Origin: a virus
Lineage: Duplodnaviria; Caudoviricetes
Strand: one strand, 5' to 3'
DNA: 64,000 nucleotides
IMG/VR virus record: IMGVR_UViG_3300011226_000001
Location: 96,001-160,000 of that record
Shown here: in pieces, positions 1 to 64,000 of the stretch
How the letters are laid out: each line of letters begins with the position of its first letter
How positions within the stretch are numbered: the stretch's first letter is position 1
Position numbers and translations under genes: made by a program
Notes under the pieces: model-generated
The model's database searches: none
The model's input: the letters and a program-made list of their open reading frames with translations, nothing else
What the model was told of the DNA's origin: nothing

Positions 1-710
1 TCATCAAGAGTCCACGTATAGTTGACGCCCATGATCTTGTTTGCTTTCTCACGGTCAAATGAGTGCAGACTGATATTCAGATGCGACAGTTTGCTTTCCA
101 GCATCACGTCTGTATTCAGATCGAGGAACGTCATCGTCTGATTATGCTTTTCAAGGAACTGACCGTTAGAAGTCAGACCCACTTTGTGCATACCAGCTTC
201 TGCACGAATACGGTCAATCGTTTCGAACAGATACTTCATGCGAAGCGTAGGTTCACCCCCAGAGATTGAGATGTGGTCGACACGATGGCCGTGCGTTTTG
301 ATTGCAGCCATCAGATTGTCTTGCCACTCTTTCTGCGGCGCTTTGTTTTCCATTTCTTTCTCAGGGCAGAAAGCACAATCAGCGTTACAGGTCACAGGCA
401 GGATAGCAGTGAAGTTGCGCAGTTCGTTAGGGATCTCACGCTCTTTCTTTTTCTTCTTGCCGTACTTACCTGCTTCCCACTTGTCGAGAAGTGCAGACTG
501 ATCGTGTTTGATAAGTTTCAAACACTCGGCGGGGTACCATGAAACACGACCATGATGTTTGACGTGCAGTGCGTACTCGTCTTTTTCATCCTGACGACCA
601 ACGACGATTGCTTCTTCACCTGCACCATCAAAATGCTTCATGGTCACAGGCAGAACGTTGGAGATACGAACAAGGTCGGTCAGGCGGAAAGTGTGCTTAA
701 TCTTTTTCAT
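1..710 (-). CDS. Radical SAM protein (partial; runs off window start)
   Basis: Not in the ORF track. Manual translation from ATG 710 (SD GAGGA 7 nt upstream) gives MKKIKHTF...ILPVTCNADCAFCPEK...ISISGGEPTL...LTSNG, i.e. CxxxCxxC, GGEP and T-x-NG motifs. Confidence 0.88.
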   Translation of the reverse strand, partial: MKKIKHTFRLTDLVRISNVLPVTMKHFDGAGEEAIVVGRQDEKDEYALHVKHHGRVSWYPAECLKLIKHDQSALLDKWEAGKYGKKKKKEREIPNELRNFTAILPVTCNADCAFCPEKEMENKAPQKEWQDNLMAAIKTHGHRVDHISISGGEPTLRMKYLFETIDRIRAEAGMHKVGLTSNGQFLEKHNQTMTFLDLNTDVMLESKLSHLNISLHSFDREKANKIMGVNYTWTLD

Positions 711-759
711 ATACATATCCTCATGTAAGTAGCTAAACGAGTGTCTAGCGTTCATCTCT

Positions 760-804
760 ATTATAGCATAAATCGAGCCAGTCTTGAATGGCTGTTTCGT
801 CCAG
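760..804 (-). promoter_or_regulatory. Early sigma70-type promoter with conserved upstream box
   Basis: Minus strand CTGGACGAAACAGCC-a-TTCAAG-17nt-TATAAT with TG extension; same layout at 5952, 9924 and 11067. Confidence 0.7.
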
Positions 805-812
805 AAATATGC

Positions 813-1355
813 TTAGTTAGAGTCCAGAAGTCGAATATAGCGAGAAGGTACGTGGTCAGTTAAGATGACCCCGTTCTCTGCTCGGTAGAACTTGTACCCG
901 TGAGTAATCATTGCCTGGGTGTCGATCTCAAATACAACAGGCACACCGTGACGTTGACCAACGCGTTTCGCTGTTTCAATATCGTTGCTGATATGGACGT
1001 GCTTGCGTTTGCGTTTCAGGATTCCTTCGTGCATGATTGAAGCAATATTCTTTTCAGCGGTGCCGTGATACAAAGACGAACAATCAGTCCACGGTGCAAG
1101 ATTGAGAATGACGTGTTCGACAGAATGACCTTGAACACAACGAATCTTGGACTTGTTCGAGTTAAACTCAAAACGACCTTTATCGTCCGCTTCTACTTCT
1201 TCGATCAGCATCTCTCTGGTCACTTGCTTTTTGTACTTCGCTTTCTGCAAGAAATCCAGAACAGACACCCAGCCTTGGGTGTCCATTGCGATGCCAATGT
1301 CCTGAGGTTTATGACGCAGAATATACGTCATGTATACGCCCAGTGACTTTGCCAT
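813..1355 (-). CDS. kptA: RNA 2'-phosphotransferase (Tpt1/KptA family)
   Basis: YILRHKP, KGRFE, IRCVQGHS, LYHGT and RKHVHIS motifs; 180 aa. Confidence 0.93.
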   Translation of the reverse strand: MAKSLGVYMTYILRHKPQDIGIAMDTQGWVSVLDFLQKAKYKKQVTREMLIEEVEADDKGRFEFNSNKSKIRCVQGHSVEHVILNLAPWTDCSSLYHGTAEKNIASIMHEGILKRKRKHVHISNDIETAKRVGQRHGVPVVFEIDTQAMITHGYKFYRAENGVILTDHVPSRYIRLLDSN

Positions 1356-1356
1356 G

Positions 1357-2409
1357 TTACTCTCCTTCTAAATGATCGTCGTTAGCTTGATACTCGAACT
1401 GCGGGTCGAACTGGCGCGTTTCGAAGTTGAAACCAAGTGATTTAGCAACGGCAACGAAGCACAACCACGCAGGTACATTAGACCAGCTCGTTTCACCTGC
1501 AGGAATCTCTGCGTCGTCTGCAACAGCGATAGCAGCCATACGCCAGTCATGCTCAGTCAAGCGACCGATAGTATCAACACAGGTCGGTGCTTTGTAATCA
1601 AGCACACCATCGAAGTGTGCCACCAGCTCCGCTTTTACGTGAGGGCTAAGACTTCGCAGGAACATAAAGATGCGATGCGTGTCGCTCACACAACCTAGCG
1701 GAATTGCTTTCTGGGCAGCTTTAACATTCGGGCTATACCACTCAGCCACCAGCACCCAGTTACTAAGCAACGTCATAGGCAGATCATCTTCTTTGACGTG
1801 CTCGGTGTTGCGATCATACCAGTTAGTAGATCCACCGTCTTCGTTTGATTCACAGAATGTCCAGCCTTCGCTGCTGTTAGGGAACAGACGGCCATAACGA
1901 ATCTGTTCATGCTCGTCGAGACACAGATACATACCGGCAATGTCAGGCGCTGTATCAGAACCTGCATGGGACAAATCAATATCGCGCAGACCGCAAACCC
2001 ACTGATTGAGTGCTTTGATCACATCACCGCGACTGCTATCACCACCAAGTATGTTTTTACGTCGCTCGTCTGCGAACTTGCGAGCGATCATAATCGGGCT
2101 ATTCAGTTCAGGCATGTTGTAATTGATGATACCCATTGCGTTCATCGCAAGGCCGAGCAGTTGAACGTTGGACAACGTTAAGTCATACTGCGCATTAGGT
2201 GCAGCAAGCGAAAGAATAGTGAACAGGTCAGAATGAGACAGTGCAGCAATGTCTTCGTCATGCAGCATGTTCGGAATAGATAGCTCTGCGCGATGGGCAT
2301 ACGCAATCGCGTTGATCGCATCAGCGATTTTACGCTGGTCATGCGAACTAAAGTTATCAAGCCAATCCAGAACATCTTCGTCAATCACTGATCCAGAAAT
2401 TGTGTTCAT
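1357..2409 (-). CDS. Hypothetical protein (350 aa)
   Basis: Long ORF tiling tightly with neighbours; no motif recognised. Confidence 0.75.
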   Translation of the reverse strand: MNTISGSVIDEDVLDWLDNFSSHDQRKIADAINAIAYAHRAELSIPNMLHDEDIAALSHSDLFTILSLAAPNAQYDLTLSNVQLLGLAMNAMGIINYNMPELNSPIMIARKFADERRKNILGGDSSRGDVIKALNQWVCGLRDIDLSHAGSDTAPDIAGMYLCLDEHEQIRYGRLFPNSSEGWTFCESNEDGGSTNWYDRNTEHVKEDDLPMTLLSNWVLVAEWYSPNVKAAQKAIPLGCVSDTHRIFMFLRSLSPHVKAELVAHFDGVLDYKAPTCVDTIGRLTEHDWRMAAIAVADDAEIPAGETSWSNVPAWLCFVAVAKSLGFNFETRQFDPQFEYQANDDHLEGE

Positions 2410-2705
2410 GCTATATCTCCAAGAAAAAGGATATCAGTTGCGGCGTCATGTATCTTGGCCGCAAACGTAAGTAAATCGTCAATGGCTTTCTTTACGTCCC
2501 TGTTCTCACACATTTGACGTGCTGCAAGGAGTGCCATCTCCGCCTGTGCTACGTCTACCACGATAGCGCGATACAACATCTCGCGCACAATCGCCTCGAC
2601 TTCGGGGAGGGCACCCAACATCTCTACTTGCATACTACGCAGAAACACTTTCCTGTCTAAAGAGGGCAATGCAGAAAACTCTTTGAGTTGTTGTTGGGTT
2701 ACCAT
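2406..2705 (-). CDS. Hypothetical protein
   Basis: 99 aa ORF, 4-nt overlap with downstream gene. Confidence 0.65.
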   Translation of the reverse strand: MVTQQQLKEFSALPSLDRKVFLRSMQVEMLGALPEVEAIVREMLYRAIVVDVAQAEMALLAARQMCENRDVKKAIDDLLTFAAKIHDAATDILFLGDIA

Positions 2706-2714
2706 GATGTTGCC

Positions 2715-3158
2715 TCAGTGATGCTTCACGTAAATGAACAGGTACTGATCGTCGTACTCAAAATCAAGCACACGATACACTGACTGGTTGATACTTATCG
2801 CAGGTGCTTTCTTTGTTTTGAGTCCGAACGCGTTGTAGTTACCAACCAGCACATCATGAAAGATACGAGCAATAGGAAATTCTTCATCGACACGAAAGCG
2901 AAGCGCTGCTACGTTTTCTTTGTGAGGGAAGATATCCACATGCGAATGATTAGCCTGAAACGCAGTGTACTTTGCCTGTAGACATTCGATGCGCATACGC
3001 TCAGGCATACCGTTAGCGTATATGTCAGTCAGTGCGTCGTAGTCAAAAGGCTTGAACATCAGGCGCCTGTCTACCGCTGCTCGGAACCACGGGATTGTCG
3101 CATAACACGCAAGCAACGGCGTCAGACAGATCAGTATTGTCGGCCAGTAGATTGTCAT
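2715..3158 (-). CDS. Hypothetical protein with N-terminal hydrophobic segment
   Basis: Likely start MTIYWPTILICL at 3158, overlapping the upstream stop. Confidence 0.6.
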   Translation of the reverse strand: MTIYWPTILICLTPLLACYATIPWFRAAVDRRLMFKPFDYDALTDIYANGMPERMRIECLQAKYTAFQANHSHVDIFPHKENVAALRFRVDEEFPIARIFHDVLVGNYNAFGLKTKKAPAISINQSVYRVLDFEYDDQYLFIYVKHH

Positions 3159-3595
3159 AGCGAACGCTCCTGTCTGTACATGGCACACTGCGTTGGGATT
3201 GTTTCGTCGTGGAACCAATAGAGACTTCCGTACGGCACTTCGGCATCAATACCAAATGGTTTGAATCCACCACGCTGTAGAAACTTTCTGAACTTAGGTG
3301 TCAGCACGTTTTCAATTTGGAGAATCCAGTCACGCTGCCGACACATTTCTTTAGTACGAGCGAGTAACTTCGAGAACTCGCCTTGGCCAGGATTAGTAAC
3401 ATCAATTGTTGCGAGAACAAGAACAGGTCGATTCCAGAGACATTGATACTGGGTGCGAAAACGCAAGTACATGCGAATGTTTTTCAACTCAGGGTGATGA
3501 TCTTGGACATGGTACGCAACGTTACCCCAGGCAGACGCAAGTGACTTGAGATACGCCCGTTCGAACTCACGGATCAGAATATCTATTTCGCTCAT
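3155..3595 (-). CDS. Putative GNAT-fold N-acetyltransferase
   Basis: LATIDVTNPGQGEFSKLL resembles GNAT motif A; C-terminal FLQRGGF. Confidence 0.5.
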   Translation of the reverse strand: MSEIDILIREFERAYLKSLASAWGNVAYHVQDHHPELKNIRMYLRFRTQYQCLWNRPVLVLATIDVTNPGQGEFSKLLARTKEMCRQRDWILQIENVLTPKFRKFLQRGGFKPFGIDAEVPYGSLYWFHDETIPTQCAMYRQERSL

Positions 3596-3607
3596 TACTA
3601 TTTCCTC

Positions 3608-4147
3608 TTAGGCTACTTTCGGTTTATTGTCGTAAACAGCTTTGATTGCTTTACGCAGTTCTTCGTAACGCTCTTTACCTTCCATGAACAACACTTCTTC
3701 AAACATGCGGGACAGTTCTGCGCTGCGGTGTATCAAGTGTGTTTTCAACCAGACACGTTGCGCATTGATAGGGTCTAAGTCAGGCCCACCGCATTCTTCG
3801 TTGTACGCACGAACATGTTCCTCGCTCATGCTATCGACATGCGCACACAACAGGTCGTTGACTGCTTCTTCGTGTGAGTCATGCGCGAAGTCTTCTTCGT
3901 CTTGCGAGTCAATAGGACCGCCATTCATCTGACGCTCAATCTCATAGGCTGCTTTCGAACCAGTCATGCAGGAACCTTCGATTTCATTAACGCAGAAAAG
4001 CGGATAATGGCCACGCACGTCAAACGTTTTGCCTTTTGCACGGAAGCGCACAGCCATGCTACCGATGATTCGAACTTCTTCAACAGCACGAACGTCTTTC
4101 AGATTGGTCATCATCGCTTGGATGATATGAGTGATTTGATCTAACAT
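3608..4147 (-). CDS. Hypothetical protein
   Basis: Start moved to MLDQITH (4147) with GGGG SD; the longer ORF overlaps the 4203-4607 gene. Confidence 0.65.
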   Translation of the reverse strand: MLDQITHIIQAMMTNLKDVRAVEEVRIIGSMAVRFRAKGKTFDVRGHYPLFCVNEIEGSCMTGSKAAYEIERQMNGGPIDSQDEEDFAHDSHEEAVNDLLCAHVDSMSEEHVRAYNEECGGPDLDPINAQRVWLKTHLIHRSAELSRMFEEVLFMEGKERYEELRKAIKAVYDNKPKVA

Positions 4148-4202
4148 GATTTTCCCCTTAAATGTAGAATGGGACACCCACCTATGTGAGCATCCCTTGT
4201 TG

Positions 4203-4607
4203 TTATTCGTCGCGTTCAAGCAGATCGCCGTGAACTGCTTCATCGAAAGGCACGTACTGTTTGCACTCAGTGCCTTTAGGGTAGACGAACATTGTTGTAT
4301 CAGAACGATGTTCATACGTGTCAGGTTCAATGACACACAGCGCTTCGATTGCTGCGTTATCGACAGCACGGAAGATTGGAATCCACTCGTCTGTCTCATA
4401 CAGATACGTCCACTCAGTATCGGCCCAACCCTCAAGATCTGAGAGGTTAGCAATATGCGACTGCTGAATCACTTGCTCGGTCGCGGAGAGTGCAACGTAA
4501 CGAACTTTCTGCGGGGTGAAGCCTAAGAACGGGCTGTCACGCAGTTCGAGTTCATTCTCGATTTCTTTCAGCGTGTACACTCGGCCGCGTTGTGGATATT
4601 GTTTCAT
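4203..4607 (-). CDS. Hypothetical early protein
   Basis: 134 aa, preceded by SD hairpin TAAGCTGAGGAGCTTA. Confidence 0.75.
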   Translation of the reverse strand: MKQYPQRGRVYTLKEIENELELRDSPFLGFTPQKVRYVALSATEQVIQQSHIANLSDLEGWADTEWTYLYETDEWIPIFRAVDNAAIEALCVIEPDTYEHRSDTTMFVYPKGTECKQYVPFDEAVHGDLLERDE

Positions 4608-4609
4608 GT

Positions 4610-4670
4610 TAAGCTCCTCAGCTTATGGGTTATGTTGACAGCAGGCTCTCGTAAGAACCTGCGAGCAACA
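4610..4670 (-). repeat. Intergenic module, copy 1 (long stem plus SD hairpin)
   Basis: Long imperfect stem followed by TAAGCT-GAGG-AGCTTA-ac-ATG. Confidence 0.75.
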
Positions 4671-4671
4671 A

Positions 4672-5025
4672 TCACCGTTTAGGCATACACGCTTCGACTG
4701 CACCAGCGATGCGCTGCAACGTTGAGAACGAATCTTTCTGGCGCTCAATCTGAATCACTGCATCACCGTGTATGATTTCGAAGTCTTCCACGATATCTTC
4801 ACGCAGAACTTCGGACGGCATCAGTATACGCACAGTGCTAATACCGAATGCGTTGTTGCCACCAGCGCGATAAGCAACGTCGATGTGACGACCTTTAATG
4901 TGATGACGAAACTCAAGATCACCGCGCGACACACAGAAAGAGATCGCGTTGCATACTTGCAAGAAAGCGTTATTGCTCAGGTCATCAAAAGCGCGGGCGT
5001 CGATAGGTAATTCAGTTGCTGGCAT
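4672..5025 (-). CDS. Hypothetical early protein
   Basis: 117 aa, same SD hairpin. Confidence 0.75.
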   Translation of the reverse strand: MPATELPIDARAFDDLSNNAFLQVCNAISFCVSRGDLEFRHHIKGRHIDVAYRAGGNNAFGISTVRILMPSEVLREDIVEDFEIIHGDAVIQIERQKDSFSTLQRIAGAVEACMPKR

Positions 5026-5027
5026 GT

Positions 5028-5087
5028 TAAGCTCCTCAGCTTATGGTTTGATTTTCAAAGGGCACTCGTAAATGCCCTTCACAAATC
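5028..5087 (-). repeat. Intergenic module, copy 2
   Basis: GATTTGTGAAGGGCA..TGCCCTTTGAAAATC stem plus SD hairpin. Confidence 0.75.
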
Positions 5088-5405
5088 TTAGCGGTGGTGC
5101 GCTACTTTCAGATACAGACAAGTAGAGGGGAAATGCTCAGTGCCATTCTCAACGGCGTCACGACAGCGAATGTGCTCATGCGTTTCATGACGAGCGATCA
5201 GCATGTTAAGCATCGACTGATCGAAGCGTGACATTGCACCCACGATGTTTGAGTCACCCATCAGACGCAGCGCTTTAACGTCGCTGAATGTTATGTCTCT
5301 GTTTTCGGCGAGACCCAGATACGCAGGAACAACGCCGTTACCGATAGAGACTTCCAGAGTAGTCATTTCTGGGAAGATGAAAGTCAGAGTAGTAGATGAT
5401 GACAT
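5088..5405 (-). CDS. Hypothetical early protein
   Basis: 105 aa, same SD hairpin. Confidence 0.75.
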   Translation of the reverse strand: MSSSTTLTFIFPEMTTLEVSIGNGVVPAYLGLAENRDITFSDVKALRLMGDSNIVGAMSRFDQSMLNMLIARHETHEHIRCRDAVENGTEHFPSTCLYLKVAHHR

Positions 5406-5407
5406 GT

Positions 5408-5471
5408 TAAGCTCCTCAGCTTAGGTTGTTTGGATTTTCATAGAGCACTCAGCGAATGCTCTACACAAATC
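5408..5471 (-). repeat. Intergenic module, copy 3
   Basis: GATTTGTGTAGAGCA..TGCTCTATGAAAATC stem plus SD hairpin. Confidence 0.75.
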
Positions 5472-5473
5472 AC

Positions 5474-5905
5474 TTACAGTTCAGGCAACCAGTAGTTCAG
5501 GCGATCTACGAAAGTTTCGTACATGCGCGGGTTACCGTTTTCAACAGTGACATGCTCAAGCATTTCATCGTCAATATCAGAAACAACCAACGAATACGAA
5601 TTGGTCCAGTCGTCGTACATGTTGTCTTCATGTGGCACGGTCAGTATGATTTCCCAAACGCCCTTGTCAGTTGGTTCATCTGGGTCGCGATTAACATAAC
5701 CAATACGAACATGAATCAGGCGGTCACTGATATTTTCAGCAACATCGTTAGGCACGTCGCCACCGTCATATGCGTCCAGCGTAACTTCAATATCGTCACG
5801 GCCAAGTGCGGCGATAAGATTGTCACGCAGGTTTTCCATATGCGCAACAGTCAGGTTAGCAGTAAAGTCAGCAGGCGTTTTCAGATCAGCGATTGAAATA
5901 GTCAT
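5474..5905 (-). CDS. Acidic early protein
   Basis: Start MTISIADL at 5905 after SD hairpin; D/E-rich; first gene after an early promoter. Confidence 0.75.
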   Translation of the reverse strand: MTISIADLKTPADFTANLTVAHMENLRDNLIAALGRDDIEVTLDAYDGGDVPNDVAENISDRLIHVRIGYVNRDPDEPTDKGVWEIILTVPHEDNMYDDWTNSYSLVVSDIDDEMLEHVTVENGNPRMYETFVDRLNYWLPEL

Positions 5906-5951
5906 AATAAGCTCCTCAGCTTGTGTTGTAATGAGCACTGCGCTCACGTTT

Positions 5952-5997
5952 ATTATAACATAGGTCAGTCTCTGAATGAAACGGCTATTTTAGCCAG
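5952..5997 (-). promoter_or_regulatory. Early sigma70-type promoter with upstream box
   Basis: CTGGCTAAAATAGCC..TTCATT-17nt-TATAAT (TG extended). Confidence 0.7.
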
Positions 5998-6315
5998 TTA
6001 TTTGCAGAGTTCAGCAGATTGCAGGGCTTCTGTAGTCTCGTCTGTTTTGAGTACGCGCTCAATATACAGCGTAAATCTTTCAGGCTCGAAAGAAGACCAA
6101 ATAAGCAGATTAACGCAGTCGAACCACTGTAGGCTACCGCACGTCTTGTTGCAGACTTTGACCACATTTGTGGCATTGAGCTTGATAGGCACTTTCGTTT
6201 TAGTACGGCTATCAAGCAGAAACGCCTGCATATCACATTTAGGCAAGATAGGCAGATTCAGATTACCTTCCCTTGTGCTCAGTTCGATACAGGCCAGATA
6301 CTTTAGATTGTCCAT
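5998..6315 (-). CDS. Hypothetical protein
   Basis: 105 aa ORF overlapping the upstream gene end. Confidence 0.55.
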   Translation of the reverse strand: MDNLKYLACIELSTREGNLNLPILPKCDMQAFLLDSRTKTKVPIKLNATNVVKVCNKTCGSLQWFDCVNLLIWSSFEPERFTLYIERVLKTDETTEALQSAELCK

Positions 6316-6938
6316 TGATTATACCAGAGTGGTCGTTCGTGGAATAACATGGCCAATGCGATAACGAACGCGTGTCCGAATTTTGCATTGTCGTTTTGAA
6401 TGGCGGAAAGCCAAGGGTTACGCGATTCAGGATAGGCTTTCTGAATATCGTAGGTGTCATAGTCGCGTAAAACTATGTGAGCACCTTTCTTATATTCTTT
6501 CAACAGGCGCTTGAACTTCGGTTGCTGCACCACCAGCTTTGTGTACTCCGGCACATAGATTTGTTTTCGTGCGGGAATGTACGAAAGGCGCAAGTCGCCC
6601 CATCTGGAGAACAGAGCCTTTTGGCCTTTCCCCATAGGATAGCGATGCGCCTGTTTTGTTGTGCTGCCTTTTAAGTGCCACTTCCACCAGTCGGCAGATA
6701 TCTCACCGTGGAACAGGTCATTCGAATTGACGAGATGTTCTTCGTAGACCTTGCTGTACTGCCAGAGGTTTTCCATGTTGAGGAACATCGTACCGTCAGG
6801 TGTACGACATGGCCCTAAATGAAAGGGACTCAGCGAGCCCCATTCTTCGTCTTTCGACACGGGCGTTATATCTAAGTCACATGACTTTGGTTGTTTGTCC
6901 TTTAATGACAACACCGTTACAATCCCGAGGCGTTTCAT
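6303..6938 (-). CDS. DUF6939-like protein (possibly NADAR-related)
   Basis: LSPF..., MENLWQYSKVY, LSYIPARKQIYVPEY, LRDYD and FGHA motifs recalled from DUF6939. Confidence 0.6.
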   Translation of the reverse strand: MKRLGIVTVLSLKDKQPKSCDLDITPVSKDEEWGSLSPFHLGPCRTPDGTMFLNMENLWQYSKVYEEHLVNSNDLFHGEISADWWKWHLKGSTTKQAHRYPMGKGQKALFSRWGDLRLSYIPARKQIYVPEYTKLVVQQPKFKRLLKEYKKGAHIVLRDYDTYDIQKAYPESRNPWLSAIQNDNAKFGHAFVIALAMLFHERPLWYNQWTI

Positions 6939-7239
6939 AGTGTCTCCGAACTAAATATGTTTCGAACATCTGGCCGCGATAGTCTTCGAAAACGTATCGC
7001 CAGACATGCGCGTCTGTCTTTTCCATCAGGCGGATCTTGAAGTCAGCGCGTCCTGCTTTGAGCACGTTGTACGGTGTGTAAGTGTCGTATGCAGCACCAA
7101 CATCAATCAGAGGCATCATCTTGAGCACGTCAGACGAATCGACAGTGATCATGTTAGGCTGCTTCATGAAGTTGTACGCGGTGATCTTTAAGCGATGCTG
7201 CACACCATACAGCTTGCAGTAGATATGCGTGTCGGTCAT
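6877..7239 (-). CDS. Hypothetical protein
   Basis: 120 aa ORF in operon. Confidence 0.6.
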   Translation of the reverse strand: MTDTHIYCKLYGVQHRLKITAYNFMKQPNMITVDSSDVLKMMPLIDVGAAYDTYTPYNVLKAGRADFKIRLMEKTDAHVWRYVFEDYRGQMFETYLVRRHYETPRDCNGVVIKGQTTKVM

Positions 7240-7481
7240 TCAAGCGTCCCGTAGTCAATGCCATGCTTGTCGCATAGTTCCGCCACTGCGCGTTCAATAG
7301 CACCAGAGCGTGTGGTCTTGAGTTTGATCGCCAGCATGTTCACAGCGTTGTGCAATTCTCTGGTTGTTGCTGCGCTTAACGTGCTTCGACGTGGGTTCGT
7401 TTTCTTACGTGCCTCGATGTTCTCTTTCGAGGTGACGGCGAAGCGAGCGCCCAGTGAAGCGCCCAGTGTTGGTTTGGTCAT
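7236..7481 (-). CDS. Putative ribbon-helix-helix DNA-binding protein
   Basis: STLSAATTRELHNAVNMLAIKLKTTRSGAIERAVAEL fits the strand-helix-helix RHH pattern. Confidence 0.55.
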   Translation of the reverse strand: MTKPTLGASLGARFAVTSKENIEARKKTNPRRSTLSAATTRELHNAVNMLAIKLKTTRSGAIERAVAELCDKHGIDYGTLE

Positions 7482-7846
7482 GAGACAATCTCCAGTTGAG
7501 TGTGGAAGCGCTTGAGTTGGTCTGCATCCATCTCAAGCTGGCGACCGAAGTAGCGAATGCTTGGGTCCTGTGAGTTGTTGACCATAGCTGTAGTGAGTTC
7601 GGTGAATGGCAACACATATGCAGTCACATCACGCGGTGCATCGAAGTCTACCTGACGGATGCCTGGCTCTACACTTGGTTGATAGGTCAGTTCTGAAACG
7701 CACAGCACCTGCTTTGTTTCACGAACAACGAGAAAGACACAGCGAGCACGGCGCAGTGACGAAACGATGTTGAATTTAGACTGAAAGAAGCGACGGTCCT
7801 CAAGCTCTGCCTGAGTGACGTTGAAGACGATAACGAAGCGGCGCAT
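7478..7846 (-). CDS. Hypothetical protein (paralogue of 9094-9588)
   Basis: Start MRRFVIV at 7846, downstream of a CTGTAAATA motif. Confidence 0.65.
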   Translation of the reverse strand: MRRFVIVFNVTQAELEDRRFFQSKFNIVSSLRRARCVFLVVRETKQVLCVSELTYQPSVEPGIRQVDFDAPRDVTAYVLPFTELTTAMVNNSQDPSIRYFGRQLEMDADQLKRFHTQLEIVS

Positions 7847-7891
7847 TGTATATCTCGCATTGTTGTTTGTGTGCGTGATATTTACAGAAAT

Positions 7892-7921
7892 GAAAAAGGG
7901 CCACCAGCAATGGCAGCCCTT
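7892..7921 (-). terminator. Intrinsic terminator
   Basis: AGGGCTGCCA..TGGTGGCCCT stem followed by TTTT. Confidence 0.6.
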
Positions 7922-7925
7922 GAGT

Positions 7926-8150
7926 TTAGACTTCGAGTGTTTCTTCGTTCTTGAGACCGTGTGTGCGACAGAATGCTTGCCACGCTTTTTCAACTTCACG
8001 GTCTTCGACGAATTTGATACGACATGAGTAAGCTGTTTTGACCGAGGCCATCACCTGCTTCTTCTTGGGGAACTGTTCACGCCATGCCATAGCAACAGGC
8101 GTCAGCACCAGATGCAGATACTCATTGAGTTCAGTAGGTGTCATTAGCAA
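7926..8150 (-). CDS. Hypothetical protein
   Basis: 74 aa ORF with GGAGG SD. Confidence 0.55.
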   Translation of the reverse strand: MLMTPTELNEYLHLVLTPVAMAWREQFPKKKQVMASVKTAYSCRIKFVEDREVEKAWQAFCRTHGLKNEETLEV

Positions 8151-8407
8151 TAGTCCTCCGAGCCGTCTTGATCTTCACGCGCCGCAGCTTCTTCGTCTAA
8201 GCGATCATAGTGCGCCTGACGGTCAGCTTCCATCTCGTCGGCAACACGCGCATCATTTTGATAGTCGAGAATCATATCTATCAGTTCTTCACGATCTGGC
8301 GCGTCTTGCTCAGGCGCCAAGTCGTCTAACAGGCCGAGACGCTCTGCTTCGTTGCACAGGTCGGTCAGTTGCATTGCATTCATTTGATCACGGTCAAGGC
8401 TCATAGC
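8144..8407 (-). CDS. Small, highly acidic protein
   Basis: D/E-rich ORF; GGAG SD favours a start at MSLDRDQ, about 8404-8407 (approximate). Confidence 0.6.
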   Translation of the reverse strand, partial: AMSLDRDQMNAMQLTDLCNEAERLGLLDDLAPEQDAPDREELIDMILDYQNDARVADEMEADRQAHYDRLDEEAAAREDQDGSEDYC

Positions 8408-8452
8408 ATTCTCCAAATAGAAAAGCCCCGCGACATGCAGGGCGTTGGTTGT

Positions 8453-9046
8453 TTACAGATAGACTTGCATTGCGTTCTTGCCGTCAGAGATAACAGCAAG
8501 CTGGCTCAGGCGATGGCGGAAGATAGCGTAAGGCATACCTTCTTCGCGTTTGCCGCGTGTAATCAGAGACACAACCTTGAAGTTCATGCGCGTCATACGA
8601 CGTTTAAACGTCGCAGTGTTGAACAGACCACACACGTATTGAGCGATACACACGCGAGCCTCATAAGGCAGCGTCACACTGTATTCACTGCTCAGGTCAG
8701 ACACGATGTTGAAGCGAGGCACGTCGGCCAGCAGTCTAGGCTGCTCAACTTCAATCGCCATGCTTTCAGGCTCGTCGTACTGATACTCACGAATCAGTGT
8801 CGCGTCGATAGGCGTCTTGTCTTTGAACACGATCTTAACGCGATCTTTATCGACAACATGCAACATGAGATCAGTCAGTGCATAGGCTTTTGCGCTGCCC
8901 TGCTCTTTGCCTGTAGTGTACAGCACGGTGATCTCACACTCGCAGAACGCTTCGAAGTGAGGGCGTTTAAGCAGAATCTCGCCGGTCGCCAGAGTAGTGT
9001 CGTTTGTTTTGATGAATGCAACCATGGTCATAGTCGTATCTCTCAT
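8453..9046 (-). CDS. Hypothetical protein (paralogue of 9980-10600)
   Basis: 197 aa; shared N-terminal and PRF...QY blocks. Confidence 0.7.
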   Translation of the reverse strand: MRDTTMTMVAFIKTNDTTLATGEILLKRPHFEAFCECEITVLYTTGKEQGSAKAYALTDLMLHVVDKDRVKIVFKDKTPIDATLIREYQYDEPESMAIEVEQPRLLADVPRFNIVSDLSSEYSVTLPYEARVCIAQYVCGLFNTATFKRRMTRMNFKVVSLITRGKREEGMPYAIFRHRLSQLAVISDGKNAMQVYL

Positions 9047-9093
9047 TTGATTTGATAATGAGCGGCGCCGTAACGCCGCAGTTTGTTTAGTGC

Positions 9094-9588
9094 TTACAGC
9101 TTGATTTCAATCTCAACGCCTAAACGTTGTTTCAGGTGCGCTACGATTTCTTCTACAGTGAAGTCGTCGAGTGACTTCGTTTCTCTGTTAGCGATCTTGC
9201 GCACAGCGCTCGGCGTGTAGGCGAACTGCGTATGACGATCACGAAATGCTACAGGGATTGTCGTGTCGAGTGTATGATACATGCGATTGTTACGCATTGC
9301 ACGAATAGACGCAGCGAGTTCAGGCGGCAGACGCTCCATGCCTACGTCGATAGTCTCACGGTCGATGCTGCTCCAGCTCAGTCTGGCCCAGTTTTGTTGC
9401 GTGTCAGACTGCAACAGGTCAACGTTAATGCGCGTCAGGTGGTACAAGTTATCAGAGCCATCGACAGATGCGATAACGCCGATGACGTTATCGATACGCT
9501 TGCGATTGAAGCCACGCATCAGAAATTGTTTGTCGTACAGATCAGCGACGCTCATGCGAAGAATCAGATATTGGTTTTTCATAGTCAA
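9094..9588 (-). CDS. Hypothetical protein
   Basis: 164 aa; GAGG SD. Confidence 0.7.
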   Translation of the reverse strand: MTMKNQYLILRMSVADLYDKQFLMRGFNRKRIDNVIGVIASVDGSDNLYHLTRINVDLLQSDTQQNWARLSWSSIDRETIDVGMERLPPELAASIRAMRNNRMYHTLDTTIPVAFRDRHTQFAYTPSAVRKIANRETKSLDDFTVEEIVAHLKQRLGVEIEIKL

Positions 9589-9630
9589 ACCTCAGGCAGA
9601 AAGTAGAAATGGGGCCGAAGCCCCATAAGA

Positions 9631-9876
9631 TTAACGCACGTCTTCGAGTTCGCCGTCAGTGTCAGGCAGCTTCTCCGCCAAGAAGCGACGCAGATCATCT
9701 TCATGGCCGATGATTGCAACTTCGGGATAGCCGTTCGGGCCGACAGTCTGCGTAACAGTCAGGCGCAGGTCATACGGCTTGAGCCAGTCGTTAGAAGACT
9801 CGCCATCTTCAAATACGATTTCAGTCGGCGATGCTACGTCTGCGATAAGGTCGAGTGTGATTTGTTTCTCTGACAT
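9631..9876 (-). CDS. Small acidic early protein
   Basis: 81 aa; first gene after an early promoter. Confidence 0.7.
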   Translation of the reverse strand: MSEKQITLDLIADVASPTEIVFEDGESSNDWLKPYDLRLTVTQTVGPNGYPEVAIIGHEDDLRRFLAEKLPDTDGELEDVR

Positions 9877-9923
9877 GATATTGCCTCTTTCTTGATTGAG
9901 CGCGTCATTGCGCTAGAGATTAC

Positions 9924-9968
9924 ATAGTACGCCATTGAGCGCCTAAACTCAATGGCGATTTTGTCCAG
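9924..9968 (-). promoter_or_regulatory. Early sigma70-type promoter with upstream box and overlapping palindrome
   Basis: CTGGACAAAATCGCC-a-TTGAGT-17nt-TACTAT; inverted repeat GCCATTGAG..CTCAATGGC at 9931-9956. Confidence 0.68.
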
Positions 9969-9979
9969 ATTTGTGCTGA

Positions 9980-10600
9980 TTAGAGATACACGTTCAGGCG
10001 AGCGAGCAACGGGAAGTCGCTACCGTCTTGCTTAACGCCGTTGTCTTTCGACAGTTCGATAACATGTGAGGTGCGTTCTGTGATTTGCGCCACATACTTC
10101 TCTTTGTTGCGTCGATGCTGGTGAATGTCGGTCACTGAAATATCTTGATCGTGCAACACAAGCACCAGCTCTGTCAGGCTGATCATGCCGCCTTTATATT
10201 GAATCAGACGCTCGCGCACGTCATGGTTCAGACACAACATGTTCGGTTCGTTGCCGGATGCGTGGTTAGATACGCAGAAGCGAGGGGCAGCAGCCACATC
10301 TTCGGGGCACATAAGATATTGCTGTGCGCTTTCGGTCAATACGTCTTTAGGCAACACTGACGGTGGCATTGCGTGAACGTCGGTCAGTGGATCGAACTCA
10401 ACACGCACGTTTGCTTCATCAACAGGCGTCAGGGTGATGTTGCGTACGGCGAATGCGTTACCTAACCCCGTGTTCGCATACACGATGAAGATTTCAGATT
10501 CCACCAGCTCCTGCACTTGCTTAGAAGCGATAGTGAATGAACCAGCAGCCAGAGAAGCGTAAGAGCGTTTAACAAAGAAAGTAGTGATGTGCATAGGCAT
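9980..10600 (-). CDS. Hypothetical protein
   Basis: 206 aa ORF. Confidence 0.7.
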   Translation of the reverse strand: MPMHITTFFVKRSYASLAAGSFTIASKQVQELVESEIFIVYANTGLGNAFAVRNITLTPVDEANVRVEFDPLTDVHAMPPSVLPKDVLTESAQQYLMCPEDVAAAPRFCVSNHASGNEPNMLCLNHDVRERLIQYKGGMISLTELVLVLHDQDISVTDIHQHRRNKEKYVAQITERTSHVIELSKDNGVKQDGSDFPLLARLNVYL

Positions 10601-10662
10601 GGTCGTGTCTCTCTATAGAAGTAAGAGAAGCGGGGCCGTAACCCCGCAGTCATTGTTAGTGT

Positions 10663-11013
10663 TTACAGCAGGTCGAGTTCTTCGATTGCGGCAGAGAGCT
10701 GGTCTAGGTCAACAGTGCTGAACGTATAGTCATTCATATCTGGGTAGCCTGCATAGTGCAGAACATAATTCTCGTCTTCGCCTGCTTCGTCAGTGTACGG
10801 CAGATCTAAGAAGAAGCCAAACTCGTCACTGACTTCATCTTCTTCGGCATCATAGCCAACAACCATAACAATCAAATCATCTTCGGCACCGTCAGTAACG
10901 ATAACGCGAGCGTCGGTACGTTTCATTTTCGCGTTAAGCGTGTCAGCGAGTTCTTGCAACATCTGACGATCAGATTCAGTGAATACGCGACCAGCTTGTT
11001 TGACTTCGTTCAT
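10663..11013 (-). CDS. Highly acidic early protein
   Basis: Start MNEVKQ at 11013 after the ATGCT-GAGG-AGCAT hairpin; about a quarter of residues are D/E. Confidence 0.75.
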   Translation of the reverse strand: MNEVKQAGRVFTESDRQMLQELADTLNAKMKRTDARVIVTDGAEDDLIVMVVGYDAEEDEVSDEFGFFLDLPYTDEAGEDENYVLHYAGYPDMNDYTFSTVDLDQLSAAIEELDLL

Positions 11014-11066
11014 TGTATGCTCCTCAGCATTAGTTGTATGTGCTACGTCATGTAGCGTCTGCATAT

Positions 11067-11112
11067 ATTGTATCATAGGGCGCATATGCGTGTATATAGC
11101 TATTTTGTCCAG
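11067..11112 (-). promoter_or_regulatory. Early sigma70-type promoter with upstream box
   Basis: CTGGACAAAATAGCT-a-TATACA-18nt-TACAAT (TG extended). Confidence 0.65.
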
Positions 11113-11189
11113 TTATTTGCAGACTTCGCAGATCGTAGGTCGATTCAATTTGAGCTGAGTCACAGTCACTTTTCAGGTCGATCAGACGT

Positions 11190-11218
11190 AAAAAAGGGCA
11201 GCCGAAGCCACCCTCTTT
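11190..11218 (-). terminator. Intrinsic terminator
   Basis: AGGGTGGC-TTCG-GCTGCCCT followed by TTTTT. Confidence 0.75.
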
Positions 11219-11220
11219 GT

Positions 11221-12861
11221 TTACGCTTTGGGACTCAGAATTGACTTGTCGATCATACCGAGCAGGTCAACGATATCGAACGTTGCACCAATCTTCTTCT
11301 GCTTGCCAGTAGCGCCGGTCTGAATTGTCCACGCTTTGTCTGTCAGGCGAATCGTATACATTTTGGTGCCTTTCGCCACAACAACACCATCAGACGTTGC
11401 GGAGACTTGCGACTTAGGCAAATTGTTTTGCAGGGTGTTGCGCAGCGCATTGAAATATTCTTCACGCGCCTGCAAAGGCTTGGCTGCAATCTTACGTGCG
11501 GTAACTTCTGCCAGTTCGTCCACCAGCGAGATATCAGATTTACCTGACGGTTGATACGAAGCTGCTTTGGTGACAGTGATCTTCGGCTCTGTCTTGAAGT
11601 TGATTGTCTGGGCTTTTTGCTTTTTAACCCAAGACATAAATGCTTTGGCCTGCGCCTCATCAGCAAACTGGAAGATTGCGCTGTTCGGCTGCTGGTGCTC
11701 ATTAACGACACTACCTCCTACCGCAACTACACCGCGCTGCAAGAACGACTCAGCAGTCTGGTAGCCAGAAGAACCATCGTGGTCACTCGTAATAGAGTCT
11801 TTATTGCGACGGATTGTCAGTGACCATTCGTGGTCATTCTTCGGTTGTTTGAATTGCAGTTTAAGTGCGCCACCGGCAGCCGACTTAACGCTGACAAAAT
11901 CAAACGTCGAAGAAGCGAGTTTTTCTTTCGAAACACGCTCAGGCTTGCCGATGTGATCACGCACAACACGCGTTGCACCTTCAGGTACTTTACCAGATTT
12001 AGGCAGCTTCGCAGTGGCAGCAAAAGTTTCGCCAGGCTTTCTCGCAGACAACCACTTGAACACTTTCGTTACGTTTGCAGCAGAGCCTAAATCGAAAGCA
12101 GCATCGCCAGCATCAGCTAAGTACCACTTAGGTTTGATACCGGTAGCTTTGAATGCAGCCACCAGCAGCCCGGCGCCGGTCTCGTGTCCGTTACCGTGAG
12201 ACCCAAGACCCAGAAGCGTCGATTGTGTACCGACACCCTTGCGGAACATCAGTGAAGATGTAGTCTCATGGCCTTTAAAGACGCGGCGAATAATGATAGA
12301 CGTGTTTTTGATAGAAGGGTTTTTAACTACACGGTCAATCACGCTCACGTCGTCAGTTGCAGGTGTAGCAGAACCTTTCTTCGGGTCAATCACTTTGTTG
12401 TCTACTGTGGTAGACTCAGGTGCGCCTGGGTTGTCGAGCTTAATCGGCTTCTCTGGCTTGTTGCCAGCAGTACGACGTGCGCGAATCTCTTTTGTCTCTT
12501 GAGCGCGAGCCGCCGCAACATCAGAATGACCAACTAACCACTTCTGAGGAACGCGAATCAGTTTCAACGCTTTGATAGAAGCAGTCAGGGTCTTAGCTAC
12601 AGCAAATGCCCGAGCAGCAGTAATAGTTCTCTTACCGAGTGCAGACGCGGTGAACTTGATGATATCATCATCTTCACCGTCTTTCATCAGCTTGAGTAAA
12701 CCGTCAAGGTGAGCAGTACGCAGTTCTTTGGCGCGACTGAATTTGTCGAGCACTGCGACGATTGAATGGCCCTTAGAGCCAAACATATATACGGCGGCAT
12801 CTTTCTGCGCTTTTGAAGGTGCAGAGGTGGACGCAACGCCTTGAAGTTTTATCAAAGACAT
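11221..12861 (-). CDS. Basic 546-aa protein with leader; putative internal virion protein
   Basis: N-terminus MSLIKLQGVASTSA; CTAATTTT motif upstream at 12900-12907; K/A-rich. Confidence 0.75.
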   Translation of the reverse strand: MSLIKLQGVASTSAPSKAQKDAAVYMFGSKGHSIVAVLDKFSRAKELRTAHLDGLLKLMKDGEDDDIIKFTASALGKRTITAARAFAVAKTLTASIKALKLIRVPQKWLVGHSDVAAARAQETKEIRARRTAGNKPEKPIKLDNPGAPESTTVDNKVIDPKKGSATPATDDVSVIDRVVKNPSIKNTSIIIRRVFKGHETTSSLMFRKGVGTQSTLLGLGSHGNGHETGAGLLVAAFKATGIKPKWYLADAGDAAFDLGSAANVTKVFKWLSARKPGETFAATAKLPKSGKVPEGATRVVRDHIGKPERVSKEKLASSTFDFVSVKSAAGGALKLQFKQPKNDHEWSLTIRRNKDSITSDHDGSSGYQTAESFLQRGVVAVGGSVVNEHQQPNSAIFQFADEAQAKAFMSWVKKQKAQTINFKTEPKITVTKAASYQPSGKSDISLVDELAEVTARKIAAKPLQAREEYFNALRNTLQNNLPKSQVSATSDGVVVAKGTKMYTIRLTDKAWTIQTGATGKQKKIGATFDIVDLLGMIDKSILSPKA

Positions 12862-13292
12862 GTAAGTACTCCGAGTTCGGTTGTGTGTAATGACAGGGGA
12901 AAATTAGTGTTAGAATAAGAAAAGGGCCATCAGATAATCTCTGAAAGCCCTTTTATCGTTAAGCAAGTAGCAACCGGAATTGAAGCGTGTTGTCGCCCTC
13001 TATCTCATGCCAAATAGCTTGACCCACCAGCTCTTGGCCTTTGAAGAAAGAAACTACACTTGACGACTTCTGCTCAGAACGACAATCTTTGGTTGCTTCC
13101 AAGAATTGTTCGCACTGGACGTTTGTCGCCTTCCGCTCACTACAAGCGTTTACTTTATTATTGCACCAGTTCGAAGACCGTGCGTTATACTTCAACCGTA
13201 AGAGGCTACGTCCGCACATGTTATTCTCCAATAACGATATGTCAGCACTACTTGCCAACACATAGAAATTAGATAGCGGGCTAAGATTATTC

Positions 13293-14057
13293 TTAAAAGC
13301 CCGTGAAGTCTCTGAGGATGTATTCCATAAAGAACAAGTGGCGGAAGTGTTCGTGGAAAACGATTCTGTGGTTCTCTGCAAACTTACTGTGCGTAGAGCC
13401 GAGAGACCACAGTAGGTTATGTATTTGCGTCAGGAGTATATCAGGCTGTATACACAGGAACTCCTGCCCGATAGTGATAATCTCTGCGTGTAGCTTGTGG
13501 TAGTCTTCGTTTTCTTTGCACGACATGAGACTATCAATACTGATCGAAGATATGAGATTGGATTGATAGCTAACGTGTTTGCTTTCCAGATTGACGTAAC
13601 TGCGGGCGCCATAATCAAGAATGTGGGCCCATAGATCTGGCGTCTGGTAGACAAGAGACAGCGCACTGTTCTTGAGTTCTGCTTGCCCAGGCTTCTGCTT
13701 CAACGTGTCGATGATATCCAGGACGCGCCCTGAAACTCTACCGAGAGAATCGTCACTGGCGTAGCGCAGATCGTGCATCAACACAATATGAGAGCTGGCA
13801 AATGAAAATTCTTTGTGGCTCACAGGAGGTTCATCAATACCGAAACAGATAAGTGTGTTTGGTAGACTGTTTGAGTTGAGCAATTGTTTGATGTAGGATT
13901 CAACGCTACGTTTTGAAAGGCCTATAATGACCACAGGTTTTGATTTACCGTAGTTCAGGCCGTTATTTTCCAGCGCTCGCGCCATATGGCACAGAGAGCG
14001 GACGTAAGCATCATATGATTCCATAACAGGAATACACAGAGTTTGTACACGAGACAT
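13293..14057 (-). CDS. Hypothetical protein
   Basis: 254 aa, GGAGG SD. Confidence 0.7.
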   Translation of the reverse strand: MSRVQTLCIPVMESYDAYVRSLCHMARALENNGLNYGKSKPVVIIGLSKRSVESYIKQLLNSNSLPNTLICFGIDEPPVSHKEFSFASSHIVLMHDLRYASDDSLGRVSGRVLDIIDTLKQKPGQAELKNSALSLVYQTPDLWAHILDYGARSYVNLESKHVSYQSNLISSISIDSLMSCKENEDYHKLHAEIITIGQEFLCIQPDILLTQIHNLLWSLGSTHSKFAENHRIVFHEHFRHLFFMEYILRDFTGF

Positions 14058-14103
14058 ATTAACCTCCGGGCATAACGCCCATACGTGGAGTTGATTAAGA
14101 GAG

Positions 14104-15126
14104 TTATTCTACGACAGTGCCGCGAACAACACATGGTGGTACCCAGCGTGATTTCAATTCACGCTCACCCTTTAGAGGGCCGTACCAGTAGCTATGGTGG
14201 TGCGCTCGTCGTATGTGAGCACGGCGACCATTTGATTCGTGAGACTTCACTTCGTTTTCGTAGGTACGAATTTCATTCAGTAGCTCTGTACCAACATTCC
14301 ACTCACGAACATCACGAACAGGAATGATTTTGTAGCTATTACCGCTACGTCTAGGTTTGAGTGATTTGATTCCTCCTTTATAAATGTTGTCTACCTGCGA
14401 GGCGACAAATAGCAACACGTTAACTACAGGCTTCATGAGAGCCATAACAGCCTCATTGATCTCACTGCCGTTGTCTGAATTAATGTCAACACCAGTCGCG
14501 CCGTTAGCTCCTACAAGGTGCATGAACCAATCGAAACCATCAGATAGCTCCATATCTTTGGTAATGTCGAATATGATATAGAGCGACATTACTTGATTGC
14601 CTGTGCCGTCATTATACACGCCGAGGCAGGACAAGCTCAGGTGAGTTGCCTCTTGGTAGTTGACGTATGTTGCCCAGAACCCTTCAATATCAATTTCGTA
14701 TTTGTGGCCGGTCGCGACATGTTTGTAGTCAAGTGTGAACACGCAATTGATCCACTGCGACCAATGAGGCAATTGGCGCAGTGTAGAAGTAGGCAGCACT
14801 TTAGGCGCATCGCCCTCAATCAGATGCGGCCACAGTTCTTTCTCAATCACAAACGATGCTTTCGTGAAAGACCAAACGTAATGCGTATAGGTCGCTGACG
14901 AAATAAACATTAACTGACGCGCTATGTCAGGATTGATCTCCGTAGGAATCATATTTGCCCAACGAACAAACTCTTCCATAGGGATTCCGAGTGCAGGGAG
15001 TTTGCCATTGTTCTTTTTCAGGTACGTAGTGAAATGATCAGTTATTTTTGATCGTGCTGCACCGCGAGAGGCAGACTCATGCAGGTAAGCCTCATGTACT
15101 TGGACGAATGTTGCTTTTTCAGACAT
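14104..15126 (-). CDS. AcrVA2/FinQ-like protein
   Basis: LPTSTLRQLPHWSQWI, VNVLLFVAS, WNVG and RAHIRRAHHHSYWYGP..RWVPP blocks match the recalled AcrVA2-family pattern; start MSEKATF. Confidence 0.6.
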   Translation of the reverse strand: MSEKATFVQVHEAYLHESASRGAARSKITDHFTTYLKKNNGKLPALGIPMEEFVRWANMIPTEINPDIARQLMFISSATYTHYVWSFTKASFVIEKELWPHLIEGDAPKVLPTSTLRQLPHWSQWINCVFTLDYKHVATGHKYEIDIEGFWATYVNYQEATHLSLSCLGVYNDGTGNQVMSLYIIFDITKDMELSDGFDWFMHLVGANGATGVDINSDNGSEINEAVMALMKPVVNVLLFVASQVDNIYKGGIKSLKPRRSGNSYKIIPVRDVREWNVGTELLNEIRTYENEVKSHESNGRRAHIRRAHHHSYWYGPLKGERELKSRWVPPCVVRGTVVE

Positions 15127-15221
15127 AAAACCCTCAGACAAAAAAAAAATGGGGAGGCCATCCGGCTCTCCCCTGCCCAATTCGGGCTAGACTACACACA
15201 GCATTGTGTTCGGTTTGGTGA

Positions 15222-15923
15222 TCAGTATTTACAGATTACGTTCATGAAGTAGTAGCGCATCAGGTCTGGATGCAGCATACAATTCTTTTTATGTTTGCGC
15301 AGCATCTGAATGACTTTGTGCAGGTCTTCATAGTGCATGAACATGAAGTCCCGACCAAAAGTATAAGTGGTCGCTGGCATCTCCTGAACTCGCTTCTCAA
15401 ACTCAGGGTCGATTGCCATAGACACAAAGTTGTCTACAGTGATATTAGACTTCAGGTCGAAGTCACCACAAGCAAGTTGAGGCGTACACACCTCTAAGAA
15501 GTCTTTGAATTGCGTGTCTCGAACAATAGACAGGAGTTTCTCAATCGCAGGTTCACCATAGATAGTGATTTGCGTGTCGTTCGTATGTACGGTGCGACCC
15601 AGAGCTTCGAAGATACCTGCGAGAGAATTGGAGAGTCTATCCAGACTTATGTGGTACAAGCTCTCGGACAGCACGACAGGGAGTTGAGCAGGTGCTGTAT
15701 GTCCCCGGAAATTCTGAATGCAATCGTAGGCAGTACCGACGACATTTGCAGGGATATCACGACGCAGAATAGCGTACAGTGCATCGTTAGCGCTGCGGTC
15801 AGTGACGTCCACGTAAAACAATGTTTTGCTCGCAGCATCAGGCTGTTTGGCCTGACGAGCATAACCGTGAATCAAGCCATGCAGTGCTTCGGTCGGCATG
15901 ATATTAGTTTGGATCTTTTTCAT
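15222..15923 (-). CDS. Hypothetical protein
   Basis: 233 aa, AGGAG SD. Confidence 0.72.
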   Translation of the reverse strand: MKKIQTNIMPTEALHGLIHGYARQAKQPDAASKTLFYVDVTDRSANDALYAILRRDIPANVVGTAYDCIQNFRGHTAPAQLPVVLSESLYHISLDRLSNSLAGIFEALGRTVHTNDTQITIYGEPAIEKLLSIVRDTQFKDFLEVCTPQLACGDFDLKSNITVDNFVSMAIDPEFEKRVQEMPATTYTFGRDFMFMHYEDLHKVIQMLRKHKKNCMLHPDLMRYYFMNVICKY

Positions 15924-15933
15924 AAGTCACTCC

Positions 15934-15985
15934 TGGCGCATTGCCTATCGAGTTGGGTTGTTTTGCTTGTGGCGCATTGCCTATC
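15934..15985 (-). repeat. 16-bp direct repeat in 5' leader
   Basis: TGGCGCATTGCCTATC at 15934-15949 and 15970-15985. Confidence 0.85.
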
Positions 15986-16023
15986 AAGCGAGAGAATGTG
16001 GGAGACTTGCTCCCACTCAGTAT

Positions 16024-16446
16024 TTACAGTTTTACTACAGACGCATTGAAACGAACGATCTCTACGGTGTCAGCGTCACGCACTTCGACAACTGCAACGT
16101 ATGGGTGCTCACCTTGCAGACCGCGAACAACCTGCATACCGACGATAGAACCGATGTTGCCAGCTTCGATATCAGCAACGCGTTCAATCGGATCGAAGTA
16201 GTCGGACAGTGCTTCGCCGTAGAACAGAGGTACTGCGTCAGGCGATGCGATAACGATCAAGCGGCAGTCAGAGTCAGTAGGTTCAGTTAACCCATCAGAC
16301 AGACGCACAAGCTCGTCAACACTGACGGTCAGTTCGCCTTCGACGTTCGGCACGATTGTCTGACTAACAATCTCTTCACCAGTTTCTTCGACGGTCTCCG
16401 TCTTTTCCAGATTGACGATATCAGCAGTAAAGATTTGAGTACGCAT
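16024..16446 (-). CDS. Acidic hypothetical protein
   Basis: 140 aa, AGGAG SD. Confidence 0.7.
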   Translation of the reverse strand: MRTQIFTADIVNLEKTETVEETGEEIVSQTIVPNVEGELTVSVDELVRLSDGLTEPTDSDCRLIVIASPDAVPLFYGEALSDYFDPIERVADIEAGNIGSIVGMQVVRGLQGEHPYVAVVEVRDADTVEIVRFNASVVKL

Positions 16447-16495
16447 TGGTTCTCCTTATACGAGGAAAGGGAGAGCCGAAGCCCTCCCGAATTTA

Positions 16496-19021
16496 TTACT
16501 CGTCGTCACCGTCATCAGAAGACTTCGCAGACTTACTGATAGACGCTTTCAACATTTCTTTGCCCTTCGCAGACTGTACGAACTTGAAGCACCACAGACG
16601 CAGACCTGCAGGTTTGACTTTCAGTTTCTTACAGACAGCGACAACTTGTTCCTTGCTGCCGTTGATAAGAGTACGGAAATCATCCCAGTCCATCTTGACT
16701 TCGGACGCAAGAGGACACGGCGCCTTGATCTTGAAGTTCTTACGAGTACCGTTGATCAGACCGAGAACTTTCAGATAGTGCCACGTATCGAACACTGGGT
16801 CGAAGCCGCGCGCTTCACCATTACCGTCAGCTTCCCACAGACGCAACCAAGTGCTCTGGTTCGGGATGCCGCCCATCTTGTTCTTGATGGTCTTAGCAGC
16901 AATGAAGCGATAGCGGTCAGTACCACCTTCGACAGTAACAGACTTCTCTCCGACAACGCCAGGCGCATCTTTGAGTTTCGGCCAACCTTCTGGCACTGCG
17001 CGAGAAGCCAGACGAACACGCACGTCACTGTTATGTGATACGAAACCGTTAGTGATAACCACAGAGGTTTCTTCGACGTTAACGTCCCAGAACTCAACAG
17101 GCTTGTCGAGAGCTTTGAGCGTGAACGGCACAGGCACAATCGAGTTGTCGAAGTTGAACCAGTCTTCAACGTAAGCGAGTTGAGTCATCAGCAGATCGTA
17201 CAGGTCATCGTAGCCTGCAATCTGCTTGTGCAGAATCAGGTCGAGTGCCTGAGCGAAGTCATTCTCTGGCGCCAGATAGATTTTATCCTGACCAGTCTGC
17301 AACTGATAGTCCAGAACGTAGCGAGTCAGTTCAGGGAACACGTCAGCGATAACAGACAGCATCTGCGTTTGACGTTGACGGCTGGTGGCTTCGAACGACA
17401 GACCAACAAACTCACCGTCAGCGTATTGCTCTACTGCTTGCGTCAGTTCATACTTGTTCAGGCCAGGCATGTGAATGCCTTTGCTGTCTGCACAAGCGAG
17501 TACGCCAATATCCAACAACGCGTTCACACACTTCTTATACATCTCAGGATGATCAGCACCACCGATCGTAGAAAGTGTTAGTATGTTGGCCGCATATGTC
17601 GTATCACCGTGAGTAGTCAGTGAGATTTGGCGACTTGTAGCAACGGAACTACCCAATACCCAACGAACATACGCAGACGCACGGTCAAACGCATCAGGCA
17701 CGTTCTGTTTCAGCTCTTTCACTGGAGGCACACGCAGACCCGCATACTGACCTTTCTTATCAGGCCACTTAGCGAGCTGGTCAAGTGTGTTCCACTCAGG
17801 ACGCAGAACCATCATACCTTCTGCTGTCCAGTCGTACATGAACGTGAATTGGCGGTGCTCTGCGCTGCCGATGTATGTGTGGCCACCAGCATTCATTTCG
17901 ATTGGGAACGGAGCGTCATCAACTTTCCACGCACCCTGAATCTTCTGATAACCGTCGAACGATTCAACACGAACTTCGGTGCCAGCTTCCATCAGCTCTT
18001 TGATCTGCGGCGCAGTCAACACGCCGTGGTCGGTACGAATCAGAGTGTCTCGGTCGAAGCAGTAGAACTTCAACGCATCACCGCCAGGCTCATATTCGGG
18101 TGAGCCGAACATTACAGCAGGCTTCTGACGCAACTGGTTAACGCCAACGATGGTCATCATCTTACGACGCATACCACCACGGAAACGTTTGATGCCGTCA
18201 GAGAACATACGCGCTTGCAGTGCCATTGCTTTTGAACCGTCATCGTCATCTACCTGATCAGGCAGCATTGCCGGATAGGAGTCAACGATAACAGCCGCTT
18301 GCATGTGGCCATCAGCAGCAGGAACTTTGAATTGGTTGTTACGACTGAACCACTTCTTGTCGTACTTACCGGCCAGCTTCTTCGCGTTCTCTTTGTTGTT
18401 CTCAAAGAGATAATACGCGGAGCCGTCTTTCTCAACGATCTTGTCAGGCAGACGACGACGCAGCATCGACATATAATCGAAGAAGCGCTCACCGTTGTCT
18501 GGTGCGTAGTAACGAATCTTAGGCTTGATAATCCACGAGCCGTCTTCGTCACGCACACCGAAGATTGTTTTCGGATCGACTTTAACACCGAACGTTTTGA
18601 GCTGACCAGCAACGTATTCAGCATCGGTCGAACCTTCGTAGTCGAACACTACGCTAATGCCAGAGTATTTCAGACGAATCAGACTCGCCATGATACTCAT
18701 GGTCATGGTTGACTTACACGACTGCTCACCGCCGCTGAACGTGTACCAACCGCCAGGTACGATACCGCCGTCAAGGTACATATCAAGCGCGAGCACACCA
18801 GTAGAGATGCGAGGTGCGTGTCGTGCTGCATCGGCAGAACTTACTTTCGTTTTCTTTTCGATGCCGTCGAGCACGTCATCCATCATGCTGCCGAGGTCAA
18901 AGCCTAATACTTCAACGCCACCGATATCATCAGAGGCGACTGCTTTGTCCTTCGACTTAGAGGCTTTGACTTTAGCTTTCTTCTCAGCTTTTTTCTCAGC
19001 CTTGTTGTTCGTTTTTGCCAT
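16496..19021 (-). CDS. recA: RecA/UvsX-like recombinase precursor containing an intein
   Basis: ISTGVLALD..GG, SGGEQSCKST (Walker A variant), IVDS, ALQARMFS, NQLRQK, PGGDALKFY|S and KNKMG. Confidence 0.93.
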   Translation of the reverse strand: MAKTNNKAEKKAEKKAKVKASKSKDKAVASDDIGGVEVLGFDLGSMMDDVLDGIEKKTKVSSADAARHAPRISTGVLALDMYLDGGIVPGGWYTFSGGEQSCKSTMTMSIMASLIRLKYSGISVVFDYEGSTDAEYVAGQLKTFGVKVDPKTIFGVRDEDGSWIIKPKIRYYAPDNGERFFDYMSMLRRRLPDKIVEKDGSAYYLFENNKENAKKLAGKYDKKWFSRNNQFKVPAADGHMQAAVIVDSYPAMLPDQVDDDDGSKAMALQARMFSDGIKRFRGGMRRKMMTIVGVNQLRQKPAVMFGSPEYEPGGDALKFYCFDRDTLIRTDHGVLTAPQIKELMEAGTEVRVESFDGYQKIQGAWKVDDAPFPIEMNAGGHTYIGSAEHRQFTFMYDWTAEGMMVLRPEWNTLDQLAKWPDKKGQYAGLRVPPVKELKQNVPDAFDRASAYVRWVLGSSVATSRQISLTTHGDTTYAANILTLSTIGGADHPEMYKKCVNALLDIGVLACADSKGIHMPGLNKYELTQAVEQYADGEFVGLSFEATSRQRQTQMLSVIADVFPELTRYVLDYQLQTGQDKIYLAPENDFAQALDLILHKQIAGYDDLYDLLMTQLAYVEDWFNFDNSIVPVPFTLKALDKPVEFWDVNVEETSVVITNGFVSHNSDVRVRLASRAVPEGWPKLKDAPGVVGEKSVTVEGGTDRYRFIAAKTIKNKMGGIPNQSTWLRLWEADGNGEARGFDPVFDTWHYLKVLGLINGTRKNFKIKAPCPLASEVKMDWDDFRTLINGSKEQVVAVCKKLKVKPAGLRLWCFKFVQSAKGKEMLKASISKSAKSSDDGDDE
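17030..18061 (-). mobile_element. Intein (344 aa) in RecA
   Basis: Begins CFDRDTLIRT after KFY; block-B-like SAEHRQF; ends WDVNVE..ITNGFVSHN followed by Ser. Confidence 0.92.
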
Positions 19022-19078
19022 TGTTGGATAGTCCAGATTAGAGAGAAGAAAGGGCGGCGTTAGCCACCCTGTTTCAGA

Positions 19079-20353
19079 TTACTTCTTTTTCTTTTTCTTC
19101 TTCTTCGGAGCGTCGTCGTCATCGTCATCAGAAGACTTTTTCTTTTTCTTCTTATCGGATGATTTCACCTTGTCAGAAGATTTCTTTTTCTTCTTCTTAG
19201 GTGCGTCGTCTTCGTCGTCTTCGTCGTCATCATCTGACTTCTTGGACTTCTTAGACTTAACCTTCGAGGACTTTTTGTCCTTCGAAGATTTCTTTTTCTT
19301 GGACGGACGATCATCTTCATCGTCTTCGTCGTCATCATCGTCTTCGTCATCGTCTAACAGCTTACGAGACTTGGACGCTTTTGACTTCTTGGACTTGCGA
19401 CGATCATCTTCATCGTCATCTTCGTCCTCGTCGTCATCATCGTCGTCATCGCTACGACGTTTTTTCTTGTCTGCTTTGCCGCCTTTCTTTTTGCGGCCGA
19501 GAGACATATCATCATCGCCGTCGTCTTCGTCGTCATCACCGTCATCATCGTTGGTGTTAACGCCGATAACGTCCATCTTCTTGAAGTCAGCCAAAGCAGC
19601 AGCTTCATCAAGACGACCGAGCATGTCGTAGATTTCGTTCCAGTTGTCAAAGTCCCAGGTCAGGTACTCTTTCTCTTCCTTCGTCAGTGGTGTGTGATCA
19701 CCACGTTCGATTGTGTAACGCTCGGCCGGAGATTTTTTCGGGTTGTATTTGATTTCAATATCACAACCGTACTTGTCATCGTTGACCTGGAACGCTTGCT
19801 TCGACTTCTTACCTGACTTCTTATCTTTGACTGTGTGAATGTTACGTTCACCCAGTTCGCGGATTTTGCCAGCCAGAGAGTTCGACAGAGGAATACACAT
19901 AACAGGAGTCCAAGACTCGCTGCCCATTTCTTTCTTGCCGGTCTTCTGCTCTTGCTTAGTGAGCTTCGGCATTTTACGCGGCGCAGCAGCCTGCTCGTCA
20001 CGAATGATCGCTTGCGCATACCACTTATAGTCGTACTGCGCTGGCGCACCAGACTCGTCGTTACCGTGAGCAATACCGCAGTACGGACACTTCATGCCGT
20101 TCAGAGGTTTGTTCTGATTGTCAGGGTCGAAGCTAACGCACATGCGCGGGATTTTGATCTCTTTGTCTTTGTCTTTCCCGCCCATGATCTTGATCCAGTG
20201 CTTCTTGATTGGAAGCAGGTCAAGATTCAGCAGACGAATTGAAACCCAGTTGCCGTTTGCTTTCTTCGAAAGAGGGAAGATTTCAAAGATTTCCGACTCG
20301 CGCAAACTATCGCGTTTGCTGTTGTCTTGAATGTCACCAAATCCACGTGCCAT
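19079..20353 (-). CDS. Putative ssDNA-binding protein (gp32-like) with long D/K low-complexity tail
   Basis: IRLL..KHW..C..CPYC..YAQAIIR..GCDIEIK pattern; adjacent to recA; charged C-terminal tail. Confidence 0.62.
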   Translation of the reverse strand: MARGFGDIQDNSKRDSLRESEIFEIFPLSKKANGNWVSIRLLNLDLLPIKKHWIKIMGGKDKDKEIKIPRMCVSFDPDNQNKPLNGMKCPYCGIAHGNDESGAPAQYDYKWYAQAIIRDEQAAAPRKMPKLTKQEQKTGKKEMGSESWTPVMCIPLSNSLAGKIRELGERNIHTVKDKKSGKKSKQAFQVNDDKYGCDIEIKYNPKKSPAERYTIERGDHTPLTKEEKEYLTWDFDNWNEIYDMLGRLDEAAALADFKKMDVIGVNTNDDDGDDDEDDGDDDMSLGRKKKGGKADKKKRRSDDDDDDDEDEDDDEDDRRKSKKSKASKSRKLLDDDEDDDDDEDDEDDRPSKKKKSSKDKKSSKVKSKKSKKSDDDDEDDEDDAPKKKKKKSSDKVKSSDKKKKKKSSDDDDDDAPKKKKKKKK

Positions 20354-20403
20354 TGTTGTTCCTCAATATTGAGTTCGCTCTTGTGTGAGCAATGTTTACA
20401 GTT

Positions 20404-21453
20404 TTAGGCTAGCCCTTGAGCTTGCATATGTCTACGCATCAGATCAAGTTCGAACTTATCGAACTCCTCACCCACGTCCATCGTTAGACGAGCAACGCCG
20501 AGAGGGTCTACGCGCTTAATAAGCAGTCTCAGTTTTTCAGTACGTCTTTCACTATCTACGTGATCTTCTAAGTGATGATGGTCACTCACTTTTTGATGTA
20601 GGGACGCGTCCGCACCTTCATCAGATTCGTTCGCAGGAGTATCGAGACTTACCGAGAAATTCAGAGAAGTAGTGTCTTCACCTGTAGCCAGTTTCTTACG
20701 TTGAGTCTGGGGAATAGTGTACGCGATGCCGTATTCATGCTCGCTACTACTACAGGTCTGGGCGTTCAAGATCCACCACTTCGTATAACTCACAATCGCA
20801 CCGCGCGACGAGTCATACTTGTTGATAGCCACGATGACGTTACGCAGGAAGTTCTGGCGCACGTCTTTGCTGTCGTACAGCTTGCCGCGGTTCGTATCAA
20901 CATAAAATTTTGTTTGCTTGCTGCATAGTCTATAGAAGTCAGCAACTACCGAGTGGAAGTATTCCATAAACTGCGGCAGCAAATCGTTCAGGCGACACAG
21001 CGCGACGAACAGTTTGGAGCGAGACTCTGCGCCAAACATTTTCACGTACACGTTCAGGCGCTTCGAATACGCGTCACGACGAATCGGATCTTGCGTACTG
21101 ATAAATGCCCGATACAAATCGACGTAAGCCGCGTAGTACCGTTTAATTACATTTTCCAGGAAGACATAAATGAAGTTACGCTCCATTTTGAGTTCCTGAA
21201 TATAAATCATTTTTTGATCGCGAGGCACAGAGAGCGCTTTAATCAGAAGACTAATAGCACGGTCGCGCGTTTCTGCGTTGTACGGCTTGCGCTTCTTATT
21301 CGACGTAATCATGTTCAACAGATAGGTCAGTTGCACATCAAATACGTTGGTGTTCTCAACAATCTCACGGAGGCAGTCATGAAGCATGGTGTCCATGACG
21401 CTTTCTATCTGACCGCCTGTGAGATTCGACTTATTGTTCATGGTCAAATACAC
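20404..21453 (-). CDS. Phage sigma70-family RNA polymerase sigma factor
   Basis: DVRQNFLRNVIVAINKYDSSRGAIVSYTKWWILNA matches region 2.2-2.3; VSLDTP matches region 3.2. Confidence 0.75.
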   Translation of the reverse strand: MYLTMNNKSNLTGGQIESVMDTMLHDCLREIVENTNVFDVQLTYLLNMITSNKKRKPYNAETRDRAISLLIKALSVPRDQKMIYIQELKMERNFIYVFLENVIKRYYAAYVDLYRAFISTQDPIRRDAYSKRLNVYVKMFGAESRSKLFVALCRLNDLLPQFMEYFHSVVADFYRLCSKQTKFYVDTNRGKLYDSKDVRQNFLRNVIVAINKYDSSRGAIVSYTKWWILNAQTCSSSEHEYGIAYTIPQTQRKKLATGEDTTSLNFSVSLDTPANESDEGADASLHQKVSDHHHLEDHVDSERRTEKLRLLIKRVDPLGVARLTMDVGEEFDKFELDLMRRHMQAQGLA

Positions 21454-21486
21454 CTGTTAGTTGCTTTGACTCTTATTTACAGATTC

Positions 21487-21816
21487 CTAGATCTTTGTCA
21501 GGCTATCGTGCTGATTTTGGATATCGGTAGCTGTAAGCTCTTTGTCTTCGATAGGCTTGCGCTGGCCTAGATCCGCAGGCTTTGTAATCTTGCGTTCAGC
21601 GGCAGCTTCTTCTTCACGCTCGATACGATCCTTCTCTTTTTCTTCAACCTCTTCCTTAGGAGTGTCTATGCCATACTCGTCTGCGATACGCTTTTGCTCT
21701 TGCAATTCGAGCGCACGTTGCTGACCATCAGTAGGTGCCAGCTCTTGTGCTCGTGCGTCTGCCTCGTTTTGACGGTCAACACGGATTTCATGCGAGAGAC
21801 TAACTAACATTTCCAT
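21487..21816 (-). CDS. Charged protein with VSLS leader
   Basis: Start MEMLVSLSHE at 21816 with GGAG SD. Confidence 0.7.
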   Translation of the reverse strand: MEMLVSLSHEIRVDRQNEADARAQELAPTDGQQRALELQEQKRIADEYGIDTPKEEVEEKEKDRIEREEEAAAERKITKPADLGQRKPIEDKELTATDIQNQHDSLTKI

Positions 21817-21867
21817 CGGATTTTCTCCAGAATGACAAAAGCGGCAGCACAGGGCCACCGCTAGAAT

Positions 21868-22335
21868 TTAGCTACGCTTCTCCAGCACTTTGCGGTCTTC
21901 TTCAATGAAGCGCAAAGTGATTGGCGGACGGCCTGGGTGCTGAATGATCTGATTGAGATATTCAGCCTGACTGTCTTTCGCGTGTTTAAGTAACGTGACG
22001 TGCGGTCTGTACGGAGAGTGCGCAAACTTAGCAGCACCACATGCGTGAATGCGAGCGTGTTCGCGTTGCAGGTCAGGCGATTCGAGTACGAGCACCAGAA
22101 TCTTATCTTGGCCTTCACCAAACAGTTCAGCAGAGTTAACGACAGCGAAGAACTCGCCAGCATCGTTTTGCTCCGCTTTAACGTCAGGGTTAGATTCGTC
22201 GTAGGCCAGCGTAACGTGCAGTTCATCAGGTACGTCGTCGCTGTCACGGTCGATGCCAATAGCAGCACCGAGTTTCAGCAGCATCTCCTCTGAATCATAA
22301 TCAGGGAAGACGCGCCACAGCCCGCCTTTAACCAT
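21868..22335 (-). CDS. 2H phosphoesterase, Acb1/T4 57B-like
   Basis: Two HxT motifs, ELHVTLAY and YRPHVTLL; about 155 aa standalone; start MVKGGLW. Confidence 0.78.
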   Translation of the reverse strand: MVKGGLWRVFPDYDSEEMLLKLGAAIGIDRDSDDVPDELHVTLAYDESNPDVKAEQNDAGEFFAVVNSAELFGEGQDKILVLVLESPDLQREHARIHACGAAKFAHSPYRPHVTLLKHAKDSQAEYLNQIIQHPGRPPITLRFIEEDRKVLEKRS

Positions 22336-22861
22336 TTTGAGTTTCCTCTTTAGGTAAGTGGAATGCACCTGCCATTTGCATCTCACCGCACTTATCACAA
22401 TGGAACATGCCGATGGGCTTACCGTACAGCAACTCAGGATGACCTTTGCACACGAAATCCTGATTGCGATAGATACGCAACAGAGCTCCGTTGACTTTGT
22501 GGTCTGCTGTAATGAAGTTACCAGTCAGGTGGCAGTCGAGGTCACGAGCACGAGCCTGATACAGTGCCACAACTTTACGCACAGCTTCATCGAGACCATC
22601 AGCATCGTAGTCGCGTGATTCACCTTCAGCCAGCTCAACTTCCATAACCAGAATGTCCAGCACAACGATAGGCGATTGCTCACCTTCCGGCAGGATGTTA
22701 GAGTAGCTGAGTTGGTGCTTCACGTCTTCGAACGGAGCGACCGTAGGGATCTGAGATGCACTGCTACTGCCTGTCATTACGTTCAGGCGAAATTCTTCGT
22801 AGACAGCGCTGCCAAAGTCTTCCCACTCGTTTTGCTTTTCAAACAGAATAACATCAGACAT
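22328..22861 (-). CDS. Hypothetical protein with C-terminal Cys/His knuckle
   Basis: CKGH..FHCDKCGE; paralogous to the C-terminal part of 22854-24083. Confidence 0.7.
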   Translation of the reverse strand: MSDVILFEKQNEWEDFGSAVYEEFRLNVMTGSSSASQIPTVAPFEDVKHQLSYSNILPEGEQSPIVVLDILVMEVELAEGESRDYDADGLDEAVRKVVALYQARARDLDCHLTGNFITADHKVNGALLRIYRNQDFVCKGHPELLYGKPIGMFHCDKCGEMQMAGAFHLPKEETQNG

Positions 22862-24083
22862 TTAATGCTCCAAGTAAATTTTCAATAACGAAATCCTGGG
22901 CCGGGAAGTCCACGTTGCGCTGCACACGAACCAGCATGGTCTTCAACTCTCCGTTATACCCAACAAGACGCGTGATGGTGTGACAATTAAAATCAAGCGC
23001 GTGTTTCTGAATACGCTCCATAGCTTCATGAAGCGCCTGAATGTGACGCATATCAGGATACGCGTCAGCAGGAACGAATGCAATATCGAAGACATACTTT
23101 TCAGTGTAACGATATATGCTGCGGTACATAAAGTCGTCAGCGCTTGCGTAGATATCCGGAATCAGTTCAAAACCAGAATCACTGTCGTCGGTGGAAGCTG
23201 TAAGGCCTAGACCAGCAGCAACACTTTTCGCAATGTCTTCCCACTTCGCCTGATTCTCGAACATAGGACCCATCTCAGGGATTGGTTCAAACTCCTCCTC
23301 GTCGTCATCCAGAGGCAAGTCTTCGAAAGTCGTATGCTCACCAGTAGCAGCAAACTTAGGCTTGCGAAAAGAGTCACGCGTTATTGGCCACGCAGCGTAA
23401 ATCACATTACGACACTCAGCCACCAGCGGGAAGACAACAGACAGGCCGTAGTCACGCAGCGACACATGAATGTCCAGCGTATCGCTATGCGTCTGCAACA
23501 TCGCTTCCATCAGATGATTGACCAGAACGTTATGCGTAGTCGTAAACGCCAATGGGCTCTCGTTGTGGATGTTCGTAGGCAGATCGAATGCCGGTGCAGG
23601 GTCAGGCAGCCACACATCCGTTTGTTCACGCGCATACTGGTCAAGACAGACCATGTACAGGAACGCGCTCACTTGATCAGCCGTGTACTTGAGGAAACGC
23701 GAGGCGAACTCTTTCTCATGCTCGCCAGCAAGTCGCTCAGGCACAGAAGGTACTGGAGTTCCATGAGGGGATGTGTACGGTCTGCCTTTTGCTATGTCTT
23801 CGCGGCACTGCGAAACATAGTAGCCGAAGATAGAACGAAAGCGATAGAGAATGCCCTGAATCGGAAACTCCAAATCAGTGCGACTGATCGCATTGTCGAA
23901 AGCCAGTTCAATGCTTTCAGCTAACGAGTGCAGCCTACGCTCATTGATAGGTTGATTGTACGGCGCAGCAGGAGGCACAGTACAGAGAGAATTGCCGAAT
24001 TGAATGTGGACCATGTTCTCCGCATAGAAGCGACAATGGTCCAGAGCGGCCACAAGGCCAACGAGATTGTTCATCATGATCAC
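22854..24083 (-). CDS. Hypothetical protein (409 aa)
   Basis: Long ORF in operon. Confidence 0.75.
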   Translation of the reverse strand: MIMMNNLVGLVAALDHCRFYAENMVHIQFGNSLCTVPPAAPYNQPINERRLHSLAESIELAFDNAISRTDLEFPIQGILYRFRSIFGYYVSQCREDIAKGRPYTSPHGTPVPSVPERLAGEHEKEFASRFLKYTADQVSAFLYMVCLDQYAREQTDVWLPDPAPAFDLPTNIHNESPLAFTTTHNVLVNHLMEAMLQTHSDTLDIHVSLRDYGLSVVFPLVAECRNVIYAAWPITRDSFRKPKFAATGEHTTFEDLPLDDDEEEFEPIPEMGPMFENQAKWEDIAKSVAAGLGLTASTDDSDSGFELIPDIYASADDFMYRSIYRYTEKYVFDIAFVPADAYPDMRHIQALHEAMERIQKHALDFNCHTITRLVGYNGELKTMLVRVQRNVDFPAQDFVIENLLGALNV

Positions 24084-24295
24084 TCGTCTAATGTGCAGTC
24101 ACATGGCTTATTGATGTTTTCTGCAAAAGGTGAAGGTTCAGATACTTTCCCGCATTTAACGCAGGTGCGCACCCAACCCATCGGAGTTAAACGCGCAGCG
24201 CTTAACGTATCGTCCTCTTCTATCTCAAGTTGAGGAGCAGAGCTGGCGTTGTAGCTGATTCGAGAGCTACGACGTCCACAACCGGCACATGCCAT
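24080..24295 (-). CDS. Small Cys-rich (zinc-ribbon-like) protein
   Basis: CAGC, CVKC and CDC; stop/start overlaps on both sides. Confidence 0.6.
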   Translation of the reverse strand: MACAGCGRRSSRISYNASSAPQLEIEEDDTLSAARLTPMGWVRTCVKCGKVSEPSPFAENINKPCDCTLDE

Positions 24296-24729
24296 TAGGC
24301 ACTCACCGTTCTCAACACAACGCCTGGCATATCAACCACGGAAGGTTCGATGCCAGTGATAATGATCTTATCGATCTGATCATCAGTCATGCCATGAGAA
24401 CGAAGGCTCGGTCGCATCCAGTCAGGCACAGAGCACGGTTCAAACTCTTTGGCTGGTGGCTGATCGGCAATCAGCTTATGCCACTGTTCGACGAAACGCA
24501 GAATCGAACCAGCTTCATTCTCCGCACAATCAAACGTCGGCTGAATGCCTACAGGTGTTGCAGCCATTGCGTCGAACGACTCTTTGCAGGTCTTACTGAT
24601 TTCACGCAGCAGCATGTTCTGCATGACCTGACCGAATGCGCTTTCTTCTGCGTGACCGTGAACGATATGAGGACCGAAGCTCAAAGACACTGAGTACGGT
24701 TCGCTCGGATCAAATTTCCGCTTCTGCAT
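24295..24729 (-). CDS. Hypothetical protein
   Basis: Start MQKRKF at 24729 with GGAGG SD. Confidence 0.62.
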   Translation of the reverse strand: MQKRKFDPSEPYSVSLSFGPHIVHGHAEESAFGQVMQNMLLREISKTCKESFDAMAATPVGIQPTFDCAENEAGSILRFVEQWHKLIADQPPAKEFEPCSVPDWMRPSLRSHGMTDDQIDKIIITGIEPSVVDMPGVVLRTVSA

Positions 24730-24991
24730 CTTCGCCTCCGACTTGCAAACGTGCTGGTACGCTAATGATAGGACCTGCGAACATGTCGATGTGACGCTGC
24801 ATGATATCGTCAACCTTCGACGCTGCACCAGCAGGTACTTCGATCAACATCTCACCGCAGTTCTCTACCACAGTGCAACCGGCAGCGATAAGCTCACCAT
24901 TGAGTTCTGCTACGCGACGGTGCATCTCCTGAATCGAATGCACAATCGGATAGTTTGGGATAACACCTGGAGCTGGATTGTTAAAGAACAT
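24710..24991 (-). CDS. Hypothetical protein
   Basis: 93 aa ORF in operon. Confidence 0.6.
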   Translation of the reverse strand: MFFNNPAPGVIPNYPIVHSIQEMHRRVAELNGELIAAGCTVVENCGEMLIEVPAGAASKVDDIMQRHIDMFAGPIISVPARLQVGGEDAEAEI

Positions 24992-24996
24992 CGAGA

Positions 24997-25653
24997 TTAA
25001 TCTCCGTTACGTTTGACTTGATCAGCTAAGGCCATCAGGTGCTTACACAGACCCGGTGCGTGACCTGGGTTAGTGAAGTCTGGTGGCTCGCCATTGCCAT
25101 AAATGATTCGCGCACAGCCGTGTTCGGCGTTCGCATACTCCCACATGAAAACATAGTTCTCACATGGACAACTGACCAGCACTCGCTTTTGTTTTGAAAT
25201 AGGCTTGAACGGGTCATCCAGACCGATGATCATCGGCTTGTGAATGCGCACTGTTTTATTAGGGCGCAGTGGATCTTTGTGTCGAACGTTTGCCATAATC
25301 ATCGGCAGACCTTTGTTAGTCTTACCGCGTTTGACACCGTTAACATAACACTCCATCGCATTCTCTTTCATCAGGCGGGGAGTCGAGCGCATCAGCGCAG
25401 TAAGCGACAGACCCTTTTCCATCAGAGGAGTTTTCGGTGGCTGAGGCACAACTTGCGGTTTGAAGGGCTGCAATTGAATTGCGCGTTTCTCACCTTTAGT
25501 CATACGTCGAGACTTAGCAGAGGCAGCACTGATTGTCTTCACTGCTTGAGCGAGCTTGCCACGCTTCGCTTGCTTGTGTGCCTTAGTCCGAGTCTCGGCC
25601 TCTTTGGCGGCTTTCGACTTCTTCGGTTTCTTGGCGAGTGATTTGTACGCCAT
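24997..25653 (-). CDS. SWIM-type zinc-finger protein with basic N-terminus
   Basis: VSCPCENY...GLCKHL (CxC..CxH). Confidence 0.7.
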   Translation of the reverse strand: MAYKSLAKKPKKSKAAKEAETRTKAHKQAKRGKLAQAVKTISAASAKSRRMTKGEKRAIQLQPFKPQVVPQPPKTPLMEKGLSLTALMRSTPRLMKENAMECYVNGVKRGKTNKGLPMIMANVRHKDPLRPNKTVRIHKPMIIGLDDPFKPISKQKRVLVSCPCENYVFMWEYANAEHGCARIIYGNGEPPDFTNPGHAPGLCKHLMALADQVKRNGD

Positions 25654-26044
25654 AGTCAACTCCATTAAGCAAGTACATTCGCGGCTTACGGATCTGAGTA
25701 AGCTGAGTCAGGTTTCGAATGTCATATTGACGACGATAGGCGAAGTCAGGATCATCCTGAGTGAAATAGCGAGCCATCAGCGGTTGGAAGTCTCCGCTCT
25801 TGTCTGCAATCACAGGCAGCAAATCGAAATGCAACGCTGTACGAGTGAACGCACGTAATAACCAACGCGAGTTCACCTCACAGTTTGGATCTTGCAGCGC
25901 AGTAAAGAAGCTGGTAGGCTTCATCTGGAGACAGGCTTTATTCATCACCAGAAAGTTATTGCTCTGCTCGATTGTTGCAGCAACGACAGGATAGATCATA
26001 CGCTTCACGCACATGTAGCGAATTGCGATCAGAACTTCAATCAT
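25583..26044 (-). CDS. Hypothetical protein (start uncertain)
   Basis: 3' part of the 250-aa ORF fills the gap below the 26079 stop. Confidence 0.45.
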   Translation of the reverse strand: MIEVLIAIRYMCVKRMIYPVVAATIEQSNNFLVMNKACLQMKPTSFFTALQDPNCEVNSRWLLRAFTRTALHFDLLPVIADKSGDFQPLMARYFTQDDPDFAYRRQYDIRNLTQLTQIRKPRMYLLNGVDYGVQITRQETEEVESRQRGRDSD

Positions 26045-26078
26045 CGCATCATGCGTCTTTGGCACATCAACGGGATCG

Positions 26079-26555
26079 CTATTCGATGTCCTCATCATCA
26101 GTGCTTTCAGCATCTGCATCCCCGTCATCACTTTCGGGTTCGTCTGCGTCAGGGTCTTCTGCGTCTTCGTTGTCTGCATCTCCAGCGTCGTCAGATTTCT
26201 TTCCACCTTTCTTAGCTTTAGACTTTCCATCGGAATCGTCTCCAGAGTCATCGGAAGAGTCATCTGTATCATCGTCGCCTCCATCTGAATCAGTGTCGGT
26301 ATCAATGTCAGTATCGTCTTCTTCGGGTTTGTCATCGCCCTTTTTCTTGGCGCCTTTCTTACCCTTTACAGAATCCCCGCCACCAGCTTTCTGCGCCAGT
26401 TTCTCTTTGTCTTTCGCTTCTTCCGTGAGACGCAGTTTCTTTTCGAGACTTGCGTAATCAGACACGTCAACGCGCCCTGTGTTAGACTCAGGACTTGATA
26501 CCTTGCTGCGGTTCTTGTCTGTAGAGTCTTGGCTCAGGCTTACATAAATTTCCAT
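26079..26555 (-). CDS. Asp-rich disordered protein with VSLS leader
   Basis: Start MEIYVSLSQD at 26555 with GAGGT SD. Confidence 0.75.
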   Translation of the reverse strand: MEIYVSLSQDSTDKNRSKVSSPESNTGRVDVSDYASLEKKLRLTEEAKDKEKLAQKAGGGDSVKGKKGAKKKGDDKPEEDDTDIDTDTDSDGGDDDTDDSSDDSGDDSDGKSKAKKGGKKSDDAGDADNEDAEDPDADEPESDDGDADAESTDDEDIE

Positions 26556-26563
26556 GTTACACC

Positions 26564-26974
26564 TCAAGTGTATCGTGAGTTGGGTTCTTTACCGTCAAGA
26601 ATATCAATCAGGACATTCGCTCTGTAATCGAGTAACAGTCTCTGGCTTTCGATATTCCTGTCTTGATTATTGACCAGTTCTTCCAGACGTCTAATGCGAC
26701 GTTGAATCTCTGGCGTTGGGTGCTTGCGACTGAGTAGAGCCATCTTGACAACCAATTGCTCTCTCATGGTCAAGGCTGATCGAAGATTCTCGCACGACTG
26801 ACTGAACAGCATCAGCATCACCAGATACTTTCTCGACACAACTTGATCAGGGGATTTCACCCTAGAGAGAACGACGTCAACGCAGCGAGGCACAATATAA
26901 CCTAGCTGCTCAGTGCGATGGACAGACTCCTTAAGTCGGCGCAGTGATCGTTCATAATCTTTTTGTATGCTCAT
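26564..26974 (-). CDS. Hypothetical coiled-coil protein
   Basis: 136 aa, 4-nt overlap with upstream gene. Confidence 0.65.
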   Translation of the reverse strand: MSIQKDYERSLRRLKESVHRTEQLGYIVPRCVDVVLSRVKSPDQVVSRKYLVMLMLFSQSCENLRSALTMREQLVVKMALLSRKHPTPEIQRRIRRLEELVNNQDRNIESQRLLLDYRANVLIDILDGKEPNSRYT

Positions 26975-28062
26975 AGCTCAAATGTTTTTACGATATGCTT
27001 CGGACGTTGAGACTTCGGCTTCTTGTCCGGCAGCAGACCTTGTTGTTGAGTTTTCCGTCCTGTGCTTACAATCTCCATATAAGTCAGGTCGGGGTTGGCC
27101 ATGATTCGCTGCTCTAACTTCTTCATGAAGTCAATCATGTGTGATTGAATAAAGCAATAGTCAACAAAAGGGCATGTATCATATCCGTGGAACTCGTCCC
27201 AATAATACTCGGCGCTCTTGCATGGCTTACGTTTGATAGCTGGCAGCAGGTCACCCGTACGCGCCGATTTTACCGCAGCGTCCCATGCGCGTATCTGTTC
27301 CATCATAAAGTCTTTCGCACGTTTCGACTCTGCCTCGTCAAACACAAAGGTCTTTTCGACAAACTTCTTCGGGTTGTCGCGTGGCACGTAAACGAGGGTA
27401 TAGTCCACGATGTTATAGCCGTAACGTTTTTTCAGCAGGTACGCGTATGTTGCGATCTGAAAGCGATGGTACTTAACGAAGAATGTTCCGTCAGCGGCTT
27501 TCGTCACCATGGTAGACTTCAAATCGATCAGGCTGTATGTGCCGTCAAGATTATCAATCAGCCCATCGACGTAACCCTTGAGTGACTTATACAGGACTTT
27601 GAGTTCTGCGTATGCCATGGGTTTGTCACACGTCGGACAGCGATTGTTCGTGCTTCGAGTTCGCGTGTACTTGCCCTTCTTATATTTACCGTCAACCATT
27701 TTACCTTTGGTCTTTGGGTATTCAGGGCATTTCTCGTTCGTACATTTCCAGTGACCAACCATCTGACCACTGTGCCCCAGAGCATTCTGCAACGATTCGT
27801 GCATCCCTGTCCCTGCTTTCGCAAAGATGTTCAACAACGTACCGGACTCACCAGTCATGCAGTTGTTATGCTTCTGATAAATCAGTTTGGCAGTTTCTTG
27901 AATCGCACAGATGGGAAACATTGAAGGGCTGACGCGTTTCTTCGGCCAGCGCTTCTCTTGATTCTTTACGTCAAGGGCAGCATCGATCATTTTGCCGATG
28001 CGTGACATTACGCGAGTGTCATTGACTCGCGCTGGTACGTTTGCGAACGTTCTCATAGTCAT
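26971..28062 (-). CDS. Cas4/RecB-like PD-(D/E)xK exonuclease
   Basis: SPSMFPIC, GTGMHE, GYVDG, LIDLKS, QIATYAY and C-terminal C..CPFVDYC. Confidence 0.8.
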   Translation of the reverse strand: MTMRTFANVPARVNDTRVMSRIGKMIDAALDVKNQEKRWPKKRVSPSMFPICAIQETAKLIYQKHNNCMTGESGTLLNIFAKAGTGMHESLQNALGHSGQMVGHWKCTNEKCPEYPKTKGKMVDGKYKKGKYTRTRSTNNRCPTCDKPMAYAELKVLYKSLKGYVDGLIDNLDGTYSLIDLKSTMVTKAADGTFFVKYHRFQIATYAYLLKKRYGYNIVDYTLVYVPRDNPKKFVEKTFVFDEAESKRAKDFMMEQIRAWDAAVKSARTGDLLPAIKRKPCKSAEYYWDEFHGYDTCPFVDYCFIQSHMIDFMKKLEQRIMANPDLTYMEIVSTGRKTQQQGLLPDKKPKSQRPKHIVKTFEL

Positions 28063-28354
28063 CCTCGCTTACGGCAATCATGCCTTTGAAAAATACGAAC
28101 TTGTAGTAGCGAGTACCAAACAGGTATGAACGCACTTCTACACCTTCTTCCTTGGTTGCGTACATCAGGCGAAGACTCTTGGTCAGTGCTTCAACGTCAG
28201 TGTCAACAGGCAGCGACAGGCCAATCATATCGCCCTGCGTATTGAACGCACCTAAAGTCTGAGGTTCAACTCGTATCAAGTCACATAGCTGTAACCAGTG
28301 CTTATCGTAAAAGCGCCGTACAGCGGTATGCACGTAGCGATGTGGATTACCCAT
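28019..28354 (-). CDS. Hypothetical protein
   Basis: 111 aa, AGGA SD. Confidence 0.62.
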   Translation of the reverse strand: MGNPHRYVHTAVRRFYDKHWLQLCDLIRVEPQTLGAFNTQGDMIGLSLPVDTDVEALTKSLRLMYATKEEGVEVRSYLFGTRYYKFVFFKGMIAVSEDDYENVRKRTSASQ

Positions 28355-28419
28355 TCTAGTTATTCCTTTATCTGTAAATATGCTTATATGCGTAAATTAC
28401 GAAATGAATAGAGGATGGT

Positions 28420-29478
28420 ATGGCAGAAGATGTCCATCAGATAATACTTGACGAGATCGGCAAATTGCCGGGCGACAAGAAATATAACGGCGACACTGTT
28501 ATGGTGTGCTGTCCTTTCCACAGCGACAAGACCCCTAGTTGTGGTATTTACACTTCTGTAGGGATGGAAATCCCGTTAGGATTCTTCCACTGCTTTGGCT
28601 GTGGTGAGAAAGGCGGTTGGAATAAATTAGCGGCACACGCGAGACTGCAAGAGATTAAAGGCTGGGCGTTGAAAGACGCTGGCACAAACTCACTTAGTGC
28701 GCTACTCAAAACGTATGAACAGATTGGTTCGAAGATTGGTACTTATCCTTCTGTCGGTCTGTTGATGAAAGCTCTCGGTCGTAAGTCTTACATGGAGTGG
28801 CCGCTCGATGTTGAGTGGCGTGGATATCCGGGTGCGCTTGTTCGTGCTGCTGGTGGTCTGCTTAATGCACAGCACACAGGTACGAACGTTTGCTTCTTCC
28901 CATGCAAGCACGGTACGAAATACATAGGTGGGATTGCAGCTTATCTGCGTAAGCAAATGAACGGCACCAGCTATGTGAACTCGCAAGGTGATTGGGCAAA
29001 AGATAAAGGTCTGTTCCCGTTACCTCTTGTGAAAGAGTGTTTGAAGAAATACAAGTTGCGTTACATCGTACTCGTCGAAGGTCCTCGTGATGCGCTTGCT
29101 CTTTTATCTTATGGCATACCTGCACTGGCTGTTCTTGGTGCAGAGCAGTTCGGTGAAACGAAACGTAGAACGATTGAGATGCTGGGCGTGAGTGTTGTCT
29201 ATACGATGACAGACAACGATGGCGGCGGTAAGTTACTGCGTGGGAAAATCAAAGAGGAGTTCGAGCGCAACTCACCAGTACCTGTCAAGCACTTCAAGTT
29301 ACCTCGTGATTTTGATGAAGACGGTAAGCTGATTAAGCTCGACCCTGATAATGCGCCATTCGAGTTAATCAAAGAAGTTCGAATGACACTGCGAGACATT
29401 CACGGTAAGAAATGTATCATGCCAGCAAAAGCGTTAGGCTGGAATCGTCCTAAAGCAATAGAGAAGAAAGGAAAGTAG
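28420..29478 (+). CDS. dnaG: DNA primase (CHC2 zinc finger plus TOPRIM)
   Basis: CCPFHSDKTPS..FHCFGCG; LVEGPRDAL; TDNDGGG. Confidence 0.9.
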   Translation: MAEDVHQIILDEIGKLPGDKKYNGDTVMVCCPFHSDKTPSCGIYTSVGMEIPLGFFHCFGCGEKGGWNKLAAHARLQEIKGWALKDAGTNSLSALLKTYEQIGSKIGTYPSVGLLMKALGRKSYMEWPLDVEWRGYPGALVRAAGGLLNAQHTGTNVCFFPCKHGTKYIGGIAAYLRKQMNGTSYVNSQGDWAKDKGLFPLPLVKECLKKYKLRYIVLVEGPRDALALLSYGIPALAVLGAEQFGETKRRTIEMLGVSVVYTMTDNDGGGKLLRGKIKEEFERNSPVPVKHFKLPRDFDEDGKLIKLDPDNAPFELIKEVRMTLRDIHGKKCIMPAKALGWNRPKAIEKKGK

Positions 29479-29479
29479 A

Positions 29480-29650
29480 ATGGCTTTGAAGTTCAGGAAG
29501 CAGTACAAGCAACACACGCTCGATGATTTACGCAGTCGCAGTATTCGTCGTATGCAGCGTCTAATCAATCGTATCAAAGTTGAACCGCGATTGATTAAGC
29601 CAGGCGAAGCATCAGCGTTCCTTGTTCGACTGAGACAACAGCAGCAGTAA
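29480..29650 (+). CDS. Small basic protein (56 aa; below ORF-track cutoff)
   Basis: ATG 1 nt after the primase stop, AGGA SD; MALKFRKQYK...QQQQ. Confidence 0.55.
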   Translation: MALKFRKQYKQHTLDDLRSRSIRRMQRLINRIKVEPRLIKPGEASAFLVRLRQQQQ

Positions 29651-29651
29651 T

Positions 29652-29692
29652 AAAAATGGGAGACTCCTTTCGGGGCCTCCCATTTTTTTTTG
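29652..29692. terminator. Bidirectional intrinsic terminator between convergent genes
   Basis: AAAATGGGAG..CTCCCATTTT stem flanked by A and T runs. Confidence 0.75.
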
Positions 29693-29706
29693 TCTTGAGC
29701 CAGCAA

Positions 29707-30369
29707 TTACGCGTCGTCGAGGGCCTGAACGATCAGGTCAACGATTGCAGGACGAGTGATGTGTTCACGCAGAATTTTCAGCTCGGCAACTGGCAGATTG
29801 ATACCGCGAGACAGGAACTCACGAACCAGATTGTCGTCTGATTCTTCGCTGTCAGCTGCGGCGCGCAGAATGAATGCGTTAACGAACTGGTTTTCAGAAT
29901 GCTGTTCAGCACCTTCGAAGTGGATCTCTTTCTTACGAGCACCGCCGCCCAGATCGATTTCAGCCAGCTCACCTTCGTTCTCCAACAGATCAGCAGCGAT
30001 AGACGCGTTCATCTTATTCAGGTTACGCATCTCAGCTTGCGCCAGAGAACTTGTACGCAGATATTCTTCCGCGCTCTTAGTGTCGATGATCACCAGCTGG
30101 TTCATACGCAGCGCACGACGCAGGTGAGTAGATTGCAGCAGGCTTGCTTTGGTTGCTTGCTGAGTCAGATCGACAGGGATGAAGGTTGCAGGTACAACAA
30201 CAGCAACAGGCTGGCCCAGATCGTCTTTCGCGCTGAACGCTACGTTACCGCGAGGCTCAGTACGGTTTGCAACATACATAGGAGCTACAACGTCATCGCC
30301 GTAACGTTCGTTGTAAGTTGCGAGAGTGATCGGCTTAACAGTGGTGTTGCTATTCTTTTTCGTACTCAT
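29707..30369 (-). CDS. Hypothetical protein sharing an N-terminal domain with the Ig-like protein
   Basis: VPAT..VDLTQQA block shared with 30421-32190. Confidence 0.75.
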   Translation of the reverse strand: MSTKKNSNTTVKPITLATYNERYGDDVVAPMYVANRTEPRGNVAFSAKDDLGQPVAVVVPATFIPVDLTQQATKASLLQSTHLRRALRMNQLVIIDTKSAEEYLRTSSLAQAEMRNLNKMNASIAADLLENEGELAEIDLGGGARKKEIHFEGAEQHSENQFVNAFILRAAADSEESDDNLVREFLSRGINLPVAELKILREHITRPAIVDLIVQALDDA

Positions 30370-30420
30370 GGTAATTCTCCGAATTTCAGTTCTATTAGGG
30401 GCCGAAGCCCCTATAAAGGA

Positions 30421-32190
30421 TTAAGCTGTAGCGACAGCCAAAGTGTCAGTGAAGTCAACGTAGCCCGCATGTTTAACAGTCAGCGTGGCTTGCCCCTCGA
30501 CCAGAGCACCTGACAGAGTAATGATGAACTCGCCAGTGCTCGCGTCTGCTACAGCATCACCGGTAACACTACCCTGAGTCAGAGACACAGTGGAACCTGG
30601 GGTTGCTAAACCTGTAGCAGTATCTTCGCCAGCTTTCAGATCAGCGTCAAGCTCACCGCGAGCCTGTACTGCCTGAGTAACTTCGAAGGAAGCTGTCAGA
30701 TATTGAGCGCGAGACAGTTCGATAGTAACTGGGCCCGGCACAACATTTGTGAAGCCGTCAACAGAGAACGCACCCTGCGGGTTTGAAGACGCAGTTTTGG
30801 TTTCACCGTTCATGGTCACTTTGACAGTCGTGCTTGCAGCGGTATTACCAACAACCGCTGTTTGTCCATCAACTGCTTGCTCCAGAGTAGGAGCAGCGAA
30901 CTCTTCCAGAATCGTGAACGACGTTGAACCATCTTCGTAGAACGCAGAGGTAACGTTAACAACGCCCGTTGCACCGATACCAGCTTTCGCATCAACACCA
31001 GCGATGTTGAAAGTACCCGCACCCAGATTGACTGTACCTTCGTACACGCCCGCCTGAACAGTTACGGTGACAGCGATATCATTCGCTTCTGGATTCAGTC
31101 CAGCGATAGTACCAGACACAACGGTACGAGTCTCACCGAACGCATCTGCATCGTCAACAGCGATAGCGCCGAACTGGAGTTTAGTTGGTTGCATTGTCGC
31201 AGTTGCTTCATCGTAGCCGTCAATCTCAACAGCACGAATAGACACAGCGCCTTTGATTGCACCAACAGTTGCAGTCCAGTTGCCCTGAGCATCAGCAGTA
31301 ACGAACTGGTTAGACTGACCGTCGATCAGGATTTCGACTTCACCGTTAGGGTTTGCTTTACCTGCCAGAGAGGTAGACAGGAAAGCAGCGCTGTTAATCT
31401 GCGCAATGCCCGGAACGCTATCGACAACTACAGCAACCTGTTTAATCAGATAGCCAGCAGCGTCGATGGCCAGATGAATAGTGTCGAACGGCAGTGGGTC
31501 AACGTTGATAGAGAACGCACCCTGATCATCAGCCTGACCAGTGAATGCTTTGCTCGCAACAGTTACAACGATATTAGCATTCGCAACAGTCGATCCCGAA
31601 ACAGTAGTCTCGTTAAAGACAGCGTGTACAGTCGGTTCAGGCATTGGTTGCAGCGGCTGTTCACCAGCTTCGTAGTTGTAACGAGCAGGTGTGAAACCGT
31701 CAGCAGTGACAGTGATAGAAAACGCACCCTGTTTCAGACCAGATACGTCAACAGTGAATACGCCAGCACCGTTTGAAGTACCTGTCCAGACGTTACCGTT
31801 CTGTTCAACGATCACAGTCGCGTTCGGAATGGTTGTACCGTCAACAGACAGTGCACCAGCGACAGGCGGTTGAGACAGAGTAGGCTGAGAAATACCTTTG
31901 CCTGGTTGTGGCATATCGTCAGGGTTCAGCAGCACAACGCGCTGCAAATCGATCAGAGATTTCAGTTGACTACAGGCCAGCAGATTTTCTAATGGCGCTT
32001 GCTGCGTCAGGTCAACAGCGTTCGGAGTCGCAGGGATGATGACGTCCTTCATTTTGAAGTTGTCACCCGGACACTGGAAAGAGATTTGACCCAGCGGTTG
32101 GGTTTGGTTCTTCACCAGCATCTGAGGCTCGCTCAGGATGTTGCGCTTAATGATAGCGCGATACTGATCGAGAGAGATAAAATCACTCAT
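30421..32190 (-). CDS. Ig-like repeat protein, putative virion decoration
   Basis: About six beta-rich repeats of pattern V.G.T.P...V.V...AD..G.F.I. Confidence 0.75.
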   Translation of the reverse strand: MSDFISLDQYRAIIKRNILSEPQMLVKNQTQPLGQISFQCPGDNFKMKDVIIPATPNAVDLTQQAPLENLLACSQLKSLIDLQRVVLLNPDDMPQPGKGISQPTLSQPPVAGALSVDGTTIPNATVIVEQNGNVWTGTSNGAGVFTVDVSGLKQGAFSITVTADGFTPARYNYEAGEQPLQPMPEPTVHAVFNETTVSGSTVANANIVVTVASKAFTGQADDQGAFSINVDPLPFDTIHLAIDAAGYLIKQVAVVVDSVPGIAQINSAAFLSTSLAGKANPNGEVEILIDGQSNQFVTADAQGNWTATVGAIKGAVSIRAVEIDGYDEATATMQPTKLQFGAIAVDDADAFGETRTVVSGTIAGLNPEANDIAVTVTVQAGVYEGTVNLGAGTFNIAGVDAKAGIGATGVVNVTSAFYEDGSTSFTILEEFAAPTLEQAVDGQTAVVGNTAASTTVKVTMNGETKTASSNPQGAFSVDGFTNVVPGPVTIELSRAQYLTASFEVTQAVQARGELDADLKAGEDTATGLATPGSTVSLTQGSVTGDAVADASTGEFIITLSGALVEGQATLTVKHAGYVDFTDTLAVATA

Positions 32191-32878
32191 TGGAGTCTCC
32201 AGATTGTTTAAGGTTTTGCAGCGACTGGCAGAACGTCTGATACTTACGAGGCGTTAACCGCAGTGCCATACCTAAATTAAAGTCAGAATTGGTTATCTTG
32301 CCCACCATCTTAGCAAATCGTTCTTCGTCGTCGAGATACGCCAGCATCCACGGACGGTAATCATTGAACGTCTGCACCAGATAGTTATGGACTTGATCGA
32401 CAATGCGACTGCGGCCTTCTACGTACTCAAAAGACCTATCGCAATCAGAATCATCAATCCCGGCAATAAACATAGTAAGACAGATAGCAGTACGGGTACG
32501 ATTTTGTGCGCGTCGAATCGTATTGTCCAACTGCTTTTGATCCATCTCCTTGAGTTCCGGGAAGAGGCCACGTTTGTAATAAGCGATCTCCCTGTTAGAG
32601 ATTGAACGGTCAGCAGCTTCTTTGCGGTCAAGCGCCATACATCCAGTAGGCGTTTCGCGTGTGCAATACTGACAGGTGGTAATCGGACACTGTCCGCGAA
32701 AACGAAACGGTTGAGGCTTGTCTTCCATTTCAGGACAGTGAATGATTGGACGCATGTCCGTCACAACGCGAATAGGAACTGCTTTAGATTTTGCTTTCTT
32801 TGTTTTCTTTGCCGCAGCAGGCTTCTTCTCTTTCGACGCCTTAACTTTGACTTCTCGTTCTTTCTTCAACTTCGCCAT
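32183..32878 (-). CDS. Hypothetical protein with Lys-rich N-terminus and Cys cluster
   Basis: CP..CPITTCQYC..GC; start MAKLKK. Confidence 0.68.
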   Translation of the reverse strand: MAKLKKEREVKVKASKEKKPAAAKKTKKAKSKAVPIRVVTDMRPIIHCPEMEDKPQPFRFRGQCPITTCQYCTRETPTGCMALDRKEAADRSISNREIAYYKRGLFPELKEMDQKQLDNTIRRAQNRTRTAICLTMFIAGIDDSDCDRSFEYVEGRSRIVDQVHNYLVQTFNDYRPWMLAYLDDEERFAKMVGKITNSDFNLGMALRLTPRKYQTFCQSLQNLKQSGDSNE

Positions 32879-32924
32879 TTCTATATCCCACAAGCCACGT
32901 TAACCAAGTAAGGATATTTACAGA

Positions 32925-33290
32925 TTACTCGGCTACATATGCGGGGAAACCAATGGAGACCGAGTACAGCACGCCGTTTGGAATTTCGTTCACCGACGGG
33001 TCACGATAGGTAAACTTCGGAGCTTGCGTAACAAGCGTCAGACGCTGCATAGCTCCGTCGATAGAGCGCGTTGCACCTTCGGTACGCAGCATCTCAATGT
33101 GCTCTGCGATCTTCGCTTTCAGATCTTGCAGAAGGGTAGTGCCCTGCGCGTCCGAGCGCACACTGATCAGCGTTTCGATTGTAGCATACGTGCGACTGTT
33201 CTCGCCTACCTGACCACGATCGAGGTATACCGGTGCGCCGAATTCGGACACTACATCTTTGACGAGAGCGAGCAGTTGTTCGTGTTCCAT
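32925..33290 (-). CDS. Hypothetical protein
   Basis: Start MEHEQ at 33290 with GAGG SD. Confidence 0.65.
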   Translation of the reverse strand: MEHEQLLALVKDVVSEFGAPVYLDRGQVGENSRTYATIETLISVRSDAQGTTLLQDLKAKIAEHIEMLRTEGATRSIDGAMQRLTLVTQAPKFTYRDPSVNEIPNGVLYSVSIGFPAYVAE

Positions 33291-33297
33291 GTTTGCC

Positions 33298-33846
33298 TCA
33301 CAGTACAGGTGCAGCCAAGAACTTCGGAACGTACACATCAACGATTCTGTTGAAGCCTACGAAAGGTTTCCGGTTCGTGTGGCGGTAGAAGGTATACATG
33401 CCAATAAGGCTTGCATCAAATTCGTGAATCGCTTTGCGACTCTTTTTGGACGTCAGGTTGTAATGCGCGTAATACTCTTTGAGGTTCATCGTGCGATTGA
33501 ACGCGTTCTTCCACTGACTCGCCGTTATCAGATCGATAGGGCAATTCTTTTTCAGTGCGAACACGGACAGCACACCAAGCATGAGCGAGATTGCTTCAAT
33601 GGTGTTACCGCCTAGACCACGCGATTGGAAACGCTCGAAGCACATCGCATCAAACGGTCCATAGCGCTTCCATATGTCTTCAAGCTCTTTCGTGAACTCT
33701 TTGACAGGCTGGCGCATATCGTAATGAAGATTTTGAATAGGATGTTGAAACATCCGCGTACCGAGTATGTTAATGCGATTGTCCTTAAACTCCTGAACAG
33801 ACAACGCGAAGTTAACCTTTCCCGGGTCGCCTGATAGAATACGCAT
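33298..33846 (-). CDS. ruvC: RuvC-like Holliday junction resolvase
   Basis: MRILSGDPG..FA, FERFQ, WK and HEFDASLIG acidic motifs. Confidence 0.8.
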   Translation of the reverse strand: MRILSGDPGKVNFALSVQEFKDNRINILGTRMFQHPIQNLHYDMRQPVKEFTKELEDIWKRYGPFDAMCFERFQSRGLGGNTIEAISLMLGVLSVFALKKNCPIDLITASQWKNAFNRTMNLKEYYAHYNLTSKKSRKAIHEFDASLIGMYTFYRHTNRKPFVGFNRIVDVYVPKFLAAPVL

Positions 33847-33945
33847 GTTAGGCTCCGTGATTTAACATACTATAAATAAGTATTTATCAGGCTGAAGGTT
33901 GAAATTTTCTTCTCACTAATTTCAACCACACAGAGGAGAACTTCT

Positions 33946-35055
33946 ATGAGCTGGATTGAACGTGGAAGACCACGAAATACTTATGACCGGCACAAGACCT
34001 ACGAAACGGAGCGCGTCCAACGACGTCTTGATTCCGTCCAGAAGGTAGTGCAGTCAAAAGTCGAACAGGCATTGCAGGTTGATGCTATCGATATCGTTAT
34101 CTTCAAGAAAGCAAAGATGGGTCTGACCTGTAGTTGCAACAAGGTTGAGAACGATATCATGGATGACGTACCGGCCGGAATGAAATCTCTCGGTCGTGAG
34201 TCTGACGCAATGAACGGCGGCGTTAAGATCGGCACAGTATCAAAGGGAATGTTTGGCGGTGGGCGTCAATCAGTTTCTCTCGATGATATTGATGACGGCA
34301 TGAACGCAGTCATGGACGCAGCAGACATTATGGGCGTTGACAGCGGTGAAGAGTTCGACGTCAAATGGGATGGTGGTAACGTTGCGAACTGCGGCATCTG
34401 TTTCCGTCAGGGTGTTGTGCCCGGATTTGTAAGCACAGGCTACATCTACAACATCGCAACGCATCACCACGTTAAAGAGCTGACAGGCTATACGCTCGAT
34501 CAGTCCACCAGCCCTGCAACATTCAGACAAGTTCGCAAAGACGGTTACGCTGATTTTGATCAGCTTATCCCAAAATACTTTACGCAGGCGACTTATTCGG
34601 TACGTCTAAACGAAAGTATGTTACCTGCTTTTCCACGTCCTATGCTGCTAGTTAACGGCGTTGAAGTCGAACTGACAGCGAAGAACCTTGAACCGTGGCG
34701 TGGCAAGCACGTAACGATTCGCGTTAAAGGCGTTGAGGCATTCACGCACTGCACGATGATCTTTGACTTAGGTGTGCCTCCAGTTCGAGGTAACATCAGC
34801 GAAGAAGCAAACGTGTTGAACTACGATCAGGAGCTGACTGTTGGCAACATCACGGTCGTGCTGCCAGCGCGTAGCGGTGCGATTGAACCAGAAGACATTC
34901 TCGTTCTGCCTTTCAAAAACTACGTGCTGAAAGTGATGGAAGCACCGAAGAAACGCACAGCGAAAAACGATCAGTGGGAATGGGTGTGCACCACTCGTCC
35001 TGTACAGCGCAAAGAGATTGCGTACAACATTTTCAAAGGCTTCAAAATTCTCTAG
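33946..35055 (+). CDS. Conserved-looking late protein, possibly head completion or neck
   Basis: CTAATTT motif upstream; CSC..CGIC; function inferred only. Confidence 0.6.
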   Translation: MSWIERGRPRNTYDRHKTYETERVQRRLDSVQKVVQSKVEQALQVDAIDIVIFKKAKMGLTCSCNKVENDIMDDVPAGMKSLGRESDAMNGGVKIGTVSKGMFGGGRQSVSLDDIDDGMNAVMDAADIMGVDSGEEFDVKWDGGNVANCGICFRQGVVPGFVSTGYIYNIATHHHVKELTGYTLDQSTSPATFRQVRKDGYADFDQLIPKYFTQATYSVRLNESMLPAFPRPMLLVNGVEVELTAKNLEPWRGKHVTIRVKGVEAFTHCTMIFDLGVPPVRGNISEEANVLNYDQELTVGNITVVLPARSGAIEPEDILVLPFKNYVLKVMEAPKKRTAKNDQWEWVCTTRPVQRKEIAYNIFKGFKIL

Positions 35056-35065
35056 GAGAAAGACA

Positions 35066-35725
35066 ATGGCACGTATCATGATCAGTTTGAACAGCGCAGC
35101 AAACGGCGATATGACAAACAAGGCACAGCCTGCATCAGATATCCCTGACAGTTGGCCAGACCCGAACAAGCTGACGGGTAAGATTCCATTTGACGCTAAT
35201 CAAAGTGAAATAGCGGACGATATGTTCGATCCTGATAAAGCTGTTGAAGGTAATGCAGATCTGCGTAACGGCAACACGAAGCCAGGCGCAGAGGGCAAAG
35301 CGTCACGCCCTGACGAGAACTTCCGTGCTGGTGGGCGCACAACGAATGAAGTCGAATCCACTCACTGCGATAAGCAGAATGCTCTTGGGCAGCCTGTGCG
35401 CTTCACGAAAGACGACATTATGGGTGGTGGAATGTCGTTTAAAGACCTGTTTGGTGACGTATTCGGCGATATCTTTGGCAATCGCCGTGTGCAAAAAGCG
35501 ATTAGCGGTGCTATGGAGCGCGAAAGCACTCGGTCACTGTCAAAAGGTCGTTCGAAGTCTGCGAAAATGCGCTCGCAGATGCTTAAAATGGTCATGCCTG
35601 AGCTATCGCGCGAACAGGGCGAACGTTTAGCGACTGCAATGGCAGAGCACGACGGGGAGACTGTCAAACGCATTCTGACGCAGATAGGAGTGAAGCTAGG
35701 GAAGCGCGTTTCTCAGAAAAAATGA
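35066..35725 (+). CDS. Protein with ISLNS leader variant
   Basis: Start MARIMISLNS at 35066 with AGGAG SD. Confidence 0.7.
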   Translation: MARIMISLNSAANGDMTNKAQPASDIPDSWPDPNKLTGKIPFDANQSEIADDMFDPDKAVEGNADLRNGNTKPGAEGKASRPDENFRAGGRTTNEVESTHCDKQNALGQPVRFTKDDIMGGGMSFKDLFGDVFGDIFGNRRVQKAISGAMERESTRSLSKGRSKSAKMRSQMLKMVMPELSREQGERLATAMAEHDGETVKRILTQIGVKLGKRVSQKK

Positions 35726-36113
35726 CTCAAAATATCTGGATAAAGATTAACCGATTTTGGGTAGATTTGCGTTTTAAGCGCTCCGTGGGTGGGGGTTCAA
35801 AAAACACGCCCAAATTACACGGAATCGGGGAGATCTTTTTGCGGCTATTTTTTCAATATAGGGCTATTTTGACCACTGTAGACACGCAGATCATAGTGCT
35901 TTTCGAAGATCAGGTCTTTTTTACCGCAGTGTACTATAGCCCTGTATGTTATCGATCAGTTCCAAGCCGTACCAAGCCGTCCTGACCTCGCCATCCAGAG
36001 CGAGCCAAGCGAGGATTGTTGACGGTTAAGAGGTTTGTAAGGGTTGATAAGTTGATTCTGTAAAGAACCTATAGAAAAAGAAGCAAGGATCGAGATATGG
36101 GTATGAAAAGGCA

Positions 36114-37691
36114 ATGAGTCAGCCATTTCTGATTAAAAATCCCTCGTACCAAGAGCTTCAAGCAATTCAATGGGTACGAGATAACATAGTTTTCGCCTGT
36201 CCGTACAACGGACCGGAAGAGAACGAAAAGGAGTTCAGGGAGCAAATCAACCTGTTCTTCTGGCATGTGCTTAACGTGTCTATCTATCGCTCCAAGCGTA
36301 ACAGGGGCGAGCTGTTCGGGGAAACGTTCTGTCCGTTCAGTTATTCGTACGGGCGATCTGTTCTGCCGCTAGTTTTCGGGGATTATCGACTGAAAACAGG
36401 TGCTGTTGCTGCATCGAAACAGAAAAGAGGTTCTAATCAGTTCAATAGGGCCCTTGACTGGTTAATCGAAAACGTGTTTGACGTTAAGCGTAAGAAGCTA
36501 GGCAAGAATGGCCAGCCGGGGAAATGTCGAGAGTATCGTGTTAAGCGATTCCACCTTGAGCAGATGTACCCTGTCGTACCGAGAACGCGATATGATTTGC
36601 TTAATACTGTGCGACTATATAGCCCACTGAAAGCACCTCAGTCTCGTTTCGGGCATACGATAATCGAGCGCATCCACGCGGCAGCGAAGAAGAAATTCAC
36701 GACGCGCAAACACGACCTGAGTCCCATCGACAAAAACTCGGGCCGTGAAGTCAAACGCTATTACAAACAGGTGTTAGATGTTTTAGCACCGAATGAAATC
36801 TTAATCGAACCGATACTTGCTTTCCTTGAGCAAATGTCCTTGCGTAACAACAAGAAAGACCAGAAGAAATTTCAACAGGCGATGTATCTGTTGGATTCTA
36901 TTCTGTCTGGGCCGATTGAGATTGTTGACGAAGACCCTCTGACAATCAGATACTGGCCGGCCTATAAAGTTGCGACTAAAGGTGGGCGACTGTTTGAGAT
37001 TGGCGGTGGTTTTCAAAACATGCCGAGCAAATTGAAACAGGCGTGCTATGTTGTTGGCGTAAACTGGGATATGAAGTCCAGCCAGCTCAACATCATTAAG
37101 AGGGAGTTTGCTGCGTACAACATCCCTTGCGCTCTTGTTGAAAGCCTTAATTCTGTAAATGAACTAGCAGAGATGATTGGTGAAAGTGTCGCAACTACCA
37201 AGAAGTGTTTCTATGGTACTGTGTATACTCTCGGTAAGATTCGACGTTCGGATAAAGGTCAGATATACGCGTCATTACTTGAATCGCATAAAGGTGATCG
37301 TGCGGCGACACACGCTATGCTTGACAAGTGGGACAAGTTGACCGAAGGTCTTGTTGAAGGATTGGTTATCTTACAGCAGCTTTATGAGAAGCGAGCACGA
37401 CGTTCAGGAAACAGAATGTACCTGACGTGTGCTACAGGCACAAAGTTCTCATGGCCGTTGAAAGGACCGTCATCGAAAGACAAACGAACGATGCTCAACC
37501 ATATCATTACAGGATTAGAGAGTTCGTATTTGTTTGAAGTCGTCAGGGATTCATCTCAGGTACGTTCCGTGTATTCTTTCGAACACGATGGTGCGCTGCT
37601 CCAACCGCTGCGCAATCTATCAAGCGACTACGCTAAGTTTGTTCGTAAGAAGTTTTCTGACACGATTGATTTTACTGAGGACAGCGAATGA
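36114..37691 (+). CDS. Divergent family-A-polymerase-like protein lacking exonuclease domains
   Basis: GGRLF..FQNMP, WDMKSSQLNI (motif A), TKKCFYGTVY (motif B), LNHIITG and FEHDG (motif C), in PolA order. Confidence 0.55.
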   Translation: MSQPFLIKNPSYQELQAIQWVRDNIVFACPYNGPEENEKEFREQINLFFWHVLNVSIYRSKRNRGELFGETFCPFSYSYGRSVLPLVFGDYRLKTGAVAASKQKRGSNQFNRALDWLIENVFDVKRKKLGKNGQPGKCREYRVKRFHLEQMYPVVPRTRYDLLNTVRLYSPLKAPQSRFGHTIIERIHAAAKKKFTTRKHDLSPIDKNSGREVKRYYKQVLDVLAPNEILIEPILAFLEQMSLRNNKKDQKKFQQAMYLLDSILSGPIEIVDEDPLTIRYWPAYKVATKGGRLFEIGGGFQNMPSKLKQACYVVGVNWDMKSSQLNIIKREFAAYNIPCALVESLNSVNELAEMIGESVATTKKCFYGTVYTLGKIRRSDKGQIYASLLESHKGDRAATHAMLDKWDKLTEGLVEGLVILQQLYEKRARRSGNRMYLTCATGTKFSWPLKGPSSKDKRTMLNHIITGLESSYLFEVVRDSSQVRSVYSFEHDGALLQPLRNLSSDYAKFVRKKFSDTIDFTEDSE

Positions 37692-38191
37692 GTTTGCTTG
37701 AAGTTCTATTTCGGTTGGAGTTTGTTCTGTCCGAAAGTGTTGAACTGCCGCCGAGCCAATGGCCGATTCTGGCTAATAAAAAAGTTGTCAATCGCCTGAT
37801 CGAAACTGCGAGTCTGACGGACATAGAGAGTACCTCTCCTGAGCTTCATCGGAGTTACTTGAAGTGTGTTGCAGGCTTCGACCCTAAAAAGCCGTACTCC
37901 TCAATCAAGCGTCTTGTTGATTCTGGAGACTATACGATCTGCTATGCTCGTGATTATTTGAACGTGCGTTTCCCTAAGAAAGCCCAGAAGTTCACAGAGC
38001 TTCATGACGCAATCTGGAAACGTGTTATCGAAGACGACGAAGACTGGCAGGCGGAATTAGAAGGTCAAGAGTTCACAGCTATGTTCGGTCACGACGAAGA
38101 CATAGCTGACTTTGCTGAATTTGCAGAAGCAAATGACGCCATGGAAGATTGTGATTTTCCTTGGACCCATCTGAAACTCAAACCTGTTTAG
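37688..38191 (+). CDS. Hypothetical protein
   Basis: 167 aa, ATGA overlap. Confidence 0.68.
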   Translation: MSLLEVLFRLEFVLSESVELPPSQWPILANKKVVNRLIETASLTDIESTSPELHRSYLKCVAGFDPKKPYSSIKRLVDSGDYTICYARDYLNVRFPKKAQKFTELHDAIWKRVIEDDEDWQAELEGQEFTAMFGHDEDIADFAEFAEANDAMEDCDFPWTHLKLKPV

Positions 38192-38202
38192 AGGAATAAC
38201 GA

Positions 38203-38394
38203 ATGACAGCTATCGTCAAACATATCTCCGTGCATCCTAAGTTTCGTTACGCCCGTCGCGTAGGTATCTTTGACGAGCTGGACAAACGTGAAGCCGAGGC
38301 CAAGCGTAAGCAGAATGCGAAGCGTCAGCAAAACAAAATGGTGAGCTATGGGTATAGTTATGCTCAAAGCCCCTTCACTCCTCCTGAGAAATGA
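38203..38394 (+). CDS. Small basic protein
   Basis: 63 aa, GAGG SD. Confidence 0.58.
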   Translation: MTAIVKHISVHPKFRYARRVGIFDELDKREAEAKRKQNAKRQQNKMVSYGYSYAQSPFTPPEK

Positions 38395-38401
38395 GGTTAC
38401 T

Positions 38402-38920
38402 ATGAATAATCTCGCACACAGCATAGTCGAAAGCCTTGCTGGGAAGTCCTGTTCGGTAGAAGCATGTAAGACTAAACACCCTTACATGGATTTACTCCGG
38501 ATGTGCGCCTCACCTTCTATTTTGGTGGACGCACCTCATTTCTTTTTGTCGCATACCGATATACCCGATTTTGATATTGCTTATTTCGGACAAGACGAGT
38601 ACACAGGCATGACCGGTGCAGATGCTCGTCAGGTCAGTACGCTGTCTGAGTTGCAATACGAACTCGATGAAATGAAGAACGCCTCGAAGCCGCGTTTAGT
38701 CATCGCCAATCTTGCGCATCTCGGGCTTGACCGACCTGTCGCCTTGAACATGATTGCCGAATATCTCGAAGACGGTGACATGTGGGATGAACAGGTGCTG
38801 GTGTCTGTCGAGGCAGCAACAACTTGGGTACCAGCCCAAGAAGAGCAGACCCTCGGTCGAATCCGTCGTGGACATACCGCAGAAGTCCATGTCCACTACT
38901 CTGAACCAATTGCAGAATAG
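38402..38920 (+). CDS. Hypothetical protein
   Basis: Start MNNLAH at 38402 with GAGG SD. Confidence 0.65.
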   Translation: MNNLAHSIVESLAGKSCSVEACKTKHPYMDLLRMCASPSILVDAPHFFLSHTDIPDFDIAYFGQDEYTGMTGADARQVSTLSELQYELDEMKNASKPRLVIANLAHLGLDRPVALNMIAEYLEDGDMWDEQVLVSVEAATTWVPAQEEQTLGRIRRGHTAEVHVHYSEPIAE

Positions 38921-38926
38921 GCATTT

Positions 38927-39901
38927 ATGAAACATAGTGAAAGAGATTACGTTGTCGTAAGACAGGGTAATAAAAATCATCTTGTTCTGGCTACTGGCAA
39001 AACTGTTGGCATTTTGGCTAATACACTCGGTTCGCCTGATCCAGAAACAATCAAGTTCAGTCCTAAAGCTGGTGACGTTCTCGCTGTCTTGGGCCCAGAC
39101 CCTGAGCCAGGTATGTCAGTATGTGGTGTGACTGTAAGACCGTACGCTTCAATGCCTGTCTATGGCGGTCTGCCTCGTCTTGCTCTTTACGGGCGTGAGG
39201 CCGAAGTCGCTAAAGCGTGTCGCATCGCAGTCAAGAAACTTCCGAAGATTATCGAGAAGTACAATCTGCAAGAAGCGGTTCGTCGCTGCAAGCAAATCAA
39301 CTTCATCCAGCAGTCTGGTTCGAAGACGCACTCGTTCAAATCCAAGTTCCGTAAGGACGAATGGCACGACGAGATCAATGTGTTCGTTGATCGTGACTGC
39401 GTATCGGTTGACGTGTATAACAAACTGATGATTGCTCTTGGCGAATCAGTGTGGACGCACCTGCTGAGTTCTAAACGCAAAGTCCGCTGGATGATGCTGT
39501 TTAAGAAACTGCGTAACGTGCAGCGCCTGAACCTGAGTACGCTGACTGGTCTGCTCGAAGACTTCCAGCGAGCTGGTGACGCTAAAGACGTGAAGAACGT
39601 TGTGTCCGAAGACCTGCTGCCTTTCGTTGACATGATCTTCCGAACGATTGCGCGTCAGAACAGTATCTCGGTCCGTGAGCTGGAACTGATTGCTGCCAAC
39701 GACAGTCAGGCTGTTGCCGAACTGTGGCCCGGTGAGATGCAGATTGCTGAGGGTCGTCCTGACCTTGATAAAGCGATTATGAAAAATCCTACCACGCTGT
39801 TTGCTAACGTGTTCGCTCGTCATATCGACGGCATCGACACAGGCAAGACGTTGCGCAAGGCAATCAAGAACAGCCTGAAAGAGATCAGTGGCGCAGAGTA
39901 A
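38927..39901 (+). CDS. Hypothetical protein (324 aa)
   Basis: Long ORF in operon. Confidence 0.75.
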   Translation: MKHSERDYVVVRQGNKNHLVLATGKTVGILANTLGSPDPETIKFSPKAGDVLAVLGPDPEPGMSVCGVTVRPYASMPVYGGLPRLALYGREAEVAKACRIAVKKLPKIIEKYNLQEAVRRCKQINFIQQSGSKTHSFKSKFRKDEWHDEINVFVDRDCVSVDVYNKLMIALGESVWTHLLSSKRKVRWMMLFKKLRNVQRLNLSTLTGLLEDFQRAGDAKDVKNVVSEDLLPFVDMIFRTIARQNSISVRELELIAANDSQAVAELWPGEMQIAEGRPDLDKAIMKNPTTLFANVFARHIDGIDTGKTLRKAIKNSLKEISGAE

Positions 39902-40473
39902 TGCACCGCCTTAATCGCGTCAAAGCAGAGCACCTGTTGAAATGTCAAGGGTTAAAACAAGCCCTTGACTATTTCGATCAGACAGCGAACTCTCACCCAC
40001 TCTACACTCGGGACTTCTCGTTAAATGTCGTGTTAACCTCACACGCCATGTTGAACATCGAGACCGGTCCGAAGTTAGAAATAAATCTGCTGCTCGCTTC
40101 CCTCTTTCTCCGTATGCCGACTTCTTCGGACTACGACTTTATGCAGACCGTGAGTGCTGTACGTAGGTTTTTCAAAACACACCGCAACATTGGTAATGAA
40201 GACCGTGTGATCTCTTACATACTCGATCAGGAAACAGAGATGCGTCCTGTAACTGAGATGGGCAACGTGCTGCACGATGCTGAGATCTTAACGTTCCTCA
40301 TTCAACCTCCATCATCAATCATCGACTTCGTTCAACAGAAAACAGGCAGAGATGTTATTAGCTCGCGCCTATTCCTTGAACGCATTGTGGTAGCTCAAAC
40401 GATGTATACACCTCTCGGTCGTGACATGCTCCGAGATTTGTCTGCGTCTATCTTGGTTGATTTGAGGGCATAG
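39901..40473 (+). CDS. Hypothetical protein, possibly degenerate HD fold
   Basis: VLHDAEIL resembles the HD C-terminal block but no HD dyad is present. Confidence 0.55.
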   Translation: MHRLNRVKAEHLLKCQGLKQALDYFDQTANSHPLYTRDFSLNVVLTSHAMLNIETGPKLEINLLLASLFLRMPTSSDYDFMQTVSAVRRFFKTHRNIGNEDRVISYILDQETEMRPVTEMGNVLHDAEILTFLIQPPSSIIDFVQQKTGRDVISSRLFLERIVVAQTMYTPLGRDMLRDLSASILVDLRA

Positions 40474-40476
40474 TTT

Positions 40477-40821
40477 ATGGACGACGAGGACTTCGATTTT
40501 GAGTTCGGAGCAGACGATGACAGCGGTTACTACATCGACCAGCCCCTGCACATGGTGATGGACGGCGATGATGCAATCGTTGGACACCTCGTCGATTCCG
40601 GTGACAATGTATTAATGTACGGCGCCTACTTTGTTGTTGACGATGAAGAAGACCCAGACGCTGCTACGCTTATCGAGGTTCCAATCTTCAAAGTAGATCC
40701 TCTCGCCGATATCATCGTTGTAATGAACGCGGACGAAATGCGAATGCGCTATACCAGCGAGTTGCTCACTCTCGCCTTCATCAACGATATTCCTCTGGTA
40801 GTTAAAAGCACGAGGCATTAA
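40477..40821 (+). CDS. Highly acidic protein
   Basis: 114 aa, D-rich. Confidence 0.68.
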   Translation: MDDEDFDFEFGADDDSGYYIDQPLHMVMDGDDAIVGHLVDSGDNVLMYGAYFVVDDEEDPDAATLIEVPIFKVDPLADIIVVMNADEMRMRYTSELLTLAFINDIPLVVKSTRH

Positions 40822-41408
40822 TGATCAAACATATTTTCTTCGACATGGACGACACGGCATTTGATACGCACAACTTCATGTTGTGTTATCTGATGAACTG
40901 GGGAATCTACCCTGGGACAGATACTTACATCACTCCTGAAAACGGCCACCAGCCTTTTGTCGATATGCTGGAAGATGGTCGCTTCATGTTAGAAGCCAAC
41001 ATGCGTGACTACTTCATCCAGACTGTGGCGTTCCTGGTGCGCGAAGGATTCAGCGTCGGCATTTGTACGCATCGTGGCTACCATGCTAAGGGTGAACGCA
41101 ACACACGTAAGGCTCTGGAGAAACACCTGTCGTTGTTCGATCACATCGACGTGCTGGACAGTCGCCAACATCCTGACAAGATTGCTTACCTCAATGAGAA
41201 GTACGGGGAAGGTACTTGGATTCTTGTTGACGACAATCCTGTTACTGCTGTGCGTGACAAGTTCACTCGCGTTGGTGATCAACTGGTACTGCCGCGTAAC
41301 GTGTTGCTGTTTACCAAAGGATGGAACCTGCACATCGATCATCCTCATCGAATTGAATCATTCGACAGACAACATTTCTTGTCAAAGCTGCGTCCAATGC
41401 TGAACTAA
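40821..41408 (+). CDS. HAD-family 5'(3')-deoxyribonucleotidase-like phosphatase
   Basis: IFFDMDDT, ICTHRG, DK and ILVDDNP motifs. Confidence 0.8.
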   Translation: MIKHIFFDMDDTAFDTHNFMLCYLMNWGIYPGTDTYITPENGHQPFVDMLEDGRFMLEANMRDYFIQTVAFLVREGFSVGICTHRGYHAKGERNTRKALEKHLSLFDHIDVLDSRQHPDKIAYLNEKYGEGTWILVDDNPVTAVRDKFTRVGDQLVLPRNVLLFTKGWNLHIDHPHRIESFDRQHFLSKLRPMLN

Positions 41409-41449
41409 GAATTGTCTGAATATTTCGGAATGTTTCTAATTTATAACAG

Positions 41450-41785
41450 TACAAAACAGTGCATACGGAGTTTGCGCTGACTGTTTAGTTCGGCCTGTTT
41501 CTTTTGCCGAATTTGGGGATAGGCCGAACTCTTTTTTGTACAGACTCGGCCCTGAGTCACCCTAGGCCAACTAGCGTAACACCGCGTTATCGCTAATGGC
41601 CGAAAGCGGCTGCTCTAGGCTGCGAACTCCGCTACCTGCCGAAACGTTCGCTGCCGCAAAGAGCGTAAGACCGCAAGCGCTACCGTGTCGGTGCAATTGA
41701 AAGACACGGGGAGAAAGCCCTGGCTAGACCGTCATCTGGCGAGGGTGGACTCCAATATGTTTTCTCTGAGAGCCTATTGGAGTTT
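41450..41785 (+). ncRNA. Candidate structured non-coding RNA or RNAs
   Basis: ORF-free gap of about 470 nt; CTAATTT upstream; multiple stems and a long-range helix 41554-41563/41742-41752. Confidence 0.55.
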
Positions 41786-41876
41786 AAGACTTTTCTGACT
41801 TTATTCTTGTGTGACTACTCGCAGTAAACTGTAAACATAATTCAGAAGAACGAGAAATTTTAGCACAGGAGAATAG

Positions 41877-42074
41877 ATGCTTCGTAAACCAAGCTACCGT
41901 GTTGTCGCCGACTTGATTCAGGCTGACGGTACATTCACCACTCACACCGTAGAGAGTGGCATAAAAGATTATGACGTAGTGGAACAGAAACTTGAGTCAA
42001 TCAAGAACAACCCACCGTCCAACTTTAAGCACTTCTTCCGTGTCGTACCACGATGGGAAATGTGCTTTGCCTAA
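41877..42074 (+). CDS. Small hypothetical protein
   Basis: 65 aa, AGGAG SD, CTGTAAACA upstream. Confidence 0.65.
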   Translation: MLRKPSYRVVADLIQADGTFTTHTVESGIKDYDVVEQKLESIKNNPPSNFKHFFRVVPRWEMCFA

Positions 42075-42219
42075 TCGACAGCGCCCACTGCCGATGCGTT
42101 ACCATCCAAAACTTATTGTAACACCATAAGGACCCTCCATTTTTGGATGTGGTCCTTTCTTTTTGTCTGAATACTGTAAATACCTGATGTAACGCATCAA
42201 ACTATAGGGCGAAAGTAAA

Positions 42220-43503
42220 ATGGCGAAAGAAGAAAAGAAAAAGAAGAAAGCGCGTTCCTTCGGTGACGATAAGCCATCGAAAAAGAAAAGCGGATCTTCT
42301 GAGTCAGTTGAGTTGACTACGGTTAACTTTGCTGATCAGTTCCGACCTAAACGTATCGAAGACTACGTTGGTCAAGACCACATCGTTAAGATCATGAAGG
42401 GTTGGCAGAAGTCGAAAACGATTCCGTCAACGATGATCATTACCGGCCACCTCGGTTCTGGTAAGACAACGTTCGCACGTCTGGTGGCGAAGTACATCAA
42501 CTGCGATTCGTTCTCTGCGTGTGGCAAGTGTCGTTCATGTCAGCTTATGGAAACTGGCGGCCACATGGACGTACAAGAATTTGATATGGGTGGCGATGCA
42601 GGTAAAGTAGACGGCTCACAGAAGATTGTTGACTCTGCACCGTTAAGCCCGATGTTCAAACGTCGCGTGTTCATCTTCGATGAATCGCACCTCATGTCCA
42701 GTGCTGCTGAATCCAAGCTGCTCAAGATTACCGAACAGCCACCAGCGCACGTTGTCTTCATCTTCGTAACAACGAACCCAGAGAAGATGAAAGGCACGAT
42801 GATCAGTCGTATGACGCAACTGCCTATCAGACCTATTCCAACTGACGTGATTCATAAGCGTCTGGTTGAGATTGGCGAGAAGCTGGACATCATGCCGAAG
42901 AAAGACAAAGCGCGTGAGAAAGCAGAAGCGGCACTGTATCAGGTTGCAGAATACGCTGGTGGTCAGATGCGTGGTGCAATCACCATGCTGCAAAACATTT
43001 ACTCGTCTGTTAAAGGCGGCGAAGACTTTGATAAGAACCTCGTTGCAGAACTCGCTGCTGCTGATCCAGAAATCGACATGGAAGCGAAAGCAGTTCAGAT
43101 GATTGGTGCTTATCTCAGTATGGACCTGATTGGTGTTATTCAGTTCCTGCGTGAAGCGAACAACCCTCGTGCAATCGTAGCGAAAGCGCGTTGGATCATT
43201 CACGGTGTGCTGGGTCATTACGCCGAAACGAATAAGTGGCAGTCAGCTGGCCTCAAGATGTTTATGAACATGATCAAGAAAGACAAAATCAAAGTCAATC
43301 TGGTCAGTCTGGTGTATCTGCAATCCGCATTAGCAGACGCCGAAGTAGCATTCAACTCTACATCGGTACCTGCGGATATCATGCTGGAAACAGGCATCAC
43401 CAGAACAATGTCTGATATCTACAGTGGCAAGCTGGTGATTGATTTGGGTAATGACGACGAAGACGACGAACCCAAAGAGAAGAAAAAGAAAAAGAAGAAG
43501 TAA
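42220..43503 (+). CDS. dnaX: Clamp loader, DNA polymerase III gamma/tau-like AAA+ ATPase
   Basis: FRPKRIEDYVGQ, GHLGSGKTT, NC..CGKCRSC, IFDESH, ISR and GQMR. Confidence 0.88.
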   Translation: MAKEEKKKKKARSFGDDKPSKKKSGSSESVELTTVNFADQFRPKRIEDYVGQDHIVKIMKGWQKSKTIPSTMIITGHLGSGKTTFARLVAKYINCDSFSACGKCRSCQLMETGGHMDVQEFDMGGDAGKVDGSQKIVDSAPLSPMFKRRVFIFDESHLMSSAAESKLLKITEQPPAHVVFIFVTTNPEKMKGTMISRMTQLPIRPIPTDVIHKRLVEIGEKLDIMPKKDKAREKAEAALYQVAEYAGGQMRGAITMLQNIYSSVKGGEDFDKNLVAELAAADPEIDMEAKAVQMIGAYLSMDLIGVIQFLREANNPRAIVAKARWIIHGVLGHYAETNKWQSAGLKMFMNMIKKDKIKVNLVSLVYLQSALADAEVAFNSTSVPADIMLETGITRTMSDIYSGKLVIDLGNDDEDDEPKEKKKKKKK

Positions 43504-43513
43504 TAAATAAGTG

Positions 43514-43547
43514 AAAAATGGGTGGCTAAATAGCTGCCCATTTTTAT
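43514..43547 (+). terminator. Intrinsic terminator
   Basis: ATGGGTGGCTA..TAGCTGCCCAT followed by TTTT. Confidence 0.7.
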
Positions 43548-43612
43548 TTCAGAAATGTCTGACTCGTTAGTAATTTTAACTACAATCAATCATACAGCTC
43601 TGGAAGACAATA

Positions 43613-44149
43613 ATGGAAATCTTTGTATCACTCTCGAAGATTACAGTTGGGTCTGAGGGCATGGCGAAGATCGACAGTCCATGTACCACACCTGACTTAA
43701 AGAAACTCGCATCGCTTATCTTTGGTCTTGCACGATTTGACCAAGACGTATTCGGTTCAATCACCACACGCAAAGGCACGTTGTCTGCTGTGCGTGAAGG
43801 TGAAGAGGGTGCTATCTGGTTGCTGGGCGATAAACGTCTTACAGACGCCAATGATTTTATGCAGGTCATGAAGCCAATGCCTATGGTTGGTCCTACTGGC
43901 GCTGGTGATTTCTACATGACGTTGAACGTACCACAACGTCCTACTCAATTTTTGATCTGCCCTAAGGGTGGTCACTCCATTTTGTGGTTCGCTAATGACA
44001 AAGCTCTTATCGACCACTACGCAGAACGCGATGCCAAGCCATCTCTCAAGATGATGCTTACAGGCAATCGCGGAAACGCATCCGTGATTCGTTCGTGGTC
44101 TGGCGCGGATATCGAAGACGAAGAAATTCTTCAACTTCAATCCGCATGA
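43613..44149 (+). CDS. Protein with VSLS leader
   Basis: MEIFVSLSKI; GTAATTTT upstream. Confidence 0.72.
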   Translation: MEIFVSLSKITVGSEGMAKIDSPCTTPDLKKLASLIFGLARFDQDVFGSITTRKGTLSAVREGEEGAIWLLGDKRLTDANDFMQVMKPMPMVGPTGAGDFYMTLNVPQRPTQFLICPKGGHSILWFANDKALIDHYAERDAKPSLKMMLTGNRGNASVIRSWSGADIEDEEILQLQSA

Positions 44150-44271
44150 GGAGGTGATCCCCATCTCCTCGCTCACTACTGCGAGGTTAAATAATCGTAG
44201 TAGACCTAACCAGTCGGGTGCATAGCGCGCCATTCTACACAGGGTGGCCTTCGGGTCGCCCTTTTCTTTTT
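44148..44271 (+). other. Structured intergenic element ending in a terminator
   Basis: AGGAGGTGATCC, alternative hairpins or pseudoknot, then GGGTGGCC-TTCG-GGTCGCCC-TTTT. Confidence 0.5.
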
Positions 44272-44282
44272 CAGGAGCACGT

Positions 44283-44729
44283 ATGAAAATTCTTATCAGC
44301 CTGAGCACTCGCACGAGTCCTCTCGAAGATACGAAAGTCAGTCTTGAGAACTCGAAAGATGATCTCAAGGGTGCCCAACGCCGTTCGCAGTTAGCTCGTA
44401 AGAAACTTAACGAGAAACAGTCTGACGGTGATACCAAAGGCGTTAAGTCTGCCCGTGCCGAAGTTGATGCTACGCGCACATCGGTCAAGACTCAACAGGA
44501 CATTGTTCGAACCAACCAACAACGTGTATCCCGTGCTGCTGTCGTTGATCGTTTGGTCAAAGAATGGAACCGCCTTGAGAAGTTGAAAGGCACTGAACAA
44601 GACACCGACCAGATTAAGACACAACGTGCTGACCTGTCGAAGAAGATCATCGAAGCACGTAAGGCACTTAGAGCAATCAAACGCCCTAAGTCTACGATCA
44701 AGAAAGTTAAGAAGCCACGGAGATACTGA
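44283..44729 (+). CDS. Basic coiled-coil protein with ISLS leader
   Basis: Start MKILISLSTR at 44283 with AGGAG SD. Confidence 0.72.
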   Translation: MKILISLSTRTSPLEDTKVSLENSKDDLKGAQRRSQLARKKLNEKQSDGDTKGVKSARAEVDATRTSVKTQQDIVRTNQQRVSRAAVVDRLVKEWNRLEKLKGTEQDTDQIKTQRADLSKKIIEARKALRAIKRPKSTIKKVKKPRRY

Positions 44730-45007
44730 TGGAATACACCGTCGATCTTTCTAAGCCTTGCGTTCCTTCTTCGGAGTCGGACTACAAGGCGCTGTGTAAA
44801 CTGGATGCGCATATCCGCGATACGGAACGTGACCAACTCGAAGCCTTACCTGCTGTAATCCACTATCTGGATGATCAACTCGTTTGGCCTAGACGCAATC
44901 ACAGGCTACTGTGTCGTCGCATCGGTCTTGAGAATGTTAGCGGTCCTTTCTACGAAGACCACTATCTGGATAACGGCGTTCGTAAAGTGTTCTCAGGGGC
45001 TGCCTAA
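44729..45007 (+). CDS. Hypothetical protein
   Basis: 92 aa, TGATG overlap. Confidence 0.62.
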   Translation: MEYTVDLSKPCVPSSESDYKALCKLDAHIRDTERDQLEALPAVIHYLDDQLVWPRRNHRLLCRRIGLENVSGPFYEDHYLDNGVRKVFSGAA

Positions 45008-45088
45008 CGGTGGCCCTTCTTTTTGTCTGATGCCTTAAAAACTGTAAATAGCGAGTATCATTTATATACTATACATAGGTCCCTGACT

Positions 45089-45304
45089 ATGGAACGCAAT
45101 ACCGTTATCAATATTTCCGTATCAAAACGTTGGAATGTCATGCGCAATGACCGTGACATTCATCCTGTAACAGGCAAAGAAGAAACTGTGCCGCAGTGCA
45201 TCTTTGTTTCTGATCGTCCACTAACTGATGATCGCCTGAATGAATTACGTGCAAAGTACAACGCACCAGAACTGTGGGTTGAGCCAGCTGGAGTGTTTCA
45301 CTAA
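45089..45304 (+). CDS. Hypothetical protein
   Basis: Likely start MERN, downstream of CTGTAAATA. Confidence 0.55.
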   Translation: MERNTVINISVSKRWNVMRNDRDIHPVTGKEETVPQCIFVSDRPLTDDRLNELRAKYNAPELWVEPAGVFH

Positions 45305-45507
45305 TGACTACGCTGATCAAACGCGATCCTATCGCACTGCCTTTGTGGCGTATCATCAAACCTGTTGTGTCGGACACGCGTGACGAATCTATTTCGTATG
45401 ACGTTATCGCCGAGTCATCTACTGAATACACCGCTGATGAGATTGAGGTGTTCGAGCAAACTCATGGCTCTGGTCTGGTGCAGGAAGAAACTGTCGAGTA
45501 TTTCTAA
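45304..45507 (+). CDS. Small acidic protein
   Basis: TAATG overlaps on both sides. Confidence 0.6.
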   Translation: MTTLIKRDPIALPLWRIIKPVVSDTRDESISYDVIAESSTEYTADEIEVFEQTHGSGLVQEETVEYF

Positions 45508-47840
45508 TGGCCAAGAAGCAAAAGCAGAAACAGCAACACGGTATCGGCCTGAAAGAGATTCACTTGCGCGACGTTGGTGTGTACAAGGAACTCGACATTG
45601 ATGGCTTGGACAAAGAGGGCTTCGCAACAATCTGCGGAAAGAACCTCGATAGCCCGAACGTTAAGGACAACACGAACGGCGTAGGGAAAAGTATGCTGTT
45701 CGCTGCAATACCTACGCTGCTGTACGAAGCAGATCCTCTTGCAATGAAAAAGAAAGACAAGGGGAACATGCTAGGCAAAGACAGCTCCATCGAGCTTGCA
45801 TGGCAATCACCTCTTGGTGGTGAAGTTCGTATTATTCAGACCAAAACAAAGTATCAGGTATTCTACAACGGTGAGAACCAGAAAGTAGATCGTCAGGATG
45901 TTGCTCGCTCTTGGGTGACAAAGCACTGGCCACTAACGCGTGACGAGTTCTATAGTTATGCGTACATTCAGTCGCAGATTCAGCATCCGTTCCAACGCGC
46001 TACACCTGCTGAACGCCTGACGTACCTGACCTCGCTGTTCAACCTCGATATCTTCGACAACATTCGACAGGCGTTGAAGAAGAAACTGGACTTGGCCAAA
46101 GACGCCGAGACAGAATCGAAGGGTCTTGCTGATATGCTTGACGTTACACAACGTAAGCAGAACGCCCTGTCTATTCACGCAGAAGAAAAGAATACGCTGA
46201 AAGCAATCATCAAGCATTCTGACAAGATGAAAGCGCGGCGTAATGAGTTGTCCGAGCAATTGATTGAACTCGGTACTCAACGTTCTACTGCGAAGAAGTA
46301 CGAAAAGCTCAAGCACCAACTCGACACGTTGGGAATTGAGACAGACGACCTTAAAGGTGAACTGAACAATCTGCGCGGTCTGTTGCAAGAACATGATCGC
46401 TACGATGCCTTTGTCGAAGCTCTGGACGAGTATCAGTCTGAACTGTCCGAAGTCAAAAAGAAAATCAAAGCGCTTGGTGATGTTGCTGATCTCGACAACA
46501 AAAAGCTACGCAAAGAACATGGACGCTTAGTTAAAGAGGAAGAAAGCCTCGAAGCGTTATTGGAGAAAGTCGATGAACAGCAGGAAGAGTACGACGACTG
46601 GCGAGAAGCAGTGGACAAGCTCAGTAAAAAGCTGTCTAAGCTCAAAGCTCCTAAACGAACTCAGGAAGAGGCACAGGATTCCCGAGCAGAAGCCAAAGCA
46701 ATAGTTCAGGCGTATCGCGCGTTTGAAGAACACGATCACGACGGCAACTCTTGTCCTACGTGCGGTCAGGGTGTTAACCTGAAAGCTATGGCTCGCGCTG
46801 CAACGAAAGCTCAGGCAATCATTGACGAGTGCATTGAAGCAATCGAATATCACAAGCTGAATGCAGAACTCACCGAGTTGCAAGACAACAAAGTGAAGAA
46901 GCCTAAGCATAAGCGCAAAGACCTTGAGCGTAAACTCAAAGCTGTCGGTGCTGCTCTGGACGATATCGAAGAACAATTCGAGACAGCGAAGAAGTATGAG
47001 AAGCTGGTGGCCAGACGTGATGCGCTCAAGAAACCAAAAGCAGTGAAGCAGCCTAAGAAAGCTCGTAAGACAATCAAGAACCGCATCAAGGACCTTGAGA
47101 TTCTGAAAGACATTCGTGCTGCACTCAAAGCTGTTGGTGAGCCGGAAGATCCATTCTACATTCTCGATGGCCGATATAAAAAGGTAAGCGCCGAAGTTGA
47201 AAAGCTGATTACCGATATCGAGAAGAAAGAACGCAAAGCGCAGAACATCCAGATGCGTATTCAGGAGCATGAGCACTACGAGGAAACTCTCAAAGAGCTT
47301 CGTGGTAAACTCGCAGACCTGCAACCGCTGATTGATAAGCGCAAGGTGTTCGAAGTCTTGTACAAGGCATACAGCAACAACGCACTCAAACTGAAAGCTG
47401 TTGAAGGTCGTATCAAACAGATTGAGGCGAAGTTGAACGAATACTCCAGTCTGGTATTCCCTGAGCCTATGCGTTTCGATTTGTTCACGACTAAGCAAGG
47501 TGTTGGCGCTACCGTTACGCGTGTGTCTTCTAAGAAGACAACCGACATTGCAATCATGAGTGGTGCAGAGACTAACTGCTTCCGCCTGTTGTTTGCTGTA
47601 GCGATCATGCCATTCATCCCTGCTAATCGCCGCACGAACTTTATCATTCTCGACGAGCCTGATAACAGTTGCAGCCCAGCAGTCAGTGAGCATATCATCA
47701 ATAACTTCCTGCCAATACTCAAACAGATTATCCCGAACATCTACTGGATAACTCCGAATGACGTTGAGCACTTCTCTAACAATCAGTGGACTGTGACCAA
47801 GAAACAGGGCAGGTCCGCACTCACGCGTAAGGTGATGTAA
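45507..47840 (+). CDS. sbcC: SbcC/Rad50 (gp46-like) SMC ATPase
   Basis: NGVGKS Walker A, Q-loop, coiled coils with CPTCGQ hook, MSGAE signature, ILDEP. Confidence 0.9.
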   Translation: MAKKQKQKQQHGIGLKEIHLRDVGVYKELDIDGLDKEGFATICGKNLDSPNVKDNTNGVGKSMLFAAIPTLLYEADPLAMKKKDKGNMLGKDSSIELAWQSPLGGEVRIIQTKTKYQVFYNGENQKVDRQDVARSWVTKHWPLTRDEFYSYAYIQSQIQHPFQRATPAERLTYLTSLFNLDIFDNIRQALKKKLDLAKDAETESKGLADMLDVTQRKQNALSIHAEEKNTLKAIIKHSDKMKARRNELSEQLIELGTQRSTAKKYEKLKHQLDTLGIETDDLKGELNNLRGLLQEHDRYDAFVEALDEYQSELSEVKKKIKALGDVADLDNKKLRKEHGRLVKEEESLEALLEKVDEQQEEYDDWREAVDKLSKKLSKLKAPKRTQEEAQDSRAEAKAIVQAYRAFEEHDHDGNSCPTCGQGVNLKAMARAATKAQAIIDECIEAIEYHKLNAELTELQDNKVKKPKHKRKDLERKLKAVGAALDDIEEQFETAKKYEKLVARRDALKKPKAVKQPKKARKTIKNRIKDLEILKDIRAALKAVGEPEDPFYILDGRYKKVSAEVEKLITDIEKKERKAQNIQMRIQEHEHYEETLKELRGKLADLQPLIDKRKVFEVLYKAYSNNALKLKAVEGRIKQIEAKLNEYSSLVFPEPMRFDLFTTKQGVGATVTRVSSKKTTDIAIMSGAETNCFRLLFAVAIMPFIPANRRTNFIILDEPDNSCSPAVSEHIINNFLPILKQIIPNIYWITPNDVEHFSNNQWTVTKKQGRSALTRKVM

Positions 47841-48160
47841 TGATCTTCGGTCAGCTTGATACTAAGCACGAGAATGGCAGTGTGCCTCTCGACCCTGCGT
47901 ATATAAATCGCAACCCAGGCATCTTTGCCAAATACGAAGTTGTTGCTAATCACAACTGCATGGAGGAGCAAGAGGAGTTCTACTTCAAAACTCCTCTGCA
48001 TCGCATATTCGGTCTTTATCCTAAAGTGCGTAAGGTGATGCGACCTTCGCTGCGTGTGTACATGAAAGACCACCAGCTGATCTGTCATCCTACGTTAGCG
48101 ACAAATATCGAACGTACTCTGCGTGAGTACACTGCTAATGCGTTGAACACGGTGGAGTGA
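47840..48160 (+). CDS. Hypothetical protein
   Basis: 106 aa, TAATG overlap. Confidence 0.65.
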   Translation: MIFGQLDTKHENGSVPLDPAYINRNPGIFAKYEVVANHNCMEEQEEFYFKTPLHRIFGLYPKVRKVMRPSLRVYMKDHQLICHPTLATNIERTLREYTANALNTVE

Positions 48161-48876
48161 CAATGCCTGTAATCGCGGTAACACGCCAAAGCCCAGAGCA
48201 AGTTCTGGGCTGGCTCAAGAAGAAGGGTCATGCAGACCGAGTGACATTCGTTCCTCAGGGCGGCACCATTGACCCTTCAAAGAAATATCGTAAGTACCTG
48301 TTTATTGTAGGTACGAAAGAGTATTCGCGCAATGCAGTAGCGATTCGTGACATGCCTAACCATATCTTCTATGTGTTTGGTCATTCTGAAACGCTGCGTC
48401 GTTACGGACTTGACGTTGATCTCAAACTCGACGAAATGGTTCCGCAGAAAGGTAAGCTCGCACCTGTCGGTCAGTATCTTGATGACCTCAAGAAACGTGC
48501 AATCGACGGTAGCCTGTTCTATCGACTGATGACCTACATCTACACGTTGCCGTCGAAGACTCACCAGAAGCCTTTGACGGCAACCATCTGTCGTTGGATC
48601 TATCACGGTGGTCGCAAGAACATAGAACGCGAGATCGACGCGCTGCCTATCAAGCTGACTGCTATTCAAAAGCACACGCTGATGAAGATCTTAGCCAAGC
48701 CTGTTGCAGAACGTTTGTGTCAGGCTTTCCTCGATCTGAACAGCGGTGCGTGTGAGACAGTCGGTGAAGCGGTTGTCAAACACAACGTGCAGGTATTCGA
48801 AATCGGTTACATTCGTGGTAACGTAGAGAAGACCTCGAACATCACCGATACTTATCTCGCTAATCAGGGAGTTTAG
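48157..48876 (+). CDS. Hypothetical protein
   Basis: 239 aa ORF in operon. Confidence 0.72.
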   Translation: MTMPVIAVTRQSPEQVLGWLKKKGHADRVTFVPQGGTIDPSKKYRKYLFIVGTKEYSRNAVAIRDMPNHIFYVFGHSETLRRYGLDVDLKLDEMVPQKGKLAPVGQYLDDLKKRAIDGSLFYRLMTYIYTLPSKTHQKPLTATICRWIYHGGRKNIEREIDALPIKLTAIQKHTLMKILAKPVAERLCQAFLDLNSGACETVGEAVVKHNVQVFEIGYIRGNVEKTSNITDTYLANQGV

Positions 48877-48877
48877 T

Positions 48878-49192
48878 ATGTCTCGTAATATTCACGACGT
48901 AGCGCGTCATGGAACATTGATGGTTAAGATCGATGACAGTGTGCCTGACGTTTGGAATAAGTTGGCAGGGTTCGATGTTGGTCTCATTGGCGGTATCGAT
49001 CAGTATGACCTAACTCCCGATCAGATGACCAAGATTGCTACGGTTGCTGAAAGCATGAGCGGTTACTCTGATGAAGATCTTGAGTCTATGGCACGTATTG
49101 GACGCAGGGCACAGCTTGCTCTTGATGCTCGTCGTTCTCGTGTAACCTCTGCTCAGGTGGAGGAAGCATGTCAGCCGATTACGAAGCGTTAG
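48878..49192 (+). CDS. Hypothetical protein
   Basis: 104 aa, GGGAG SD. Confidence 0.65.
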   Translation: MSRNIHDVARHGTLMVKIDDSVPDVWNKLAGFDVGLIGGIDQYDLTPDQMTKIATVAESMSGYSDEDLESMARIGRRAQLALDARRSRVTSAQVEEACQPITKR

Positions 49193-49509
49193 TGCTGGTG
49201 TCGATACTTGCGTCATTTGCGATGCGACCTGTTGTTCTCGGTATCAAACTAACCGAAGTAAAACGCGCATGGTACATCGTGGGCGTAGCATTGTTCCTGC
49301 TTGTGTTTTGCAATGAAGCTATGGAGATGACCAAGTGGCATGTGTTCACCTACGTCATGTCGTTTGTGATCATTGCCGCTGTCTATGATGGTGCGTATGC
49401 TGGTGGACTCAATCGCTACGTCAGAGGTCATGTGTTGCAGTACGCATATCTCGCGCATATAGGTATTCTTTCTGCTTTAATCGCTTGGTCAACACGTTGG
49501 GTATTCTAA
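49168..49509 (+). CDS. Small multi-pass membrane protein
   Basis: About four hydrophobic segments in 113 aa. Confidence 0.65.
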   Translation: MSADYEALVLVSILASFAMRPVVLGIKLTEVKRAWYIVGVALFLLVFCNEAMEMTKWHVFTYVMSFVIIAAVYDGAYAGGLNRYVRGHVLQYAYLAHIGILSALIAWSTRWVF

Positions 49510-49594
49510 GGGGCTTCGGCCCCTTTTGTCGATCTTGCATCTAATTTTACCTAAATTCGGAGTACCTTAAATTTGTTTACCTAGAGGTAATCAT

Positions 49595-50479
49595 ATGCAG
49601 TACATAGCTGCTCTATTTGGACTTGCGAGTCCTGTGGCAACAATGCCAAACGTTCTTTTCTTCGATGATAAGGACGGTGTCACCAAAGCTCAAATGCGTG
49701 ACATGACATTTGCGAAAGCCAACGCACACAAAGCGCGAGCAATTCTTGGTACGGGTAGTCAACTCAATCCTATTGCTGGACAATATGGAAATAAATACTT
49801 CCCTACTTTCGCAAAGTACGCGGCAGATGCGAACTGGTCACCTGCTACGTATGACCCTATAACTCAGGAGAACACTGTAGGATTTTCACTGCATAATTCC
49901 GATGCTGTGTCTACTGATTATCAGAGCTATGCAGCGACACGCGCACCGTATCAATCCTCTTATACAATAACGAAGGGTACTATAATTGTTAACTGTCCGT
50001 TCGACGTACAATTACACTTTCCAAAATGTGCTGCTTACGCAACAGACACGTGGGGTGATCAATTTGGAAGATTTCCTAGTACCATTCATCTTCTGTCCTA
50101 CAATGGCGCAATCGTTGATAAACCTGCATCCAATTCTGATCAGTTTATCACTGGCTATGACCATCCAAGTATAGTTCCAACAGATGTGTATACAACCTCC
50201 ACTGTTAATTTTCGATATGCAATGGCGCTGAAACAGATAATCGTTGCAACAGACAAAGGAAACTATGCCGACATATATTTGCCGTATAGGGACAACGGCC
50301 TTTTCTGGGGATCAAGGTCAGCACCGGACGAAACGGTCAATCTCACGTTTGGCCTGTTCTACTGGAAAGCATTCAACACTCTGGTAATGTTGGATTCGAG
50401 GGACTACGATGTTGCGTCGAACCTCATTCCGGGAACCAGACCTAATATGCGATTCAAACAATCGAACTTAGTCATCTAA
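49595..50479 (+). CDS. Fibre/appendage-like protein, paralogue 1
   Basis: LFFDDKD..LNPIAGQ N-terminus and NLIPGTRP C-terminus; CTAATTTT upstream. Confidence 0.65.
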   Translation: MQYIAALFGLASPVATMPNVLFFDDKDGVTKAQMRDMTFAKANAHKARAILGTGSQLNPIAGQYGNKYFPTFAKYAADANWSPATYDPITQENTVGFSLHNSDAVSTDYQSYAATRAPYQSSYTITKGTIIVNCPFDVQLHFPKCAAYATDTWGDQFGRFPSTIHLLSYNGAIVDKPASNSDQFITGYDHPSIVPTDVYTTSTVNFRYAMALKQIIVATDKGNYADIYLPYRDNGLFWGSRSAPDETVNLTFGLFYWKAFNTLVMLDSRDYDVASNLIPGTRPNMRFKQSNLVI

Positions 50480-50515
50480 CGCTAATTTTAGTCTGTCTAA
50501 AAGAGGACTTTATCT

Positions 50516-51088
50516 ATGGACGCATTGACGTTTAGAAAGAAAGCTATTGCGGAAGTTATTGATCGCGAAGGTGGCGAGAAGTATACAAACCGCGCTGCTG
50601 ACCGTGGCGGTCCTACTCGTTGGGGCGTCACTGAAAAGAATGCTCGTGCCTATGGCTACAAGGGTGCGATGCAAGACCTGCCTTATGAGATTGCGTATGC
50701 GATCTACAGCGCTAATTTCTGGGACTTCTGCAAATGCGATCAGCTTGCGAAGTATAGTCAGGAACTGGCACTGTGGGTATTCGACTACGCAGTAAACTCA
50801 GGGCCACCAGCAGCAATCGCAGAGTTGCAAGACCAATTGAACATCTTAAACAGCCGAGGCAGACTCTATCCTGATTTTGCTCCTGCTGCGAATATTGGTC
50901 CGAAGACTCTTGCTGCTCTGGATGCGTACTGCAAAGTGCGTGATATCAAAGTTCTGGCGTATGCCTATAACGGCTGTCGTATTGCGAAGTTGAAAAACAT
51001 CGCTAAGGCAGACGAAACTCAGGAAGATAACATTTATGGTTGGTACCAGCGTGTTATCACAATCACTAAACAAGTTGGAGTAAACTAA
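50516..51088 (+). CDS. Endolysin, glycoside hydrolase family 108 with PG-binding domain
   Basis: REGG..YTN..DRGGPTRWGVT, FDYAVNSG, IGPKT and GW..R. Confidence 0.9.
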   Translation: MDALTFRKKAIAEVIDREGGEKYTNRAADRGGPTRWGVTEKNARAYGYKGAMQDLPYEIAYAIYSANFWDFCKCDQLAKYSQELALWVFDYAVNSGPPAAIAELQDQLNILNSRGRLYPDFAPAANIGPKTLAALDAYCKVRDIKVLAYAYNGCRIAKLKNIAKADETQEDNIYGWYQRVITITKQVGVN

Positions 51089-51090
51089 TC

Positions 51091-51426
51091 ATGTCTCTTA
51101 TCAAACTGAACCTGAACGACGTTGTTAAATCCGAGTCTGCATCTCCTGCGCTGAACGCCTTCTTCAAGGGTCTGGACAAGAAAGCTCTATTCGAGATCAT
51201 CGACGATGGTATGCCGTCTGACCTCGAAGGTCCGAACGACATTCTGGATCTGCGTTTCATCAGCGCTACCGGCGACACCGCTCGTTTCGGCATCATCACC
51301 AAAGATGAAGACGAAGGTTTCAACGTGACTGGTCTCGACATTCGTTTCGAAGGTGAGTTCGACGACGAAGGCGATATCCAACCTACTCTGGCTGCTGCTA
51401 AGAAAGCTCTCGCCCGTCTGCGTTAA
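51091..51426 (+). CDS. Acidic protein with SES leader
   Basis: MSLIKLNLNDVVKSESA. Confidence 0.72.
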   Translation: MSLIKLNLNDVVKSESASPALNAFFKGLDKKALFEIIDDGMPSDLEGPNDILDLRFISATGDTARFGIITKDEDEGFNVTGLDIRFEGEFDDEGDIQPTLAAAKKALARLR

Positions 51427-52031
51427 TGGAAATCTACGTCTCCCTATCTAAGGCGACGCAAATCACAGCCCAGGCACTGCAAAGTGTCGTGGGCTTTCGT
51501 GTATTAGATCACAAACTTTTACGCGAAGAAGATGGTTTCGCCTTCTACGCGTTCGTCACTTTTATGCGAGATGACTCTGGTGATTATGAGCTTAATATCG
51601 CCAAGTTGATTCGTAAAGGATTGACAACGCATAGCTTCAAGCTCAATAGCCTCACTACAATCGGTGACGGCTATCAGACGATCTATGAAGCCGCAAACGC
51701 TATGGAGCGATTGAATGTGAACGGTAAGTTCCTGTCTCAGTCCTCCCCTCCACCAATTCAAAGCGTTGTGTTTCAGCTAAGTGATTTCCGCATTCCATTG
51801 ACACCTGACTTGCAGATTAAAGTCGATGCGTGGTGTGAAGCACAGGCTATCTGTCCTCTGCGGTATGCAGTTGTGAATCCGAGAACTGAGTCGATCGAGG
51901 TCTCTTTCAAAGACGCTTCGGCACACAACTCAGATATCATTGAGCAGATGCTACGCAACTCCCTGTACCAAGCGCTGGGTGATTACTCGGCCGGTAAAAA
52001 CTTCGATCTCCCAGGCAGAGCCCTGGTCTAA
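51426..52031 (+). CDS. Protein with VSLS leader
   Basis: MEIYVSLSKA; TAATG overlap. Confidence 0.72.
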   Translation: MEIYVSLSKATQITAQALQSVVGFRVLDHKLLREEDGFAFYAFVTFMRDDSGDYELNIAKLIRKGLTTHSFKLNSLTTIGDGYQTIYEAANAMERLNVNGKFLSQSSPPPIQSVVFQLSDFRIPLTPDLQIKVDAWCEAQAICPLRYAVVNPRTESIEVSFKDASAHNSDIIEQMLRNSLYQALGDYSAGKNFDLPGRALV

Positions 52032-52041
52032 GGGAAATAGA

Positions 52042-53007
52042 ATGGCACTCATTCGTATTAATATCGCGGACACGTTGTTGTCCGAATCTGCTGCAAAGAA
52101 ACCTGCGTACCACATCGTACAATCTTCTAGCGGTCCTATGATCGTTATTGATTCGAAGCACAAGCCTGTTGTCACAAAGGCCGTCACTTCTCTCGCTTCC
52201 GCGAAGAAGCTTGGTCTGTCTGCGGCTAAACTTAGCCAAGCCACCGAGAAACTTAAACTCAAGTTGAAGTCTACGCGTGATGCAGGTAAGAAAGGGCCGC
52301 TACGTGACAAGATCAAAGCAAACAATGCTACGATCAAGAAGGACGTTGCTGCGGCCAAAAAGCTGGCTAAAGATGCACTGTCCTCCTTAGCTAAAGCTGG
52401 CTTGAAGGTCTTAGATCCCACAGTGCGTCCTACGTACATCACATCTACCCAGCCTGACTATACTATTGGTAAAATCGGTAAAGCTAAAACGAATAGCTTC
52501 TGGGTAAAAGCGAGCGGTACGCATCGTGCACCTTCTCTGCTCAAGCCTCGATACGCGACTGGTGAGAAGTTCGATAAGATTGGTGCTTCTCCTGCTGCGA
52601 AGAAATTGAAGCCGGGTACTGCACCTAATGCGAAAGCTAAGCCTAAGCCTAAGAACGAGAATAGCTTGTGGCGTCACTATGACAAATCAAGCGGACCGAA
52701 AGGCGAACAGTATAAAACTGAGGGTCAGCTTCGTGATGCTGCTCGTCAGTCGTTGCAGGCGCAGTCTCGTCAGTGGGATAAAGACACCCGCATGTCCAAG
52801 CGTATGCTGAAAGAGTTGAATGGCGGTAAAGCTATCACTTCTGCTGCTGGCTGGACCGGTACTGTCGAAAAAGGTAAAGGTGTATTCACCAATAAGAAGG
52901 GCCAGAAGCTGGTGGTTAAGAAATCCGATATGGCTAGATTCGGTTTAACTCCTGATTCTTTCAAACGCGCTTTGGGTGAGTCCAACATCACAGACACTAA
53001 CTGGTAA
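52042..53007 (+). CDS. Lys/Ala-rich protein with SES leader
   Basis: Start MALIRINIADTLLSESA at 52042. Confidence 0.75.
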   Translation: MALIRINIADTLLSESAAKKPAYHIVQSSSGPMIVIDSKHKPVVTKAVTSLASAKKLGLSAAKLSQATEKLKLKLKSTRDAGKKGPLRDKIKANNATIKKDVAAAKKLAKDALSSLAKAGLKVLDPTVRPTYITSTQPDYTIGKIGKAKTNSFWVKASGTHRAPSLLKPRYATGEKFDKIGASPAAKKLKPGTAPNAKAKPKPKNENSLWRHYDKSSGPKGEQYKTEGQLRDAARQSLQAQSRQWDKDTRMSKRMLKELNGGKAITSAAGWTGTVEKGKGVFTNKKGQKLVVKKSDMARFGLTPDSFKRALGESNITDTNW

Positions 53008-53044
53008 ATCGCTGCATCTGCGTGGCGGTTAAGGAATAAAACAA

Positions 53045-53956
53045 ATGGCTCTTATTAGAATCAATATTGCAGATTCTTTAGTATCTGAGTCTGCTCGTGT
53101 TAAGGTAGTAAGCTATAAGGTAGCTAAAGTCGGCGGCAAAACTACGCTCGTAGTTGTGTCTGAGCGAAAAGCTGAATTGCAGGCTGTTGTCGGTCTGTTG
53201 AAGAAAGCGAAAACTGCCGCTGTGTCTGGTATGTCTTCACGTATCAAAGCTGCGACCGCTTTTACCAAAGCACAACAAACTCCTAAAGGCCCGCGTAAGA
53301 CTGCGTTGCGCGAAACCTATAAGACCGAGAAAGCTAAATCGTCTGCGGATATCAAGCAGGCTAAGAAGTTGATCAAAGAAGCGAATGCCCACGCGAAGAA
53401 ACACGGTTTCGGTGGACTGAACCTTCCGCTGTCTGCATCTGATATCGTAATGTCAGGTCCGGGTCTGGCCAAGGCTCTGAAAACTGTTCGCGGTATCAAG
53501 CTGACTGAGTTCGGTATTACTGGCAAGCGCGGTACATTCAAGCCTGTATTCATGAAGGCTGAAAAGTTGACCGCAGGCAAAGCCAGCACGCCTGCAACTC
53601 GCAAGGCCAAAGCAGACGCGAAAGCTCCATCTGCTAAAAAGCGTGCCGCGAAGAAACCCGTGGAAATGAACCCGATCGCACTGACTGCAAAAGTCAATAA
53701 GTCTCTGCCGAAGATGCTTAAAACTGTAGGTATCACTTTTGACCAGAACAAGAAATCAGGTTCTGTTAAATACGATACCAAAGATCTCAAAGGCAAGGCC
53801 ATAGGCAAGAACAACATTGTTATGACTGAGCTGCGTATGCACCTTGAGGATAAAAATATCCCAGTGCAGAAAACGGCAAATGGCTTTGAAGTCCCTGGCG
53901 TTATTAAGTTCACTCAGGGTGAGAAGGGTGTTACGTTCAAACGTCTGGGTAAGTAA
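53045..53956 (+). CDS. Lys/Ala-rich protein with SES leader (paralogue of 52042-53007)
   Basis: MALIRINIADSLVSESA. Confidence 0.75.
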   Translation: MALIRINIADSLVSESARVKVVSYKVAKVGGKTTLVVVSERKAELQAVVGLLKKAKTAAVSGMSSRIKAATAFTKAQQTPKGPRKTALRETYKTEKAKSSADIKQAKKLIKEANAHAKKHGFGGLNLPLSASDIVMSGPGLAKALKTVRGIKLTEFGITGKRGTFKPVFMKAEKLTAGKASTPATRKAKADAKAPSAKKRAAKKPVEMNPIALTAKVNKSLPKMLKTVGITFDQNKKSGSVKYDTKDLKGKAIGKNNIVMTELRMHLEDKNIPVQKTANGFEVPGVIKFTQGEKGVTFKRLGK

Positions 53957-54466
53957 TTGCAGATCTTCGTCAGCCTAAGTGCGCCTACAATCTACTATCG
54001 CGGTCTTGCAGAAGACTGGTCAGATGAACATGCTAAGAAGCAACACATGACTTGGGTAACACCAGATCGTGCGTATGCTGAGAAGTATGCGGAAGGTGGG
54101 CGCCTCTACAAGTTTCATGCGGACCCAGGTCGCTATGCCAGCCTGAAATTCCGTTCTCTGTGGACGGAAGTACGGTTCGCTGAGATTTATAGACGAGTGA
54201 AACAGCTAATCATGGAAGCCTTTCAGTTGCATCTGGTTGGCAAAGATGAAGCGATAACACTCGTCGGTCGTCTGGACGCTCTGAACAAACACATACCTGC
54301 TAATCAACACAAGCGAGTGTACATGTGGTGGGACGAGTACACAGAGATCAGTAAAATCCTAAAACTGGCTGGCTATGATTCTATCAAAGGCAATGAGGGT
54401 GAGCACCATGACGTGCCTACTTTCGGTATCTTTGATCATACGCGAGTCAGGATGATTAAGGAGTAA
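53957..54466 (+). CDS. ADP-ribosyltransferase-like protein with VSLS leader (TTG start)
   Basis: MQIFVSLS; YYRG..WVTPDRAYAEKYA..GYDSI..GIFD resembles ART-PolyVal-type pattern. Confidence 0.55.
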   Translation: MQIFVSLSAPTIYYRGLAEDWSDEHAKKQHMTWVTPDRAYAEKYAEGGRLYKFHADPGRYASLKFRSLWTEVRFAEIYRRVKQLIMEAFQLHLVGKDEAITLVGRLDALNKHIPANQHKRVYMWWDEYTEISKILKLAGYDSIKGNEGEHHDVPTFGIFDHTRVRMIKE

Positions 54467-54468
54467 TC

Positions 54469-54606
54469 ATGTTCAAGACAAAGCGTTTGTTGCTCGTCAG
54501 TCGCCGTACGGTGCCGATGATCAACTTTGGCATGGGCAAGATTATTGAAGAAGTATGGTTCGACCCAAAGAAGAACCGTAACGTGATCAAGACAATTATA
54601 GTCTGA
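54469..54606 (+). CDS. Small protein (45 aa; below ORF-track cutoff)
   Basis: AAGGAG SD, MFKTKRLLL...; terminator follows. Confidence 0.55.
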   Translation: MFKTKRLLLVSRRTVPMINFGMGKIIEEVWFDPKKNRNVIKTIIV

Positions 54607-54671
54607 CACTATCAAGGGCTTGCATCGAGAGGTGTAGGCCCTTTTGTACTTACCTGATAAAGGAGCCTACT

Positions 54672-55490
54672 GTGCAGTATCTGTCTAAGGTTGTTGTCGA
54701 TCCCAATAAACTCCCATCAGTTTTGTTCTACGACAACAAGGATAACATCTCTCTGGCACAACCCATTGAGGATGTTATTGTTAACGCTCGTTCGTGTTTG
54801 GGTAGCGGCCTACAACTGAATCCCATACGTGGTCAAAATGGCGCTAGGTACTATCATACGTTCCTGAGATACACACTAGGAGGTACTGCGAGAGTTACAT
54901 CTTTGTTGGCAGCAGCCAGAACTATTGCGTCAAAGAGTTTGTATACGTCTGACGGTACTGCAACAACGTTCCCTTCTGTAGGTATTGATGGGGATGGGAA
55001 CGCAGATACTCCTTATACGTTGAACAACATAATCTTGAATCCGAAAGGCGTAACGGGATTCCGTATGCCTAACCTGACGTTTAAAGCAGGTGCTGATAAT
55101 CGCTTCGGTGTTTACTACTATGTGTCTGACTCGACTTCCGAGATAGTTCAACCTACGTCTACATCTGCAGGTACAAACAACATCTACATATATCAGGGTC
55201 TGACAAAGGAAACTAAATTCATTCAGTTTCCTCTGCGTACATATGTTCAGGCCGTTCACTTCTACATAGACTATTTCTACGGAACTGGTCTTGTGTATAC
55301 GGACGTGACTCCTGGTACAAACGATGTTGTTAATCTGGACTGGGCTATTGGACTAATGACCGCCGGTAATATGTGTATCAGATATACGAAAGATAGAGAT
55401 TATACGATTGCCTCAAACTTAGTTCCAGGCAATCGTCCTAGAGTCACATTTAATACTCCTGAAGAATATGTGACTCAGCTAGATCTATAA
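54672..55490 (+). CDS. Fibre/appendage-like protein, paralogue 2
   Basis: LFYDNKD..LNPIRGQ; NLVPGNRP. Confidence 0.65.
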   Translation: MQYLSKVVVDPNKLPSVLFYDNKDNISLAQPIEDVIVNARSCLGSGLQLNPIRGQNGARYYHTFLRYTLGGTARVTSLLAAARTIASKSLYTSDGTATTFPSVGIDGDGNADTPYTLNNIILNPKGVTGFRMPNLTFKAGADNRFGVYYYVSDSTSEIVQPTSTSAGTNNIYIYQGLTKETKFIQFPLRTYVQAVHFYIDYFYGTGLVYTDVTPGTNDVVNLDWAIGLMTAGNMCIRYTKDRDYTIASNLVPGNRPRVTFNTPEEYVTQLDL

Positions 55491-55550
55491 ACCAATGTGG
55501 ACTCACCCTGGGGACTTTAAGGTCCATTCAACTCTATAAGGAAACGTGTT

Positions 55551-55916
55551 ATGTGGAAATATGAACAGTCAACAGGTCGCCTGTCTGACAAGAACGATAA
55601 AGTAGTTGCTACTGGTTATGCAGGGAAAGGCGAGCATAAGAACAAGCCTGCTTCTCAAAATATCGTAGGCACTGGTCCTCTACCTCAAGGCCGTTACACA
55701 ATCAACGCACCTCGCACAAGTCAGAAGACTGGGCCTTATGCTATGGACCTGACTCCTGCAAAAGAGAACGTGATGTTCGGTCGCTCTGCATTCCAGATGC
55801 ACGGCGATAGCATCAAAGCACCGGGTACTGCATCAAGCGGTTGCATCATCATGCCTCGCAACATTCGTGAACTAGTTTGGAACTCTGGTGACCATGAACT
55901 TGAAGTAGTGGTATAA
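55551..55916 (+). CDS. Tlde1/DUF2778-like L,D-transpeptidase-fold protein
   Basis: GYAG, GPLPQGRY, GRSAFQMHGD and SSGCI (H..C catalytic pair). Confidence 0.82.
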   Translation: MWKYEQSTGRLSDKNDKVVATGYAGKGEHKNKPASQNIVGTGPLPQGRYTINAPRTSQKTGPYAMDLTPAKENVMFGRSAFQMHGDSIKAPGTASSGCIIMPRNIRELVWNSGDHELEVVV

Positions 55917-55956
55917 CAGTAGGCGGTGCACAAAGATGTGCCACTAGGAGATTGCT

Positions 55957-56886
55957 ATGCAACTTATTTTGAAGCCAACACTGGTACTTAAAGATCATGA
56001 GATTGCTTTCTTTGATACATCGAAAGAAGCCTTCGTATCTAACAGTACGCTTACCGGAATGCTTAGACTCAATCTAAGAAACGCCAGAGCGTTCATGGGC
56101 CAAGATTCATTTCTTAATCCTATACGAGGCAAGCACGCCAATGGTAACTATTACCTGGCGTGTCTGCGTTACTTGTTCTATGGTTACAGTAATAGCCAAG
56201 ACAAGAGATACTTTTACCAGCACTTCATTGCGGCGACCCAGACTACAGCAAACAAGACTCGTGGCCCATGGACGTCCTATGCTGCGACTGATGGTACTGT
56301 GGTGACGTCCGCATATAGATACAATAACGGTTACAACGCGATGGTCCCGTTCCCTACTGATTTCTCTCAGCGTGGTCTAACGGTTACTATGTCTTGGCCG
56401 CAAGCGAACTTCTATAACTCGCTGTCTGTTAGTGTGAGTCTGACTTACCTGCAACTGTACTCTTATCTGATTCGACCGCCGACCTATAATAGCATGACGC
56501 TAGCCTATGCGTACAACTCGCAGACGCCTATGACAATTAGAGAGGGCCGCACCTCAGACTATCTGACGCCTACAGCCACTGTGTCAATAACTCCTGATGC
56601 AGAGTACATCAATGCCTTAGGAGAAACAGATTTCCGTTCGGCACAGACAGGTTATGTGTCTGCGCGTGAGTCACGCAATGATGGCCTGCATTATCTAAAA
56701 GATGCTAGCGGCACCTACATTGCTGATTTACCTACAGAGACTGTGGATATAGATTTGGGCCTGATATACCTAGATGATAACAATCTGATGAAGCTGAACA
56801 AGAGTGATTGGTCTGCACTTGCTCCTGTTGTACCTGGCTCACGACCACAGTTGAATCTGCAACTTAACAGGACGATTGATCTGTAA
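55957..56886 (+). CDS. Fibre/appendage-like protein, paralogue 3
   Basis: AFFDTSK..NARAFMG..LNPIRGK; VVPGSRP. Confidence 0.65.
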   Translation: MQLILKPTLVLKDHEIAFFDTSKEAFVSNSTLTGMLRLNLRNARAFMGQDSFLNPIRGKHANGNYYLACLRYLFYGYSNSQDKRYFYQHFIAATQTTANKTRGPWTSYAATDGTVVTSAYRYNNGYNAMVPFPTDFSQRGLTVTMSWPQANFYNSLSVSVSLTYLQLYSYLIRPPTYNSMTLAYAYNSQTPMTIREGRTSDYLTPTATVSITPDAEYINALGETDFRSAQTGYVSARESRNDGLHYLKDASGTYIADLPTETVDIDLGLIYLDDNNLMKLNKSDWSALAPVVPGSRPQLNLQLNRTIDL

Positions 56887-56895
56887 ATAGCGTGA

Positions 56896-57402
56896 ATGGA
56901 AAAGATATCCTTTACTGGCCATCGCCCACAGTCGCTCGGTGGATTCGGCCCTGAGGCAAAACACCGCCTGTATAAATTCGCGCATCGTAAAATGCTCACA
57001 ATCGACTGTGATGCAATCATCTATGTTGGTTGTGCTCTGGGTTTTGACATGGCCATTGCTACTGCTGCAATCGAGCAGGGCCATAAAGTTGTTTCCTGTC
57101 TACCTTATCCTGGATTCAATTCACGCTGGCCTATTAGTAGCGTGTTTGAACTTGACGGCCTTCTTAATAAAAGTCATGAAGTAAGAATAGTCACATCAAA
57201 AGAAGATTGGCTGCACATGGACGGTCAGGCGGGATTCGCGTTGAACAAACGCAATCACTATATGGTCGATGAAACTGATCGACTCATATCATTATGCTGC
57301 GGTGCTCCATCAGGTACGCAGAACTGTATCGACTATGCGCTCAGGCAAAACAAGCCTGTGACATACTGGTGGAAGGACTGGCTGCGATTTAACAGGAAGT
57401 AG
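56896..57402 (+). CDS. SLOG-family protein (YspA/DUF1273-like)
   Basis: SFTGHRP, GCALGFD, RNHYMVD and SGT..CIDYA. Confidence 0.82.
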   Translation: MEKISFTGHRPQSLGGFGPEAKHRLYKFAHRKMLTIDCDAIIYVGCALGFDMAIATAAIEQGHKVVSCLPYPGFNSRWPISSVFELDGLLNKSHEVRIVTSKEDWLHMDGQAGFALNKRNHYMVDETDRLISLCCGAPSGTQNCIDYALRQNKPVTYWWKDWLRFNRK

Positions 57403-57405
57403 CCT

Positions 57406-58161
57406 ATGCAATATCATGTTTCCAATTACGGTGTGTTCAGCCTACAGTGCGCTCAGGTGTACGCATTCGACCAGAACACATCACTACAAGCAGCTTCTGC
57501 TGTTAGTGCTGTATATAAAGCGCTGTTCACATTAGGCCTTAACGGTCAAGCTAATACTGTATCGGGTGTGCTGTCCGGTAAGCGATACGCATCTAACCTC
57601 AAGTGGGCATATAGTGCGATGCCGACAACTGATGACCAGTTTCATATAGGCACTACGGTCAGTTCTGGCTGTTCTCGTGGTGACTCTGCAAACAATCTTG
57701 ACTGGTCTGCGAACAACACTGTGTTCATCTCAGACAGTACAGGCAACAAGTCTTGGTCATATGGCACATGCTATGTGACCACTGGCCTTCATTCACCCGC
57801 GCTGACCGCTACTGTACTGCTGCGAAATGAAGTAGGTACAGGCTACAACGTTACTCGTACAGGACGTGTTAGTTTCAACTCATACCTTGTCAACACTGCT
57901 GCGCAATTTAAATACATTCGTGGTACATCAACAACCGTCGATGCCAGTTCGTATAGTTATTCCATCATCAACGGTTCCTCTGATATGCGTATGTTCGCTG
58001 ATACTACTGAGGAAGATGTTGTTGTGCCTGTCGATAAATACGAGTGCATTCAGAACGGCAAGCTGTTCCGCTTCAAGCCCGAAGAACTCAACTTCGGTCA
58101 ACTCGTACCCGGCACACGACCTAAGGTTCAGACCTTCTTGACCGCCAAGTTTGACCTTTGA
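57406..58161 (+). CDS. Fibre/appendage-like protein, paralogue 4 (divergent)
   Basis: YAFDQN; C-terminal QLVPGTRP. Confidence 0.6.
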   Translation: MQYHVSNYGVFSLQCAQVYAFDQNTSLQAASAVSAVYKALFTLGLNGQANTVSGVLSGKRYASNLKWAYSAMPTTDDQFHIGTTVSSGCSRGDSANNLDWSANNTVFISDSTGNKSWSYGTCYVTTGLHSPALTATVLLRNEVGTGYNVTRTGRVSFNSYLVNTAAQFKYIRGTSTTVDASSYSYSIINGSSDMRMFADTTEEDVVVPVDKYECIQNGKLFRFKPEELNFGQLVPGTRPKVQTFLTAKFDL

Positions 58162-58201
58162 TTCTGTAAATAGCAGTCAAAGAAACCTGTGGACTGTAGT
58201 G

Positions 58202-59275
58202 ATGAAAAAGAAAAAAGTATCTGAGATCTTAGAAGCGATTACGACCTCTGACTGGCACTTCGAAGGTCTGTCGAATCACTTCCCTACTGATCACGTTGAT
58301 CGCCAGCTTGAAACAATTGACCGCATCTATCAGTATGCAGTTGAGCACGGGATTCGTCACGTTATCGTTCCAGGCGATATCACCGATAAGTTTAAGATGG
58401 AGGACGAGACTAAGCGCAAGCTGCTCCAGTTCTTCCTCAAGTACGAGGGTGTTGTTGAAACGTGGTACTGTGGTGGCAACCACGACTGGGCAGACATGAC
58501 CTCCACCAGCATGGACTTGATTAAGACGTTCTGTGAATGGGACTTCCTCAAGTCGCTGCACATCTACCTAAGACCTGAGCAGGTAGAGATTGATGGTGTT
58601 GTCGTTAACTTCCTGCCTCACCCTGCAAAGGAAAGCATTAAGCATAAGAAGCCGTGTCTGAACTTCTGTCACGTAGAAGCTATCGGTGCGCTCGGTGATA
58701 ATGGGCGACCGCTTAAAGCGAAGAAAGATATCAAAGTTGATCCACGCGATTACACCATCAGTGGGCACATCCACCTGTATCAGGTACTTGAGGCAAAGCG
58801 CTTCACGTACTGTGGTTCACCGTACCAAAAAACGTTTGGGGAAGCACTGCCGAAAGGGTTCCTTCACATTCGTGCGTTCTACAAGAAGGGCGAGCTGATT
58901 GTCCAACAGAAGTTTATCGACAGCAAACCCGGATTCCGGTTAGAGACAGTTGCAATAGAGAATCAGAAAGACTGGTCACGTCTGGTAGTAAACCCTGCGA
59001 TTAGATACCGTGTTATTGTTAAAGATACCGTTTCTATTCCGGCAGATATCCGTACTCGCGTCCCGAATATTTCTCAAATAAATTCCACGAATAAACGTGT
59101 GGATCTCGATAATATAGATACAGTCGATGTTAGCGAGTTAGCGCTCGCGGATATTGATCCACGCGATGGCCTTAAGGAATACCTCAAGGCTTCGGGAATT
59201 AAAAAGTCCTTGCGGGTTAGCGCTCGGAAGGAACTTAACGCGGTGTTATCTGAAATAGGGTATACTGCTATGTAA
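58202..59275 (+). CDS. sbcD: SbcD/Mre11 (gp47-like) metallophosphoesterase nuclease
   Basis: SDWH, GDITD, GNHD, GHIH and YCGSP; start MKKKK downstream of CTGTAAATA. Confidence 0.88.
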   Translation: MKKKKVSEILEAITTSDWHFEGLSNHFPTDHVDRQLETIDRIYQYAVEHGIRHVIVPGDITDKFKMEDETKRKLLQFFLKYEGVVETWYCGGNHDWADMTSTSMDLIKTFCEWDFLKSLHIYLRPEQVEIDGVVVNFLPHPAKESIKHKKPCLNFCHVEAIGALGDNGRPLKAKKDIKVDPRDYTISGHIHLYQVLEAKRFTYCGSPYQKTFGEALPKGFLHIRAFYKKGELIVQQKFIDSKPGFRLETVAIENQKDWSRLVVNPAIRYRVIVKDTVSIPADIRTRVPNISQINSTNKRVDLDNIDTVDVSELALADIDPRDGLKEYLKASGIKKSLRVSARKELNAVLSEIGYTAM

Positions 59276-59391
59276 AAAGATTTAGGAAATTTCCTGATAA
59301 AAGTTTCAGGGATTATACTAATTTTTACATGCTGATTTCAAAACTTAATGTCCACAGGACGAAAGTTCAATTGTAACTTGAGGATATAACC

Positions 59392-60063
59392 ATGGCCGTA
59401 AAACGCAAACTGACCTCCCCGACCGACCCAGTTAAAGGCGGTTCTAAAGCTAAGAAAGCTGGTACCAAGAAAGCATCTGGTGCCAAGAAAGCTACCACCA
59501 AAAAAGCTAAAGCGCCTAAGGCTGCCAAAGCTAAAGCTCCTAAAACTGCAAAGGCTAAAAAGCCTGCTGCAAAGAAAACCGCTTCTGAGAAGAAGTTCGA
59601 CAACGAGCGTTCTACTCACCTGCGTAAGCAGGCTAAGAAAGCGAAAGGCAAAAGCATCGAGCAACGTCTGAAAGAGCGTCTGGCTAAATACCAGGCCGGT
59701 CTGAAAACCACCGCTAAATCTCAGGCGCAGGTTCGTAAGCTGCTGCTGAAACGTCAGACCATCGCTCTGAGCAACCTGAAAGCGAAACAGAAAGCTGGCT
59801 ACAGCAACCTGATCGCGAAACAGAAAGCTCGTCTGGCCGCGCGTAAAGCACGTAAGCCGATGATCAAAAACGGTAAGCTGGTAACTCCGAAGGTTCAGCC
59901 GAAAGCTGTTACCCTGAAGAAGCCTAAGCTGAAACCACTGCCGCGCCTGAAAAAGGGTAAAGAGACTACCCAGAAGCAGGTTCATCACACCGGCACCGCA
60001 GCACAGAAAGCCGGCGCGAAGAAAGCAGCTAAGACCAAGAAAACTGGTAAAGTAAGCGTTTAA
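59392..60063 (+). CDS. Histone-H1-like Lys/Ala-rich DNA-binding protein
   Basis: KKA/KAP repeats and very high Lys content; CTAATTTT upstream; own terminator. Confidence 0.72.
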   Translation: MAVKRKLTSPTDPVKGGSKAKKAGTKKASGAKKATTKKAKAPKAAKAKAPKTAKAKKPAAKKTASEKKFDNERSTHLRKQAKKAKGKSIEQRLKERLAKYQAGLKTTAKSQAQVRKLLLKRQTIALSNLKAKQKAGYSNLIAKQKARLAARKARKPMIKNGKLVTPKVQPKAVTLKKPKLKPLPRLKKGKETTQKQVHHTGTAAQKAGAKKAAKTKKTGKVSV

Positions 60064-60093
60064 TCGACCTGGTCGGTAAGACAATTACGAAAC

Positions 60094-60123
60094 AAAAAGG
60101 GGTGGCTTCGGCTGCCCCTTTTT
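60094..60123 (+). terminator. Intrinsic terminator
   Basis: AGGGGTGGC-TTCG-GCTGCCCCT followed by TTT. Confidence 0.78.
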
Positions 60124-60235
60124 GTATTCTAGCGTCCTAAATTTGTAAAGTCAGTACGCACACTATATCGAACAAAACACGCCTTAGTCGCTAATTTTCA
60201 CTCGATATGATTACTAGACCCAGTAGAGGATGATC

Positions 60236-61519
60236 ATGGCTAAGACTGCCAAAAACAATGAAGTTAGCAGTATCAGCGCATCTGTTGACTATAGCTCTGG
60301 GAACATGGCTGCCCTGCGTGGTGCACGTACAGCGAAAGAGTTCCGTAACGTACTCGACCGTGTAGTTGCAACTGCACAAAGCGTCACTATCCCTAAGCAC
60401 CTTCTGTCTGTCAGCGCTAAAGCTATTGAGCTGTCCGATATCGAAGGCGGTATCAAAGGCAAGCAGACAAAGACGATTGACTTGAATCAGGTTATCGACC
60501 TGTCTAAGATTGATATCACCGATGTACGCAACAAAGCGCAGTACAACAATCAGGTGAGTCAACTCAGTCAGGCAATCGGCGAACTGTCCGTTGCGTATCA
60601 GATTCTCAGCAGCAAAACTTTCAGCGCGTTCAAAGACCAAAGCGCAGCCGCTAAGTCTCTGTTGAGCGTTATCGCACAAGCGAAAGACCAGCAGAACAAA
60701 CTGGTTAAACTTATGAGCATCGACGTTAAGAACGGCGCTCCTAAAGAACACACCAAGCTGGCCGCAACCATCGCTAACTACCTGTCGAAGATTCTGAATA
60801 AAGAAGACTATTCGAAGATTCGTACTCGTACTTTCATCGCGTCCGGCACTGACCCGATTTGCTTCCAGACCTATGTGTTCATCGACAACTTCGTGAACTC
60901 AGACGGTATGCACTACCCGAACTATGCTCTTGTACTGTCTACCACGATCGCGGTCGCAAGCGGTATCAGCGAAAACTTCCTGACGTCACTCGTTGACGAG
61001 AAAGTCCCTGGCTCATTCCCTATGGGTCGTCAGATTGCTACTGCTCCAGAGATGAAGCGTACCATCAACCACCTGATGGCTCTCGACGGATTCTTGAACT
61101 ACAGTGAGCGTAAGCCAATCAACCGTTCTACGCAGAACCTGCGTGACACGACGATGCTGGGTAATGCGCAGCACACCATTCGCGGTCGTAAGAAAGAAAT
61201 CTTCGACAACGTGCGTGTGCAGAACGACAGCCTGTATGTTCGCCTCGTTCCGGGTCTTAGCCCGACTGAGAAGAAAGAAGCTGTTACGGAAATTCTGGGC
61301 ATGGCATCTACCGCACTTCGCGCTGGCCGCGGCGGTAAGAACAGCATCGTGCATCAGATGGTGAATGGCCGTAATGGCCGTGAGTTCGTTAAAGTCTCAC
61401 TGACTGGTAGCGGCGGCACTGCTAAAGGCGTCCTGACTCTGCGTAAGATCGACGAGATTGCAGACGTTATGGGTCTGAACCCGCAACAGAAACGCCTGCT
61501 GAAACAGTCTGTTAAGTAA
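60236..61519 (+). CDS. Putative virion structural protein
   Basis: CTAATTTT upstream; first gene of a late-looking operon. Confidence 0.62.
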   Translation: MAKTAKNNEVSSISASVDYSSGNMAALRGARTAKEFRNVLDRVVATAQSVTIPKHLLSVSAKAIELSDIEGGIKGKQTKTIDLNQVIDLSKIDITDVRNKAQYNNQVSQLSQAIGELSVAYQILSSKTFSAFKDQSAAAKSLLSVIAQAKDQQNKLVKLMSIDVKNGAPKEHTKLAATIANYLSKILNKEDYSKIRTRTFIASGTDPICFQTYVFIDNFVNSDGMHYPNYALVLSTTIAVASGISENFLTSLVDEKVPGSFPMGRQIATAPEMKRTINHLMALDGFLNYSERKPINRSTQNLRDTTMLGNAQHTIRGRKKEIFDNVRVQNDSLYVRLVPGLSPTEKKEAVTEILGMASTALRAGRGGKNSIVHQMVNGRNGREFVKVSLTGSGGTAKGVLTLRKIDEIADVMGLNPQQKRLLKQSVK

Positions 61520-62625
61520 TGGCGTTAACGCACTTCAAGGTAGATCGCACATTCAAGGAGAACACGTATAGCGGGCAGTATCGTCCGAATCAAATGCGTA
61601 ACGCTTCTCCGTATGTGCTCGATACTATCGTTCGTCAAGTTCTCGGTTATTTGATTGAAGCGCAGATGCCTTTCACCAAGGCTCTGAACTTCACTCTGGT
61701 GAACGTGTTTAGCACTGACAACAATATGTCGATGGGTTACTCGAATCGTCCTGATGATTCAGTGATCATGATTGACAGTGGCATTGCTTTCACGTTCTGC
61801 CTGAAATCTCGCGCTAACCGTATTCTCCCTCAGCCTATGACTCAGCTTGGCCGTGGGCGCTACTGGCGACTGTGGGGAACTGAGAACAATAACGAATACA
61901 TCACTATCGGTCTTCCTCGTTCAGTTATCTTCGGACTGAACGGTAACGGTGTTGAGATGCTGAACGTTGTGTACAACACTATTGGTGCTGTCACTCGCAA
62001 CTACGTCCAGCTTGTATCAAGTTCTAACCTTGGGCCTTCGCAGAGCGCTCGCGATCTTGCATCGCAGGCGAACCTTGTGAAAGACCTGTCTGTGTCGAAC
62101 CTGATGCGTACAGTGCCTTACGATGAATGGCACTTCAACATCAACATCTGGAAAGACTACTCGGAGATGCTTATCCCCGACGTGATGCGTAAAGACTTTC
62201 CTCTTTACTTCTGTATCTTCATCCTGCCCGGCCTGTACTTGCCAAATGTAGGTAAGTTCGGCACGGAGTTCATCGAGAAGACTGTGGTTGATTTCGTTGC
62301 GAGAGGCTTGACGAAGATTGCTGCTTCGCTGGCGTCGCCTATCATCGATCAGAGTCCTGAGTTGCTTGCTGCACTCTACTTGCTGTTAACTCCGACGCAG
62401 GACACAAGCGACATGGAAGCAAGCAACGTTGAGCGAACCAACTTCGTGCGTAGCTATTTCTATAACCTGAGTCAGAACATGCAGAACGTTCCTGAGTATC
62501 AGGCTAAGGTAGTACGCACAGCGAACTCGAACCACGTTGCAATGGCACGAGCGCTTATTGAAGGTGGGTATAACGACCAGCTACGCAATCTGATTGAGTA
62601 TCTGGGACTCACTAAGGCAGACTGA
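61519..62625 (+). CDS. Putative virion structural protein
   Basis: 368 aa, TAATG overlap. Confidence 0.62.
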   Translation: MALTHFKVDRTFKENTYSGQYRPNQMRNASPYVLDTIVRQVLGYLIEAQMPFTKALNFTLVNVFSTDNNMSMGYSNRPDDSVIMIDSGIAFTFCLKSRANRILPQPMTQLGRGRYWRLWGTENNNEYITIGLPRSVIFGLNGNGVEMLNVVYNTIGAVTRNYVQLVSSSNLGPSQSARDLASQANLVKDLSVSNLMRTVPYDEWHFNINIWKDYSEMLIPDVMRKDFPLYFCIFILPGLYLPNVGKFGTEFIEKTVVDFVARGLTKIAASLASPIIDQSPELLAALYLLLTPTQDTSDMEASNVERTNFVRSYFYNLSQNMQNVPEYQAKVVRTANSNHVAMARALIEGGYNDQLRNLIEYLGLTKAD

Positions 62626-62626
62626 T

Positions 62627-63790
62627 ATGCGCACAACAGAAGGTAACGTACTGGTCCTTGAAGAAAGTTTCTTCGATGATCTAGACCAGCCTGTTTATCC
62701 TCTATCGGATGACATGGGACCTGTCGTAAGTCTCATTGATCCAGAAGACAAATCAGTGCTGGCTCAAGTAGTCGCAACGCCCGGTGAAGTGCCGGGCTAC
62801 TGGACTGCTGATGTTGCAATTCCAAACATGGGGCTGGTGGACGATAAACGTCTGACCGTCAAATGGCGCTATGAGTCCGAAGAAGGAATCATGCAGTCGA
62901 GTCAGGAACTCACCGTTGAGCCACTGACTGAAAACCGTGTGACAGATATCGTGACGCTGTTTGGTGACAACGAAACGTTTGAGATGACGTTGCCGTTTCA
63001 CTTTGACACGCGTGGTGATAAGCTGAGATTCCAGCTCGCACTCAACAACCAAATCGTTGCATCTGATATCGACTCCGGCGATGCGGGTGTGAAGATGATT
63101 GTGAACCGCGCCAAGACCTGTGTGTTTCAAGTGCCTGTGTGGGTTGCGACTCGCCGCCTTGAGCCTATCAGCTTAATCGCACACTACACCTCTGCGACAC
63201 GCAAGACAACTAAGATGCTGACGTATAAGCTGTGGGCAATTACGCCTCAGATTCTTATTGCAGCGTCAATGGTTGAAGACCACATCAACAAAGCTCGCGC
63301 TATGGATGTTATCCCGCAGCTTGAGTACACCCAAGCAGATATCATGAACTATCTGTTCCGTGGTCTGGCGTTGTTCAACACTATCGGCCCGCGTGTTACT
63401 GGATTTAACGGCACGAACATGCAGGGTACTATCCTGAACGGTTGGGTTATCTGTAGCTGCTACTATGCGCTTGCTGCTCAACTACAGGCAGAAGGACAGT
63501 TAGCATTTGACTTCACAGGTCAGGTAGTTAACTTGAACATGGACCGAACACCTTCGATAGAAGCTGCATTAGGCAGACTCGAAACGGAGATTCAAGGTCC
63601 TGTTACGAACTTGAAGAACAAACTGTCTAAGGCCGGAATCAACGACGGTGATGGTTCTCAGGGTTCTGGTGCGATTGACGGTGCTCGCGCACTTGGCAAG
63701 CTCGGCATCACAAACAGCCCAACAACCAAATGGGCTACTGTTGGTAACCGCAGTATCTGGGTCAATGCGCGGTATCGCGTGACAGGCTAA
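62627..63790 (+). CDS. Putative virion protein (possible neck or adaptor)
   Basis: Start MRTTEG at 62627; beta-rich N-half and helical C-half; function inferred. Confidence 0.55.
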   Translation: MRTTEGNVLVLEESFFDDLDQPVYPLSDDMGPVVSLIDPEDKSVLAQVVATPGEVPGYWTADVAIPNMGLVDDKRLTVKWRYESEEGIMQSSQELTVEPLTENRVTDIVTLFGDNETFEMTLPFHFDTRGDKLRFQLALNNQIVASDIDSGDAGVKMIVNRAKTCVFQVPVWVATRRLEPISLIAHYTSATRKTTKMLTYKLWAITPQILIAASMVEDHINKARAMDVIPQLEYTQADIMNYLFRGLALFNTIGPRVTGFNGTNMQGTILNGWVICSCYYALAAQLQAEGQLAFDFTGQVVNLNMDRTPSIEAALGRLETEIQGPVTNLKNKLSKAGINDGDGSQGSGAIDGARALGKLGITNSPTTKWATVGNRSIWVNARYRVTG

Positions 63791-63836
63791 CCCTAAGTTT
63801 ACTAATTTCAATTGTCGAAACATTCAGGAGATGACA

Positions 63837-64000
63837 ATGAAGGCTTTCATCAAACAGATTGACGCGCTTAACGATTCCCAAAGCGTGGCCATCGTGCAAG
63901 TGACTCACAACGTCGGTGAAAACATCGCTGACAACTTCGGCGCTATCGTAAGCGCTTCCTGCAATCGTGAATACATGCCTGTTGAAGGTGCGTCATCCAT
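63837..64000 (+). CDS. Partial late gene (runs off window end)
   Basis: CTAATTT at 63802, AGGAG SD, MKAFIKQID... open to the end. Confidence 0.65.
   Translation, partial: MKAFIKQIDALNDSQSVAIVQVTHNVGENIADNFGAIVSASCNREYMPVEGASS

Follow-up and report, generated by a model that had tools for sequence, protein, structure and literature searches.

Two short N-terminal tags, both with a Ser-x-Ser end, were found on numerous unrelated proteins of a 268-kb Alexandravirus genome, a jumbo Erwinia phage of the PaBG/"Lupandier" jumbo phage group, of which the window analyzed here is a stretch of 64,000 nucleotides. The shared leader described in an earlier note on this DNA was confirmed, and it proved to be more extensive than first noted. 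The leaders are probably T4-like capsid-targeting propeptides, behind whose S-x-S a gp21-type protease would cut.

Leader classes, position and conservation

Class I leaders have the form M-x-I/L-F/Y/L-V/I-S-L-S, and class II leaders the form M-S/A-L-I-K/R-L/I…S-E/T-S-A. The leader genes, annotated as hypothetical in the GenBank records of Y3 and others, are clustered at 43.6–44.7 kb and 51.1–54.5 kb, and the majority lie amid replication and recombination genes. Those in the window, followed by members elsewhere in the genome (genome coordinates), are:

21487–21816, minus strand: class I, 109 aa, MEMLVSLS then H, charged coiled-coil body
26079–26555, minus strand: class I, 158 aa, MEIYVSLS then Q, phrog_30142
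43613–44149, plus strand: class I, 178 aa, MEIFVSLS then K
44283–44729, plus strand: class I, 148 aa, MKILISLS then T, basic coiled-coil body (27% K+R)
51426–52031, plus strand: class I, 201 aa, MEIYVSLS then K
53957–54466, plus strand: class I, 169 aa, TTG start, MQIFVSLS then A
35066–35725, plus strand: class I variant, 219 aa, MARIMISLN then S, disordered, basic C-terminus
11221–12861, minus strand: class II, 546 aa, MSLIKLQGVASTS then A
51091–51426, plus strand: class II, 111 aa, MSLIKLNLNDVVKSES then A
52042–53007, plus strand: class II, 321 aa, MALIRINIADTLLSES then AAKKP, Lys-rich body
53045–53956, plus strand: class II, 303 aa, MALIRINIADSLVSES then A, Lys-rich paralogue of 52042
37688–38191, plus strand: additional class II-like candidate, 167 aa, MSLLEVLFRLEFVLSES then V
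60236–61519, plus strand: additional member, 427 aa, …SISAS then VDY, adjoining the head-tail connector gene
44729, plus strand: weak additional case
57280 (genome), minus strand: class I, MKIYVSLS
216300 (genome), plus strand: MLILLSES then A
227500 (genome), plus strand: MINVSLS then A
163205 (genome), plus strand: MMNQMISVS then A
169667 (genome), plus strand: …IVSVS then A

The coordinates and start codons of all 11 N-termini listed in the earlier note were right, and BLAST bore out its view that the bodies of these 11 proteins are unrelated save for the 52042/53045 pair. Since the leader copies use different Ser and Leu codons and show no relation in their upstream DNA, the conservation lies at the protein level, as had been claimed. 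The TTG start of 53957 abuts the preceding TAA stop, and this upstream start is considered real because the 30 residues ahead of the internal ATG are conserved in 74–95% identical homologues.

The motif is specific to the N-terminus and is under protein-level selection. The strict class I regex matched seven real genes in the window, each at protein residue 3–4, with no match interior to any real gene in the whole 268-kb genome, while the class II head M[SA]LI[KR][LI] matched four genes at residue 2 and one internal site. When residues 2–9 were compared all-against-all in this genome, Y3, JA29 and PaBG, together with internal control windows, class I was the sole N-terminal cluster of at least three in this genome, Y3 and JA29; PaBG and the internal control windows gave no such cluster. 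The density of φ-S-x-S in the first 20 residues is three to four times that of the interior in this genome, Y3 and JA29, and eleven control motifs are flat or up about twofold at most in the first ten residues. For φ-x-S-x-S, 31 occurrences stand against an expectation of 16 (p = 6e-4), and Y3 and JA29 behave similarly. Retention gives a modest signal across the genome: between this genome and JA29, 27% of φSxS occurrences are retained, inside the span of 9–43% for control motifs and against 17% predicted from independent Ser retention, and S-x-S within the first 40 residues is retained in 35%.

Among orthologues, S-x-S is preserved precisely at the leader/body junction while x and the flanks vary, as in MLILLSES|ARK vs MLFFVSVS|APR, in the set MMNQMISVS|ATATQQ, MINISTS|ATATQQ and PaBG …LNSLS|AA, and in IVSVS|AANKKQI vs VVESTS|AVTKKQI. 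Leader identity in pairs from this genome and JA29 is 50–75%, against 25–44% for the bodies, with many synonymous codon differences; the Y3 orthologue of 21816 has a leader 88% identical and a body 47% identical. Orthologues of 26555, whose poly-Asp/Lys body is disordered (35% D+E), retain φφφ-S-L-S in both Y3 and JA29. The JA29 orthologue of 51426 begins MEILVSIS with a body just 25% identical, and the Y3 orthologue has VSLA, with Ala at P1 and without S-x-S. The leader of 35066 is retained in Y3 and is missing from the JA29 orthologue, as it is from the JA29 orthologue of a Nudix protein. Both sites of 60236, S-A-S|VDY (residues 14–16) and LLSVS|AK, are conserved; 12861 has a domain in common with 169667, and the 37688 candidate has no orthologue found in Y3 or JA29. 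Some N-terminal S-x-S must be due to chance, for example that of the baseplate-hub-like 898-aa protein, which is not kept in JA29.

Sorted by their bodies, the 34 leader proteins make up 18 families, and the leaders behave as modules. In the body family of 52042, which carries class II in this genome, a Y3 paralogue has a class I leader (MKIFISLS|AKTP…), and homology within this class-swapped family begins at the first residue past S-x-S.

A promoter-like motif accompanies several of these genes:

12901–12907, minus strand: CTAATTT, 45 nt upstream of 12861
33916–33922, plus strand: CTAATTT, heading the gene pair 33946–35725, which includes 35066
43570–43576, plus strand: GTAATTT, 42 nt upstream of 43613
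50482–50488, plus strand: CTAATTT, heading the endolysin operon with 51091, 51426, 52042, 53045 and 53957

A further CTAATTT lies 44 nt upstream of 60236. In total, 29/56 copies of TAATTT sit 28–114 nt upstream of same-strand starts, where about 4.5 are expected by position; among the genes so headed are that of the scaffold, the two sheath genes and a number of leader operons. The number of STAATTT copies in the window is not above that in shuffles. The earlier statement that (C/G)TAATTT precedes most leader genes was right just in part: it holds directly for 12861 and 43613 and, through the operon heads, for 51091–53957 and 35066, but 26555 and 21816 are only distantly downstream, and 44283 is not directly behind the motif.

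S-x-S in the head proteins and identity of the proposed cargo

The scaffold has the highest S-x-S enrichment in the proteome, with 24 occurrences against 8.3 expected given its own Ser content (p = 6e-6), and its acidic blocks are punctuated by [FI]DSES[SG]; the JA29 scaffold has 27 against 11.4 expected. The major capsid protein has an S-x-S with its last Ser at residue 67; 31/31 homologues at ≥56% identity have it too, with changes in x and the flanks. The first capsid site, L-S-x-S-T-G-E, is not universal and is replaced in some clades by L-D-x-K/T-T. For comparison, T4 gp23 loses 65 residues, and the PaBG capsid protein loses approximately 20% of its mass upon maturation (PMC7412058).

The head protease, annotated through PHROG as a head maturation protease, is predicted to have the T4 gp21 fold: its AF2 model (pLDDT 86) is matched best by T4 gp21 (5JBL; Z 10.2, rmsd 2.7 Å, 138 residues), with herpesvirus proteases next (Z 6–7.4). 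H124 and S181 are invariant, a Cys3-His zinc-ribbon-like insertion is present, and no match to Pfam S77 was obtained at E ≤ 1. The N-terminus reads …K-S-E-S(9)|F, and the majority of 46 homologues, with identities as low as approximately 40%, share this S-x-S|F with variable x; the VKSES of the protease is also found in the leader of 51091. Activation of T4 gp21 involves self-removal of nine N-terminal residues (PMC9958956). PaBG has this protease family in common with the present phage, yet shows no class I leaders, N-terminal enrichment or scaffold enrichment.

The body of 53957 is, judged from sequence, a divergent ART-PolyVal ADP-ribosyltransferase. Matches to its family profile fall in protein regions that coincide with Pfam PF18760 (ART-PolyVal), its Atlas feature score to ART-PolyVal/AcrIF11 clusters is 0.94–0.95, and a class I protein of JA29 is itself ART-PolyVal (E = 2e-27). 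The same profile matches ART-PolyVal regions in polyvalent proteins of two to five thousand residues with MuF or SLT domains, while stand-alone homologues begin at YRG directly or with a class I leader prefixed. On one metagenomic contig, three leader genes stand in tandem, and two of them encode ARTs. A 1950-aa SNF2 protein is also S-x-S-tagged, and its PaBG orthologue, a 221-kDa helicase-like protein, is a virion band by mass spectrometry, as is PaBG gp83, with the N-terminus MLIKINLLEAV….

Function of the leaders

Capsid, scaffold and capsid protease bear the same motif as the tags, which therefore most likely form a T4-style load-into-head-and-clip signal. Alternatively, S-x-S could be the head-protease site with the leaders serving P-side recognition only, so that bodies or partners give prohead entry and there is no portable address. 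The stretches before S-x-S indeed differ in length and sequence (MTQTVKSES, MMNQMISVS, MLILLSES, class I/II), and T4 reviews restrict the CTS to IPII and IPIII, leaving the localization of other core proteins unexplained. We consider this unlikely, given two discrete classes selected far upstream of P5 (e.g., M-[SA]-L-I-[KR]-[LI]-N 10–16 residues before the cut), the swapping of classes within one body family, and a leader prefixed to an ART domain that otherwise requires fusion to MuF-type polyvalent proteins. A role for the leaders away from the capsid, in docking another common partner or as N-terminal degrons for a ClpXP-type host protease that time or localize early/middle proteins, would suit the replication genes surrounding most leader genes. 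ClpX N-motif 1 is polar-φ-φ-basic-φ, and the class II head S-L-I-K-L, which we take to resemble it, would count in the same direction. Such a role is nevertheless very improbable, as it leaves unexplained both the S-x-S ending at conserved positions in scaffold, capsid protein and protease and the TAATTT common to several leader operons and structural genes.

There is only a slight chance that the shared N-termini have no function and were left behind by duplicated genes or by a recombination cassette made up of promoter and first codons, even though leader genes are clustered and some, such as 52042/53045, are paralogous: codons and upstream DNA differ, the body families are 18 and unrelated, and across genera the leaders outdo the bodies in conservation amid abundant synonymous change. 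Secretion signals for host signal peptidase I come into question in view of the small-x-small (-3, -1) rule, to which S-x-S conforms, and S-x-S followed mostly by A/S/G/T looks like the A-x-A type sites at which LepB cleaves. However, class I leaders, with eight residues, three or four of them hydrophobic, and usually Glu at position 2, have neither a basic n-region nor a 10–15 residue h-region, and cytoplasmic assembly proteins (capsid, scaffold, protease) bear the motif too, which makes this reading scarcely credible.

The capsid-targeting propeptide, modeled on the T4 capsid-targeting sequence, would mark head-internal, probably ejected, proteins. A short hydrophobic N-terminal segment with a φ-x-S-x-S end would direct its protein to the scaffold core during assembly, possibly sufficing by itself, and the gp21-type head maturation protease of the phage would clip the leader behind the second Ser. 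The same protease would cut itself after residue 9, strip approximately 67 residues off the major capsid protein and chop up the acidic scaffold at the numerous S-x-S that it contains. The packaged and possibly injected cargo would comprise ADP-ribosyltransferases, Lys-rich DNA-binding-like proteins, acidic polypeptides and the 1950-aa SNF2 protein. The interpretation in the earlier note was partly supported, and both elements of its tag proposal gained in-silico support: S-x-S cleavage, along several independent lines, because the scaffold tops S-x-S enrichment, the capsid protein and protease N-terminus have conserved sites, orthologues keep S-x-S, body homology starts past it, and the protease is of predicted gp21 fold; and the portable tag, because one body family takes either leader class and the ART domain occurs bare, leader-bearing or fused in MuF-containing polyvalent proteins.

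Comparison with known systems

The closest system is the T4 CTS of IPII/IPIII, with small N-terminal peptides also removed from IPI and Alt and processing by gp21. In both phages, leaders (here approximately 8–17 aa) sit on proteins that have no other relation to one another and are often highly charged, and end in a protease cleavage motif (a putative one here), the protease has a (here modeled) gp21 fold (Z 10.2) with the motif at residue 9 against the nine-residue self-cleavage of T4, the capsid protein site lies near residue 67 here and 65 in T4, sites abound in the scaffold, and an ADP-ribosyltransferase (Alt in T4) is in the cargo (a presumed one here). Unlike in T4, the leaders do not resemble the T4 CTS in sequence, the cut is predicted behind S-x-S with small polar P1 and P3 rather than L/I-x-E, the protease is below Pfam S77 and has its zinc-ribbon-like insertion, and there are two interchangeable leader classes. 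Such an S-x-S cleavage rule, if real, would be one without earlier report.

In phiKZ, 201phi2-1 and SPN3US, head propeptides are cut by gp175/gp245-type proteases at S/A/G-x-E (A-x-E). These are likewise jumbo phages with N-terminal propeptides on numerous proteins of the head and of ejection, with a three-residue cleavage motif, protease self-processing and a P1' tending to be small; however, P1 is Glu there, and the propeptides are mostly long (111–254 aa) with no shared short tag. The Alexandravirus/PaBG group is not phiKZ-like, having its own phage sigma factor and reported use of the host RNA polymerase (PaBG paper), and the comparison with S/A/G-x-E is one of analogy, not membership. The herpesvirus assemblin, of the same fold superfamily (Z 6–7.4), shares a small P1 and P4/P5 tending to be hydrophobic. 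Its maturational/release sites are (V/L/I)-x-A|S, so P1 is Ala and P1' is Ser, and N-terminal cargo tags are not known there. Polyvalent proteins and MuF fusions have the same effector domain (PF18760) and the same presumed purpose, delivery with the DNA, but as one module in two to five thousand residues, whereas the ART here is small and stand-alone, with an 8-aa leader.

Leader peptides and their genes

All eleven leader N-termini described in the earlier note were found in place, and they fall into two classes, M-x-I/L-F/Y/L-V/I-S-L-S (class I) and M-S/A-L-I-K/R-L/I…S-E/T-S-A (class II); MEIYVSLS and MSLIKLNLNDVVKSESA are examples of leader sequences. Leader-protein genes are named below by start coordinate, and a slash marks the predicted cut.

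Leader-protein genes (window coordinates unless marked genome)
21816, minus strand, class I
26555, minus strand, class I
35066, plus strand, class I variant
43613, plus strand, class I
44283, plus strand, class I
51426, plus strand, class I
53957, plus strand, class I
12861, minus strand, class II
51091, plus strand, class II
52042, plus strand, class II
53045, plus strand, class II
37688, plus strand, additional member
60236, plus strand, additional member
genome 57280, minus strand, additional member
genome 163205, plus strand, additional member (1950-aa SNF2 protein)
genome 169667, plus strand, additional member (340-aa protein)
genome 216300, plus strand, additional member (KMPT-N protein)
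genome 227500, plus strand, additional member (Nudix hydrolase)

In a regular-expression scan of the genome, seven real genes of the window had the strict class I pattern, each of them at residue 3-4, and it lay inside no real gene of the whole genome. When residues 2-9 of all proteins were compared with one another without preselection, class I was the sole recurrent N-terminal cluster in this genome and in the related jumbo phages Y3 and JA29; no such cluster was obtained for the related phage PaBG or for internal control windows. A short N-terminal peptide common to otherwise unrelated proteins is present, and its conservation, as had been claimed, is at the protein level, because the Ser/Leu codons differ between copies and the upstream DNA is unrelated. 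The TTG start proposed for 53957 proved to be real, the stretch from TTG to the first internal ATG being kept in homologues (74-95% identity, 169-170 aa).

The motif TAATTT occurs in 56 copies on both strands, 29 of which are followed by a same-strand start at a distance of 28-114 nt, where ~4.5 would be expected by positional arithmetic; the STAATTT count in the window is not above that of shuffles, and the placement alone is informative. It heads the scaffold-capsid operon, both sheath genes and gene 60236. The claim that most leaders lie behind (C/G)TAATTT held for 12861, 43613, the 33946-35725 gene pair and the endolysin operon, which has five leader genes within it, and failed for 26555 and 21816 at close range. 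A 111-aa ORF (window 28019-28354, minus strand), annotated in phage pEa_SNUABM_17 and absent from our gene calls, is preceded by GTAATTT at 28394-28400, which may, as a long-range inference, head the long minus-strand block including 26555 and 21816. The leader genes of the endolysin operon are tightly coupled in translation: the stop codon of 51091 and the start codon of 51426 share bases (TAATG), and the TTG of 53957 abuts the TAA stop of 53045-53956 (window 53954-53959). Just downstream of this operon lies the gene for a 121-aa protein (window 55551-55916, plus strand) with a Tlde1/L,D-transpeptidase domain (PF10908, E = 1.5e-17), a domain known from type VI secretion effectors.

The source genome (268,224 bp, direct terminal repeats; the window being its bases 96001-160000) is closest to the public genomes of Erwinia Alexandraviruses, pEa_SNUABM_17 (88% DNA identity) being followed by Alexandra and Dickeya AD1; Y3, Yoloswag, the Dickeya JA phages, Yersinia fHe-Yen9-02, PaBG and Lu11 are farther relatives. 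Yersinia phage phiR1-37 was rejected as a relative, as protein searches gave Alexandra, Y3, Yoloswag, AD1, the JA phages, fHe-Yen9-02 and PaBG. The "Lupandier" group is this phage group; a phage sigma factor is encoded, and nucleus formation is not described for its members (PMC7412058). The window carries recombination and replication genes (UvsX/RecA-like protein, SSB, sigma factor, clamp loader, SbcC) and the endolysin operon, and its right end holds the first part of the virion module, whose head-tail connector lies at 62627. The RecA/UvsX-like protein (window 16496-19021, minus strand; 841 aa) has a Lys-rich N-terminal extension and a Pfam RecA match in two stretches; the annotation of pEa_SNUABM_17 gives its counterpart a length of 3576 bp, and this size difference suggests an insertion, for example an intein, in one of the two.

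The S-x-S junction in leader and head-assembly proteins

In sets of orthologues, S-x-S was constant and the leader variable, and homology of the bodies began from the very next residue.

Leader/body junctions in orthologues
KMPT-N protein (genome 216300, plus strand): this phage MLILLSES/ARK; Y3 MLIFLSES/ARK; JA29 MLFFVSVS/APR; PaBG –
1950-aa SNF2 protein (genome 163205, plus strand): this phage MMNQMISVS/ATATQQ; Y3 MINISTS/ATATQQ; JA29 MQIFSTS/AAQP; PaBG …LNSLS/AA
340-aa protein (genome 169667, plus strand): this phage IVSVS/AANKKQI; Y3 VVESTS/AVTKKQI; JA29 –; PaBG –

The 34 leader proteins of the three genomes belong to 18 body families unrelated by BLAST, and one family carries both classes, class I in Y3 (MKIFISLS/AKTP…) and class II in this phage (…LLSES/AAKKP…). 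Between this phage and JA29, the leaders are 50-75% identical and the bodies 25-44%, and 59 synonymous codon differences occur among 163 leader codons. A few orthologues have no S-x-S, or S-x-A in its place. The Nudix hydrolase (genome 227497-227955; L005:9497-9955) starts with the class I-like MMINVSLS/A here and in Y3; its counterparts in JA29 (MKVILTLD) and PaBG are without this leader.

At the proteome level, φ-S-x-S was three to four times denser at residues 1-20 than past residue 80 in this phage, Y3 and JA29, so the motif is commoner at N-termini than in internal sequence, whereas control motifs (φTxS, φAxS, φSxE, φSxG and others) were flat or raised at most about twofold within the first ten residues, φSxE not being enriched at N-termini. 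The longer φ-x-S-x-S was seen in the first 20 residues 31 times against 16.0 expected in this phage, 30 against 14.9 in Y3 and 33 against 15.0 in JA29 (p between 4e-5 and 6e-4). PaBG has the same protease family, yet N-terminal φ-S-x-S enrichment was absent from it. Retention of S-x-S between orthologues of this phage and JA29 is significant but modest: 20 of the 57 sites in the first 40 residues were retained, with x altered in half of them, against ~17% expected from serine conservation alone; it is modest because many S-x-S are chance occurrences. Genome-wide, retention exceeds expectation only modestly and is weak support by itself.

The same motif was found in the head genes, examined at genome 205-213 kb, where the order is protease, scaffold, decoration protein and capsid protein.

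Head-region and associated genes (genome coordinates)
206501-207280 (L004:7501-8280): head maturation protease, phrog_18299
207280-208407 (L004:8280-9407): protein with KMPT-N domain (PF20294) and HExxH, between the protease and scaffold genes
within 205-213 kb: acidic scaffold-like protein, 672 aa
within 205-213 kb: virion structural (decoration-like) protein
within 205-213 kb: major capsid protein, phrog_2522
216300-216974 (L004:17300-17974): second KMPT-N (PF20294) protein, leader MLILLSES/A, between tail-tube genes

The scaffold holds 24 S-x-S where its serine content would give 8.3 (p = 6e-6), the strongest enrichment in the proteome, and its acidic blocks are separated by four [FI]DSES[SG] motifs; in the JA29 scaffold, 27 were counted for 11.4 expected, and many of these occupy aligned positions. 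The capsid protein carries L-S-E-S/T (residues 32-35; S-x-S at 33-35) and V-H-S-H-S/G (63-67; S-x-S at 65-67). The S-x-S of the second site is kept in 31 of 31 homologues of at least 56% identity, its x and flanks varying; the first site is widespread, with L-D-x-K/T-T instead in some clades. The protease itself begins MTQTVKSES/F (S-x-S at residues 7-9), and, among 46 diverse homologues with identities as low as ~40%, the majority have S-x-S/F behind a segment of 2-20 residues and with E, A, H, K, T, R, Q, L and others as x. Thus, the motif that ends the leaders is also present, positionally conserved in homologues, in the capsid protein, scaffold and protease.

According to its AF2 model (46 homologues; pLDDT 85.7), the head protease has the T4 gp21 fold. 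The best structural match of the model was T4 gp21 (5JBL; Z 10.2, rmsd 2.7 Å, 138 of 165 residues), followed by the varicella-zoster and cytomegalovirus proteases; Foldseek alone was weak (E 0.05), with T4 gp21 first. This relationship is seen by fold only, because sequence methods fail: Pfam Peptidase_S77 (PF03420) matched nothing in the entire genome at E ≤ 1, and the protease profile drew only zinc-finger noise from PDB sequences. The phage thus encodes both a prohead protease of predicted gp21 fold and, separately, a scaffold core. His124 and Ser181 of the protease are invariant, and an insertion relative to T4 gp21, with invariant Cys191 and Cys206 and nearly invariant Cys194 and His208, looks like a zinc ribbon. 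Elsewhere, a 324-aa protein (window 38927-39901, plus strand), a "peptidase" in PHROGs (phrog_17197, E = 7e-121) with no Pfam match, could be a second processing enzyme.

Predicted cargo bodies and virion proteins

Pfam and PHROGs family searches gave no functions for the leader proteins. Several bodies are extreme in charge, 26555 being poly-Asp and 44283, 52042 and 53045 Lys-rich; the internal proteins and peptides of T4 are likewise basic or acidic. One class I protein of JA29 can be assigned clearly to the ART-PolyVal ADP-ribosyltransferases (PF18760, E = 2.3e-27); its domain begins past the leader and a short linker. For 53957, there was no direct Pfam match at E ≤ 1, BLASTP against the JA29 enzyme was not significant, and the AF2 model (9 close homologues; pLDDT 62) was too poor for fold comparison. 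An exhaustive search with the 53957 family profile matched 102 proteins, and matches with E of 1e-22 to 1e-24 coincide with the PF18760 regions of proteins P0196, P0197, P0203 and P0204; the Atlas scores of 53957 for ART-PolyVal (0.94-0.95) agree with the profile. Many of the matches sit in polyvalent proteins of 2,000-5,000 residues with MuF, SLT or toxin-like nuclease domains, while stand-alone homologues start at the YRG motif itself or with a class I-type leader in front (MRIIISLS/, MQIQLSLS/, MKLILSMS/, also …VSLA/ and …VSVA/). A metagenome contig (L054:1965-3511; SRR6913565) bears three tandem leader genes, MKIQLSMS, MQIQLSLS and MKVELGLSES, the first two encoding ART-PolyVal-type proteins, and is a leader-effector cassette outside cultured phages.

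In PaBG, a mass loss of ~20% has been reported for the capsid protein, as has the processing of several virion proteins (PMC7412058). One of the Coomassie-visible virion bands of PaBG is gp202, a 221-kDa "RuvB helicase-like" protein; its gene order, its mass and BLAST identify it here as orthologous to the 1950-aa SNF2 protein with the S-x-S tag. Another band is gp83, and both proteins appear in the mass-spectrometry data on PaBG virions. Together with the reported processing, this supports, though indirectly, that leader proteins may enter heads and lose their N-termini. The gp83 gene (L006:3203-4165) stands beside the scaffold gene; its product has no Pfam match, and its N-terminus, MLIKINLLEAVAAKA, resembles a class II leader and reads A-A-K-A where our phage has S-E-S-A, so the PaBG cleavage rule may differ. 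Virion mass spectrometry was absent from the Dickeya JA/AD1 paper, and for Y3 and fHe-Yen9-02 no openly available proteome paper was found.

Interpretation and comparison with known systems

These data are best explained by a T4-like system of capsid-targeting or propeptide leaders, which would be removed by the gp21-fold protease with a predicted specificity of φ-x-S-x-S/(small). The main rival explanation is that the leaders are recognition residues only, and not addresses. At the same time, the ART domain is found bare, tagged, or inside giant virion-delivered proteins, as a portable packaging tag predicts. Readings of the leaders as degrons, secretion signals or relics leave S-x-S in the capsid protein, scaffold and protease unexplained. 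A Sec signal peptide has a basic n-region, a hydrophobic core of 10-15 residues and a small-x-small site, whereas class I leaders are 8 aa in total, with Glu/Gln/Lys at position 2 and three or four hydrophobic residues. A phage-nucleus import signal was also dropped, as the paper on the PaBG group presents a phage-encoded σ70-type factor acting together with a core RNA polymerase, and a nucleus is nowhere mentioned in it.

The capsid-targeting reading can be extended to a proposal whose chances we consider evenly balanced, namely, that a clade of gp21-fold proteases exchanged Glu at P1 for Ser at P3 and P1 and co-evolved with two interchangeable, sufficient mini-tags (8 aa and ~16 aa) that load any protein into the jumbo-phage head. 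If so, each genome would have a regulon of 15-25 injected effectors that could be read from sequence, among them ADP-ribosyltransferases, the SNF2 giant, histone-like and polyacidic proteins. Confirmation would give the first prohead-protease specificity rule for PaBG/Alexandravirus/Sasquatchvirus/Salmondvirus jumbo phages, unlike every rule in the literature searched here, all of which have Glu at P1; no publication describing the S-x-S motif was found there. The head-internal or ejected proteins of these phages, including likely host-takeover or anti-defence ADP-ribosyltransferases, could then be listed by sequence alone, and two routes for one effector domain, the 8-aa tag and the giant polyvalent fusion, would form a natural comparison. 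Additionally, large phage capsids could be loaded with proteins by means of a very short tag, as the T4 CTS allows in T4.

The likeness to T4 extends over several steps. T4 gp21 is activated by loss of nine N-terminal residues (PMC9958956), and the S-x-S of our protease ends at residue 9; gp23 loses 65 residues, and residue 67 is the end of the conserved capsid site here; digestion reduces the T4 scaffold to peptides, and ours is rich in S-x-S; the T4 internal proteins and the ADP-ribosyltransferase Alt lose small N-terminal peptides. However, neither sequence homology to the T4 CTS nor its L/I-x-E motif was found in the leaders, which read M-E-I-Y-V-S-L-S or M-S-L-I-K-L…S-E-S-A with Ser at P1 in place of the Glu of T4, so the system would be T4-like in its working and is not a T4 sequence member. 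The phiKZ-like S/A/G-x-E system, with Glu at P1 and long propeptides that are not shared, does not fit either, since our leaders are shared, 8-17 aa long and have Ser at the junction. The resemblance to both the T4 CTS and phiKZ-type systems is thus one of mechanism, not of sequence membership.

Follow-up and report, generated by a model that had tools for sequence, protein, structure and literature searches.

A predicted pseudoknotted noncoding RNA family with exchangeable 3' strands in jumbo phages of Erwinia, Dickeya, and Yersinia

GOLLD and ROOL are large structured noncoding RNAs that are carried by phages and prophages and came to light through comparative analysis; no biochemical role has been established for them. 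The pRNA of phage phi29, 120 to 170 nt in length and defined by an intermolecular loop-loop pairing, conserves its structure while its sequence drifts and acts in trans within a protein machine. The put RNAs of HK022 and the EAR element of Bacillus, the latter with a pseudoknot, are structured RNAs, encoded by a phage and an operon, respectively, that lie a short distance behind a promoter and precede terminators, co-directionally with the genes they serve. In jumbo phages, hundreds of genes have no known function and, to our knowledge, almost no noncoding RNAs other than tRNAs have been recognized.

The RNA described here comes from a giant Erwinia phage, at 137.6 kb of its genome, and was analyzed within a stretch of 64,000 nt (the window). 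An initial annotation had singled out the largest ORF-free gap in this window as a candidate novel phage noncoding RNA, and positions 41409 to 41876 (468 nt) indeed form the longest stretch without any open reading frame (ORF) of at least 60 amino acids (aa). Every sequence element named in that annotation is present where it had been placed. The gap is assigned here to a plus-strand noncoding RNA gene of ∼340 nt, predicted to extend roughly from 41450 to 41790. Searches of the whole window against Rfam 15 at gathering scores gave no matches; with E values of up to 10, positions 41350 to 41900 produced two matches only, both at chance level (14 and 10 bits), and no Rfam match recurred across five homologous loci. 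The families covered include RNase P, tmRNA, 6S, SRP, riboswitches, self-cleaving ribozymes, group I and group II introns, GOLLD, ROOL, and CsrB/RsmB. ARAGORN detected no tRNA or tmRNA genes in the window, in agreement with the earlier remark that no tRNA, tmRNA, or RNase P signature could be recognized. Judged by these comparisons, the predicted RNA is a new family, present in no RNA catalogue. Literature searches found no description of it and no transcriptome paper on these phages.

Homologues were detected by blastn in 44 phage records and were also found in Yoloswag, SNU5, JA11/13/29/33, and fHe-Yen9-02. They fall into seven isolate lineages (Alexandra-, Sasquatch-, Snu-, Yoloswag-, Rivs-, and Salmondvirus and the Yersinia phage fHe-Yen9-02), with one copy per genome, and uncultured relatives carry the RNA as well. 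There is no homologue in the whole genome of PaBG, in which the syntenic place has no gap; 11 pattern matches in 185,579 bacterial genomes all failed the covariance model. The one new locus from a first pattern search of IMG/VR was a false positive within a coding region. As delimited by these searches, the family is confined to a single jumbo-phage clade of Erwinia, Dickeya, and Yersinia. Its position in these genomes is constant, after a HAD-phosphatase gene and before the clamp-loader module. The upstream neighbor is the same throughout; the HAD protein it encodes had no match in Pfam and PDB sequence searches and a weak one in PHROGs, to a “polynucleotide kinase” family. The downstream neighbor varies: the source phage has a 65-aa ORF (41877 to 42074) with its own CTGTAAACA promoter-type motif, Yoloswag has an ORF for a membrane protein, and in JA13, the RNA is succeeded by a strong terminator and then by the promoter of the clamp loader. 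The RNA has the orientation of the replication genes and lies, without exception, just upstream of them, an arrangement that a cis-acting element would fit too.

No ORF is shared among the homologues, whose longest ORFs vary in strand, place, and length and whose indels have lengths that are not multiples of three. The short ORFs annotated over the homologous stretch in three database records, as “hypothetical proteins” of Yoloswag, pEa_SNUABM_5, and fHe-Yen9-02, likewise vary in strand and place, show no conservation, and probably represent spurious annotation. Both folding energy and covariation in relatives, which the initial annotation had named as checks, speak for a plus-strand RNA. Positions 41540 to 41790 fold on this strand at −102.7 kcal/mol, compared with −80.1 ± 4.5 kcal/mol for dinucleotide shuffles (z = −5.0), and none of 200 shuffles folded as well; the z score for the minus strand is −1.9. 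Among 27 sequences, 32 base pairs of the core have compensatory changes on both sides, and 91.7% of the alignment cells are paired (a percentage inflated by counting on alignments fitted to the model's structure) versus 30 to 48% with the partners slid. In a shuffle control, 0 of 500 matched any of these measures. G.U wobbles number 191 (158 + 33) versus 23 (21 + 2) for A.C, which places selection for the pairing on a single strand. Compensated, conserved pairing above the controls, strand specificity, and the lack of a conserved reading frame are general marks of a structured RNA; together with the spread of compensatory changes across the seven isolate lineages and the absence of a match in Rfam 15, they bear out the designation of the gap as a candidate novel phage noncoding RNA.

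The gap could instead hold a DNA-level element, such as a protein-binding palindrome or a packaging site, or a missed small protein gene. The invariant inverted repeat ACTCCAAT/ATTGGAGT is operator-like, and a protein gene would suit the short ORFs in the three database records. However, this palindrome, which belongs to hairpin P6, occurs once in the genome (other conserved blocks occur once or at chance level), the annotated ORFs are not conserved and differ in strand and place, the stems of the pseudoknot covary, and the G.U-to-A.C disparity has the form expected of RNA. An explanation without an RNA is close to refuted.

Comparison of the homologues delineates a universal core of 180 nt (41606 to 41785), which is predicted to consist of helix P3, an H-type pseudoknot, an invariant G-run, and hairpins P5 and P6, and a lineage-specific 5' part made up of hp0, T1, P1, and P2 (Table 1). 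The GAAA, GCAA, and GTAA words noted earlier do not form tetraloops but belong to junctions and internal loops.

Table 1. Predicted features of the RNA locus (positions in the window)
Feature	Positions	Strand	Elements
AT-rich motif CTAATTTATAAC	41436..41447	+	CTAATTW and TATAAC-like hexamer; CTAATTT at 41436-42
5' module	41449..41541	+	GUACAAAA (41449-56) can pair with UUUUGUAC (41534-41), enclosing hp0 and T1
hp0 hairpin	41454..41486	+	Lower stem AAAC/GUUU; upper stem AGUGC/GCGCU; 11-nt loop AUACGGAGUUU with conserved GGAGU
T1 hairpin	41487..41537	+	10-bp GC-rich stem AGTTCGGCCT/AGGCCGAACT, 41487-96/41521-30 (pair I3, 100% complementary); 24-nt loop; then C and U6
P1 hairpin	41543..41558	+	GACUC/GAGUC (GACTC 41543-47, GAGTC 41554-58)
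P2 hairpin (GGCC-TAGCG-TAAC)	41565..41601	+	Apical GUAACACCGCGU invariant
P3 long stem	41606..41674	+	Outer GCGG/CCGC (41606-09/41671-74), middle GCUCU/AGAGC, inner GGC-GCGAAC/GUUCGC-GCC; internal loop UAAGAC (41666-71); apex CGCUACCUG
H-type pseudoknot	41677..41709	+	S1, GCGCU 41677-81 with GGUGC 41690-94; S2, CCGUGUC 41683-89 with GACACGG 41703-09; loop 3, A/U-rich, 41695-41702
Strand a	41710..41716	+	GGAG (41710-13) of invariant G-run; can pair with CUCC 41750-53
P5 hairpin	41717..41746	+	Outer GCCCU/AGGGU; inner GCUAGA/UCUGGC; loop with GACCGUCAUC
P6 hairpin	41747..41785	+	CTCCAATA/TATTGGAG (41750-82); 5' arm, strand b, invariant ACUCCAA 41749-55; 3' arm, strand c, invariant UUGGAGU 41777-83; upper stem GUUUUC/GAGAGC
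CTGTAAACA promoter-type motif of next gene	41829..41837	+	Downstream of RNA

The CTAATTT motif that had been noticed just before the gap is present, and in every lineage but one, CTAATT(T/A) is found 10 to 20 nt ahead of the first RNA helix; the exception is the Yersinia phage, with TAATATTATAG. The motif is conserved locally, with no genome-wide enrichment, and a promoter scan of the plus strand found no canonical sigma-70 promoter. It is possible that CTAATTTATAAC includes a putative −10 region of a promoter for the RNA. Another motif, CTGTAAAYA, occurs 14 times in the window (1.2 expected), mostly 35 to 60 nt before start codons, and 37 times in the genome (about 2 expected). The earlier suggestion of late expression is unsupported. 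At the RNA, this enriched promoter motif is located on the downstream side (at 41829) and not on the upstream side; the copy at 41829, CTGTAAACA, marks the end of the predicted RNA unit.

The arms of the 5' module (inverted repeat I2, 11 nt, 91% complementary) are invariant in 21 sequences, and RNAalifold predicts the same pairing of GUACAAAA with UUUUGUAC. The upper stem of hp0 is 100% paired, with both sides changed in three of its five pairs, and the GGAGU of its loop is retained in Yoloswag, SNU5, and fHe-Yen9-02 as well. Pairing of this loop with positions 41622 to 41631 (pair I6) was rejected, the partner not being conserved. T1, in which 4 of the 10 pairs show compensatory changes, is followed by a T-run of 6 to 12 among close relatives. 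Having a GC-rich hairpin directly before a U-run, it looks, from the sequence alone, like a putative intrinsic terminator or attenuator; it was missed by a simple terminator scan because its loop exceeds 8 nt. These two hairpins had been described correctly in the initial annotation, with the second one, T1, followed by a T-run. The Salmondvirus (JA) type has the core RNA and lacks both of them. Since T1 is located between the putative promoter and the core, synthesis of the core would require read-through or another start.

One reading of this arrangement is that there are two small-RNA genes, namely, an sRNA of ∼88 nt (hp0 and T1, 41450 to 41537) that ends at T1 and pairs via its GGAGUUU loop and an independent larger RNA that arises from another start or by processing. 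Hfq-type sRNAs usually end in just such a structure as the 10-bp GC-rich stem of T1 with its tail of 6 to 12 U residues, hp0 and T1 both covary, and the JA-type core, which does without them, indicates that the two parts are separable. On the other hand, only 5 nt, with no promoter-like sequence, separate T1 from P1, and no target for the hp0 loop was found. In addition, pairing of GUACAAAA with UUUUGUAC can join hp0 and T1 in a single closed domain, so that the U-run may not be a free tail but paired. Two separate genes are considered unlikely, albeit not far-fetched.

The stem of P1 is invariant in 18 distinct sequences, and its loop varies in length and sequence. In P2, the stem covaries (UAGCG/CGCUA, CAGUG/CACUG, and CAGCG/CGCUG), and the loop motif is similar to the internal loop of P3 (direct repeat D2). 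The initial annotation had this region enclosed by a closing helix of GAGTCACCCT (41554 to 41563) with AGGGTGGACTC (41742 to 41752), the 5' strand of which comprises the 3' arm of P1 and ACCCU (41559 to 41563). This complementarity is real. However, six relatives (phB78, SNU30, an uncultured relative, SNU22/28, and Y3) have a deletion of the ACCCT half, the local partners are conserved, and both the minimum-energy fold and the covariation favor these local partners. The closing helix is therefore rejected, and the native fold can be predicted to be a row of hairpins and a pseudoknot instead of a closed multibranch loop.

The helices of P3 have 12 of their 14 pairs changed on both sides, and UAAGAC is invariant in 27 sequences, with fHe-Yen9-02 alone having a variant. 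The structure that follows shows the stem order (S1-5', S2-5', S1-3', S2-3'), the short loops, and the covariation in both stems (two compensatory pairs in S1 and five in S2) that characterize an H-type pseudoknot. An automatic search recovered this topology in 14 of the 15 lineage representatives, both stems differing in sequence; in SNU7, where loop 1 is longer, it can be made out by eye. The case for the pseudoknot rests on covariation, because its scores of 7.5 to 13.0 overlap those of shuffled-sequence controls (mean, 6.6; standard deviation, 3.7; maximum, 12.5) and are not clearly separated from them.

At the 3' end, GGG(A/G)G in the G-run is invariant, and 8 of the 11 pairs in the helices of P5 have changed on both sides; the P5 loop is invariant in three genera and different in others. 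P6 is paired in 97% of the cells. Seven of its pairs never vary, and six compensatory pairs are found in its upper and lowest parts; its many U.G pairs are compatible with the plus strand only. GGAG of strand a and GGAGU of strand c both complement CUCC of strand b, so that the three strands can, by their complementarity, exchange. Strands a and c vary along with b, as in JA13 (UUUA/UAAA), L085 (UUUG/CAAA), and fHe-Yen9-02 (UAUGCC/GGCAUA); in the Alexandravirus type, the a:b extension is just 4 bp, beyond a 3-by-3 internal loop. Folds truncated before 41775, which lack strand c, adopt a:b in five lineages, and full folds adopt b:c. In these models, a:b is an extension of P5 that is favored before strand c is transcribed, and the full-length RNA prefers b:c, that is, P6. 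The earlier idea of two conformers thus holds in spirit, although the conserved competitor of P6 is the GGAG after the pseudoknot and not the 5' strand GAGTCACCCT.

An exchange of three strands is the classic design of an attenuator, and the RNA could be a cis-acting leader (an attenuator, a riboswitch-like sensor, or a processive antitermination element of the HK022 put/EAR type) that sets how far upstream transcription continues into the replication module, i.e., the 65-aa ORF, the clamp loader, and beyond, with a/b/c as its expression platform. Such a role would agree with the co-orientation of the RNA with the clamp-loader module, directly upstream of it in every lineage, as well as with the combination of covarying stems and highly conserved unpaired nucleotides, which is typical of aptamers. 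Terminator-like hairpins flank the RNA (T1 in the source phage and the strong terminator after it in JA13), and Yoloswag has no promoter motif between the RNA and the next ORF. However, the next gene varies, and in the source phage and fHe-Yen9-02, a CTGTAAA-type promoter of its own follows the RNA. The alternative a:b and b:c pairings are present and covary, but P6 has no conserved U-run; as such a run is missing in the JA and Yersinia types, P6 does not qualify as a conserved terminator. With T1 located upstream of it, the core cannot assist RNA polymerase in getting past this hairpin. The GGAG of strand c is not followed by a start codon, the downstream gene differs between lineages, and no riboswitch, EAR, or other leader family in Rfam matches. 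A cis-acting leader is rather unlikely.

The location at the head of the replication module, with its clamp loader, is also what might be expected of an origin transcript or primer RNA similar to ColE1 RNA II or the T4 origin transcripts, in which the invariant G-run would aid a persistent hybrid. In the Alcaligenes phage Afa-NA1, the gap before a related clamp-loader gene contains about eight iteron-like repeats and no RNA, although this phage otherwise shows little synteny. The cumulative GC-skew minimum (about 102 to 124 kb) and the coding-strand switch (about 125 to 130 kb) are 8 to 35 kb away from the RNA, and an origin at the RNA was rejected on these grounds. Moreover, neither iterons nor an AT-rich unwinding region is present at the gap, and a primer would not need the intricate pseudoknotted fold that is clearly under selection. 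An origin transcript or primer RNA is very improbable.

Of the functions proposed in the initial annotation (a ribozyme, a packaging RNA, or a sponge), none is favored by any of the results. Several other candidates were considered and discarded. A sponge for CsrA/RsmA, of the CsrB/RsmB type, would have too few displayed GGA motifs, as one conserved GGA is displayed in a loop (hp0), one is single stranded (after the pseudoknot), and two are inside the P6 stem; the CsrB/Rsm families in Rfam gave no match. An antisense RNA with a phage target was rejected as well: the complement of the P5 loop, ATGACGGTS, has eight further sites in the genome, none of them at a start codon with a Shine-Dalgarno sequence. 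The GCUACC...GUGCA...GAAA pattern around the pseudoknot shows a possible likeness to the ToxI antitoxin repeat, but this likeness is confined to the Alexandravirus type and absent from other lineages, and it was dropped.

The preferred reading combines an RNA gene, a new family, and the fold described above with a leaning toward a stand-alone, trans-acting RNA, and as a whole it is held to be probable, if only slightly so. The functional part of it, a stable RNA acting on its own in trans, is given somewhat less than an even chance. In such an RNA, the tertiary fold and the unpaired blocks (UAAGAC, GUAACACCGC, GACCGUCAUC, and the GGAGU loops) would serve as a scaffold or decoy for phage or host proteins, and the change from a:b to b:c would be a step of co-transcriptional folding or an activity switch. 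A new class of sensor or catalyst is quite unlikely: here, the P3-pseudoknot domain would bind a metabolite, a nucleotide second messenger, or a protein made during infection, and the a:b/b:c exchange could lead to release of the GGAGU strand, self-processing, or control of the replication-gene transcript. If true, jumbo phages would have a riboswitch-like or ribozyme-like regulator specific to them, the first of its kind. Just as new would be an alternative in which the RNA is a decoy against a host defense nuclease.

The constraint on this RNA is strong, as the two stems of the pseudoknot, four other helices, and several unpaired blocks have been kept across the seven isolate lineages. Placed at the head of the replication module and having a conserved two-state 3' end, it offers a tractable entry point. 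These phages, whose hosts are plant-associated and enteric, have been isolated and can be cultured, which should make deletion, probing, and pull-down straightforward. A defined function, be it replication-gene regulation, an RNP partner, or an anti-defense decoy, would give phage biology a new class of RNA.

Among the known systems, phi29 pRNA is likewise a phage-encoded noncoding RNA that keeps its secondary structure while its sequence drifts. However, no homology between the two was found; phi29-type phages are small podoviruses with protein-primed DNA, and the RNA described here lies in a replication module, without a link to terminase or portal genes. The put and EAR RNAs show no similarity to it in Rfam, and it is two to four times larger; for the core to act in antitermination, T1, which lies upstream of it, is on the wrong side. 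Attenuators and riboswitch platforms, with their 1:2 versus 2:3 pairing, offer a parallel: a strand (b) can pair with either an upstream (a) or a downstream (c) partner, the upstream pairing would form first during transcription, and a conserved structured domain lies just 5' of strand a. In contrast to attenuators, the b:c hairpin has no conserved U-run, and the next gene, which is not conserved, is often preceded by a promoter of its own; in contrast to riboswitches, neither a ligand nor a known aptamer class can be recognized, the riboswitch families tested giving no membership. GOLLD (RF01998) and ROOL (RF03087) share with this RNA a phage-borne, stand-alone nature, an intricate fold, pseudoknots, and conserved unpaired blocks. 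They do not match it in sequence or structure and are roughly 500 to 800 nt long, compared with a core of 180 nt in an RNA of about 340 nt, which, unlike them, is limited to one jumbo-phage clade of Enterobacterales and is predicted to exchange three strands at its 3' end.

The 468 nt at positions 41409-41876 are the longest stretch of the window without any ORF of at least 60 aa and, as the initial annotation had noted, they contain a series of helices, all of which were recovered at the positions listed there. Folding of the plus strand of 41540-41790 gave -102.7 kcal/mol, against -80.1 ± 4.5 kcal/mol for shuffled sequences (z = -5.0); for the minus strand, z was -1.9. The window contains no tRNA or tmRNA signature and no Rfam 15 family, and no Rfam family matches this RNA. 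The window covers 64 kb (bases 96001 to 160000) of its source record, a 268,224-bp phage sequence with terminal repeats, and its nearest isolate, Erwinia phage pEa_SNUABM_17 (genus Alexandravirus), is 98% identical to it across the RNA region.

The entire gap is shared, at 72 to 98% identity, by 44 phage records of Alexandravirus, Sasquatchvirus (Y3), and Snuvirus, none of which annotates it. Inspection of the sequences upstream of the clamp-loader gene in remoter relatives revealed diverged copies missed by blastn in Yoloswag, pEa_SNUABM_5 (Rivsvirus), Dickeya phages JA11/13/29/33 (Salmondvirus, hereafter the JA type), and fHe-Yen9-02. A degenerate pattern derived from the invariant blocks was run on metagenome and IMG/VR contigs and on bacterial and archaeal genomes, and its matches were checked against R1, a covariance model for the core. 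Copies in uncultured relatives scored 47 to 199 bits, whereas all 11 matches in bacterial and archaeal genomes were rejected. Every positive genome carries exactly one copy. PaBG, the next relative (clamp-loader identity, 33%), has none genome-wide, and its syntenic site lacks the gap.

Several lines of evidence indicate selection on the fold. In the alignment of 27 core sequences, whose fitting to the model favors structure, standard pairs occupy 91.7% of the cells, compared to 30 to 48% after the 3' partners are shifted 1 to 3 columns, and two-sided changes are seen at 32 of the 53 pairs. On every measure, none of 500 column shuffles equaled the observed value. A version with 23 sequences, in which stem S1 of the pseudoknot was also counted, gave a concordant result, and the same compensatory changes appear in plain MAFFT alignments. 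Wobble pairs are strongly one-sided (191 G.U versus 23 A.C), which places the RNA on the plus strand. A real, uncatalogued RNA family is a strongly supported prediction. It is hardly credible that the gap is instead a DNA element or a missed ORF. The three short "hypothetical protein" CDSs annotated across the homologues differ in strand and position and show no conservation; since the homologues share no common ORF, these are probably spurious calls.

Features of the RNA locus and its surroundings (L022, L025, and L087 are the homologous loci of Yoloswag, pEa_SNUABM_5, and fHe-Yen9-02, each with its own coordinates)
Feature	Position	Strand	Remarks
Upstream ORF	40821-41408		195 aa; HAD-phosphatase motifs DMDDT and VDDN
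Conserved motif	41436-47	+	CTAATTTATAAC
hp0	41454-86	+	Hairpin, loop AUACGGAGUUU
T1	41487-41530	+	10-bp GC-rich hairpin, then U6
P1	41543-58	+	GACUC/GAGUC
P2	41565-41601	+	Hairpin, apical GUAACACCGCGU
P3	41606-74	+	Start of universal core; UAAGAC (41666-71), six-base internal loop
Pseudoknot, H-type	S1 41677-81 with 41690-94; S2 41683-89 with 41703-09	+	Loop 3 A/U-rich
GGGGAG run	41708-13	+	
P5	41717-46	+	
P6	41747-85	+	
CTGTAAAYA, example sites	41829-41837, 42174-42182, 45042-45050, 28372-28380		
TTGTCTGA(A/T) sites	41412-41421, 42163-42172, 14471-14480, 34521-34530 (minus strand), about 45022		
Downstream ORF	41877-42074		65 aa
DnaX-like clamp loader	42220-43503		Follows the 65-aa ORF
CDS over RNA homologue	L022:2303-2467		Yoloswag gp204
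CDS over RNA homologue	L025:1683-1808	minus	pEaSNUABM5_00214
CDS over RNA homologue	L087:1782-1988		fHeYen902_106c

Independent enumeration found the pseudoknot in 14 of the 15 lineage representatives, and the sequences of both stems differ among them. Examples are GCGCU/GGUGC with CCGUGUC/GACACGG in this phage, GGGCGCG/CGCGCCU with UCCCUCU/AGGGGGA in Yoloswag, and AAGUGCC/GGCACUU with UCACGC/GCGUGG in the homologous locus L085. SNU7 has a longer loop 1, and there the pseudoknot was recognized by eye. The pseudoknot scores (7.5 to 13.0) are not clearly apart from those of shuffled controls (mean, 6.6; standard deviation, 3.7; maximum, 12.5); the support for the pseudoknot therefore comes from covariation. 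An 18-nt direct repeat, D2 (41568-41585 and 41657-41674; 83% identity), makes the apical GCGUAACACCGC of P2 and the internal-loop GCGUAAGACCGC of P3 near-copies; the conserved unpaired blocks GUAACACCGC and GUAAGACCGC are accordingly alike. A single partner might bind both copies, or the repeat could stem from duplication of a module. In pEp_SNUABM_52, a Y3-like phage, the otherwise invariant P2 loop contains a 10-nt tandem duplication (GTAACACCGC; L011:~590-610), so this loop accepts a repeat of its own motif.

The initial annotation had enclosed the second part of the structure in a closing helix, GAGUCACCCU/AGGGUGGACUC, and suggested two conformers. This helix is present in this phage, but it is not part of the conserved architecture, because phB78, SNU30, an uncultured relative, SNU22/28, and Y3 have lost its ACCCU, and its AGGGU strand pairs locally inside P5. 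The idea of two conformers finds support in another alternative pairing, which is conserved. The invariant GGAG right after the pseudoknot (strand a, 41710-13) is complementary to the invariant CUCC (strand b, 41750-53), whose other partner is the invariant GGAGU in the 3' arm of P6 (strand c). In this phage, a:b pairing adds 4 bp to P5 beyond a 3x3 internal loop. The equivalent pairing in JA13, L053, L085, and fHe-Yen9-02 forms a continuous helix of 8 to 11 bp, and both a and c covary with b. The a/b/c triplets include GGAGUUUA/UAAACUCC/GGAGUUUA, GGGGUUUG/CAAACUCC/GGAGUUUG, and GGAGUAUGCC/GGCAUACUCC/GGAGUAUGCC. This three-way constraint explains the sequence invariance of both P6 arms. When the RNA is cut just before strand c, the fold of lowest energy has a:b paired in each of the five lineages tried, and the full-length RNA folds to P6 (b:c). 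Both states may be functional.

The 5' part is lineage specific: the JA type has one long hairpin in its place, and Yoloswag-type RNAs carry a larger, different 5' domain. Here, hp0 and T1 covary and P1 is invariant. Pairing of GUACAAAA (41449-56) with the complementary UUUUGUAC (41534-41) could enclose hp0 and T1 as one domain. The T-run after T1 (41532-41537; alignment A5, columns 111 to 122) ranges in length from 6 to 12 among phages otherwise >92% identical (9 in SNU2, 11 in AD1, and 12 in SNU1 and SNU39), which may reflect homopolymer slippage or termination tuning. A rival reading, division at T1 into two separate RNA genes, would be compatible with either a trans-acting RNA or a cis-acting leader.

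The motif CTGTAAAYA, which is similar to the T4 late promoter TATAAATA, has 14 sites in the window, where 1.2 are expected, and 37 in the genome, where about 2 are expected; most lie 35 to 60 nt ahead of start codons. Judged from the sequence, it is a genuine phage promoter-type motif. None was found upstream of the RNA, so the earlier description of the RNA as late expressed has no basis. The only candidate promoter is a conserved CTAATTW/TATAAC-like block, which is not a canonical sigma-70 promoter and shows no genome-wide enrichment. Separately, TTGTCTGA(A/T) recurs right after terminator hairpins or stop codons, just ahead of promoter-type motifs; with one mismatch permitted, there are 20 sites versus 12 expected.

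The upstream neighbor of the RNA is in every case the HAD-like gene. Its product has a weak match to the PHROGs "polynucleotide kinase" family (E value of 1e-13) and no sequence matches in Pfam or PDB; a tie to RNA-end chemistry is conceivable. The downstream neighbor varies: it is the 65-aa ORF, with its own CTGTAAA-type motif ahead, in this phage and Yersinia phage fHe-Yen9-02 (L087:2054-2251), a membrane-protein ORF in Yoloswag and SNU5, and, in the JA type, a strong intrinsic terminator followed by the clamp-loader promoter. Yoloswag also has an unannotated homologue of the 65-aa ORF (L022:3103-3303) preceded by a CTGTAAATA motif; in the JA type, this ORF does not adjoin the RNA. A cis-acting leader or antitermination element serving the replication module appears unlikely. 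A replication-primer or origin transcript is much less probable still, as both the GC skew and the strand switch indicate a different location. In Alcaligenes phage Afa-NA1, a 480-nt gap ahead of the clamp-loader gene (L088:1940-2423) contains, in place of the RNA, about eight iteron-like repeats (AACTGATACATGAG/AACTTAAATGAG) and may be a replication origin. The clamp-loader gene of Afa-NA1 is 52% identical to that of JA13; the Afa-NA1 record is only 78 kb long, with little further synteny.

The single idea of an antisense role that was open to testing failed. The literature search found no published description of this RNA. With its covarying helices, its pseudoknot, and its unpaired blocks of strictly conserved sequence, the RNA fits the pattern of RNAs that work through a tertiary fold, namely ribozymes and RNAs that bind proteins or ligands, and not that of simple antisense RNAs. 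Because of this pattern, we tentatively lean toward a stand-alone RNA that would act in trans, either as a scaffold or as a decoy, and in which the exchange of a:b for b:c would serve as a folding or activity switch. Nearest in kind are GOLLD and ROOL, likewise orphan phage-borne structured RNAs, although both are far larger and have no sequence relationship to it; nearest in design are the three-strand switches of the attenuator type.
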